This document shows, one piece after another, positions 1 to 34,070 of a stretch of 34,070 nucleotides of DNA. The position numbers were made by a program, and so were the translations under genes. Positions within the stretch are counted from its first letter, which is position 1, and each line of letters begins with the position of its first letter. Origin of the DNA: a virus. Its lineage: Duplodnaviria > Heunggongvirae > Uroviricota > Caudoviricetes. The stretch spans positions 385,354-419,423 of the IMG/VR virus record IMGVR_UViG_3300021400_000141. The stretch is one strand, 5' to 3'. The notes beneath the pieces are model-generated. The model saw only the letters and a list, made by a program, of their open reading frames with translations. It was not told the origin of the DNA and did no database searches.

Positions 1-320
1 CAGGGTTTCGACGGCGGTTTCACACCATTTTTCAACACCCAAGGTTTTCAACAGGTTATGAACATATATTTCAACAGGTTTACAGCACCTTTATGAACAA
101 TCAGTTGAACGCAGCCGCCAGGATTTTGACTTGGATTTTGCCAGTGGGTTTCGAACATGGTTTCAAACGGTTGATTTCATCAGGGTTCATAACGAAGTTG
201 TAAACCCAGGATGAAACCCGAGTTGAAAATTGTGGTTGAAACGGTTGTTGAAACCTTGTTGAAACCCTGTTGATAAATTGGGAGAAGATATCAACAGGTT
301 ATCAACAGGTGTTGATAGAT
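1..320. repeat. Non-coding field of short repeats TTTCAAC / GTTGAAA in converging orientation
   Basis: TTTCAAC at 30,46,69; GTTGAAA at 222,235,247,258; TGTTGATAA at 268; ATCAACAGGT at 290 and 301; degenerate copies of the cassette repeat at ~183-200 and ~209-230. Confidence 0.75.
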
Positions 321-416
321 TGTGGAGAGGTGGGCGGCTGGGGGACGCTGGGGCCCCAGGACAGGGGTGATAACCTAAGTTGGAAATCATTGGATGTAAA
401 ACTATATTTACATATA

Positions 417-450
417 TGAAAAGGGGGGAACGCCTGACGGCGCCCCCCTT
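417..450 (-). terminator. Intrinsic terminator after 475..1350
   Basis: AAGGGGGG..GCC-TGAC-GGC..CCCCCCTT stem, followed on the minus strand by TTTTCAT. Confidence 0.7.
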
Positions 451-474
451 TAAGGCATGATGAAAGAAAGGGTG

Positions 475-1350
475 TTATGCCACGAGTTCCCTATAAAGGG
501 ATTCTGTGATGTATCTAGGTGCTTTCAGTTTGTCCACCATATCGAAAGTTCTCTTGTTTGGGCGAAGGATACCGAATTCACCCGACTTGTAGAAATAGAG
601 CCAAGCGTCGAGGTTCATAAAGAACATAGCCACATAGGTTCTATTCTTGATGATTTCGTTCTCGGTGGCAATGGGGTCATTATCATCTACGAAGATACCA
701 TCGGGGGTAAAGAAGATTTTGTGACCATAGATAGAACGGGTTTCTCCCATGGTTATGAACTTGTTGGAAGCCCCTATGATAGTTTCCTTTGCAGCGGAGA
801 CTACCTTATTCCAGATAGAGTTCATATTGGTGGCAGAAACGATGTTCTTGCCGAACTTGTAGGAAGCCTGGTCTAATATCCATTTGGCGATAAGGATGGC
901 CTTTTTGGTAATGCATTCCCTAGACAGGATATGGGCGGTGAGGTTCAGGATAGAGAGCATATTGGCAATGCCTTCTACGAGGTAGCCCGACTTGGCACCT
1001 GTGAACTTATCGGAGATGTAGGCATCGTTCAGGTTCACATAGGGCGGGACGAACAGGTTGCCCTTATGGGATTCGATAGAGGCCCGTTCGATTTCCTTGA
1101 ATATGTCGATGTCATCGTGGTAAGAGGTGGCCACGAAATTAGCGACCCTGTATGCATCAAGGATATTGGGGTTATCCTGGTTTAGGATTTGATACACAAT
1201 GTTGCATACGGCCTGCAAGTTCTGCGTGGCGGTGCGGAGAGCATTGAGCGTGAGTTGCTCTTTGATGTAGGCCATTGCATCGGCACGGTCTTCAAGGAGC
1301 ATAGTTTTCACTGCGGTTTCGGGTTTGTTGATAGGGTTTGCTTTCATCAT
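475..1350 (-). CDS. Hypothetical protein, 291 aa
   Basis: Long ORF, GAGGAGG RBS, terminator downstream; upstream -10/TTTAATTA box present but -35 degenerate. Confidence 0.88.
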   Translation of the reverse strand: MMKANPINKPETAVKTMLLEDRADAMAYIKEQLTLNALRTATQNLQAVCNIVYQILNQDNPNILDAYRVANFVATSYHDDIDIFKEIERASIESHKGNLFVPPYVNLNDAYISDKFTGAKSGYLVEGIANMLSILNLTAHILSRECITKKAILIAKWILDQASYKFGKNIVSATNMNSIWNKVVSAAKETIIGASNKFITMGETRSIYGHKIFFTPDGIFVDDNDPIATENEIIKNRTYVAMFFMNLDAWLYFYKSGEFGILRPNKRTFDMVDKLKAPRYITESLYRELVA

Positions 1351-1451
1351 GGTGTTAGCCTCCTCTAGTATTAAATATACATAATTAAATACGGAAGCGG
1401 AGAAAAATCATAAAATTTTTTCACTTTTTTTGAAAAATTAAAAAATAAAAA

Positions 1452-1790
1452 TTATTTCAGTTTGCGGGCGACCCTTTCGAGGTAGTCGATAAAATAATGG
1501 TTTATCGCCTCGGAAGTTTTCAGAGGGATTGTAGCAGAGGTTGCCAACCTGATTGAGTTGTGGTTGGTCTTGTTGATGTAGGCTACGGTTCTCAACGAGG
1601 TGTCGATACAGAGGGGTTCGCCATCTGGTTCCAACGGGGCTATGACAATGCGTCTGCCCCTGCCTTCTTTTCGGACGATGGTTTCGGCCCTGTTGGCGAC
1701 CTGTTCGAAGTAGGTGGTTGAGCCATCGGTTTCCATCCTCTTTGCGGCATCGTTGAGTTGGGCGACGATGAAGTTGGGCGTTTCAATCAT
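1452..1790 (-). CDS. Hypothetical protein, 112 aa
   Basis: AGGAGG RBS, promoter at 1850-1878. Confidence 0.85.
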   Translation of the reverse strand: MIETPNFIVAQLNDAAKRMETDGSTTYFEQVANRAETIVRKEGRGRRIVIAPLEPDGEPLCIDTSLRTVAYINKTNHNSIRLATSATIPLKTSEAINHYFIDYLERVARKLK

Positions 1791-2033
1791 GTTGGTATCC
1801 TCCTTGTTTCAATCTGGGTTTCGAGCGGGGTTGCCAACCCCCATGATATAATATAGTTAATTAAATGGTAAATGTCAAGTTGAAAGTTGAGTAAAGTTTT
1901 GGTTACAGGAGATGGGGGAGAATCATATAGGGGGGGATACTCCGTGGGAGGCGAAGCTGGGACGGGGTGATAACGTAAGTTGGAGATTTTTTTGGGAAAA
2001 ACGAGAAAGGCCTGATGTTCAGACCTAGGGGGA

Positions 2034-2597
2034 TTAGTGGTTTGATTGGAAGTGGATGTGTTCGTTGGGTGTATACTGGCTTTCCCAAATCACCTTATAA
2101 TCCTTCGGGAGGGTTTGTTCGAGGATTCGGACCACTCTCCTTCGTTCATTGAGGGGGAGGTCATTCATTCTGATATCGACGGCTTGTCCATAGCGATGTT
2201 TGGACCATTTGTCATGTCTATCGAACGAGTCATGGGCGGAGGTGATGGTAGGGGAGAAGTCTTCACCGAGCTGGCTTTTGAACACTTTGATTACATATAC
2301 CAGGCCGCTTTCGAGCTGCGGGGTAAGCTCCATTACGACACCTGATTTCTGGAAAGTGTTTTCCATGATGTAATCATGGTTTTCACCTGATTGGACAGGG
2401 ACATCGTAGTTAAATTCTGCTTTTGACGGGTATGTATTGTATTCCCCATCATCAGCAGGATAAGTTGCATCTGTCCTGGCTTTCGGGTGTTCATCGGGAG
2501 TATATGGGTCGAAGATGAGCTTGACACCCACGATGAGCATGACGAGAATCATGCAGAGGGCAAGGCCGCATTTGAACAGATTAACTAGGCATCCCAT
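2034..2597 (-). CDS. Membrane-anchored M15-type (Hedgehog/DD-peptidase fold) zinc peptidase
   Basis: N-terminal hydrophobic helix; C-terminal ITS..S-K-H-x6-D (SKHRYGQAVD) and HIH motifs typical of M15 metallopeptidases; GGAGG RBS. Confidence 0.75.
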   Translation of the reverse strand: MGCLVNLFKCGLALCMILVMLIVGVKLIFDPYTPDEHPKARTDATYPADDGEYNTYPSKAEFNYDVPVQSGENHDYIMENTFQKSGVVMELTPQLESGLVYVIKVFKSQLGEDFSPTITSAHDSFDRHDKWSKHRYGQAVDIRMNDLPLNERRRVVRILEQTLPKDYKVIWESQYTPNEHIHFQSNH

Positions 2598-2621
2598 GGT
2601 GGACCTCCATTTGAATTAGGT

Positions 2622-2957
2622 TTAGATTTCTCTTGTTGCTGCCACTTTCCACGCGAGCAGGGTCGGGTAGAGCTTACGGGCTTCTTCCTTGGCCTTGGTG
2701 TCGTAGAGCTTGAAGTTGGCGATAACGAATTCAGCTTCATTCATGTCTTCGGCAGGGAGTTGGGAGAAGGGCTTGGCAGTAAGGGTCTTGAAGTTGCCAG
2801 GAACAGGAGATGCTTTGCAGCACTTGACAAACCAGATGTTGTCCTTGTTGTGGCAGGATTCGGGGGTTCCCTTACAGAATGTGTTGAACTGACTGATTGC
2901 CTGTGCTTTGGTGTTGGCAAGGACAATCCCGTTTACGACGATGATGCGCTTTTCCAT
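2622..2957 (-). CDS. Hypothetical protein, 111 aa
   Basis: AGGAGA RBS, promoter at 2987-3015. Confidence 0.85.
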   Translation of the reverse strand: MEKRIIVVNGIVLANTKAQAISQFNTFCKGTPESCHNKDNIWFVKCCKASPVPGNFKTLTAKPFSQLPAEDMNEAEFVIANFKLYDTKAKEEARKLYPTLLAWKVAATREI

Positions 2958-3038
2958 TGTGTTATCTCCTTGTTGTTTCTCCTATAAATATACCCAATTA
3001 AATGCTGGATGTCAATAGGAATTTGTGTAAAGTTTTGG

Positions 3039-3380
3039 TTACGGTTTGAGGTTGATGCTGAGGTTTGTGGTGAACTGTTTCTGTTCGAGTTTGAAGATGG
3101 TGGTATGGAACGTGGATGGAATCAGGTTGGCGCATTTGAGGTCCGCCGTGAGGAATTCCACCATGTTATTGATGGTGGCGGTATCGACGGTTTTGTTCTT
3201 GGGCGCTTTCCGTTTGAAGTTGATGATGAGGGTCAGGATGGCGTGGTTGACCTTGTGCTTGACCTTTCCGACGGAAAGGACGGTATCGCCGAACTTGGTC
3301 ATAAGGTCGTTTCTAACGAGGTTGCAGACCTTGTTGAAATCGATTGGTTCAATCCCTGTTGTTGCCTTGGTTGAAATCAT
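3039..3380 (-). CDS. Hypothetical basic protein, 113 aa
   Basis: AGGAGG RBS, follows 3396..3650. Confidence 0.82.
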   Translation of the reverse strand: MISTKATTGIEPIDFNKVCNLVRNDLMTKFGDTVLSVGKVKHKVNHAILTLIINFKRKAPKNKTVDTATINNMVEFLTADLKCANLIPSTFHTTIFKLEQKQFTTNLSINLKP

Positions 3381-3395
3381 GATGTTAACCTCCTT

Positions 3396-3650
3396 TTATG
3401 CGTTTAACTTGTAGACATGGGTAGCGGAGTAGGTATCGTCGCCAGTGGGTTCGCCGAACGGCATTTGCCGAACCTGGGTAAAGCCGTTGTGTTCCATCAC
3501 GTATTTGAGGTAGAGGTGGTCATGCTTCCAGTCGCCCCAGTGTACATCGACGGTGACTTCGCCATTCGGGCGGATACCATATTCGTAGTGCAGGTCATTG
3601 TCCTTGAAGACCTTTGCTACTTTCAGTTCGATTTCAATTGGGTATGCCAT
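3396..3650 (-). CDS. Hypothetical protein, 84 aa
   Basis: AAGGA RBS, consistent codon usage. Confidence 0.82.
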   Translation of the reverse strand: MAYPIEIELKVAKVFKDNDLHYEYGIRPNGEVTVDVHWGDWKHDHLYLKYVMEHNGFTQVRQMPFGEPTGDDTYSATHVYKLNA

Positions 3651-3741
3651 TGTTTAATCCTTGGTTGAAGTGGTGGAGAAAGGGAGGGGGCTAGCGGTGT
3701 GTGGGGTAAGTGTCAAGTTTCGCTACCCCCTCCCACAGTTA

Positions 3742-4191
3742 TTAGATGTTCCTGGTTCCTGCGAGAGATGTGATGTTGTTGATAGCATCCCGTGCTGACA
3801 TAGTTGCCTTGAACAGGTCGAAGTACATATCGATGAGTTGGGGCATATTATCATCGCACATCTCTATGACATGGCCGAGGACAATCTTTCGCTTGTCACA
3901 GACCCCAATGGAGAGTTTGCCAATGTAGTATTCGGTGATGAAGAGTTGCACGCCATTGTAGTCAGTCAAGGTGAATTCAGTTCGGTTACCGTAGTCTTCA
4001 AGCTCGTTGATTTCCATCTTGATAGAATAGATTCCCTTTCGAATGATATTCAACTGATGCTTGATTTCATCCGTGACAGTGATTCTGCGGAACAGAAGTT
4101 TCTTGGTGTCATGACGGAAATCATCAATCTGTGTGGAGAATTCGGACAGGAACTTTTCATTCCATTCTTTCAGCGTGAGTTTCTTTGCCAT
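3742..4191 (-). CDS. Hypothetical protein, 149 aa
   Basis: AGGAGA RBS. Confidence 0.85.
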   Translation of the reverse strand: MAKKLTLKEWNEKFLSEFSTQIDDFRHDTKKLLFRRITVTDEIKHQLNIIRKGIYSIKMEINELEDYGNRTEFTLTDYNGVQLFITEYYIGKLSIGVCDKRKIVLGHVIEMCDDNMPQLIDMYFDLFKATMSARDAINNITSLAGTRNI

Positions 4192-4282
4192 GGTTATGTC
4201 TCCTAAAAAATCGAAAAATTTTTGTTTACAGAAAAAATATAGAAAATTAAAAATAAAAGTGGGTCAGAAAAAATGTAAAATT

Positions 4283-4657
4283 TTATTTCCATTCACGGAT
4301 TTTGTAGAAGTTGATTGTGTTTTCGAAGGCCTCTGTGATTCGGCTGTTCTCAACCTTGTCGAACCTAGGCTGTCCGAGATGGTAGAGGCACAGTGCGTTG
4401 CCCCAGAGGCCATCAACGATGAGGGGGCCATAGGTTTCCCAGCACTTGCGGTAGACTGCTTCGTCATTGCCACGGCCTTCCCAACGGCCTTTGTCGTTCA
4501 GCCATGCTTCCACCTGTGTCTTAACGTCGTTCTTGTCGAAGGTTTCAATCAGGATGCTGTCGCTACGTCTGGCAAGCTCGTTGATAAGGTCCTCTGTGGG
4601 AACCCCGCGAAGCGTGTGCGGCTTGTTAGGAACATGGATGTAAACAGGTCTTTTCAT
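4283..4657 (-). CDS. Hypothetical protein, 124 aa
   Basis: AGGAGG RBS, promoter at 4691-4719. Confidence 0.85.
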   Translation of the reverse strand: MKRPVYIHVPNKPHTLRGVPTEDLINELARRSDSILIETFDKNDVKTQVEAWLNDKGRWEGRGNDEAVYRKCWETYGPLIVDGLWGNALCLYHLGQPRFDKVENSRITEAFENTINFYKIREWK

Positions 4658-4897
4658 TTGGTTGCCTCCTGGGCTTGTTCTTCTGTTTTAAATATACCTA
4701 ATTAAAACCTGGGTGTCAAGATGTTGTGGCAACTTTTTGTGTAAAAAATAGTTTACAACCTTCCAGCGGTTCCTGCTGGCGAAGGGGGCTAGGGTGATAA
4801 CCCAAGTTGGAAATCTTTTTGGGAAAAAAGAAAACCCCCGATGGGCTAGAAACAACGGAGTCGCCATGGCAACAAACGCCCATCGGGGGAGGAGGAA

Positions 4898-5395
4898 TTA
4901 CTTGTAGAGTTCGGGGAACAGTTCGAGTTGTCCGTAGTTGTTCCTCTTGTAGAGCGGGGTTTTCTTCACGGGTTTCTTCTTGGTTTTCTTCGTGGTTTTG
5001 CCAGCGAGGGTTTTGAGCCTGTTGACAACTTCCTTACGGGTGACACCTTTGAGGGAAGCATTGATGGCATCACGGTCTTCAACGGAAGTTCTGCGGACGG
5101 TGACACGAACCTTGGTGGTTTCCGTCGGCTGATAGGTGACGGTGGAAATCTTGGGGTTCGGGCGGCGGCCACGGCTGAGGTAGTATTCGGCGAAGGTGGT
5201 TTTGCCGTAGATGGTGTCTACTTCGACATCACGTGTTTTGATGTTGTAGCCGTCTTCACGCAGGTTGAAGATGCAGGCCGACAGGCGGGTGATGTGGAGT
5301 TTGTTGAACGCATCAAGGGAAGTGATTTTGCCGTACTTCTTGATGAATTGGAGTACGCGGGACTTTTGGTTGTTGGATGCTTCTTTGGAAATCAT
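4898..5395 (-). CDS. HTH_39-like winged-helix DNA-binding protein with basic tail ending QLELFPELYK
   Basis: N-terminus QKSRVLQFIKKYGKITSLDAFNKLHITRLSACIFNLREDGYNIKT...AEYYL matches the HTH_39 pattern as I recall it. Confidence 0.8.
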   Translation of the reverse strand: MISKEASNNQKSRVLQFIKKYGKITSLDAFNKLHITRLSACIFNLREDGYNIKTRDVEVDTIYGKTTFAEYYLSRGRRPNPKISTVTYQPTETTKVRVTVRRTSVEDRDAINASLKGVTRKEVVNRLKTLAGKTTKKTKKKPVKKTPLYKRNNYGQLELFPELYK

Positions 5396-5398
5396 GGT

Positions 5399-5986
5399 TT
5401 ACCCCTTGTTTTCAGATTTGATTTGTTTAAGAGTTTCTTCGATTGCTTCGATTACCTTGAAGTCGCAGATAGCGAAGTCGAAAGCATTTTCGTCACGGAT
5501 TTTGAGGTAGCCGTCGAGATAGACTTCGATAGGGGCGACCCCTTCTTCGTCATCATTTTTGGTTCGCCAGCAGTCGATGACCCAGCACTTCTTGTCGGTG
5601 TCGAAGTAATCGTGGCGGACTTCGGAGTAGAACGGATTTCCCTCGCCTTTTGATTCCTTGTACCACTTGTACATAAGGTCAGCACAATCATTGACGAAAC
5701 GCCTTGCAGGACGGAAGGTAACGAAGTGTGCTTCGATTTTGAGCAGGGTATCAAGATGTTTCTTGATGAACTTTTTGTCAATGCCGTTTTCAACGAGGGT
5801 TGCAACGAGTTCCTTTCTCGTTATGACTTCCGTGTTGTACTTGGTTACGATATGTGCATATACAATATCGTCGGAGACTTTCGAGATAAAGTCAGTGAGG
5901 GTCTCTTTCGAGACATGGGGGTTTGCTTTGAGGAAAGGGTTGACTTTCGTTTTCAGAAAATCAAAAAGTGTTGTTGTGATTGCCAT
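5399..5986 (-). CDS. Hypothetical protein, 195 aa
   Basis: AGGAG RBS, promoter at 6016-6044. Confidence 0.87.
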   Translation of the reverse strand: MAITTTLFDFLKTKVNPFLKANPHVSKETLTDFISKVSDDIVYAHIVTKYNTEVITRKELVATLVENGIDKKFIKKHLDTLLKIEAHFVTFRPARRFVNDCADLMYKWYKESKGEGNPFYSEVRHDYFDTDKKCWVIDCWRTKNDDEEGVAPIEVYLDGYLKIRDENAFDFAICDFKVIEAIEETLKQIKSENKG

Positions 5987-6081
5987 GATTGACTCCTTTT
6001 GTTGTTTCTGTTGATAATATAGATAATTAAAATCTTTTTGTCAAGAGAAAAAATGAAAATTATTTTTTACAGTTTCTCCCA

Positions 6082-6558
6082 TTAGCATACGATTGAAATG
6101 ATGTTTTCGAACGGAATGAGGATTCTGTGAAACGGCTCGCCACCATGGTCTACCCAAGTGTGGAAAGACGAGTAATGGCTTGATGCAACACATCCACGGC
6201 GGTATGTGCAACTGTGTGGGTATCCATTTGTCTTATAAGTGCATTCCAGTTCCTCATCGGTGTTTTTGGCGTCGCTCCTGTCAAGATACGCCAGATGGTT
6301 GATAGTAACCTCAATGAACCCGTCATGAACTTCGACTTTATCAAGGAAGTCTTCGACCTTCTTGCCTACACTTTTGAGGCATTCTTGAAAATGTGAGGCC
6401 GATTCACTGGATTCAACAGGATACCTCGTGAAGAACACGGGAACGCGGCACGAACTGCTGGAATACAGACCTCCGCTTGACATCCCGTTATAGACGATTT
6501 CTGCATGACCGTTCTTCTTGGCAACGGAGAGCATAGACTTGATAGTAGAAATTTTCAT
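6082..6558 (-). CDS. Hypothetical protein, 158 aa
   Basis: Coupled to upstream ORF 6564..7052. Confidence 0.83.
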   Translation of the reverse strand: MKISTIKSMLSVAKKNGHAEIVYNGMSSGGLYSSSSCRVPVFFTRYPVESSESASHFQECLKSVGKKVEDFLDKVEVHDGFIEVTINHLAYLDRSDAKNTDEELECTYKTNGYPHSCTYRRGCVASSHYSSFHTWVDHGGEPFHRILIPFENIISIVC

Positions 6559-6563
6559 AATTT

Positions 6564-7052
6564 TTAGTCCTCGTCTTCACCATCATCGCAGCCCCATCCC
6601 TGATTTCTGTCATCAAGGGCGATACCCGCCTGTTCATACTTCATGGGGTGTTCTGTGATTTTCATGGGGTACTTCAAGATTTCGGGGGAGTTGTAGTTTC
6701 CATCCTGATAGGGGGAAACATTCGGGTCTTCGGGGGTGTAATACTTTTCGATAGCGTTGCTACGAGCCTGTTGAACCATGTCGCTGTTCTTGGGCTTGTA
6801 CCCTTCGGGAAGCAAGCCGTTCCACTTGGCGAGTTCCTCGTAGGCATCGTGCTTCTTTCCCTGTTCGTCAAAGAAGTTGCCGTAGCCATCGTATTCACGA
6901 CCCCTAATGGTGTTGTCCACAAAGAAGTAGCCACCGCCAAATTCCTTGGGGATAAGAAGATATGCCTTTGTGGTGCATTTCCTTTGCGGTTCGATTCCCC
7001 TGTCGAGTAGTGCGTTGCCTGTGTCAGAACATTTCCATGAAAACTGTCCCAT
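6564..7052 (-). CDS. Hypothetical protein (MGxFSW...YDGYG motif), 162 aa
   Basis: AGGAGA RBS, promoter 7086-7114. Confidence 0.87.
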   Translation of the reverse strand: MGQFSWKCSDTGNALLDRGIEPQRKCTTKAYLLIPKEFGGGYFFVDNTIRGREYDGYGNFFDEQGKKHDAYEELAKWNGLLPEGYKPKNSDMVQQARSNAIEKYYTPEDPNVSPYQDGNYNSPEILKYPMKITEHPMKYEQAGIALDDRNQGWGCDDGEDED

Positions 7053-7232
7053 GATTGTCTCCTTTGTTGTTGTTTCTATGATATAAATATACCTAATTAA
7101 AATGGGATTGTCAATAGGGTTTCCAACATTTTTGTGTAAATTTTCATTTACAAACTTCTGGTGGAAACCGTGGTGACGGCGGGATGAAGGCGCCGGGGTG
7201 ATAACCCAAGTTGAAAATTCAGGTGATGTAAA

Positions 7233-7252
7233 CGGAAACCCCCTTTCGGGGG
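7233..7252 (-). terminator. Intrinsic terminator
   Basis: CCCCC-TTTC-GGGGG at 7239-7252 with T-rich tail on the minus strand. Confidence 0.75.
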
Positions 7253-7265
7253 ATAGGACTATGGG

Positions 7266-7478
7266 TTAATTATTACTGGTGTCAACATTGAGGGTTAGAA
7301 CCTTGGTTGCTTCATGGAGTGTGTCAATGGAGCAGATTTCGAGTTCTAAAATGTCATCGTGCATATCATCACGAGTGCCACGGTAGATTTCTGTGTTTGT
7401 GTTGAGGTCGTAGATTGCAACCTGTTGGTCGTCGGGGTCGGCGAACATATCGATGAAGTTATCTACTGTAAGGTTCAT
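7266..7478 (-). CDS. Small acidic hypothetical protein, 70 aa
   Basis: AGGAGG RBS overlapping upstream stop. Confidence 0.83.
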   Translation of the reverse strand: MNLTVDNFIDMFADPDDQQVAIYDLNTNTEIYRGTRDDMHDDILELEICSIDTLHEATKVLTLNVDTSNN

Positions 7479-7489
7479 GGTTTGCCTCC

Positions 7490-7903
7490 TTAAATGTCGA
7501 ACGAGTTGATGTGGAAAACATCTTTGCGTTCATTTATGAGAACATTGCAAAGATTAACATATTCGGGAACAGTCACCATGACCGTGATGATAGAGCCGTC
7601 AGCAAGACCCTGTTCGAGCATGGTCAGGAACTTCTTGCTATGCCCCATGCTCTTGATGACCTTGCTATCCCACGAGTTGTTATCGTCGGTGTTGTGACGG
7701 AACTCAATCGTGATGCTGTCGGGGCCGATACCTTTCTGCGGTTTAGTGTACGAGAACGACTGTTCAATTTCAGTCATGATTTCGCTAGCGGCTTCCTTGC
7801 GGTCTTTGGTCGGGTTCCAAAACGAGGGTGCAATCAGGTCATCATCGCAGTGGTCTGTGGTGTAGCAAACGGCCTGATAGTATGTAGTCTTTTTCTTTGC
7901 CAT
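7490..7903 (-). CDS. Hypothetical protein, 137 aa (possible member of internal acidic paralog family)
   Basis: AGGAG RBS, promoter 7937-7965. Confidence 0.87.
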   Translation of the reverse strand: MAKKKTTYYQAVCYTTDHCDDDLIAPSFWNPTKDRKEAASEIMTEIEQSFSYTKPQKGIGPDSITIEFRHNTDDNNSWDSKVIKSMGHSKKFLTMLEQGLADGSIITVMVTVPEYVNLCNVLINERKDVFHINSFDI

Positions 7904-8110
7904 AATGAACTCCTTTGTTGTTGTTTCTATGTTATAAATATACCTAATTAAAACAGGGTTGTCAATAGGGTTTCCAACATTTTTGTGTAAATTTTGATTT
8001 ACAAACTTCTGGCGGAGACCGAGTGGGACAGCTGCAGTCGAGGCTAGGGTGATAACCCAAGTTGGAAATCTTGTTGAAACAAAGTTAAACCCCCGTGAGG
8101 GGGGAGTTGA

Positions 8111-8467
8111 TTATCGATGTGTTGGTTGGATTGGTGCGAATATCCTGGGAAATTCGTCAACGAGTTTGTCAACGAGTTCGAACAAGGTTTTATACTTGTT
8201 GTAGAAGCCGTCAGACACATTCCATGTACATCCCCCACGAGTACATTGGTAGCCACAGGGAGTTTTCACAGGATTTTTCCCAAGGCCGCGAACAAAATAC
8301 GAGGCATATTCGTCACCAGAGTGCGGATTTACTATGCAGTAGTATGGAGCAAGTTTGTGATAGTCACTATAATTTCCTTGCCTAAGTTCTCCACCAGCCT
8401 GTTCGACTTCTCGATGATAATCCATGATATGTTTCATGTTATTCCTCTGCAAGGTCTTTTTATTCAT
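8111..8467 (-). CDS. Hypothetical protein, 118 aa
   Basis: Third gene of cassette, terminator downstream. Confidence 0.78.
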   Translation of the reverse strand: MNKKTLQRNNMKHIMDYHREVEQAGGELRQGNYSDYHKLAPYYCIVNPHSGDEYASYFVRGLGKNPVKTPCGYQCTRGGCTWNVSDGFYNKYKTLFELVDKLVDEFPRIFAPIQPTHR

Positions 8468-8485
8468 ATGGATGTCGCCTGTTGG

Positions 8486-8734
8486 CTAAACGGTAAATTC
8501 TTCTATGTCGAGTTTCACTTCTTCATCGGCGGCGTTGCAGAACTCATTGCCCCACATACAGCCGTCGATAGTAAATTCGTCCGCATCATCGGGGAAGGTG
8601 TCAGTCAAGATGTCGAAGATGCACTTTGCGGCCTTTTCACGGGTGTTGAACACTTCTGTGATAATATCATGTTCGTGTTCGTAAGGGTGAAAGTGAAAGC
8701 CAGAAACAACAAAAATCTTTTTCTTTTCAGCCAT
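8486..8734 (-). CDS. Small acidic protein, 82 aa (internal paralog family)
   Basis: KIFVV...EVFNTREKA motif. Confidence 0.83.
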   Translation of the reverse strand: MAEKKKIFVVSGFHFHPYEHEHDIITEVFNTREKAAKCIFDILTDTFPDDADEFTIDGCMWGNEFCNAADEEVKLDIEEFTV

Positions 8735-8749
8735 GATGTACCCCCATTA

Positions 8750-9004
8750 CTAAACAGCCTTGTAAAGGTCGATGTAGTTGTCGCATCCATCGAGGTTCTT
8801 ACGGTCGATGGACTTCTTTACATACCACTTTTGCTTGCCAACCATAACAGGGCGGCAACCCTTGATGGGAGCATAGTCAGGGTCATTGGAAGACAGAGAT
8901 GCTCCTAACCCTTTCTTGAAATGCTTTACGATTTGCTTGGCATCCTTGTCCATCAGTTCCTTGATGTCTTCGGGGTCATTGTAGTAAGCGATGTGCTGAA
9001 CCAT
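8750..9004 (-). CDS. Hypothetical protein, 84 aa
   Basis: AGGAGA RBS, promoter 9034-9062. Confidence 0.85.
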   Translation of the reverse strand: MVQHIAYYNDPEDIKELMDKDAKQIVKHFKKGLGASLSSNDPDYAPIKGCRPVMVGKQKWYVKKSIDRKNLDGCDNYIDLYKAV

Positions 9005-9223
9005 AATGTTGTCTCCTATGTTTCTATGTTATAAATATACCTAATTAAATCGCTGTTGTCAATACCTTTTCCAACTTTTTTGTGTAAATTTTGATTTACA
9101 AACTTCTGGTGGAGACCGTGGGGACAGCAGCAGTCGAGACTAGGGTGATAACCCAAGTTGGAAATCCAGAGGTGAACAAGAAAAAGCCCACCCATTCGGG
9201 TGAGGCTCGGAGACAAGGGAAAC

Positions 9224-9529
9224 TTACTTGAAGAAATCAGCAGGGACGGTATGCTTCACGATGTCGAACTCTACACAATCGTCGGCATCGTTATAGGCGG
9301 AGATACAGTAGCCGTCCATGCAGTCCTTTGATGTCACCTTTTCATTTTCGAGGTTTTCCTGTTCGATGTAGTCGTTTACTTCGCTGGCAATGAACTTGGC
9401 GGCCTTCTGTTTTTTCTTGAACACATCCGTGTAGCGGTTGTTGTTGATTTCACCGCCTATACGAGCGTAGGCGACGACGGTAAAGAATGTGATGTTCTTG
9501 GCCTTGGGTGTTTTGGTTTTGGTAGTCAT
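9224..9529 (-). CDS. Small protein, 101 aa (internal paralog family); start corrected to MTTKTK
   Basis: AGGAGA RBS before ATG at 9529; the longer ORF-track start overlaps the upstream gene. Confidence 0.83.
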   Translation of the reverse strand: MTTKTKTPKAKNITFFTVVAYARIGGEINNNRYTDVFKKKQKAAKFIASEVNDYIEQENLENEKVTSKDCMDGYCISAYNDADDCVEFDIVKHTVPADFFK

Positions 9530-9563
9530 AGGTTGGTCTCCTTTTTGAAAAATTAAATTTATT

Positions 9564-9932
9564 TTAGAGTTCGGCGAGTTCCTTAACTTTCTCGCCAATT
9601 TCTACGAGGTTGAAGTTGCAAGACCTTGTGTTGAACCCTGATGCGTTGCACTTGGTAATAATGACTATACCAGAACGGCTACTGCGTAACATAAAGGTGA
9701 ATTTCCAAGTGCCGTGTGCAGGGATATTTTCGAGGTTGTATTCATACTGCACGGTCAGGGTCTTATCATGGCTAAATGAAGTGTTGCACATAGTCTTTTC
9801 AGGAACTGTGACACCATCTGGCACAACTTTTAGAAGTGCCATAGAAGCATACAACCCCAAGTCCATTTGCACATGATGTTCTGCATCATAGAGCCGTTGA
9901 ATGTCTTTGGTTACGTTGATTTTTGCAGACAT
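9564..9932 (-). CDS. Hypothetical protein, 122 aa
   Basis: GGGAGA RBS inside end of upstream gene. Confidence 0.83.
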   Translation of the reverse strand: MSAKINVTKDIQRLYDAEHHVQMDLGLYASMALLKVVPDGVTVPEKTMCNTSFSHDKTLTVQYEYNLENIPAHGTWKFTFMLRSSRSGIVIITKCNASGFNTRSCNFNLVEIGEKVKELAEL

Positions 9933-9936
9933 GGTG

Positions 9937-10176
9937 TTATCTCCCTTGTGTTTGATATTCGTAAAGGTTTTTGAGTGCCTCGTTTAACTTTGCTTCTCTC
10001 TCGCTGTCAATCTGCTGTTCAATCTGTTCTTTCGTGTGGTCGATATAGGGGTTGTGGTTTTTCCTATATGTTGCGAGGAAAAGCAAGACCACCGCAAGCA
10101 AGATGATGATGAGCAACAGGAACTGTGCGAAGAAGTTAGTGATGCTTTCAAAGATGTTGCCGATGAAACTGAACAT
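9937..10176 (-). CDS. Small single-pass membrane protein, 79 aa
   Basis: Hydrophobic FFAQFLLLIIILLAVVLLFLA; AGGAGG RBS; promoter 10202-10230. Confidence 0.85.
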   Translation of the reverse strand: MFSFIGNIFESITNFFAQFLLLIIILLAVVLLFLATYRKNHNPYIDHTKEQIEQQIDSEREAKLNEALKNLYEYQTQGR

Positions 10177-10252
10177 GGTTGCCTCCTTTGTTTCTATAAA
10201 TAATATAGATAATTAAATATAAAAAGTCAATCAGTTTTGTGTAAAGTTTTCG

Positions 10253-10576
10253 TTACGAAATTTTGCCTTTCTTCCATTCTTCCAATTCGCAGTCGAGGTC
10301 GTTAGCATTGATGCCACAACGCACGAAGCAATCCCTAATCTCTTGCAGTTCATCAGCGGTGAAGCCCCAGAAGTTGGGAACAATGAACGCACAAGCAGAA
10401 CAGTCGGCCTGCGAAGATGTAAGGTAGCCCTTCGGCGTACATTCAACGCAATTGCTGTTCTTCACGGATTTCCGTATGGTGGTCGCATCAAAGAACCAAT
10501 CCATTTTAGCCTTTGATGTGAGTTTTTCGAGCAAATCCCATTCATGCTGGGTTATTGTAGTCTTGCGATGTGCCAT
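10253..10576 (-). CDS. Hypothetical Cys-containing protein, 107 aa
   Basis: AGGAG RBS; promoter 10605-10633; CxxC pairs. Confidence 0.85.
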   Translation of the reverse strand: MAHRKTTITQHEWDLLEKLTSKAKMDWFFDATTIRKSVKNSNCVECTPKGYLTSSQADCSACAFIVPNFWGFTADELQEIRDCFVRCGINANDLDCELEEWKKGKIS

Positions 10577-10794
10577 AGGTAAACTCCTTTGTTTCTATAC
10601 TCTAAATATACCTAATTAAAACGGATTTGTCAATAGGGTTTCCAACTTTTTGTGTAAATTTTCATATACAAACTGGTCGGAGACCGCGTTGGGACTGGCG
10701 GCCCCCAGTCAAGGGGTGATAACCCAAGTTGGAAATCTGGTGGAAACAAGGGAAAACCCCACCCTTTCGGGTGAGGTTCGGAGACAAGGGAAAC

Positions 10795-11262
10795 TTACTT
10801 GTTAGGGTCAGCCATTGCAAACTTGTGGAGAAAGTTCCTTGATGCTTTGTTGCAGGGGAACGGCTTGCGTTTTCCGTTCCTGTCTTGCAAGAAGCACTTT
10901 ACTGGAACATCGACCCAAACACTCAAATTGGGTTCGTAGGGGTCATTTTTAGTTCCTTTACCAAGCACTTCATAGAAGCACGCACCCAGAGCAGTTTTTG
11001 CCGTGCCGTACAAGGAAGAATCCATAAGGTTCAAGTCGAACATCTGTCCGTCAACCTTACCGCTGTGCCAAGTGTCTTCAAGGTCAGGATATGCGCCTAT
11101 TTTTTCGGCTATTTCAGGGTTCCACTTAATTGTTTTCTGATTTGGACGAACAATCTCGTAGAAATACCTGTCCTTTCGCCCACGTGTCTTTATGACATGG
11201 AGTTCAGCCCACTTGAATACTTTTGCAAGCAGGGCAATAGTAGGATTAGGTTCTGTTGCCAT
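10795..11262 (-). CDS. Hypothetical protein, 155 aa
   Basis: GGGGGA RBS; terminator downstream. Confidence 0.85.
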   Translation of the reverse strand: MATEPNPTIALLAKVFKWAELHVIKTRGRKDRYFYEIVRPNQKTIKWNPEIAEKIGAYPDLEDTWHSGKVDGQMFDLNLMDSSLYGTAKTALGACFYEVLGKGTKNDPYEPNLSVWVDVPVKCFLQDRNGKRKPFPCNKASRNFLHKFAMADPNK

Positions 11263-11274
11263 ACTTCCCCCTTG

Positions 11275-11688
11275 TTATAAAGTGTTAATCTTTTCGGTTC
11301 CGTTACAAATCGCCACGTCAAGGCTAACCATCTTTGATGCAAGTGTTTCAGTCACCTTTGCAACACGTTTCAGGTAAGCCTTGCGTTTCTTTACGGTGTC
11401 AAGTGTGTCAATAGGAACATCTTCCTTAATTACATTGATGCCCTGGTCGCTGTTAGCGCTCCAAACGAAAATGAGAACTTCCAAGCGAGAACCCTTGCGG
11501 ACTTCCCTGATGCGGGCTTCGGCTTCGCTACCATTACGGTAGATAGAATAAATGATGCGACGGTCACGCTCGGGTTCGCAAATGTGTTCGCTCTTGTCAA
11601 TGAGCGAAATGTTCCATTCGGTGCTTACCCCAGTTCCTTTCGTGGTGTCGCCACCGAAGATAGAAAGTGCATGATGTTCTTTTGCCAT
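11275..11688 (-). CDS. Hypothetical protein, 137 aa
   Basis: AGGAGA RBS. Confidence 0.85.
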   Translation of the reverse strand: MAKEHHALSIFGGDTTKGTGVSTEWNISLIDKSEHICEPERDRRIIYSIYRNGSEAEARIREVRKGSRLEVLIFVWSANSDQGINVIKEDVPIDTLDTVKKRKAYLKRVAKVTETLASKMVSLDVAICNGTEKINTL

Positions 11689-11716
11689 AGTTGTCTCCTT
11701 TTTGAAAAATTAAAAT

Positions 11717-12562
11717 TTATTTTGCCGCCTTGATAACATCAAGAACAATAGAGTGAGTGTGAGACTGATGCGTTAAATCGTCGATAAGGTCTCCAACCTT
11801 ATCCTTATCCACAAGGGCGTAGTATTCGTTATCCCAAGTGTAGTAGCAACCGCCAACATCAAAGTCCACATCACGGTAGCAATCCACATCAAGAACACCA
11901 GAGCCACCGCATTCGCAACAGGTTTCTTCATGGGTTTCGGTTTCGCCATCTTCATTTTCTTCTTCGTAAGTGGTGTAGCCCGAACCGCCACATTCGGAGC
12001 AACCCTTAGTCATGGAAATTTCGCTCACGCCCTTTGCGATGAACTTTGCGACTTCAAGCACCTTTTCGGCATCCTTGTTATCGGCAAGTTCCTTTTTGAG
12101 GGCATCCACCCATTCGTCAAACGAGCCGTAGGCTTCAATCACATCGTCAACATAGCCATTGGAGCAAGCCTGCGACATACCGCCGTTGCAAATCTGATAA
12201 TGCAAATCCCCGAGCCAATCGACCGCAGACTTCTTGCAATCTTCGGGTCTCCACTTGATGTTATCCAACAGCCATTCTTCAATGTCGTAATGGCACATCT
12301 GCCATTCATCAAGGTCAAGAACGCACTCCGCAATCTCGCAAATCACATTATCCCACCAATGAGACGGGTCAGCGTAGCACATCTTCTGAACATGAGAAGC
12401 AATCGTAGTGAGCATTTCTTCGTCACTAGCCGTGTTGTAATCGGCTTTCATAGACTCGTTCTCGTACCATTCAAGTATGGCATCACGCTTTGTGATAATC
12501 CACTGGTCAATCTTCGGGTCATTGCTCTTGTTGTTATTGTTTATGAACTTTCCCTTTTTCAT
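11717..12562 (-). CDS. Acidic protein with DMP19/DUF4375-like motif and DnaJ-type CxxCxGxG zinc-finger repeats, 281 aa
   Basis: LHYQICNGGMSQACSNG resembles the DMP19 'V-NGG-x-Q-x-x-x-N' motif; CSECGGSG and CCECGGSG; promoter 12589-12617. CDS is secure, domain call moderate. Confidence 0.7.
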   Translation of the reverse strand: MKKGKFINNNNKSNDPKIDQWIITKRDAILEWYENESMKADYNTASDEEMLTTIASHVQKMCYADPSHWWDNVICEIAECVLDLDEWQMCHYDIEEWLLDNIKWRPEDCKKSAVDWLGDLHYQICNGGMSQACSNGYVDDVIEAYGSFDEWVDALKKELADNKDAEKVLEVAKFIAKGVSEISMTKGCSECGGSGYTTYEEENEDGETETHEETCCECGGSGVLDVDCYRDVDFDVGGCYYTWDNEYYALVDKDKVGDLIDDLTHQSHTHSIVLDVIKAAK

Positions 12563-12765
12563 GGTGTTGTCTCCTGTTTTATATCCTAAATATACATAAT
12601 TAAATTTGGGTTGTCAATACCTTTTCCAACTTTTTTGTGTAAATTTTCATTTACAATCTATGGGCGGAAACCGTCGGGGACGACTGCAGTCTGAACCAGG
12701 GTGATAACCCAAGTTGAAAATCAAAAAATAAAAAATAAAAAATGCCCCCAATGAGGGGGCGACCA

Positions 12766-13476
12766 CTAATGGGAACTGCAATAGATTACCTTGACACCTG
12801 GGCGGTAGCACTTTTTGCATTTTTCACAGGTGATGTTATGGTTTAGTTTGGTTCCAACATACGCCCTGCAATGGTCGGTTGCGTCGATGTAGGTTTCGCC
12901 GTCATCATAGACGAAAGCGTGAACATTCGGGTAATGGGCAACGGTAAAATACTCATTTACCCCGTGTTCATGCCATATTGAAAAATTGATATGGAAATTC
13001 TTTGGGAGCGGGTTATTCTCGATGAATTCAACCGCCAGATTGAAACGCTTTGTGTACAGGTAGAAAGTGAAACTGGGGTGCAACAACGCGAGGGAAACCC
13101 ACATTTCAAGTTCCTGCAAATTTTCAATGTCGCCGCTCTGATTGATACGGACTACATTGAATCGCTTTGTTACGGACAGTTGACGGTGCAGGTCTTGGAA
13201 CACCTTGGACGGACAGGTGCGAAGCCCTATCGTGTTGACAGCATGACCGTACATGGCGGTCTTTGGATAACGGCGGTACGACTTGTTTACATAGCAGTCT
13301 TTGGTGCAGTAGTCGCAGTCCTTACAAGTGCCACGAACACGCTTTTCAAGACGGGGGATGTAAAGCAGGTCAGAACCTTTGAGTGTAGACCAACTTGCAA
13401 CACCTTCGCCCAACTTGATGTTATGACCGATGTTAAAGTGATAAGTGTATTTGTGAGGGTTGAATTTTTTAGCCAT
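12766..13476 (-). CDS. Phage Gp88-like Cys-rich protein, 236 aa
   Basis: TCKDCDYCTKDCY, VRINQSGDI, FYLYTK and C-terminal CEKCKKC motifs typical of the GP88 family. Confidence 0.75.
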   Translation of the reverse strand: MAKKFNPHKYTYHFNIGHNIKLGEGVASWSTLKGSDLLYIPRLEKRVRGTCKDCDYCTKDCYVNKSYRRYPKTAMYGHAVNTIGLRTCPSKVFQDLHRQLSVTKRFNVVRINQSGDIENLQELEMWVSLALLHPSFTFYLYTKRFNLAVEFIENNPLPKNFHINFSIWHEHGVNEYFTVAHYPNVHAFVYDDGETYIDATDHCRAYVGTKLNHNITCEKCKKCYRPGVKVIYCSSH

Positions 13477-13675
13477 AAATAACTCCGTTGTTATAACAAT
13501 AATATAGATAATTAAATTGGTTTAGTCAATGGGTTTTACCTATTTTTTGTGTAAAGTTTTCTATACACTGTTATCACCAGAGCCTCCGCCTGCGGCGAAG
13601 CTGGAAAAGGGTGATAACCCAAGTTGAAAATCTGGTGAAAACAAAGTTAAAACCCCTCTTAATCGAGGGGTGGTG

Positions 13676-14101
13676 TTAGTCGATGCTGACCTGGAACCAG
13701 GTCTCGGGGCGGCCTTCTACATGGCACCTATACACGTTTGGTCTAAACTTCCGTGGGATTTTTTCATTAGCCCATTCAAAATACTGGGAACGTGAAAATT
13801 CAAAATTCACAAAAATTTCATGGATTTTTCTGTTATTCATGTCCGTGATGTAAACTTTCTTGAAAGTTCCACCATACCTTACTTTCAGGTGGTTCTGAAC
13901 CCAGACAAGAAAATTAGAAATGCTTGCCACAAGCAGATGCCTGTTCTTGCTCAAAGTGGATTTTACACCCTTGTAGTAATCAGGGAGTTTGATGCCAGAG
14001 TTTCCCGAAGTGTGGAACTCCGTGCGGAACATCTTGTTGTCAGGGGTAGCACCTATTACAACATGAGTTTTGTATCCGTCTTCATTGGAAATCCTTTTCA
14101 T
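13676..14101 (-). CDS. Hypothetical protein, 141 aa
   Basis: Coupled to 14106..14534 (GGAGG upstream). Confidence 0.82.
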   Translation of the reverse strand: MKRISNEDGYKTHVVIGATPDNKMFRTEFHTSGNSGIKLPDYYKGVKSTLSKNRHLLVASISNFLVWVQNHLKVRYGGTFKKVYITDMNNRKIHEIFVNFEFSRSQYFEWANEKIPRKFRPNVYRCHVEGRPETWFQVSID

Positions 14102-14105
14102 GATT

Positions 14106-14534
14106 TTAGCCCTCCGCTTTCATCCGTTCATTGTACTTGATGCCTGCCTTTGCAAGCAGTTGGATTCCAGCATCATATTCAGTTTCGTCAAGACCGCCGT
14201 CGAAACTCCATTTGATAAGATACCCTGCCGATTGCAGAACCATAAGCACAGCCTTGACCGCCGCATCGTAGTTCTCTCGGCAAGTCTTGCAGAAGTTAAA
14301 CATCTCTCCGTGCAAATCGAGCCAAAAATCCTCGCCCGTGTCTTCGCTAGTGGTGTTGAACTGAATAAGGTCTTTGGTGACGGTAGGCTTTTCGTCTCGA
14401 TTGCAGAAGCCTTTAACAAGGCGTTCAGAATAGAGTGTCTCGTAGGTTGACAAAATCTTTTTAACCTTGCCGAGAACGCAAGCGGAAAATTCCTTCTTGC
14501 AGGGCTTGATGTGAAAATAGTTCGTGTATCCCAT
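14106..14534 (-). CDS. Hypothetical phage protein (MGYTNY...FNFCKT...YD motif), 142 aa
   Basis: AGGAGG RBS. Confidence 0.87.
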   Translation of the reverse strand: MGYTNYFHIKPCKKEFSACVLGKVKKILSTYETLYSERLVKGFCNRDEKPTVTKDLIQFNTTSEDTGEDFWLDLHGEMFNFCKTCRENYDAAVKAVLMVLQSAGYLIKWSFDGGLDETEYDAGIQLLAKAGIKYNERMKAEG

Positions 14535-14548
14535 GTTTGTATCCTCCT

Positions 14549-14863
14549 TTATTCAATTTCCTTTTCGTCGATAGACCAGTTGCACCAAGTTCCGCTATCG
14601 TCAATGTTGATAGAGGTAGCCTTGCGTGCTTGTTCTAGGGTCATCCCTTCGGGTACATCTTCGCTGTCAATTTGCTTTACCGCATTTGGGTTGATTGTTC
14701 CGTTGTCGAGAACGGCATTGAAATCACGCAGATACATCTCAATGTTATCTCCGCAGGATTCAACCGCCTTTTCTTCGGTAGCAAACACACCGAGGATGTC
14801 CGAATCACAACCGCCGTGCCTGTCATTGAAGTGATAGTAGGCTACCCATACTTTCTGTCCCAT
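14549..14863 (-). CDS. Small acidic protein, 104 aa (internal paralog family)
   Basis: KVWVA...ILGVFATEEKA motif; GGAGA RBS; promoter 14898-14926. Confidence 0.87.
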   Translation of the reverse strand: MGQKVWVAYYHFNDRHGGCDSDILGVFATEEKAVESCGDNIEMYLRDFNAVLDNGTINPNAVKQIDSEDVPEGMTLEQARKATSINIDDSGTWCNWSIDEKEIE

Positions 14864-15106
14864 AATGTCTCTCCGTTGTTAAGGTTTCTATATCTATAAT
14901 ATACTTAATTAAAATGGGTTTGTCAATAAGTTTTAATAAATTTTTTTGTAAAGAATTAGATACAAACTGGGGTTAAACTGACGTTAGAACCCCTGATGAC
15001 GACGCACGCGGGCCCCGTTAAAAGGGTGATAACCCAAGTTGAAAATCAAAAAATAAAAAATAAAAAATCCCCCTCTTTCGAGGGGGTCAGGAGTTGGGCG
15101 AATGAG

Positions 15107-15961
15107 TTATTCTCTTTGCGGTCTCGGGTAAACCTTATCCACAAGTTGCAACAACTTGTTATGGAGTTCAGAGGGCAACTTATAGATTTCAGCGGTCAGG
15201 AGTTCTCTCTTTTCCTTGATGTTCGCTTTTTCCTTTTCAGCATTTTTCAAAATTTTTCTTGTAAAGGAGCGACCAAATTTCACAAAATCTTTGCGGTCAT
15301 CTTCGGTCATCAAGGTTGCCGATTTATTGATTTCCTCAATGTTCTTTTTGGCGGTCGGGACAATTTCGTTCAAGAACCGTTCCTTGTGGGCGGTCATACC
15401 CCGTTCATCCCAATAGGGGTCAGGTTCAAACCACTTGCGTTCATCGTTGCCCATATCGTGGTCGGCAAATTGTTCCACGCTACGGACAGGGGGAACCTTG
15501 CCGTCCTTGCCCTTGTATTCGTTGTCAACAAAGGCATACTTGATTTTAGCCTTGTTTTCACCGAACTTTTTATCGGGGTCATCAAGGGTAATGTCAAGGT
15601 AGATGAAGCCGTGGTTTTCGGCCTGGTCGAAAATGTCCGCTTTTGCCGTATTGTAGCCCTGCATAACATCATCGACAGCATCGGGAATGAGGTCTACAGG
15701 GTCGAGAATGTCTTTCATGTCGAAGTTGACAGCAAGATACCGCTTGAACTTGCCTGTTGTTTCTTTGCTCACAACATATTCGCCATGCCAACCGCTAATG
15801 TCGCTATCCACAAAGTCGATAGCAGAACGCAGACGGCTAATCATGCGTTCACCATAGCACCATTGATAGTAGAGACCAAAGAATGTCTCCATTTGGTATT
15901 TCTTGTCGCTACTCCGCTTTTTAGCACGAATGCGAACAAAGATATTGCTTCTTTCACCCAT
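15107..15961 (-). CDS. Hypothetical protein, 284 aa
   Basis: Long ORF, GGAGA RBS, own promoter 16003-16031 and terminator ~15068-15086. Confidence 0.9.
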   Translation of the reverse strand: MGERSNIFVRIRAKKRSSDKKYQMETFFGLYYQWCYGERMISRLRSAIDFVDSDISGWHGEYVVSKETTGKFKRYLAVNFDMKDILDPVDLIPDAVDDVMQGYNTAKADIFDQAENHGFIYLDITLDDPDKKFGENKAKIKYAFVDNEYKGKDGKVPPVRSVEQFADHDMGNDERKWFEPDPYWDERGMTAHKERFLNEIVPTAKKNIEEINKSATLMTEDDRKDFVKFGRSFTRKILKNAEKEKANIKEKRELLTAEIYKLPSELHNKLLQLVDKVYPRPQRE

Positions 15962-16140
15962 AATAAATCTCCGTTGTTAAGGTTTGTTGTTTCTATGTAT
16001 ATAATATAGATAATTAAAATAGGTTTGTCAATAGGTTTTACCCATTTTTTATGTAAAGTTTTCATTACAATGTTATCGGCAGAGCCTCCGCCTGCGGCGA
16101 AGCTGGAAAAGGGTGATAACCCAAGTTGAAAATCTTGTTT

Positions 16141-16171
16141 AAACAAGGATAAACCCCCTCTTGCGAGGGGG
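16141..16171 (-). terminator. Intrinsic terminator, CCCCCTC-TTGC-GAGGGGG family
   Basis: Stem 16154-16171; same hairpin at 16754-16771, 21690-21707, 24048-24063, 28643-28659, 31327-31344, and with inverted loop at 32968-32985; GCAA tetraloop on the transcript. Confidence 0.85.
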
Positions 16172-16188
16172 GTACATAATCATTAGAT

Positions 16189-16563
16189 TCAAGCTTGATT
16201 TTCTTTTTTGTATTCCGCAATCTTCTTTACGAACCTGATAGCATTTCGCTTGCTCTTGAAGAACAAGTCGGTAAGGCACTTGATGTCGTCATCGTCATAC
16301 TTGGCAGGATAGCAACGCAGGAACATCCCACTTTGCCCAGCAACGGAAACTGCTAAGTCCATAAAGTCATATTCGGGAACATCTAGGGTAGACGCAGTGT
16401 CCTCGGTACACAGGCATTCGCATCCATTAAGGGTGAAACAGACAGTCCATCCAGTCTTCCACTTGCAGGTATCTTTTGAAAGAGACTCCTCTACAACCCC
16501 GACAGGACACTTGCCGTGCCCGCTATCAATATCCATAATGTATATAGGCTTTTGCTTACGCAT
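16189..16563 (-). CDS. Hypothetical protein, 124 aa
   Basis: AGGAG RBS; promoter 16597-16625. Confidence 0.86.
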   Translation of the reverse strand: MRKQKPIYIMDIDSGHGKCPVGVVEESLSKDTCKWKTGWTVCFTLNGCECLCTEDTASTLDVPEYDFMDLAVSVAGQSGMFLRCYPAKYDDDDIKCLTDLFFKSKRNAIRFVKKIAEYKKENQA

Positions 16564-16794
16564 TGGTTAAACTCCTTTCGTTGTTTCTATGTATATAATA
16601 TACCTAATTAAAATGGTTTTGTCAATAGGTTTTAACAGATTTTGTGTAAAGAATTAGATACAAACAAGGGTTTAAACCCCTGGGTGTGGCAGCGGCAGAA
16701 GGTCAGGGGGGTGATAACCCAAGTTGAAAATCTTGTTTAAACCAAAGTTAAAACCCCCTCTTGCGAGGGGGCTACGGAGTTTATGGACACAAAA

Positions 16795-17046
16795 TTACCA
16801 ATACAAATCACAGGCCACTTTATTACCCTGTTTGAGTTCTCGAACAACCTGTTTGTAGCGGTCGGCTTCCGAACCCTCACAACAGAACATTCCTTCCTCA
16901 TAAAAGGCAATAGCCTTTTCTCTATCCCAATGTTCCCTCTCGTTGTAGCAGACCACAATAACAGGGTCTTTGAACTTTTTTTCGTTGCTTTCAGGATGTC
17001 TTGGACTCATCCTGTATTCCATCGCTTGCTTTCGGGTCATAGCCAT
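16795..17046 (-). CDS. Hypothetical protein, 83 aa
   Basis: AGGAGA RBS. Confidence 0.84.
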   Translation of the reverse strand: MAMTRKQAMEYRMSPRHPESNEKKFKDPVIVVCYNEREHWDREKAIAFYEEGMFCCEGSEADRYKQVVRELKQGNKVACDLYW

Positions 17047-17055
17047 AGGGTCTCC

Positions 17056-17448
17056 TTATTTTTTAGACTTTTGTTCTACGATAGTTATTTCAAAATAGAT
17101 GTCATCGTACTGGGTTTCAATACGGATTTCACCCCCTGCCCTACGAACGAGGTTCATAACTCCTTCTTGTGAGTAGGCATTGTCTTCGGTCTTCTCGGCT
17201 TCTGTCTTCGGGAGGTCATCCCAATCGCCCCAAGCGCTTTCACCACTTTCAAGGCCGTATGCGTGTTCGCAGTATATTGTGGGGATAACTTCTTCCGCCT
17301 CTGCTATGGCTGCCTTTTCAGCAGACTCACGGCTAGTGAATGTGCCTTTAATGAATGTGCCATTTTCATAATTGACATCAAATGCAGGGTCATTTCGGTA
17401 GTCTTCAACCTTGACTACATAAACCTTGTTATCGTTCTTCTTTGCCAT
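17056..17448 (-). CDS. Acidic protein, 130 aa (internal paralog family)
   Basis: KVYVV...KGTFTSRESA motif; promoter 17475-17503. Confidence 0.87.
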   Translation of the reverse strand: MAKKNDNKVYVVKVEDYRNDPAFDVNYENGTFIKGTFTSRESAEKAAIAEAEEVIPTIYCEHAYGLESGESAWGDWDDLPKTEAEKTEDNAYSQEGVMNLVRRAGGEIRIETQYDDIYFEITIVEQKSKK

Positions 17449-17704
17449 AATGAACTCCTTTTGTTTCTATGTATAATATACCTAATTAAATTGGTTTTGT
17501 CAATAGGTTTCCAACATTTTTTGTGTAAAGTTTCTATTACAATCGAGGAAGGAGACCGTCGGGACAGCTGCAGTCTGAACACGGGTGATAACCCAAGTTG
17601 AAGATTCGGTTGAGACAAAATAAAAGCCGTGTGGAAAAGTGTTGTGGCTAGGCTGTGTTATGGCCTAATTTTCCACACGGCAGGGGGCAGGGAGACCCCC
17701 ATTT

Positions 17705-18130
17705 TTACAAGTTCATCAACGCTTTCTCGATTTTTGCGTATTCGACAGCGGCTTTGGCAACCTTGAACATTCGTTCTTTTACAAGGCTAGGGCAGAACTC
17801 ATTTGTGAGCAGGGCTTTATCAAATATCGTATCGTGATTGAGGATAGTCCTTTTGCCGTCCGCTTCACGTATGATAACCCAAGCGATACCTTCTTTTGTT
17901 TGAGCGAAGTTTGTTTGAATTGTAATTGTTTCCGAGGTTATAATGTTTGGTTTAACTGAAATTGTAAACCCACCGCTTGTAAGTTTGTTTGATTTAGTAT
18001 ACCCCGGATACATATAACCGACATCAACGCAAACGCCAAGTTGCTCAAAACTGCACTTTTCATCAACGTGCTTTTTCCATTCGTTGATTAACGCAGTCAT
18101 AGCAAGGATGTTAGGCTTTCTGAAAAGCAT
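17705..18130 (-). CDS. Hypothetical protein, 141 aa
   Basis: AGGGGG RBS. Confidence 0.82.
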   Translation of the reverse strand: MLFRKPNILAMTALINEWKKHVDEKCSFEQLGVCVDVGYMYPGYTKSNKLTSGGFTISVKPNIITSETITIQTNFAQTKEGIAWVIIREADGKRTILNHDTIFDKALLTNEFCPSLVKERMFKVAKAAVEYAKIEKALMNL

Positions 18131-18144
18131 TTTTTACCCCCTTA

Positions 18145-18492
18145 TTAGAACCAACTGATTCTCACGTAGTTGTAATGTTCGGGAGTTTCTTTGAGCCAAG
18201 TGCGGAACAGTTCAACCACTTCGTCCTTTGGGTAGTCCTTTGGGTTTACACCCCATTCCTTGCACTTGTGGTTATACTCCCGCTTCGTCATATTGGCAAG
18301 GGTTTCAGTCATGGCTTTGAACTGGTCTTTGTTGAACTCCCAAATGGCTTCCTCGGAATGGTATTCCCCACCAGTGTAGGAGTCTTCGATATATTCATCG
18401 GAAAGGCTTTCAAGCAAGTCCTGACCCCACGCCAGACCCTCGCTCCCATACAGGATTTCATACCTTGTGATAACGTGTGCTCTTGTAGACAT
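18145..18492 (-). CDS. Hypothetical acidic protein, 115 aa
   Basis: GGAGG RBS; promoter 18533-18561. Confidence 0.87.
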   Translation of the reverse strand: MSTRAHVITRYEILYGSEGLAWGQDLLESLSDEYIEDSYTGGEYHSEEAIWEFNKDQFKAMTETLANMTKREYNHKCKEWGVNPKDYPKDEVVELFRTWLKETPEHYNYVRISWF

Positions 18493-18723
18493 ATATTCCT
18501 CCGTTGTTAAGTTTTGTTGTTTCTATGTATATAATATACCTAATTAAATTCTGTTTGTCAATAGATTTAATAAAAATTTTTTGTAAACTTTTTGATACAG
18601 ACTGGGCGGAAACTGTGAAGGAGTCGAGCCAAGCTGGAACGGGGTGATAACCCAAGTTGGAAATCTCGATGGCAACAAGGGAAAGCCCCACCCTTTCGGA
18701 TGAGGCTTGGAGACAAGGGAAAC

Positions 18724-19203
18724 TTACCCGTAGCAGGAGAAACGCTGGTCTTTGTCAATGTTTCCGTATTTCTTTTGGAACTCTAAGGCTTTCTTTGTGA
18801 GTTTCTTCGGAACCCAAACATCGCTGTAATTGATTTCCCAATACCATTCGCCACTGTCGAGGTCATCATAGCAGTCGCCGTCGCCAGTGAAGTAAATTAA
18901 ATTGACGGTCATTCCTGTCTTTTCCTTAAAGGCTTCCTTGACCTTATCGTAGGCTTCACGAACCTTGACCCAATTTTCATCTTCTGGGTCGAAGCCACAG
19001 CAGCCATCGTTGAAGCCATCGCCGCCATCATTGAGGGCATCGCTCATATCGGCTTCACCGTAGGTGTCACCGTCGCTGTCTCCCTTTTCCTTGAACGTGT
19101 CAAACTTTTTCTTGAAAGCGTTGAACAACTTTGCTCCAACCACTTTCTTGACGATTTTTTCTTCCACAATTTGGTGGTAAGATTCGATGTTTCCCATTGA
19201 CAT
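18724..19203 (-). CDS. Acidic D/G-rich hypothetical protein, 159 aa
   Basis: AGGAG RBS; promoter 19244-19272. Confidence 0.87.
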   Translation of the reverse strand: MSMGNIESYHQIVEEKIVKKVVGAKLFNAFKKKFDTFKEKGDSDGDTYGEADMSDALNDGGDGFNDGCCGFDPEDENWVKVREAYDKVKEAFKEKTGMTVNLIYFTGDGDCYDDLDSGEWYWEINYSDVWVPKKLTKKALEFQKKYGNIDKDQRFSCYG

Positions 19204-19441
19204 AGTAAACTCCTTTGTTTTGGTTTGTTGTTTCTATGTATATAATATACCTAATTAAATTGGTTTTGTCAATGGGTTATAAACACTTTTTGTGTAAAGT
19301 TTCGTTTACACCGTACACACAGAACCAACCGGCAGTTGCACCGGGTTTCCAGCTGCGGAGGGTGATAACCCAAGTTGAAAATCCTGTTGACACAGAAAGA
19401 AAACCCCCCAATTGGGGGGCCATCGGCAGTATGACCCAGGA

Positions 19442-20374
19442 TTAGGCCACCTTTACCGACTTCAACTGTCCTACGATGTCAAGGATGTTGTTCATGGGCT
19501 TGAAGCAAGTGTTCATGAACTGCGAGTCATCGTAGCGACCCTTACGGATGCTAGTGTGGGTGATGTAGTCGGTGTAAGCGTTGACCAATCCCCAAGCGTT
19601 GCCCTTGTGGTTTTGGTTGTCGTTTGCATCGAGCATCTTGGCGAAAGCGCTCTTTTGACTTGCAAGCACCAACTTTGCACGTTCATCCGCATTAGCGGGA
19701 GTCGGGAACAGCATGTTAAGAGCGAGTTCCGTTTCGCTCTTGCTGAGTTTGATTCCTGCGAACTGCTTTGCAATCTCGTTGAGTTTGCCCATGTACTGTG
19801 CCACTCCCTGCAAAACATACTTTGCTTCTTCCATGCGTTCATTAACCCTTGCCGAATGGCGAATGTTGATGGTGTTCTCAACGTGCTTGAAAGCAAAGTT
19901 GAACTGGTTTTGGCACACGATGCGGAGCGGAGTAATCGCAGCGGACAACTGATACTTTCCGTTGAACGAATTACGGAAAATAACATAGGGCTTGAAAACA
20001 TCACCCAAGATGTCTACCTCGGGGAGTTCGGCAATAAGGTAAATCATGCCTGTGTGGGTCATGCCCCCCTTGACGAATTTCAAGCCGTCGCTGATGTAGT
20101 CAACGAATGCAAAGCCATCCCGGTTCTGCACGACCTCGTACTTTTCACCCACGGTTCCCAGGATGTGCTTTGTGGGCTTATCATCCTTGATGGTGGTGTA
20201 GGTGGTCGCCACCATTTCGGGGATGCGAGTTCCGTCTGCAAGGTAGAGGGTTTCCTTTTGCACCTCGTAGTTGAGTTTTGCCTTGGTGAGGGCATCATCT
20301 ACCGTTGTGCTGTCAAGGGTGGTGCCGATGCTTGCCCAAGAAGCGATGCGGGGAAGAGAAATGATGTCTGCCAT
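19442..20374 (-). CDS. DUF932 family (phage/plasmid-like, TIGR03299-type) protein, 310 aa
   Basis: W..IGT..D....ALTKAKLNYEV.K, LGTVGEKYEVVQNRDGFAF, TPLRIVCQN and NAWGLVNAYTDY motifs. Confidence 0.88.
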   Translation of the reverse strand: MADIISLPRIASWASIGTTLDSTTVDDALTKAKLNYEVQKETLYLADGTRIPEMVATTYTTIKDDKPTKHILGTVGEKYEVVQNRDGFAFVDYISDGLKFVKGGMTHTGMIYLIAELPEVDILGDVFKPYVIFRNSFNGKYQLSAAITPLRIVCQNQFNFAFKHVENTINIRHSARVNERMEEAKYVLQGVAQYMGKLNEIAKQFAGIKLSKSETELALNMLFPTPANADERAKLVLASQKSAFAKMLDANDNQNHKGNAWGLVNAYTDYITHTSIRKGRYDDSQFMNTCFKPMNNILDIVGQLKSVKVA

Positions 20375-20595
20375 AATGTATCTCCTTGTTTGGATGTTTT
20401 TTGTTGTTTGTGTTAATTACGTAATTAAATATAACTAATTGGATTTGGTTTGTCAAGAGGTAAACCGAATTTATTTTAACTTTTTTCCATCACCAGCGTC
20501 GTCCTGCGGCGAAGGCGGAAAGGGTGATAACCCAAGTTGGAAATCTCGTTGAAACAAAGTTAAAACCCCGCCCAAAAGGGCAGGGCTGTATATGA

Positions 20596-20850
20596 TTAGA
20601 CTACGCAAACGGTATAGATGTGCTTTTTATCTGCTTTGTTAAGCCTTTCTGCCCTTTCGTTAGCCGCTTTGAGAGTGTCCCACGAACTGTTATGAGAACG
20701 GAACTCGTCAACCACCATAAACCCAAATGGGTATCCATCTGGGGGCTGAACCCTCTCCCCATCTATAACAGCACCAATCTGCTTGCCCAAAACAATGCCA
20801 TCTTTGATTACAACATTGTTTGCAACATAGAGTTCATCACTTGCATCCAT
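20596..20850 (-). CDS. Hypothetical protein, 84 aa
   Basis: AGGGGG RBS. Confidence 0.8.
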   Translation of the reverse strand: MDASDELYVANNVVIKDGIVLGKQIGAVIDGERVQPPDGYPFGFMVVDEFRSHNSSWDTLKAANERAERLNKADKKHIYTVCVV

Positions 20851-20867
20851 AGTTAATAACCCCCTGC

Positions 20868-21125
20868 TTAAATATCCACATCAATGTTGGAATAGTTGGA
20901 AAGTTTGTTTACATCTTCAATCAACTCACTAGGGAGTTCAACATTGTCGTTAAGCCAACCCAAAGGGATGTAATTGTTGCCACCGCCAACTTTGACCTCT
21001 CCTGCCTTATACTTGTTCTTAATGCAGGTGGAATCACCGCTTGCAACAGCCTTGATTTCTTTTTCGGTCAGTTCCACCTCTGCATAAAGGCGAAACCCGA
21101 TTTTGTATTTCTTTTCTTGTGCCAT
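20868..21125 (-). CDS. Hypothetical protein, 85 aa
   Basis: AGGAGA RBS. Confidence 0.83.
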   Translation of the reverse strand: MAQEKKYKIGFRLYAEVELTEKEIKAVASGDSTCIKNKYKAGEVKVGGGNNYIPLGWLNDNVELPSELIEDVNKLSNYSNIDVDI

Positions 21126-21136
21126 AGATTGTCTCC

Positions 21137-21526
21137 TTATGAGTTTGCCTGATTAGATGCCAATTCTTCCATATCCTGAACAATGGTTAAGGCAATAGAA
21201 AAAATCGTGTGAATGGGGCGAACCTTTGTTGCAACCACATACTTCATCGCATCTGCGTTGAGCGAGAGGTTGCGGATACTCACTTGAACGGCAGGCTCTT
21301 TCTTCTTGTGCTTTACCCACATCGGAGCAAGGCAAAGCGAGAAGCCCTTAGTCTTGAACTGAAACACAGTGCCGATTTTCTTCTTGTTGATTTTGGTCTT
21401 GACAAGGCTCCCATCACAGCACATTTCAAGCCCGAGTTCGGGAATAGTCTCACTTACATTATAAAACGCTAGCCTAACATCGTGGACTTCGTGTGTGTTG
21501 AAATAGTCTCTTTCATAATAGGTCAT
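21137..21526 (-). CDS. Hypothetical protein, 129 aa; start corrected to MTYYERD
   Basis: GAGG RBS and promoter 21554-21582 lie inside the longer ORF-track call. Confidence 0.83.
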   Translation of the reverse strand: MTYYERDYFNTHEVHDVRLAFYNVSETIPELGLEMCCDGSLVKTKINKKKIGTVFQFKTKGFSLCLAPMWVKHKKKEPAVQVSIRNLSLNADAMKYVVATKVRPIHTIFSIALTIVQDMEELASNQANS

Positions 21527-21725
21527 AGGTTTACCTCGTTTGTTTATATCTATAATATACTTAATTAAATCTAATTTGTCAATAGTTTTTATAAAAAAAT
21601 TTTCTCGACCGACGAGATGACCCCGGGTCGATTCCAGCGGCAAGGGGTGATAACCCAAGTTGAAATCAAAAATAAAAAATAAAAAATAACCCCCTCTTGC
21701 GAGGGGGGCAGGGAGTTGGCACAAA

Positions 21726-22223
21726 CTATTCGTGTTTTTCCACTTTGAGGATAACCCATTCTTCCTTGCTGTCTTTCGTGGCAGGGATAATTTCGATTGC
21801 TCTTGCTTTTGCTTTCGTCTCCGCTTCCTTTTCGCTTGTGGCAATGATTTCCATTTGCAGGGCAGCACCAGAGAGGTCTCGATGCGTCAATTCCACTTCA
21901 AACTTGACGCTTGCATTTTCAGTTTCATACTGATACTTTTCAAGCACACAGTTCTCTATGTGCTCACGCAATGCCCTCGTGATAGGGAACACGGTGGAAC
22001 GGAGGTCTTCTCCCTTGTAGAACGGGTCATTGGGGTAGCCAACAAACATACCATACTCACCGTCCATAATACGAAGACCCCTGATAGTAAGTTGGTCATT
22101 CAGAACCACCGTTGCAAGCCCAAGAATGTTGCCACATCTTGCACCATCACGGAAAGGGTAAACCTGAACAGATGTGACGGACAGACATTCAAATCCGTTT
22201 TCTGCTTTCTTTTTTGTAGCCAT
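21726..22223 (-). CDS. spoVG: SpoVG family nucleic-acid-binding protein with ~70-aa C-terminal extension
   Basis: VTSVQVYP...LGLATVVLNDQLTIRGLRIMDGEYGMFVGYP...FPITRALREHIENCVLEKY is the SpoVG signature. Confidence 0.9.
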   Translation of the reverse strand: MATKKKAENGFECLSVTSVQVYPFRDGARCGNILGLATVVLNDQLTIRGLRIMDGEYGMFVGYPNDPFYKGEDLRSTVFPITRALREHIENCVLEKYQYETENASVKFEVELTHRDLSGAALQMEIIATSEKEAETKAKARAIEIIPATKDSKEEWVILKVEKHE

Positions 22224-22318
22224 ATTTAACCTCGCTTGTTTGTTGTTTCTATATTAAATATAGTTAATTAAATTCAGTTTGTCAATAGGGTTTAACCATT
22301 TTTTGTGTAAAGACTGGT

Positions 22319-22738
22319 TTATAACCATTGAGCATCTAATCCAGCAGACTTGATTTCCTCAATGGCTCTGTTAATTGTGTCATATCGTTCTCTGATATTA
22401 CACTCAACCTTTTTAGTAGTAGAAACTACCAACTTTATTGTTTTGTCCTTGTTGCGGCCTAACCCACGAACTGCAAATGTGTATGGTGCATTTGGGTAGT
22501 GAGAACCGTCATACCCAATGTGGCTAATATACAGGTTTTTCTTCGTGATGATAGCCTTTATAGTTTCATACTGGGCTGACAACTCTGTATCAACCGTCAT
22601 TCTTGACAGAATGTCTTGAACCCATGATGACAACCCATACACCATTTGGATATACTCCATTTTTGCTACCAACTCTGGCGGCACGCTAAATGAGTATGTT
22701 TTTGCAACTCTATCTCTGCCTTTCGGTGGTCTTCCCAT
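22319..22738 (-). CDS. Putative DNA-binding protein (ribbon-helix-helix-like N-terminus), 139 aa
   Basis: MGRPPKG...KTYSFSVPPELVAKM...LSSWVQDIL: alternating beta ribbon followed by two helices. Confidence 0.6.
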   Translation of the reverse strand: MGRPPKGRDRVAKTYSFSVPPELVAKMEYIQMVYGLSSWVQDILSRMTVDTELSAQYETIKAIITKKNLYISHIGYDGSHYPNAPYTFAVRGLGRNKDKTIKLVVSTTKKVECNIRERYDTINRAIEEIKSAGLDAQWL

Positions 22739-22966
22739 AGATTTACCTCATTGTTTGATTTCTATATGAATAATATAGATTATTAAATCGGTTTTGTCAA
22801 TAGGGTTTTAACCATTTTTGTGTAAAGAATTAGATACAAACATTGGGTTAAACCCAGTCGTCAGACCCCTGTTTGGGACGACTGTTTCCAGGCCAGGGGT
22901 GATAACCCAAGTTGGAAATCTCGTTGAAACAAAGTTAAAGCCCCTGTCGGGGCTATGGTGAAATCA

Positions 22967-23410
22967 TTATTTAAGCAATGCTTTCTTAATGTTTCCAAGA
23001 GTGGTATCAATCAGTTTGTTCAACTCCGCTTTGGAAATGACGGAATATGAAGATTCTGGGTCAACATAGCAAGAGTCTTTTTCCATAGGACGGATGCACG
23101 GTTCATCGTCCACGTTGAGGCAAATACGTGAGTATTCAATACGGAAGCACGTCTTATACTTCTTGCTCCATTCTATCTTGCGGATAATGCCGTAGGTTAT
23201 TACCCTTGTGTTCAAGTCAATGATGTCGTTACGGAAAACCAACACCTTTCCATCCAACTTCTTGTGGATGATGTTCAGTATTCGGGTATGGTGTTCGTCC
23301 ATCAGATTTTCATTCCAAATAAGACCAGACCCACCTGCGTAGCCGTAATCCTTATGTTCGCTAAGTTCGGCAATCAACTTGCTGTCAAATAGTTTTACAG
23401 ACTTTGCCAT
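22967..23410 (-). CDS. Hypothetical protein, 147 aa
   Basis: AGGAG RBS; follows second SpoVG after ~150-bp gap. Confidence 0.85.
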   Translation of the reverse strand: MAKSVKLFDSKLIAELSEHKDYGYAGGSGLIWNENLMDEHHTRILNIIHKKLDGKVLVFRNDIIDLNTRVITYGIIRKIEWSKKYKTCFRIEYSRICLNVDDEPCIRPMEKDSCYVDPESSYSVISKAELNKLIDTTLGNIKKALLK

Positions 23411-23558
23411 AATAGAACTCCTTTTTAATCGTCTTTTCTAATGAAATAAATCCTGCGGATTCGTTTGCACTCTGGACACCAACCCCTAGTCCAAGAACGG
23501 CAGGAAATATCTAGCGGGAAATGGTGGTGGCAAACGCCGCAACGAAATATAGGCATAA

Positions 23559-23864
23559 CTACCTCACCTCGTTGAACTTGTTAAGCACCACCGCTTCGAT
23601 GTAGGAACGCAAGTCGTCTCTCGACGGGGCAACCACGCTTCGTGCATCCTCACCCTTGTAGAAAGGGTCAAGCGGGTAAGCCACGAACAGACCATTCGGC
23701 CCGTCCATAATACGCAAGCCACGAACAACGATAGCATCGTTGAGCGTAATCGTCGCCAAGCCCTTTGTATACATCAGCGTTTTAGTTTCCTTGAACGGAA
23801 ACACCAGAACTTGTGTTACCTTGATACCGCAATTCGGTTCAATCTCTTGATACTTGTCTGCCAT
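23559..23864 (-). CDS. spoVG: SpoVG family protein, 101 aa
   Basis: IKVTQVLVFP...KGLATITLNDAIVVRGLRIMDGPNGLFVAYP...YIEAVVLNKF. Confidence 0.9.
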   Translation of the reverse strand: MADKYQEIEPNCGIKVTQVLVFPFKETKTLMYTKGLATITLNDAIVVRGLRIMDGPNGLFVAYPLDPFYKGEDARSVVAPSRDDLRSYIEAVVLNKFNEVR

Positions 23865-24072
23865 AGTAAACCTCGCTTGTTTGTTTCTATGTTATAAATA
23901 TAGTTAATTAAATTCAGTTTGTCAATAGGATTTTAAAAAATTTCTGTAAAGTTTTCGACACAATGTTATCGGCAGAGCCTCCGCCTGGAAGCGAAGGAAC
24001 AGGGGTGATAACCCAAGTTGAAAATCGAAAAATAAAAAATAAAAAATCCCCTCTTGCGAGGGGGAAAATTCG

Positions 24073-24861
24073 CTATACGCTTTCTCCGAAGACAATACCC
24101 ACTCGTTGGTCTTCGGTAAGGTATTCGTCGCTGTCAGCGTTCAGGCGTTCATCGTAGTCCACCAAGCCAGTTTCGTGGTTCGGGAAATACCCATCGTCTA
24201 CATCAGCGTTGAGCAAGCCAAGTCGGTCGAGCATATTGTAGGCTTCATCGACATCAATGTCATATTTGTCTTTTTCTTCCCAACCGTTGGCCTTGTCGTA
24301 AGTGAACACTCCGTAGTATTCCGTCACCTGCTCCTCTCCCCATTCGCAGCGGAACTCAATGTCGGGATAAAGTTCACAAATCTTTTTCATCAAGCCAACG
24401 GCCGGGCCCCAAGCACAATCGGTCTTAATAACGATTTCACCAGTGCTGTCAAAATTGGAGTGCAAGTCATCTTTTGTCTCAATGACTTCTCCATAATCGT
24501 TAAGGAACGCAGTGTGGCAAAAGCCCCACTTTGAACCCCATTCCTCACAGCAAAAATCATACCAATCGGCATAGCCGTAGTCTTTGAGGTTCTGCTCCCT
24601 CTGCTTCTCTTGGGCTTCCTTGTCATAGGTGGGGTTCGTCTTGAACTCGTTGTCGCCTTGCAGGATTTCCCCCATACTCATCAGTTTGATAATGCCCTCT
24701 GGCCTCGGGATAATGCTGTCGTTATCCAACTCCAAAAGGCTCTCGCTCCAATTCCTCTCGTTAAGCACAATAACGTGCTTGTCGATGAAAGTGTGGAGTT
24801 GCTTTTTCGCTTCGTCCGTCTTTGCGGTAAGCGTAATAAGGTTGTTGTTCCAATTAGGCAT
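24073..24861 (-). CDS. DUF1281/YubB (Api92-like ferredoxin-like domain) protein, acidic, 262 aa
   Basis: MPNWNNN start, DWYDFCCEEWGSKWG and TDCAWGP motifs match the MPNWCxN / WGTKW / TAWxPP family. Confidence 0.75.
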   Translation of the reverse strand: MPNWNNNLITLTAKTDEAKKQLHTFIDKHVIVLNERNWSESLLELDNDSIIPRPEGIIKLMSMGEILQGDNEFKTNPTYDKEAQEKQREQNLKDYGYADWYDFCCEEWGSKWGFCHTAFLNDYGEVIETKDDLHSNFDSTGEIVIKTDCAWGPAVGLMKKICELYPDIEFRCEWGEEQVTEYYGVFTYDKANGWEEKDKYDIDVDEAYNMLDRLGLLNADVDDGYFPNHETGLVDYDERLNADSDEYLTEDQRVGIVFGESV

Positions 24862-25092
24862 AGGTCATTCTCCGTTGTTGATGTTTCTATGTTATAAATA
24901 TAGATAATTAAATTCAGTTTGTCAATAGTTTTTTAAAAATTTTTATTAAAAAATCTACTGCCACTCCTGTCGTCAAATCCCTGTTGGGACTGCTGGGCCC
25001 CGTTAAGGGGGTGATAACCCAAGTTGAAAATCATGTGGCAACCTGTTAAAACCCCCTTTCGGGGGCAGTTATAACAGGCGGTTGGCAGTAGC

Positions 25093-25239
25093 CTAGTCGT
25101 CTCCGTCGTCGCACTCGTCTATGAGGTCAACAATCGCACTCACAGAGAGCCATTCTTCATTGACATAGCAACCGCTTTCATCGTTCAGGTCGCCATACTT
25201 TGCTTCAATCTTGTCTTTCAGTTCTTGTGCGTTTACCAT
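25093..25239 (-). CDS. Very acidic 48-aa protein (absent from ORF track): MVNAQELKDKIEAKYGDLNDESGCYVNEEWLSVSAIVDLIDECDDGDD
   Basis: Translated by hand; AGGAGA RBS; fills gap between 25257..25451 and terminator at ~25050-25065. Confidence 0.8.
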   Translation of the reverse strand: MVNAQELKDKIEAKYGDLNDESGCYVNEEWLSVSAIVDLIDECDDGDD

Positions 25240-25256
25240 AGTTGGTCTCCTTTTGG

Positions 25257-25451
25257 TTAGTTGTGGTCGGATAAGTCTTTATCGACAATGCTGATAACGA
25301 GCATAAAAGCCCACAGCATAAAGAACGGCAATAAGCCAATGGCTTTATGGATGCTCTCTTGTGCGGTTGTGTAAGCCCCATAGATGAACAAGATAAGCCC
25401 TATGCCCATTTCGGCATAGAAGAACTTGCGTAATAGTTTTATAGATTTCAT
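25257..25451 (-). CDS. Small two-helix membrane protein, 64 aa
   Basis: Two hydrophobic segments; GGAGA RBS; promoter 25486-25514. Confidence 0.82.
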   Translation of the reverse strand: MKSIKLLRKFFYAEMGIGLILFIYGAYTTAQESIHKAIGLLPFFMLWAFMLVISIVDKDLSDHN

Positions 25452-25671
25452 AAGGTGTCTCCATTGTTAATGTTTCTATATCTATAATATACCTAATTAA
25501 ATCTAGTTTGTCAATAGGGGTTATCAACTTTTTGTGTAAACTTTGTTTAACAACCCGATGTCCAATCGAGGGCGGAAGCAGAGCTCCTCGACTCCAGGAC
25601 ATCGCAGGGTGATAACCCAAGTTGGATATCCAGCCCTGCCAAAAAGAAATGCCCCTTTCGGGGCGGTTATG

Positions 25672-26136
25672 TTAGTCTCCATTGTTAATGTTAAAGATTT
25701 CCAAAATCTTGTCCGCCAATTCGCACCCCTTTGATTTGGGAATACCTGCATAATCACGAAGCCAGCAAAGAACAACACCAAACGGTTTATCTTCGTCTGG
25801 TCTGGCACTTGTTCCCAAGATACCTTCTCGTGTCAGTCCAAGTTCCTTTATGAGTTTTTTTGCTTTTTGTTTAAGTGCTTTTTCTTTCATAAGGAAATCT
25901 TTTGATACTTCAACATCTTCGGGCTTTACCGCAAGAATAAGACCTCCCTCGCCACTATATTTTGGCAACTCATTACCGCTATCATAGACTTTCCCATTCA
26001 TACTTCTCTGAACCATATAGCAACCCTCGTAGGAAAACAGATATACAAATTCCGTTCCTACCTCAAATTGCCTGCCAATGCCGTAGCACTTGATATAGTT
26101 CTTTGCGACAAGCACCGTTCCCTTTTTCAAAGCCAT
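25672..26136 (-). CDS. Hypothetical protein, 154 aa
   Basis: AGGGG RBS. Confidence 0.85.
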   Translation of the reverse strand: MALKKGTVLVAKNYIKCYGIGRQFEVGTEFVYLFSYEGCYMVQRSMNGKVYDSGNELPKYSGEGGLILAVKPEDVEVSKDFLMKEKALKQKAKKLIKELGLTREGILGTSARPDEDKPFGVVLCWLRDYAGIPKSKGCELADKILEIFNINNGD

Positions 26137-26147
26137 AGTAAACCCCC

Positions 26148-26375
26148 TTACACCGTAGTCGTGCTATCGGCAAATGCCTTAATGTCGCTTTCGTCAATGA
26201 GAGTGTCCACAACGGCACAATCAAGGTCATCTTCATCTTCAAAGCAATTAGCAGACAATGCTCGTTCAAGGGCTTCATCTTCCGAGAGTTCATCTTCGCT
26301 ACGCACCATAAAAGAATAGCCGTGCGAGCGAGAGACCACATCAATCTTGTAGTAGTAATAGTTTCCGTTCTTCAT
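26148..26375 (-). CDS. Small acidic protein, 75 aa
   Basis: GAGG RBS; promoter 26410-26438. Confidence 0.85.
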   Translation of the reverse strand: MKNGNYYYYKIDVVSRSHGYSFMVRSEDELSEDEALERALSANCFEDEDDLDCAVVDTLIDESDIKAFADSTTTV

Positions 26376-26600
26376 TTTAGACCTCGTTGTTTGTTGTTTC
26401 TATGCCTATAATATACCTAATTAAATCTAGTTTGTCAATAGGTCATAGCAATTTTTGTGTAAAGTTTTGTAAACTGATGTCAATTCGAGAACCCAACCGT
26501 GGGGATTCGAGTCGGTGACATCTGGGGTGATAACCCAAGTTGAAACCCAAGTGCGGACAAATGGAAACCCCCTCTGGTGAGGGGGCGGTGATTAAAGATT

Positions 26601-26993
26601 TTATTTCTTCTTAATGCGGTTATACACTTGTTCGCACAAGGCTTTCACCCCTGCTTCATCTTTTTTGTCGCACAGGTCGCAATACCTATTGTATTCATCA
26701 TCGGTCATGTCCTCGAAGTAGAACACCTTATGGTCAATGGTGATGTTCTCATAGTCACGCCACAGTTCGTCCATTTGGTGGTCGTTGTCGTCATCGTGCC
26801 CTTTCTTGTAGGGAGACCAATGGGGGTTTGCTTTTGCCGCTGCGTCTAACTTATGGGCAATGTCGTCAATGTCGTTGTCGGTCAGTAGGTCACAGCAAAT
26901 TGCCGCACCTGCATCTTCCCAATCTTCGGCACAGACGGTGAACACTCGACCGCTAGGGAGAGTGATGTCAATTTTCTTGTTGCTAGCATACAT
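26601..26993 (-). CDS. Acidic hypothetical protein, 130 aa
   Basis: GAGG RBS; promoter 27032-27060. Confidence 0.86.
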   Translation of the reverse strand: MYASNKKIDITLPSGRVFTVCAEDWEDAGAAICCDLLTDNDIDDIAHKLDAAAKANPHWSPYKKGHDDDNDHQMDELWRDYENITIDHKVFYFEDMTDDEYNRYCDLCDKKDEAGVKALCEQVYNRIKKK

Positions 26994-27215
26994 AATATAC
27001 CTCGTTGTTTATGGTTGTTGCTTCTATTATAAATATAGTTAATTAAATCTAGTTTGTCAATACCTAATTAAAAATTTTTTCTCACGGTGAAATCGGGGTC
27101 AGCACTCGTGCTCCCGGGACTTCCTGCTCGCAATGGGTGATAACCCAAGTTGAACATCGGGTGCAACACGAGAATAACCCCCCACCCTTTCGGGCAGGGG
27201 GTTAACAACGAGGGG

Positions 27216-27737
27216 TTAGAAAAGGTAATTTTTTCCGCCCATTGGGAACGAGCGGGAGAAACAAGGTTTCGCCAATGTTTCGCACAGAACGCTACGGCTC
27301 ACTTCATCTTCGTTCTTTTCAAGCCAAGCCTTGCCACGCTTGTTGAGAATCCTTATGTCGGCAGAATTAGTGCCATCGTGGTGATAGCCGTTGATATGGA
27401 ATCCGTCTTTGTCTTGCCAAATCTTGATGTTGTCGCAGGAACTGAACAAGCCGAGCAGGTCATCCACATCCTTCAACACCTTGCCGCCACGAACATTGCC
27501 ATACCACAAGCCAGAATACCCAACCGCAACCATAGGGAACAACTTGCAAGACTTCATGTTGTCCTTAAAGTCGTCATGCTCCATTTGCAGGGTGTCATTG
27601 ACATAGTTCCAATAGTCCTTAGAGTTTTCTTCTTCGGGCTCTCTATCGTTGGCCTCGCAGTTCTCAACATATTCGGAATAGGGTATATCCCTTTCGGTGT
27701 CAAGGGCGACCCATTCGGTAATCTTTTCTTTCTTCAT
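27216..27737 (-). CDS. Hypothetical protein (GLWYG...HHDGTN motif), 173 aa
   Basis: GGAGG RBS; promoter 27765-27793. Confidence 0.88.
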   Translation of the reverse strand: MKKEKITEWVALDTERDIPYSEYVENCEANDREPEEENSKDYWNYVNDTLQMEHDDFKDNMKSCKLFPMVAVGYSGLWYGNVRGGKVLKDVDDLLGLFSSCDNIKIWQDKDGFHINGYHHDGTNSADIRILNKRGKAWLEKNEDEVSRSVLCETLAKPCFSRSFPMGGKNYLF

Positions 27738-27936
27738 AGTTAAACCTCCGTTGTTTGTATATATAATATAGATAATTAAATTCAGTTTGTCAATAGGTTA
27801 TAACATTTTTTGTGTAAAGTTTTAGAAACAAGGTGAATGAAACAGAGAGCATCGACGCCGCCCGTGCCAGGGGTGATAACCCAAGTTGAACATCTGGGGT
27901 GAGCCAAAAGAAAACCCCTCATTCGAGGGGCGAGGT

Positions 27937-28200
27937 TCAGCCGTAAGTCTTGCGATACCATTCCCAAAACGGGTCATACGGGCCTTTCTTACATACCAAC
28001 GGACGGAACACACCGAACTTTTTTGCGACTTCAATGGCGTGTTCTTTTTGCAGGACAATTTCCTTTTGCTTTCCGTTCACTTTGATAGGCGTTTTGGTTG
28101 TCTCTATATTTGATTTAACATTGATATAGATTGTCCTTTTAACGACCCTATATTTATGAACGATAAACCATTCCCTTATTTTCTTGATTAGCCGTCTCAT
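27937..28200 (-). CDS. Basic hypothetical protein, 87 aa
   Basis: Coupled to 28203..28463. Confidence 0.78.
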   Translation of the reverse strand: MRRLIKKIREWFIVHKYRVVKRTIYINVKSNIETTKTPIKVNGKQKEIVLQKEHAIEVAKKFGVFRPLVCKKGPYDPFWEWYRKTYG

Positions 28201-28202
28201 AG

Positions 28203-28463
28203 TTATACCCCCAAGTCCTTATTCACCTCAACGCAGTGGATTTCAAAGGTCAATGTATAACTGACACTATCTTCAATATAGCAAGACCATTCTTTCGGGT
28301 CGTTTTCGTCAAAGTCGCCAATGTCTTCGTGTTCAGCAACACTTTCCCACGCAGAACGGACGGCCTTTTTGCAGTCATCATACGAACCTGCCGCAATCAC
28401 CGACACAGTAGAGCCGTCGCAATCTTCGGCACGCAGTTTAGTTGCAACATAGATTTTCTTCAT
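28203..28463 (-). CDS. Small acidic protein, 86 aa (internal paralog family)
   Basis: KIYVA...VIAAGSYDDCKKA; GAGG RBS; promoter 28494-28522. Confidence 0.85.
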   Translation of the reverse strand: MKKIYVATKLRAEDCDGSTVSVIAAGSYDDCKKAVRSAWESVAEHEDIGDFDENDPKEWSCYIEDSVSYTLTFEIHCVEVNKDLGV

Positions 28464-28684
28464 AGTTTTACCTCGTTGTTTGTTTCTATATTAAATATAC
28501 ATAATTAAATCTAGTTTGTCAATAGGTCATAACTATTTTTGTGTAAAGTTTTTAGAAACAGAGTGTGGAAGTCTGGGGATTCGAGCGATTCTGGCACGGG
28601 GTGATAACCCAAGTTGGAACTCCCGTGGAAACAGAAAGAAAGCCCCCTCTTGCGAGGGGACTTAGGAGTTGTATGACACAAAAA

Positions 28685-29083
28685 TTATATCCACTGTTGT
28701 TCAGTATCGTAATATACCACAGTAGAATTAAATCCTACTCCCGACCAAACACGCCACCACTTGTGACAATTGGAACACTCCCTATCCTCTTCTCTAATGG
28801 TGACTTGCTTGCCGCCAATGCGTTCACCCGTCGCCTTGTCATACTTCGGGATAGTGTAGTCAAATGTGCGAGGCGGGTAGGTATCGCTCGGTGCTTCGGT
28901 GCTTCCGCAAAGCGGACACTTGCAGGCTTCCGAATAAGCCTTCAATGCTAGGGAGTGCATAACAATCTGCTTGCCTGCACAAAAGCCGTTCACTCGGACT
29001 TCCCACCGCCCACGATAGAACTTGTTGCTTCCTTTTCCCCACGATTTGTTTACCTCTTGCGAGGTGTAAGGTAGATGTGACAT
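28685..29083 (-). CDS. Zinc-ribbon protein (CPLC...CSNC), 132 aa
   Basis: Two CxxC motifs; GGAGA RBS; promoter 29121-29149. Confidence 0.83.
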   Translation of the reverse strand: MSHLPYTSQEVNKSWGKGSNKFYRGRWEVRVNGFCAGKQIVMHSLALKAYSEACKCPLCGSTEAPSDTYPPRTFDYTIPKYDKATGERIGGKQVTIREEDRECSNCHKWWRVWSGVGFNSTVVYYDTEQQWI

Positions 29084-29439
29084 ATTTACTTCTCCGTTGT
29101 GTTGTTTTCGTTGTATTATAAATATACCTAATTAAATCTAGTTTGTCAAGCCCTATCCAGAAAAAAATATAATCACGGTGAACATCGAGTTGCTCCCGGG
29201 TGCTTCCAGGCGGGGGGTGATAACCCAAGTTGGAAATTTGTTCTAAACCGTTTGAAACCCCAGTAAAGAGAAGGAGTTCGAGGAGGTGGCACCAGGAAAC
29301 ATCTCGAAGAATACCACGAGCCACTCACAGTTCCCGGAGCTTCCCAGCGGCGGATAGGTGATAACCCAAGTTGAAGATTGTTTGAAACACGAGAAGAAAC
29401 CCCATCCATGCGGATGGGGCTAGCAACGAGGTAGGTATG

Positions 29440-29706
29440 TTAAGCTTCGTCTGCGAGGAACCAAGAGCCGTAAGCTTCGTCTGGGTCTTCTTCGTTAAGC
29501 TCGGACACAAGGGCATCAGCTTCATCACGGCTTATGTTAAGCTGGAACACGATTTGTGCGTGGGAACCATCTGGCCATTTCTCATTGCCAATGAGACCAC
29601 ACACTTTCCCTTCAAGGTGGTTCATAATGCAGTTGCACAAATAGTTGGCAAAAGAGTTGGCACTCTCTTTGATGTAGTTGTTTACTTGCAAAAAGATTTC
29701 GGTCAT
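29440..29706 (-). CDS. Acidic hypothetical protein, 88 aa
   Basis: GGAGGA RBS; promoter 29742-29770; terminator 29400-29419. Confidence 0.85.
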   Translation of the reverse strand: MTEIFLQVNNYIKESANSFANYLCNCIMNHLEGKVCGLIGNEKWPDGSHAQIVFQLNISRDEADALVSELNEEDPDEAYGSWFLADEA

Positions 29707-29961
29707 TGTTTTATCCTCCGTTGTATTGTTTAACTATTATAAATATACCTAATTAAATCTAGTTTGTCAAGCCCCCTTGATAAAAAATTCTGTCGCAGCC
29801 ATTCAGAAGAACATCGCGTTGGGACAGCTGCAGTCAGGACATGGGTGATAACCCAAGTTGAAATCAGGGTGGACATCAGAAGAAAACCCTCGTCGTTCGA
29901 CGAGGGCTGTAATGCGGAAAGTGTAGGGGTGTTTGAGTCTTGGTTAATACCGCATTACCTT

Positions 29962-30297
29962 TTAAACTTTGTGTTCCTTGGTGATGTAGAACATATCCCA
30001 CGAACAATTACGCATAGCCTTCATCTGCTTGCGAGTTGCGGTGTCCTTCCAGAGCACCTTGTGTTCATTCCCGAACATAATGTAGAGAACAGTCTGTGCG
30101 AGAATACGGGCTACCACAACATCTGTGAAGTCTCCGTTAAGAAGTTCAGGGTGCTTTTCAAGGCACTCCTTAATCGCACCCTTGACCTTGTTCATGTGGA
30201 TAGAATCCTTGACGAACTCCGTTGCGGTGTCCACGATTTCCTTGCCCTTGAACTTTGCAAGAGACTTGCCGCTGATTTTGATTGTTTTCGTTGCCAT
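29962..30297 (-). CDS. Hypothetical protein, 111 aa; start corrected to MATKTIK
   Basis: GAGG RBS; promoter 30331-30359 lies within longer ORF-track call. Confidence 0.84.
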   Translation of the reverse strand: MATKTIKISGKSLAKFKGKEIVDTATEFVKDSIHMNKVKGAIKECLEKHPELLNGDFTDVVVARILAQTVLYIMFGNEHKVLWKDTATRKQMKAMRNCSWDMFYITKEHKV

Positions 30298-30544
30298 TGT
30301 TATACCTCGTTGTTTGTTGTTTCTATATATAATATAGTTAATTAAATTCAGTTTGTCAAGTGTTTTCTTCAACATTTTTACATCTCGGCAGCACGGATTA
30401 TCCTCGACGCTGCTCCAGTGCATGGGTGATAACCCAAGTTGAAGAACTGGTGGAGCGTAAAAAAGAACCCCGCCGTTCGGCGGGGGGAGTAGTGTAGTAT
30501 CGCAGTTTAGGGAGTTGATAGTTTCGTTTAACCGCACCACTCTT

Positions 30545-31159
30545 TTACACGAATTTGTCAAAGCAATTCTTTACTTTTTCAATTCCGTTTTTTACACTTT
30601 CCAAATACTTGTTAAACAAGATTTCAGAGACCAAATAGGCGTGACCCAATTTATCCCAGTGCTTTTTATACTTTGCTTTGCAACCGAATGTTTCAACGTC
30701 AGCAGCCGAATAGAGAATAGTATCATCATTGCTATTCTTATCAAACGTGAACCAAATATATCCACAGGTGGAATAACGGCAACCGCTTACCTTATTGCGA
30801 ATAATAAGGCGGTTAATATCAGAAGAGGAGAACATTTGCGACTTCTTATTGTATTTAGCATTAGACCGCTTGAACAATTCCTTATGGATAATTGCGTAAG
30901 TGATATAACTCTTTGAGCAATCATCAGCGGACAGGTTATCTTGCTTACAATAGACAATTTCGTAGTCCTTACCCAAAGTCTCACGAACCATTTTGTCAAT
31001 AGCCGAAAGTTCGTTGTCGGTAAAGTCCGTTTCAATCAGTTCGTTTCCACGGATTTGAGAAAAGGACATAGGGATTTGTCTTGCTTTTGTCCGTTCGGCC
31101 TCATAATCCTTTTTGATTTGGGCTTCTCTTTTGTGTGTGTATTCTATGATATGTGCCAT
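30545..31159 (-). CDS. Hypothetical protein, 204 aa; start corrected to MAHIIEY
   Basis: GGAG RBS; promoter 31193-31221. Confidence 0.85.
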   Translation of the reverse strand: MAHIIEYTHKREAQIKKDYEAERTKARQIPMSFSQIRGNELIETDFTDNELSAIDKMVRETLGKDYEIVYCKQDNLSADDCSKSYITYAIIHKELFKRSNAKYNKKSQMFSSSDINRLIIRNKVSGCRYSTCGYIWFTFDKNSNDDTILYSAADVETFGCKAKYKKHWDKLGHAYLVSEILFNKYLESVKNGIEKVKNCFDKFV

Positions 31160-31371
31160 AGTAAAACTCCGTTGTTTTGTGTTCCTATATATAATATAGA
31201 TAATTAAATCTAGTTTGTCAAGTAGTTTGTTCAACTTTTTTCCTGACCGCCCTGACGACCGACGAAGGCTGCAGTCAGGGCATGGGTGATAACCCATGTT
31301 GAACATCGGGCTGAAACAAAGTTTAACCCCCTCTTGCGAGGGGGCTTTGTCGTCAGCGGCTAGCCGACGAA

Positions 31372-31707
31372 TTAGGCGGTCAATGTTTCAATGTGGTAAG
31401 CAATGAGTTTTGCCATCTTGCGTTCAGGAAGAACAGGTATGTCAATGTGAGCCTTGCGGATAGTCAGCGTGGCATAGGGCTTGCGGTGGTTATCCAAGCC
31501 GTAGGTCAAGGTGGCATCGCTATGCGACCACTTTGTTCCAGTCTTGCGAGAGTGTTCGGGCTTGAACACACTTTCAACAGAGCGAGGAATAACATCGCTC
31601 TTCTGCTTTGCTCTTGTGCCGTAGCCGAACTCAAAGACGAGGTAGCACAGAACATTCTTGATGTGGTTGTTGAACTTGTTGAACTTGTTGTTGGTGTTGT
31701 TGTCCAT
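31372..31707 (-). CDS. Hypothetical basic protein, 111 aa
   Basis: GGAGA RBS; promoter 31752-31780. Confidence 0.84.
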   Translation of the reverse strand: MDNNTNNKFNKFNNHIKNVLCYLVFEFGYGTRAKQKSDVIPRSVESVFKPEHSRKTGTKWSHSDATLTYGLDNHRKPYATLTIRKAHIDIPVLPERKMAKLIAYHIETLTA

Positions 31708-31952
31708 AGTTGTCTCCGTTGTTATGGATTGTTTGTTGTTTCTATGTCTTTAATATAGTTAATTAAATTCGGTTTGTCAATAGGTAGCACAAAAAAATTT
31801 GTAACATTTTATCAACATATTATACCCATTCGACAGCCAACTGCTTCCGCCCGCGTGCGAAGGCGGCATGGGTGATAACCCAAGTTGAACATCGGGGGGA
31901 GCGTAAAGAAATGCCCCCGTTTGATAGGGGGCGGTTGACAGGGAGCAAAAAG

Positions 31953-32318
31953 TTAATCCCACCAATCGGGCTTCGGGTCAGACGATTTTTCAAGGGCTTC
32001 GCTCAACTTCATTCCGACAGGGATACTAATGTCTCTTTCAACTGCGGGGCAACCGAACTGTTTGAGACCCTGCAACTCCTTCAAGTTAATGTCGCCATAC
32101 TCGCTGAAATCGGGGTTTGAGTTGTTCACCACATAGCCGTAAACAACGTCCTCGCTATCCTCGTAGCCTTCAAGGATATACCACGTCAATGCGTGGCTGA
32201 ACGGACAGAACAGACGGCAGGCGACCTTTGCTTCGCCTTTCAGTCCGTCTTGCGAACCGCTAGGGTGCTTCTTCAAGAACTTCTTGATTTCTGCTGTGAT
32301 GAGTTTTTGCTGTGCCAT
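31953..32318 (-). CDS. DUF2958 family protein, 121 aa
   Basis: KLITAEI...SQDG...VACRLFCP...TWYILE...EYGDINLKEL...VERD matches the DUF2958 pattern. Confidence 0.82.
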   Translation of the reverse strand: MAQQKLITAEIKKFLKKHPSGSQDGLKGEAKVACRLFCPFSHALTWYILEGYEDSEDVVYGYVVNNSNPDFSEYGDINLKELQGLKQFGCPAVERDISIPVGMKLSEALEKSSDPKPDWWD

Positions 32319-32542
32319 ATTATTACCTCGTTGTTTGTTGTTTCTATATATAATATAGTTAATTCATTTAAGTTTGTCAATAGGGGAGTTGAAAATAGTT
32401 GTAAAGTTTCGTAAACACAATACGAAGAACCAGAGAGCCTCCTGGTGCTCACGGGCAATAGGTGATAACCTAAGTTGAACCCTCTGGGGAAGCCAAAGAG
32501 AAGCCCCCTTGTAGGGGGCGGTGTAAGCAGGTAGGTGGCCTA

Positions 32543-32773
32543 TCAGTCCACCTCGGCATCGCCTAGTTCGCCAAGCCGATACTCCCCTTGTTCATCGCAG
32601 AACAAGCCGTAGCGAACATCATCAAGCATACCGCTTGCTTTCTCCACCAAGTCGGGCAACTCCGCTATGGGAAAATCCCAATGGTTTGCGTCAGTCGGGT
32701 CAATCAAGCAGGCATTCGCCACGATTTCATCAAAGCGTTCCTTGCTAATGCTTTCAATGATTATTCTAGCCAT
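32543..32773 (-). CDS. Small acidic protein, 76 aa
   Basis: GAGG RBS; promoter 32799-32827. Confidence 0.84.
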   Translation of the reverse strand: MARIIIESISKERFDEIVANACLIDPTDANHWDFPIAELPDLVEKASGMLDDVRYGLFCDEQGEYRLGELGDAEVD

Positions 32774-33005
32774 AGTTTACCTCGCTGTTATACTATATAA
32801 TATACCTAATTAAATCTAGTTTGTCAAGTGCTTTTACCAACTTTTTATGTAAAGTCTAGTTTACACACTAGGGTTTAAACCCTGTCGTCAGACCCCTGTT
32901 TGGGACGGCGGCCCACAGACCAGGGGTGATAACCCAAGTTGAACCGACGACCAAGCCCAAAAGAAAACCCCCTCGCAAGAGGGGGCAGGAGCAGGACAAC
33001 AATTC

Positions 33006-33185
33006 TTACGCCGCCTTTTTCTTAAAGCAGGAAGCACATATCCAACCGCCAGAGATTTCCTTGTAGTAGGTTTTCTTACCGCACCCTTGACACCTATGCT
33101 TCTTATCCCAAGCCTTTTGGTCAAAGTCCTTACTGCGTTCAAACGAAGGCTCCATTGCCACCTTAGGTATCTCTATCCTATCCAT
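33006..33185 (-). CDS. 59-aa zinc-finger protein (absent from ORF track): MDRIEIPKVAMEPSFERSKDFDQKAWDKKHRCQGCGKKTYYKEISGGWICASCFKKKAA
   Basis: Translated by hand; AGGGGG RBS; CQGC...CASC; terminator immediately downstream. Confidence 0.78.
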   Translation of the reverse strand: MDRIEIPKVAMEPSFERSKDFDQKAWDKKHRCQGCGKKTYYKEISGGWICASCFKKKAA

Positions 33186-33197
33186 TCAGCCAACCCC

Positions 33198-33380
33198 CTA
33201 TTCAAACGAACCGCACTCGGTCATCAAATTGGTAATCAAGTGTGCTTGATAAGGGAAGTTATACCCACCCACCGCAACACTCTTGTCGCCAATAAAGGCA
33301 CAGAGAACACCACATTCCTTTTTCAGTTCAAGACGGCTATCAACCTTTTGGCATTCAGCCACAAATTCATTCAGACCCAT
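33198..33380 (-). CDS. Hypothetical protein, 60 aa
   Basis: AGGTAGG RBS; promoter 33413-33441. Confidence 0.8.
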   Translation of the reverse strand: MGLNEFVAECQKVDSRLELKKECGVLCAFIGDKSVAVGGYNFPYQAHLITNLMTECGSFE

Positions 33381-33614
33381 ATTAACCTACCTTGTTTAAG
33401 GGTTCTATATTATATATAGATAATTAAATCCATTTTGTCAACCCATTCCACAAACTTTCGTGTAAACCTTTCGTTACAAACCCCGCCCTAACGAAAGGCC
33501 TCGACGCACGGTGCCAGCGTGCCAAGGGTGATAACCCATGTTGAACATCGGGAGGGGCGACAAAAAAGGGGGTTGCAACTGATGTTGCAACCCCCACAAC
33601 GGAAGTAAGTAAAC

Positions 33615-33992
33615 TTATCTGATTTTAGGAATAAGATTTTCCAAATCGCTGATGGAACTGAAATTGTTTGTGCCACCATGACTATCCTTGATGCTATTCG
33701 CAGTGCGTATCAACACGCCACGCATCGGCCCGCTTGCGTTCACATCAATGGTCATTCCTCGGAAGTCACCATAGTTGTAATAGACAATCTGCCCATCGGC
33801 TCGCTGAATGTAGCCGTAAACATAGTAGTGACCCGTCTTTTGAACCAAAACCTTTGCCCCAATCTTCTTGCACACCCTTTTCATAAGGTTGTGGAACGAA
33901 TGAGCCAAACTCATTCCCATAGAACCTCTGGGCATCGTAGTTCCACTCTCGTTAAAGAAAACACCCTGCCATTTCTTCTTGAATGTCTGCAT
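33615..33992 (-). CDS. Hypothetical protein, 125 aa; start corrected to MQTFKKK
   Basis: GAGG RBS; promoter 34020-34048; GHY..GY...D.R...LIRTA..KD..GGTNNF motif. Confidence 0.85.
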   Translation of the reverse strand: MQTFKKKWQGVFFNESGTTMPRGSMGMSLAHSFHNLMKRVCKKIGAKVLVQKTGHYYVYGYIQRADGQIVYYNYGDFRGMTIDVNASGPMRGVLIRTANSIKDSHGGTNNFSSISDLENLIPKIR

Positions 33993-34070
33993 TGTTTTAA
34001 CCTCGTTGTTGATACCTTTAATATACCTAATTAAAAGCATCTTGTCAAGCCCTAGCCATCATTTTCTTTG

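Follow-up and report, generated by a model that had tools for sequence, protein, structure and literature searches.

The window analysed here is a 34,070-nucleotide stretch (positions 385,354 to 419,423) of the 419-kb genome of a Caudoviricetes phage, IMG/VR record IMGVR_UViG_3300021400_000141. It holds a non-coding iteron region at one end and an array of transcription units which, read along the minus strand, follow the order terminator hairpin, T-rich linker of ~25 nt, 18-bp repeat (the 18-mer), GC-rich spacer of 50-116 nt, near-consensus sigma70-type promoter, ribosome-binding site and 1-4 mostly orphan genes, with window units ranging from 141 bp to 2.8 kb. A TTGACA-N17-TATATT promoter follows 32 of the 34 window copies of the 18-mer, starting 51-97 nt past its end, and a GC-rich hairpin with a T-tract precedes nearly all of them, and an earlier, sequence-only reading of this DNA likewise placed a -35 downstream of 32 copies and a hairpin before nearly all. 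The larger intervals with two promoters mentioned there correspond to four units with a second, internal promoter. The recognisable families encoded in the array are SSB, DUF932, DUF2958, DUF1281 and SpoVG, the remaining genes being mostly orphans; judged from these families, such a content would fit a region devoted to early host takeover or anti-defence. The phage is probably lytic.

Within the window, GGGTGATAACCCAAGTTG matches at 34 sites with up to two mismatches (28 exact, four with one and two with two), all on the plus strand and spanning 365 to 33526, where shuffled sequence yields none by chance (100 shuffles). No credible gene contains a copy, and the number, shared orientation, extragenic placement and coordinates all agree with the earlier reading. 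The array genes are encoded on the minus strand, so that the repeat in its functional orientation reads CAACTTGGGTTATCACCC. The array proved larger than the window when the scan was extended to the whole 419-kb genome: there are 41 copies, every one intergenic and on the same strand, in one block of ~38 kb at an average spacing of about 0.9 kb. In the circularly closed assembly this block runs from genome position 385718 across the junction as far as position 4444. No copy lies in the remaining ~380 kb or on the opposite strand in this whole-genome scan, and the 18-mer is the most over-represented long word genome-wide. In 596 Gb of bacterial genomes, its only occurrences are chance singletons and copies in bins that contain this phage. 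Its sequence can be read as two putative half-sites, TTTCAAC and GGGTTATCAC, spaced by one turn of the helix, with a weak 5' extension, GATTTY; 14% of the spacers carry a degenerate inverted copy.

Table 1. Positions of the 18-mer copies and associated features in the 34,070-nt window
Feature	Position	Strand	Basis or remark
Non-coding conserved region, window part of ~900 bp	1..364
Window share of cassette array, 33 inter-repeat units	365..34070	-	continues into genome 1-4444
Conserved 291-aa protein gene	475..1350	-	flanks iteron region in every lineage
18-mer copy, 1 mismatch, CAACATGGGTTATCACCC	33526..33543	-	motif scan
18-mer copy, exact	32924..32941	-	motif scan
18-mer copy, 2 mismatches	32460..32477	-	motif scan
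18-mer copy, exact	31870..31887	-	motif scan
18-mer copy, 1 mismatch	31284..31301	-	motif scan
18-mer copy, exact	30424..30441	-	motif scan
18-mer copy, exact	29843..29860	-	motif scan
18-mer copy, 1 mismatch	29356..29373	-	opens gene-less, promoterless 141-bp unit
18-mer copy, exact	29215..29232	-	no terminator hairpin directly upstream
18-mer copy, exact	28599..28616	-	motif scan
18-mer copy, exact	27871..27888	-	motif scan
18-mer copy, exact	27135..27152	-	motif scan
18-mer copy, exact	26525..26542	-	motif scan
18-mer copy, exact	25607..25624	-	motif scan
18-mer copy, exact	25009..25026	-	motif scan
18-mer copy, exact	24003..24020	-	motif scan
SpoVG-family gene, one of two	23559..23864	-	second of the two
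18-mer copy, exact	22897..22914	-	degenerate inverted copy GGGTTTAACCCAATGTTTG in its spacer
Internal promoter	22257..22285	-	no terminator before it, no 18-mer
SpoVG-family gene, one of two	21726..22223	-
18-mer copy, exact	21645..21662	-	motif scan
18-mer copy, exact	20522..20539	-	motif scan
18-mer copy, exact	19360..19377	-	motif scan
18-mer copy, exact	18642..18659	-	motif scan
18-mer copy, exact	17583..17600	-	motif scan
18-mer copy, exact	16709..16726	-	motif scan; opens example unit
Example unit: variable GC-rich spacer, 18-mer to -35 hexamer	16626..16708	-
Example unit: sigma70-type promoter TTGACA-N17-TATATT	16597..16625	-	11/12 consensus positions
Example unit: lone orphan gene, 124 aa	16189..16563	-	GGAG ribosome-binding site
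Example unit: intrinsic terminator hairpin CCCCCTCGCAAGAGGGGG	16154..16171	-	T-tract follows
Example unit: T-rich 25-nt linker	16129..16153	-	GATTTT at end
18-mer copy, exact	16111..16128	-	motif scan; opens unit after example unit
18-mer copy, exact	15024..15041	-	motif scan
18-mer copy, exact	13609..13626	-	motif scan
18-mer copy, exact	12699..12716	-	motif scan
18-mer copy, exact	10714..10731	-	motif scan
Further internal promoter	10202-10230
18-mer copy, exact	9143..9160	-	motif scan
18-mer copy, exact	8047..8064	-	motif scan
18-mer copy, exact	7196..7213	-	motif scan
Further internal promoter	6016-6044
18-mer copy, exact	4792..4809	-	motif scan
Further internal promoter	2987-3015
18-mer copy, 2 mismatches	1965..1982	-	motif scan
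Final 18-mer copy, 1 mismatch	365..382	-	iteron region follows instead of promoter

The same array is found in seven related phage lineages. In the relatives, the 18-mers are likewise co-oriented except for one weak match with three mismatches. Among 156 copies from five genomes, 16 of the 18 positions are at least 95% invariant, and conservation 3' of the element falls from about 2 bits to less than 0.5 bit within one base. The 18-mer is identical between lineages whose flanking protein has 55-57% identity. This pattern of sequence conservation points to a separate element under direct purifying selection, that is, a selected recognition site. The position of this element is phased to the terminator and not to the promoter: 119 of 148 copies (80%) begin 22-27 nt after the hairpin although the linker sequences differ among copies, and the gap from 18-mer to -35 hexamer varies from 37 to 116 nt. 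The 18-mer is missing at internal promoters with no terminator before them and at promoters of this class elsewhere in the genome. The phasing could also stem from common descent of a terminator-plus-18-mer module instead of from functional constraint.

Beside the array, the iteron region reaches beyond the window, where it continues with AT-rich repeats as far as genome position ~384,950, and its window part contains TATCAACA/TGTTGATA boxes, phased GTTTCAAC iterons and opposed GTTGAAA iterons. We interpret this region as a candidate origin or nucleoprotein site; the extremes of GC skew fall elsewhere, and all copies of the 18-mer lie on one side of the region in one orientation. The iteron run embeds degenerate 18-mer copies, one of them at about 207-228, and the half-sites of the 18-mer resemble both box types, the similarity consisting of words of 7-9 nt. 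The iteron regions of four lineages contain 43 same-orientation matches to 7-mers of the extended motif, compared with 2.1 +/- 3.8 for shuffled motifs (P ~0.001). The conserved 291-aa protein encoded next to this region has a confident structural model with no known fold and no Rep-like fold.

No protein that would read the 18-mer was identified. The families HTH_3 (PF01381), ParB_N and NusG have no member in the genome, no HTH family was found among the array proteins by a search that divergent proteins may escape, and the small genes adjoining the iteron region gave no lead. SpoVG is a nucleic-acid-binding fold, and the larger of the two SpoVG-family genes (21726..22223) is a speculative candidate partner.

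Comparison of related phages bears out the view that this is a variable array, in that units are gained, lost and replaced between relatives, but the sequence-only reading had gone further and proposed an integron-like system bounded by the repeat. Under that explanation a recombinase would cut at the 18-mer and units would be excised as circles and re-inserted, consistent with a long, asymmetric, co-oriented site present once per unit, with the existence of gene-less tandem units, with whole-unit indels whose junction homology stops exactly at the 18-mer (e.g. G000 8991-9040 versus G003), with the 7 of 68 replaced segments that begin directly after it, and with the degenerate inverted copy in a few spacers. 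The breakpoints as a whole do not follow the repeat. Gene adjacency is broken as often within units (11/38, 29%) as across the 18-mer (13/56, 23%; Fisher p 0.63), homology-block ends peak at stop and start codons instead of at the 18-mer, and single genes move between units with no 18-mer at the junction. Of 17 clean indels, just 5 include the 18-mer in their junction homology, the other 12 junctions lying elsewhere; overall, junctions are scattered over linker plus 18-mer, promoter plus UTR, terminator and gene ends. Neither a tyrosine (PF00589, a search in which controls respond), a serine (PF00239) nor an HUH (PF01797) recombinase was found in the complete 419-kb genome. Folding of the 18-mer plus spacer gives mean z-scores of only -0.8 to -0.9, with 12-17% of copies below -2, and hence no attC-like hairpin. 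Shuffling is therefore PeSL-like and not site-specific, and we regard the integron-like explanation as very improbable. Of the earlier proposal that the repeat is a recombination or regulatory boundary, the recombination part falls; since indel breakpoints are unrelated to the repeat, the 18-mer is left as a regulatory or structural site.

Three other explanations deserve consideration. Equally improbable is that an RNA polymerase, encoded by the phage or carried in its virion, or an alternative sigma factor uses the 18-mer as a promoter or part of one, giving every unit a second transcription mode. Although promoters of single-subunit RNA polymerases are typically of this length and as invariant, and the genome encodes one sigma70-family protein, PF00940, PF00623 and PF00562 are absent (the PF00940 search having no positive control), the DxDGD motif occurs in no frame of the genome, no conserved initiation region follows the 18-mer, and its phasing is to the upstream terminator instead of the downstream gene; moreover, the motif is lacking from the other 380 kb, in which such a polymerase or sigma factor would require promoters as well. 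Scarcely more probable is that the element has no dedicated reader and is simply the best-conserved core of a regulatory scaffold that acts as substrate for recombination, its uniformity arising from gene conversion and exchange between co-infecting relatives. In keeping with this, all sub-segments of the module are mosaic and common to non-orthologous units, and the variants CCAA, CTAA, CCAT and CTAT form positional clusters in G001, a pattern that local conversion predicts. Yet conversion would homogenise the flanks as well, which is at odds with the one-base drop in conservation, and neither the identity of the motif across lineages at 55% protein identity nor the retention of linker length without linker sequence is expected from it. 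A role in replication or DNA processing tied to the origin-like region is unlikely, albeit less so than the foregoing; the 18-mer could be an iteron that titrates or handcuffs an initiator, a polar fork barrier, or a strand-specific nick or priming site, and strand-specific long nick motifs are known from other phages. The words shared with the iterons, the degenerate copies inside the iteron run, the one-sided, single-orientation distribution and the spacing of about 0.9 kb all fit. Strict intergenic placement at a fixed distance after terminators suggests transcription rather than replication, however, no initiator, relaxase or nickase was identified, and the origin assignment is itself inferential, with GC-skew extremes falling elsewhere.

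We tentatively favour, at slightly below an even chance, a PeSL-like shuffled early array in which the 18-mer is a putative stoperator-like protein site marking unit boundaries; a protein docking site is the most likely role of the element itself. The array would be the early, hyperplastic region of a rumen megaphage lineage, with ~40 self-contained units that host RNA polymerase would each read from near-consensus sigma70-type promoter to intrinsic terminator. Units and single genes would shuffle through ordinary homologous or illegitimate recombination, with crossovers anywhere in the repeated regulatory scaffold and the gene ends and no dedicated site-specific system involved. From the fixed distance of ~25 nt after the terminator and the co-orientation with transcription, we infer a stoperator-like unit boundary, recognised asymmetrically by a sequence-specific DNA-binding protein; given the known footprint of RNA polymerase, the 18-mer would lie just ahead of a polymerase positioned on the terminator U-tract. 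The bound protein may reinforce termination, insulate units or switch the whole array off together, and a link to replication is possible.

Two observations speak against these roles. A roadblock between a good terminator and a strong private promoter brings no obvious benefit, and no copy of the 18-mer overlaps a promoter, as a true repressor system would require.

Several known systems share parts of this architecture. Integron attC sites are imperfect palindromes of 57-141 nt that fold as single strands and have RYYYAAC and GTTRRRY ends, and the cassettes that they separate are promoterless, being expressed from a common Pc promoter with the IntI recombinase encoded beside the array. The present array resembles these in its co-oriented small accessory genes separated by a recurrent site, but has no IntI and no folded imperfect palindrome, its breakpoints are not site-specific, 32 of 34 window units have their own promoter, matching the consensus at 11 of 12 positions, and nearly all have a terminator. 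In pdif/Xer modules, 28-bp XerC-6-XerD sites flank modules in alternating orientation; the 18-mer does not match such a site, as 41 of 41 copies share one orientation and no 11-6-11 dyad is present. The iterons of plasmid and phage origins, for example P1 oriR/incA, are asymmetric sites of about 19 bp with two half-sites and copies outside the origin proper, and are bound by an initiator whose gene lies beside the origin. The 18-mer likewise has an asymmetric two-half-site motif, extra copies outside the origin-like region and words in common with an iteron cluster, but its copies are spread through 38 kb, at the boundaries of transcription units, and no initiator gene was recognised.

Closer likenesses are found in phage regulatory sites. 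The stoperators of Cluster A mycobacteriophages (L5 gp71/TipsytheTRex repressor) are asymmetric, intergenic, transcription-oriented sites, each contacted by a monomer through its two DNA-binding domains (PMC9283540). As there, many asymmetric copies lie in short intergenic spaces with an orientation strictly tied to transcription, and the two-half-site layout of the 18-mer fits a two-domain monomer. Unlike stoperators, the sites described here measure 18-24 bp instead of 13 bp, occupy one 38-kb block instead of being spread genome-wide, always follow a terminator ahead of a private promoter, and include no promoter-overlapping operator, the nearest copy ending at least 37 nt upstream of the -35 hexamer; the cognate repressor of a stoperator system has an HTH and a stoperator domain, and no repressor homologue was found by a search that divergent proteins may escape, nor was an integrase. 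The PeSL cassettes of T4-type phages, which combine a terminator stem-loop with an early promoter, shuffle by homologous recombination between these repeated modules and use no dedicated recombinase (PMC2839356, PMC4122927), were rightly named as an analogue in the sequence-only reading; excised mini-circles are a further trait of such cassettes. In both systems a repeated terminator stem-loop and a strong sigma70-type early promoter stand between small, mostly orphan genes, relatives differ in this hyperplastic region through inserted, deleted and replaced segments, crossovers fall at various positions within the module, and a dedicated recombinase is lacking. The array described here differs from PeSL in belonging to an unrelated phage lineage, in its larger scale (about 40 units in 38 kb) and in the invariant 18-mer and 50-116-nt GC-rich spacer between terminator and promoter; by this comparison, the 18-mer, which has no described PeSL counterpart, appears to be an extra element of the present system.

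Searching the window for GGGTGATAACCCAAGTTG with up to two mismatches permitted, we recovered 34 matches, all on the plus strand and 28 of them exact, where shuffled sequences are expected to give none, which bears out the repeat and the co-orientation of its 34 copies as first described in the sequence-only reading. Because the minus strand is covered by successive ORFs that have ATG starts and GGAG ribosome sites, the element is read here along transcription as CAACTTGGGTTATCACCC (24-mer form, GATTTTCAACTTGGGTTATCACCC). The window is the 34-kb terminal part of a viral record of 419,423 bp, the two ends of which share an overlap of 107 bp. Genome-wide the 18-mer, the most over-represented long word in this genome, occurs 41 times, on one strand and in one block; the remaining ~380 kb holds no copy.

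Read along the minus strand, each unit of the array opens with a GC-rich hairpin, a T-tract and a T-rich linker ending in GATTTY, which leads into the 18-mer; a variable and relatively GC-rich spacer (mean 54%), often containing a TTTACACAAAAA tract, is followed by a very conserved TTGACA-N17-TATATT promoter, a short GGAG leader and one to four small genes. In a neutral scan, all 14 promoters were recovered with 11/12 consensus positions matched, together with the terminators, on the minus strand throughout. Across 155 copies from five phage genomes, 119 of 148 hairpin-to-18-mer gaps measured 22-27 nt (mode 25), with differing linker sequences, and the distance separating the 18-mer from the -35 hexamer ranged from 37 to 116 nt. 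Four internal promoters that directly follow a gene, without a terminator, are also without an 18-mer, as are ~25 promoters of the same class elsewhere in the genome, which lie directly against the preceding gene or within a terminator hairpin's loop. Since the terminator gap is fixed, the promoter gap is variable and other promoters of this class have no 18-mer, the linker, 18-mer and spacer together are an array-specific insert that is coupled to the terminator and not to the promoter.

Several variants of this arrangement were also observed. At four plus-strand sites outside the window, a -35 hexamer of the same class lies within a GC-rich hairpin loop and the T-tract doubles as promoter spacer, as in CCCGC-TTGACAAG-GCGGG-TTTAATT...TATATT, forming an overlapping terminator/promoter element. 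Three units without a TTGACA promoter carry a conserved CCCCCTATATTAAGGGGTGTCCCAAGGCG...GGAG leader behind the 18-mer, which may represent a different promoter or a 5'-UTR structure. Gene-less tandem units, comprising an 18-mer and 75-125 nt, occur five in succession in the related phage genome G001 and once in the window, and look like decayed or collapsed cassettes.

Locations of the repeat block, the iteron region and other features (genome, full phage record; L-numbers, sequence pieces with their own coordinates)
Feature	Location	Strand
18-mer block	genome 385718 to end, then 1-4444	
Iteron region	window 1-364 and L162:6950-7401 (genome ~384,950-385,717)	
291-aa protein gene	window 475..1350	minus
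-35 hexamers within hairpin loops	genome 359961, 362148, 364531, 374483	plus
TTGACA-less unit, AAA ATPase	L161 ~4400	
TTGACA-less unit, next gene	L161 ~2280	
TTGACA-less unit, G001	G001 array ~7100	
Five gene-less tandem units	G001 array 6632-7059 (L020/L018)	
Gene-less tandem unit	window 29215-29373	
Shared stop-codon-to-terminator stretch	window 9160-9225, 10731-10800, 18659-18730	
SSB gene	L161:4967-5482	minus
MoxR-like AAA ATPase gene	L161:3101-4363	minus
36-tRNA gene cluster	genome 300239-310163	
Two further tRNA genes	genome 347 kb, 372 kb	
Six ACATTATAAACTAT occurrences	genome 138944-263765	
Motif-bearing contigs, 'Bacteroidaceae' MAG	JAFXNA010000009.1, JAFXNA010000004.1 (L040, L065, L078, L087)	
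Piece from 'Alistipes' bin	L105	

In a profile of 156 copies, 16 of the 18 positions are conserved at 95% or more and two are tolerant (T/A and G/A); the motif is extended 5' by a weaker GATTTY, and on its 3' side conservation is lost abruptly. Equivalent arrays with the same motif are present on IMG/VR contigs of 422, 279, 175, 32 and 13 kb (47, at least 22, 39, 28 and 8 copies, respectively), and in these related contigs the matches of each record fall on one strand, except for one weak match with three mismatches. A literature search for the motif found no paper, megablast against a phage collection, in which the genome itself is possibly masked, gave no match, and a look-up of look-alike arrays among relatives found none. 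Divergent lineages were reached by a search seeded with the 291-aa protein encoded at the array end, and in lineages with 55-57% identity in this protein the 18-mers match letter for letter, with the full unit anatomy preserved; the 18-mer is conserved above genes, and above proteins of the same genomes. Its sharp edges and its invariance across lineages argue for direct selection for sequence-specific recognition and not mere homogenisation.

Two MAG bins also carry the 18-mer, both of which evidently contain this phage, and bacterial genomes otherwise have it only as chance singletons. One is a sheep-reticulum 'Bacteroidaceae' MAG in which contigs of 101 kb and 317 kb bear the motif, the array being on the first, and which together are probably this megaphage; the other is a human-gut 'Alistipes' bin with a 10-kb piece. 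Binning may mislead as to the host, because strong Shine-Dalgarno sites and TTGACA/TATATT promoters argue against a Bacteroidota host.

The sequence-only reading had proposed a candidate integron-like shuffling system, with the repeat as a recombination or regulatory boundary. Arrays of relatives share a common backbone order and differ by unit indels, replacements and single-gene swaps. The check suggested there was whether gene-content breakpoints fall at the repeat; when adjacent gene pairs were compared by protein orthology, adjacency was lost in 13 of 56 pairs with an 18-mer between them versus 11 of 38 within units (Fisher p 0.63). For the positions where DNA homology blocks end, enrichment is 5.4-fold at stop codons, 2.8-fold at start codons and 2.3- to 3.1-fold across terminator, linker, 18-mer and spacer alike. 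Among 17 clean indels, not all of them independent, junction homology spans the 18-mer in five and otherwise lies in the promoter/UTR or at gene boundaries; sub-segments of the module are all mosaic, with linkage across the 18-mer no lower than elsewhere. The proposed scan of the complete genome for tyrosine and serine recombinases detected neither, nor was a HUH transposase found. The 18-mer and spacer contain no attC-like fold, and weak fold z-scores led us to reject structured RNA or DNA in the spacer; a recognisable inverted 18-mer copy is present in only 14% of spacers, so a TIR or attC-like inverted-repeat pair was also rejected as the defining feature. With no recombinase, no attC-like fold and breakpoints that are not specific to the 18-mer, an integron-like mechanism is not supported, and for cassette-like phage arrays a repeat pattern alone is insufficient for such a reading. 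At three places in the window, the same stop-codon-to-terminator stretch (TAAGTTTCCCTTGTCTCC...CCTCACCCGAAAGGGTGGGG) lies beside unrelated genes, its homology ending at the stop codon, a pattern that would fit crossovers at gene ends.

Other identities for the 18-mer fared no better. Rfam gave no match at E <= 1, tRNA-like or T-loop-like spacers were rejected since ARAGORN, also when its thresholds were relaxed, was negative for the relevant strand, and the motif bears no relation to the CRISPR repeat carried by the phage itself (GTTTCCCGTGT.TGCGGGAATTGAAA). An antisense sigma70 promoter, suggested by TTGAAA at the 18-mer end, was predicted at only 3 of 14 copies and so was rejected as a general explanation, as was a host operator, the motif being enriched in no bacterial genome searched. 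The genome encodes one sigma70-family gene. A phage RNA polymerase promoter was likewise rejected, PF00940 (searched without a positive control), PF00623 and PF00562 being absent and no DxDGD motif occurring in any frame; moreover, a promoter read by a sigma factor or polymerase would be expected elsewhere in the genome too, where the motif is missing. A separate word, ACATTATAAACTAT, has six occurrences outside the array and may be a late- or middle-gene signal.

Past the last 18-mer copy lies a non-coding region of ~900 bp, conserved in five lineages, that contains opposed TATCAACA/TGTTGATA boxes, four to eight phased GTTTCAAC iterons, opposed GTTGAAA iterons, an inward-facing promoter-like sequence, AT-rich AAAATAATTTTTGATTTT repeats and near-DnaA-box words (TTATCAACA). 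We regard this region as a putative replication origin or another kind of nucleoprotein site; GC skew placed no origin or terminus on it. The extended motif, aTTTTCAAC-tt-GGGTTATCAC, resembles an iteron paired with a TTATCAAC-type box at a distance of one helical turn. Four iteron regions together contain 43 same-orientation matches to its 7-mers, compared to 2.1 +/- 3.8 for shuffled motifs (P ~0.001), and the iteron run contains embedded degenerate 18-mer copies. A replication-linked role of the 18-mer, exerted through an iteron-binding factor, is the main alternative to a role in transcription. The neighbouring 291-aa protein was rejected as a Rep-like initiator because its confident model (pLDDT 88.6) has no match in PDB or AFDB clusters; Pfam and Atlas were uninformative for the small genes downstream of the iterons, and the genome has no member of the HTH_3, ParB_N or NusG families. 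Two SpoVG-family proteins are the only recognisable nucleic-acid binders among array proteins. SSB and MoxR-like AAA ATPase genes at the upstream end of the array, with DUF932, DUF2958 and DUF1281_C in the window, form a gene set that recalls conjugative-plasmid leading regions, and a cluster of 36 tRNA genes lies elsewhere in the genome.

We take the 18-mer to be a putative asymmetric protein docking site. Given the footprint of RNA polymerase and the fixed ~25-nt offset, we infer that the 18-mer would lie at the leading edge of a polymerase on the terminator U-tract, which suggests that a protein bound there may reinforce termination, insulate units or permit their coordinated shut-off. The closest known behaviour is that of the stoperators of Cluster A mycobacteriophages, which are numerous, asymmetric, short-intergenic repressor-bound sites whose transcription-tied orientation is needed for function and whose reader is a monomer with two DNA-binding domains. 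It is a long shot that the 18-mer docks an unrecognised phage protein tying the iteron region to every unit boundary of the array or, within the same speculation, that a novel nickase or recombinase acts on it. Such docking would make it a new dispersed, orientation-dependent boundary element, one that strengthens terminators and jointly switches some 40 host-takeover operons; a nickase or recombinase would mobilise cassettes. Were the protein-bound boundary or global switch true, it would offer a handle on about 40 strong operons at once and supply synthetic biology with a compact insulator part whose effect depends on orientation.

Large phages maintain and trade their fast-evolving early genes in promoter-terminator cassette arrays, and many of these genes probably serve anti-defence or host-takeover functions. 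The PeSLs of T4-type phages, an analogue already raised in the sequence-only reading, are composite terminator-promoter modules that undergo homologous recombination at varied points with no dedicated recombinase, and our array behaves alike, with repeated modules and crossovers at varied points. On this likeness, we interpret it as an early region of PeSL type that would owe its plasticity to general recombination. What is new relative to PeSL-type arrays is the 18-mer, a third element in each module and a real, strongly selected addition.

Follow-up and report, generated by a model that had tools for sequence, protein, structure and literature searches.

Organization of the cassette block

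The window analyzed here is a 34,070-nucleotide stretch of a Caudoviricetes genome (IMG/VR record IMGVR_UViG_3300021400_000141, positions 385,354 to 419,423). We observed a short repeat box 34 times in the window and 41 times in the complete 419-kb phage genome. All 41 copies lay within one 39-kb block (385.7-419.4 kb together with 0.2-4.5 kb of the genome). The block is an early or hyperplastic gene region, in which 41 cassettes of small early genes, mostly ORFans, are parted by intergenic modules. In gene sense, the module consisted of an intrinsic terminator, 20-25 nt, the box, a GC-rich spacer, an AT-rich stretch, a sigma-70 promoter, a ribosome-binding site and the ATG. Strong sigma-70 promoters and terminators were confirmed on the - strand, and one module is given as a worked example in Table 1.

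Table 1. Coordinates (in the window) of the box copies, the example module, the edge cluster and the genes for candidate binding proteins
Feature	Position	Strand	Remarks
Downstream edge cluster	1..327	.	non-coding; extends ~25 nt past window start; ~17 half-sites
Box c41	365..384	-	centre CTTAGG; then spacer and edge cluster, without promoter
Box c40	1965..1984	-	centre CTTACG
Box c39	4792..4811	-	
HTH_39 winged-helix gene	4898..5395	-	165 aa; sole one in genome; candidate binder
Box c38	7196..7215	-	
Example sigma-70-type promoter	7937..7965	-	TTGACA-17-TATATT, 11/12 matches
Example variable spacer V	7966..8046	-	~40 nt GC-rich, then AT-rich TTTACACAAAAA..GTTGGAAACC
Box c37	8047..8066	-	worked example
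Example terminator hairpin of upstream unit	8088..8108	-	intrinsic; stem ends 20-25 nt ahead of box c37
Box c36	9143..9162	-	
Box c35	10714..10733	-	
Box c34	12699..12718	-	
Box c33	13609..13628	-	
Box c32	15024..15043	-	
Box c31	16111..16130	-	
Box c30	16709..16728	-	
Box c29	17583..17602	-	
Box c28	18642..18661	-	
Box c27	19360..19379	-	
Box c26	20522..20541	-	
Box c25	21645..21664	-	
SpoVG-domain gene	21726..22223	-	165 aa; alternative candidate binder
Box c24	22897..22916	-	
Second SpoVG-domain gene	23559..23864	-	101 aa
Box c23	24003..24022	-	
Box c22	25009..25028	-	
Box c21	25607..25626	-	
Box c20	26525..26544	-	
Box c19	27135..27154	-	
Box c18	27871..27890	-	
Box c17	28599..28618	-	
Box c16	29215..29234	-	
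Box c15	29356..29375	-	at head of gene-less 141-bp mini-unit
Box c14	29843..29862	-	
Box c13	30424..30443	-	
Box c12	31284..31303	-	centre CATGGG
Box c11	31870..31889	-	
Box c10	32460..32479	-	centre CTTAGG and CACCT
Box c09	32924..32943	-	
Box c08	33526..33545	-	centre CATGGG

The box is an asymmetric bipartite element

On the + strand of the window, GGTGATAAC occurred 34 times against an expectation of 0.26, and GTTG followed at a constant offset in 34/34 copies. The 34 copies with a fixed left block and GTTG described in the first-pass annotation were thus borne out. A lone - strand GGTGATAAC at 13570 is part of a unit's variable spacer and is not a repeat copy. When the whole genome was scanned for the 20-mer with up to six mismatches tolerated, we found 41 copies with 0-4 mismatches, while the class with 5-6 mismatches appeared only at chance frequency. 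The distribution was sharply bimodal, with no copy intermediate between true and chance matches, and every true copy (41/41) was on the gene-sense (-) strand, co-oriented with the genes.

Read in gene sense, the box is 20 bases long, TTYCAAC-wTrk-GTTATCACC, with two invariant blocks separated by one helical turn. CAAC and GTTATCACC were invariant in our 41 copies and in 98 distinct copies from related phages, and this is not an artefact of anchoring on a 9-mer, since the next mismatch class was at chance level. TTYCAAC and TTATCACC, the two half-sites, share the family pattern TT(A)YCAMC and are arranged head-to-tail rather than inverted. A putative third phased half-site was weak; just 19% of copies had it in exact phase.

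The first-pass annotation had placed almost all substitutions in the centre. Within the core this held, as substitutions fell solely at gene-sense positions -5, -3 and -2, both in the phage's own copies and in the 98 related ones. It did not hold once the right arm claimed at the time was counted, since in the window the centre carried 6 substitutions against 45 at the five variable positions after GTTG. That arm is really just TTGRA, and the sequence is degenerate past GTTGRA. A GGGT/ACCC palindrome with compensating changes had also been proposed. The palindrome exists, and the copy at 32460 does have the A..T pair; however, 27 of the 31 copies with an A at that position were uncompensated, so that compensation was not significant (Fisher P = 0.07).

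These features bear on whether the box could be the core of a site-specific recombinase (Xer/dif-, pdif- or integron-like) that is cut in its variable centre and moves the cassettes, as the earlier arm-6-arm reading and its tyrosine-recombinase alternative had it. The box can be drawn as arm-spacer-arm like the dif/pdif and attC sites, its variation is centred on 4-6 bp, and it marks the cassette boundary in several exchanges. However, the arms are direct and not inverted (only 3-4/9 positions agree with the left arm's reverse complement), the right arm loses conservation past five bases and is unlike the XerD arm, and all copies are co-oriented where Xer sites alternate. The folded structure of attC is absent, and the cassettes are self-sufficient, with their own promoters and terminators, unlike those of integrons. 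No gene matching PF00589, PF00239 or PF01797 was found in the CheckV-complete genome (i.e. no tyrosine or serine recombinase and no Y1 transposase), and crossovers also fell in promoters, with the spacer swapped alone in one case. The dif/pdif layout was therefore not upheld, and a recombinase core is largely refuted by the missing gene, the direct arms and the promoter crossovers; we regard it as extremely improbable.

The box is locked to the preceding terminator

The distance from the end of the terminator stem to the box was 20-25 nt in 32/34 of the phage's own units and in 72/78 related units. The gap from the box to the -35 element, in contrast, varied between 51 and 116 nt. This bears on whether a phage-modified RNA polymerase (in a middle mode or with a region-2-only sigma-like protein) uses the box as a promoter or activator element, in which case the box would be a second upstream promoter of each cassette. 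The box is about 20 bp long, rigid and oriented, as phage-specific promoters are, and the genome encodes sigma region-2-like proteins. However, it is the preceding terminator and not the gene that lies at a fixed distance, and no conserved -10-like element was seen at a fixed distance downstream. The late-type motif upstream of genes outside the block (TATAAACTA) differs from the box, and a T7-type RNA polymerase was not found in the genome, in a search whose control itself matched nowhere. Such a promoter role appears very unlikely to us.

The position directly downstream of terminators, together with the strict strand bias, could also suit an RNA signal on read-through transcripts, for example a site of nuclease cleavage, or a nut-like one for antitermination or loading, combined with the GC-rich hairpin that follows. 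The spacer did show moderately more structure than shuffled sequence (mean z = -1.3). However, the antisense strand folded without disadvantage (z = -1.6), compensation in the GGGT/ACCC stem was not significant, and no Rfam match was found. The spacer also changes faster than coding sequence, and the half-sites at the block edges (below) occur in both orientations. We therefore consider an RNA signal improbable.

Half-sites of the box are clustered at both edges of the block

Each edge of the block carried a non-coding cluster of half-sites, roughly 260-400 bp long, with sites in both orientations. In the two clusters, TT[TC]CAAC was found 12 times (0.40 expected, P = 3e-14) and TATCA[AC]C 7 times (0.29 expected, P = 2e-8), again in both orientations, the likeness between box halves and cluster sites being one of 7-8-bp words. 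The downstream cluster began with gene-sense GGTTTCAAC-type and TATCAAC-type sites, followed by inverted GTTGAAA and TGTTGATAAC. Across three lineages its sites were retained while the intervening spacers were altered. Since the half-sites occur in both orientations, recognition as double-stranded DNA is favoured over recognition as RNA.

Iterons are origin repeats of plasmids and phages, with outlying 'inc' arrays. The edge clusters resemble them in having direct repeats of one short word, phased with the helix and densely packed in non-coding DNA, in two orientations and with extra copies elsewhere on the replicon. The clusters could then be iteron-type origins and the 41 boxes extra sites for an initiator, which they would titrate or handcuff; alternatively, the boxes could serve as polar fork barriers guarding a heavily transcribed block. 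A promoter reads into the downstream cluster, the upstream cluster adjoins an SSB gene, and GTGATAAC on the + strand resembles the Ter core at 6/8 positions. However, neither a Tus homologue nor a recognisable initiator gene was found, and, in contrast to iterons, the 41 scattered copies belong to transcription units and not to an origin. T4-type replication is also largely recombination-dependent, and the terminator lock would be left unexplained. We give a replication-linked role little chance.

Related phages retain the box and exchange cassettes through it

Over 35 orthologous junctions, identity was 94% in the box, 86% in the promoter, 80% in the genes, 79% in the terminator and 69% in the spacer, so that the spacer evolves faster than coding sequence. 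Identity dropped abruptly at both box edges, and the same three internal positions were polymorphic in every lineage. Among the relatives searched, none had a different box. Judged from these comparisons, the box is shown to be under purifying selection.

The relatives differed widely in cassette content but retained the order. In three exchanges between them, the crossover lay within the 19-bp core of the box, while in one further exchange the crossovers lay within identical promoters; the spacer can be exchanged alone. As crossovers also occurred in identical promoters, homologous recombination of the PeSL type (promoter-early stem-loops), and not site-specific recombination, is indicated.

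These exchanges, and the different content in a common order, would suit a box that binds nothing and is purely a recombination module, a patch of homology for PeSL-type shuffling that is kept identical by recombination or gene conversion. PeSL mini-circles do arise by such recombination in RB49 and phi1 (PMC2839356). However, gene conversion should homogenise the neighbours too, yet identity falls sharply at the box edges, and polymorphism persists at the three internal positions. Identical runs as long as or longer than that of the box are present in the promoters and are used as well, and both the fixed terminator distance and the half-site clusters at the block edges are left unexplained. 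We hold this explanation to be unlikely.

Comparison with known systems and proposed role

The closest known systems are the PeSLs (Arbiol et al. 2010, PMC2839356; Comeau et al. 2014, PMC4122927), cassettes of a terminator and a promoter that occur in T4-type phages. They likewise combine a stem-loop terminator, an AT-rich stretch, a sigma-70 early promoter and a Shine-Dalgarno/ATG between small ORFan genes, and are concentrated in the hyperplastic region of a large myovirus-type genome. There, too, related phages are set apart by cassettes that have been inserted, deleted or replaced, and the crossovers lie within the intergenic module that they have in common. In PeSLs, however, the stem-loop directly precedes the promoter and no additional conserved box is reported, whereas here about 100 bp are inserted, comprising the GC-rich variable spacer and a bipartite 20-bp box that is invariant and anchored to the terminator. 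Here, moreover, crossovers are often in the box and not in the promoter or AT-rich part, and the array is bracketed by half-site clusters.

The box itself resembles the stoperators of Cluster A mycobacteriophages (bound by L5 gp71 or the TipsytheTRex repressor), which are dozens of short asymmetric sites in short intergenic gaps, with an orientation strictly tied to transcription, bound by a monomer with two DNA-binding domains (PMC9283540). [quoted passage not shown] Stoperators differ in being 13 bp long, spread genome-wide in temperate phages and bound by an immunity repressor, whereas here the 20-bp box occurs only in a single 39-kb block, in a phage that appears to be lytic, and is always paired with an intrinsic terminator. 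The Reb1 and TTF-I (Sal box) sites are terminator-roadblock sites for RNA polymerase I. They are likewise oriented protein sites at a short fixed distance past a T-rich release element, where they block transcription and replication forks in a polar manner. As they are eukaryotic, with unrelated sequence and protein, the analogy is one of mechanism only.

The box thus has the appearance of a site at which one DNA-binding protein docks, and not of a recombinase site. Of the two alternatives raised by the first-pass annotation, the two invariant blocks and the half-sites massively enriched in the edge clusters favour, indirectly, the second, in which a single protein binds the box as an operator or organising site. 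Most likely, a putative sequence-specific protein, probably phage-encoded, binds the box as a two-domain monomer or a head-to-tail dimer. The box would be an asymmetric bipartite site in double-stranded DNA, with the spacer between the half-sites free to vary, and the same protein would occupy the dense half-site clusters at both block edges. The HTH_39 protein (predicted to adopt a generic winged-helix fold, with a C-terminal part of low model quality) and the SpoVG proteins are candidates for the binder, and both are guesses. An immunity-type repressor is unlikely, since the phage looks lytic (no integrase).

Together, we propose a terminator-promoter cassette of the PeSL kind to which an asymmetric box for protein binding has been added as a polar barrier, the box being the most conserved part of the module and also a crossover point; we give this proposal an even chance of being right. 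Because the box is directly ahead of RNA polymerase at the U-tract of the terminator and always oriented with transcription, we infer from this geometry that the bound protein may form a polar barrier, or insulator, that keeps transcription from reading through from one cassette into the next, as at stoperators or Reb1/TTF-I sites. As a by-product, the box, as the longest perfectly shared stretch between units (apart from promoters with equal or longer identical runs), would be a preferred crossover point for ordinary homologous recombination, through which cassettes may be deleted, inserted and swapped.

The box is a sharply defined, asymmetric site

We observed that the word GGTGATAAC matched the + strand of the window 34 times, against 0.26 expected. 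A whole-genome scan with the 20-mer (TTCAACTTGGGTTATCACCC in gene sense) gave 41 box copies with zero to four mismatches, 19 of them exact and 16 with one mismatch. The next class, with five to six mismatches, occurred at chance frequency; the box family is therefore sharply defined, and these mismatch classes also indicate that the invariance of the core is no artefact of the 9-mer used for finding the repeat. All 41 copies lay on the - strand in a single block, which runs across the ends of the record. In IMG/VR this 419,423-bp record is listed with direct terminal repeats and a completeness of 100%; the window is its final 34 kb. Every copy was intergenic and co-oriented with transcription, the genes of the block being on the - strand. 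There are about 55 small genes in the block, with almost no Pfam matches; other than the few with family matches (see the table), the cassette genes are ORFans.

A logo was made from the 41 copies and 98 distinct copies from related IMG/VR contigs, and reads, in gene sense, (GAT)T-Y-CAAC-[T>a,c]-T-[G>a]-[G>c,t]-GTTATCACC-[C>t]. The first-pass annotation had described invariant blocks around a variable centre, and this was borne out in both sets of copies: CAAC and GTTATCACC were constant, and all variation of the core fell in the 4-bp centre. Its parse into two arms around this centre did not hold. The right arm was degenerate past GTTGRA (+ strand), with 45 substitutions in the window against 6 in the centre, and it matched the reverse complement of the left arm at 3-4 of 9 positions. 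TT-YCAAC and TTATCACC, the two invariant blocks, are related head to tail and begin 11-12 bp apart. An imperfect GGGT/ACCC palindrome had also been pointed out, which proved not to be kept as a pair; of the 31 copies with A at the outer position, 27 had C opposite it, and we rejected the hairpin as the compensation was not significant (Fisher P = 0.07). A third, upstream half-site was weak (in exact phase in ~19% of copies), and an inverted GTTGGAAA immediately 5' of the -35 hexamer, as a looping partner, was found in only about a quarter of the units.

The box is tied to the terminator

In gene sense, the layout around the box begins with a GC-rich hairpin and T run (an intrinsic terminator), followed by about 22 nt and then the box. 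Next come a GC-rich spacer that is unlike from unit to unit (64% G+C over +9..+35), an AT-rich stretch that is frequently TTTACACAAAAA, a promoter close to consensus, TTGACA-17-TATATT, whose own spacer is conserved, and a leader with GGAG before the ATG. Promoters matching at 11 of 12 positions and gene-strand hairpins with T runs were present in all inspected units, and hardly any unit is without a promoter and a terminator of its own. The distance from the end of the terminator stem to the box was 20-25 nt in 32 of 34 units of this genome and in 72 of 78 units of its relatives, and the gap between the box and the -35 hexamer ranged from 51 to 116 nt. Units c01-c03, c40 and c41 carry the box without the usual promoter type. 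Together, the fixed distance to the stem, the variable gap to the promoter and the units lacking that promoter type led us to conclude that the box is tied to the terminator, i.e. to the cassette boundary, and not to the promoter. On the + strand, no consistent promoter was found near the box.

Several features of individual units were also seen. Two of the units that lack a sigma-70 promoter, c01 and c03, have CCCCCCTATATTAAGGGGTGTCCCAAGGCG.TGTTGCCAA in common directly ahead of the ribosome-binding site, with a shorter stretch akin to it in c40; possibly these belong to another promoter class or to a leader element. Nearly all ribosome-binding sites of the block have GGAG within an A/C-rich leader (AGAAACAACAAACAACGGAGG), GGAG being the target motif of the T4 RegB endoribonuclease on early mRNAs. 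The spacer of unit c33 carries, read in gene sense, GGTGATAAC, which complements exactly the 3' half of the box about 30 nt upstream, and their pairing is predicted to give a long hairpin (-26.7 kcal/mol, z = -3.2). A decayed form of this word (GCCGATAAC) was present in c23 and c31.

Coordinates of the features described in the text (c-numbers are units, each headed by one box copy; L027 and L028 are pieces of the same phage record)
Feature	Genome	Window	Strand	Remarks
Block with all boxes	385.7 kb across record ends to 4.5 kb		-	
Downstream cluster	385,330-385,680	1-327		GGTTTCAAC-type and TATCAAC-type sites in gene orientation, then inverted forms
Promoter at downstream cluster	385,250-385,330		+	L027 about 9250-9330
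Upstream cluster, words	4,560-4,770			GTTGATAAC, GTTGGAAACC, GTTGAAACC
Upstream cluster, relative to SSB gene	4,560-4,970			directly 3' of the gene and its terminator
SSB gene			-	L028 4967-5482; PF00436
Two boxes 141 bp apart		29215-29375		gene-less interval
c01 without sigma-70 promoter	4,380-4,440			
c03 without sigma-70 promoter	2,250-2,310			
c40 without sigma-70 promoter	387,250-387,320			
Ribosome-binding site with GGAG (example)		7925-7936		
c33 spacer word		13570-13578	-	
c33 box		13609-13628	-	
Cassette genes with family matches	3101-4363	12766-13476, 19442-20374, 24073-24861, 31953-32318	- (window genes)	GP88, DUF932, Api92-like ferredoxin-like domain, DUF2958, MoxR-like AAA ATPase
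HTH_39 protein gene		4898-5395		
SpoVG-domain protein genes		21726-22223, 23559-23864	-	paralogous
Sigma-like genes	275.2 kb; 124.0 kb			region 2 only; weaker match at 124.0 kb

Constraint and exchange between cassettes

We compared 35 orthologous junctions of this genome and its relatives. Mean identity was 94% in the box (with mismatches at free positions only), 86% in the promoter, 80% in coding sequence, 79% in the terminator and its tail, 69% in the spacer and 62% in the AT-rich stretch. Of these parts the box is the most strongly constrained, and the spacer varies almost freely except in composition. The order of cassettes was kept among the relatives, and their content differed through insertions, deletions and replacements.

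The layout resembles the PeSL, which combines a stem-loop terminator, an AT-rich stretch, a sigma-70-type early promoter, a Shine-Dalgarno sequence and an ATG in one module; all of these are present here. Unlike in the PeSL, about 100 bp (box and spacer) separate the stem-loop from the promoter. PeSL-type indels and replacements with crossovers inside the module were found here too. In three exchanges the parentage switched within the ~19-bp invariant core of the box, with one parent contributing the terminator side and the other everything from the spacer through the promoter to the gene. One deletion had its crossover in a 39-bp stretch common to two promoters, and in one unit the spacer alone had been swapped, the exchange being bounded by box and promoter. 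Crossovers thus occurred wherever identity was long, as homologous recombination predicts, and crossovers in PeSLs likewise fall where identity is long (PMC2839356; PMC4122927). We conclude that the frame is a PeSL-type cassette array, to which are added an invariant box, its lock to the terminator, a GC-rich spacer and bracketing clusters of half-sites.

The gene-less interval between two boxes has the look of a remnant left by cassette deletion. The relative L013 is without this double-box arrangement, after a promoter-to-promoter crossover.

One alternative in the first-pass annotation was a tyrosine-recombinase core site. The complete genome is without tyrosine recombinases, serine recombinases and Y1 transposases. 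An integron array has the tyrosine recombinase IntI beside it, with attI and Pc; PF00589 gave no match in this genome, and the control genomes did. With these genes absent and with crossovers that follow long identity, the dif-like and integron-like readings lack their defining features. A dif or pdif site has two 11-bp arms in imperfect dyad around a 6-8-bp centre, and the box lacks this dyad, its right arm being degenerate beyond TTGRA. Compared by eye with the XerD arm of the E. coli consensus, from which the dif site of the host may differ, the box agreed at ~3 of 11 positions. The alternating orientation of pdif modules is not seen in an array where all copies point one way. The attC site, an imperfect inverted repeat of 55-140 nt (R''-L''...L'-R'), folds in single-stranded form; here, conservation covers 20 bp with direct half-sites, and the spacer next to it is only weakly structured, with no strand bias. 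Box and spacer together folded slightly better than shuffled sequence, equally on both strands (z = -1.3 and -1.6). Integron cassettes are also mostly promoterless, and nearly all units here are not.

Half-site clusters at the block edges

Each edge of the block has roughly 260-400 bp of non-coding DNA dense in box words. With the rest of the genome as reference, the two clusters contained 12 occurrences of TT[TC]CAAC where 0.40 were expected (P = 3e-14) and 7 of TATCA[AC]C where 0.29 were expected (P = 2e-8). In a three-lineage alignment of the downstream cluster, the sites were retained and the intervening spacers altered. The half-site words occur in both orientations, as would suit a protein that recognises double-stranded DNA and not an RNA signal.

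In the downstream cluster the half-sites form two opposed arrays. A + strand promoter of the same family as the unit promoters, conserved in relatives, appears to read into it. With its opposed arrays and inward promoter, this cluster looks like an iteron-type origin or a zone of convergent transcription. Clustered, phased direct repeats in non-coding DNA, as in iteron arrays, are a feature of the two edge clusters only, the 41 boxes being dispersed. No initiator gene was recognised among the neighbours scanned. Between the terminator of the SSB gene and the upstream cluster, we observed C-rich and T-rich tracts and promoter-like elements.

Other functions evaluated for the box

ARAGORN and Rfam gave no match to a tRNA or known RNA family. 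There was no -10-like element at a fixed distance 3' of the box, and a T7-type RNA polymerase was not found, in a search whose control was uninformative. The sigma-like genes of this phage match in region 2 only. Outside the block, the 80 nt ahead of 26 predicted genes showed an enrichment of TATAAACTA(T) of about 10-fold, which makes it a likely late-promoter motif; that of T4 is TATAAATA.

A rut or loading site for Rho in the spacer was rejected, since C and G are balanced there and not C-rich/G-poor, and no Tus homologue was found. As an IHF site, the box does not fit the consensus WATCAANNNNTTR, its TATCAC being without a conserved TTR at the right distance; a full match to this consensus was found only in the tandem TGTTGATAACCTGTTGATA of the edge clusters. 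The cluster word TTATCAACA is one mismatch from the DnaA box TTATCCACA; the box itself is not. Megablast gave no match to close phage records. When remoter relatives carrying a variant box were sought, with the box, the promoter family and the HTH_39 protein as probes, nothing came up but the same few IMG/VR contigs.

A possible polar barrier at cassette boundaries

As a site, the box is asymmetric and bipartite; it is strongly constrained, tied to the terminator and co-oriented with transcription, and it shares its half-sites with the edge clusters. In these respects it recalls stoperators, which are short asymmetric sites in more than 20 copies, intergenic and oriented with transcription, as are all 41 boxes. 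In stoperator systems a phage repressor blocks elongation and related operators lie at an early promoter; here there are half-site clusters at the edges, and none of the boxes overlaps a promoter. Stoperators are also spread over the genome of a temperate phage, whereas the boxes are confined to one 39-kb block of a genome without an integrase. Stoperators offer a precedent in that a monomer with two domains reads such an oriented, intergenic site from a single face of the helix (PMC9283540).

We infer that a single protein would occupy both the boxes and the half-sites of the edge clusters. In intrinsic termination the RNA is released a few nt past the stem, and the polymerase occupies about 20 bp of the DNA ahead of it. 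A protein bound at the box would therefore stand directly before a polymerase paused at the U-tract. It could enforce termination in a polar manner and so insulate the cassettes from one another; the Reb1 and TTF-I sites behind RNA polymerase I genes offer a mechanistic analogy. It is conceivable, though we consider it rather unlikely, that the early array of this apparently lytic megaphage is a separate domain, in which one phage protein on terminator-locked boxes and edge clusters forms a polar barrier to transcription (perhaps also to replication) that insulates 41 swappable cassettes.

Three proteins encoded in the block are plausible candidate binders: two with a SpoVG domain, and one HTH_39 winged-helix protein, which is the sole member of its kind in the genome. 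For the HTH_39 protein, residues 10-70 form a winged helix with confidence, the fold being a generic one, and homologues occur in this lineage only; an alignment and a low-confidence model point to a lysine-rich tail and, possibly, to a second part of strand-helix-helix order. The two SpoVG-domain proteins are encoded in neighbouring cassettes. SpoVG proteins are reported to be site-specific nucleic-acid binders.

If the box is merely a homology patch, this array is a further case of PeSL-type shuffling, in a much larger phage. A regulatory site that doubles as a homology patch for swapping ready-to-express cassettes would extend the PeSL idea. If the domain-barrier reading is true, it would be a stoperator-like system outside temperate actinophages, coupled to intrinsic terminators. 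As a polar insulator, the box would also provide synthetic biology with a compact, portable terminator-plus-roadblock part. If it is indeed a protein-bound polar insulator, huge phages would organise their fast-evolving early genes through a dedicated boundary element, beyond terminators and promoters.
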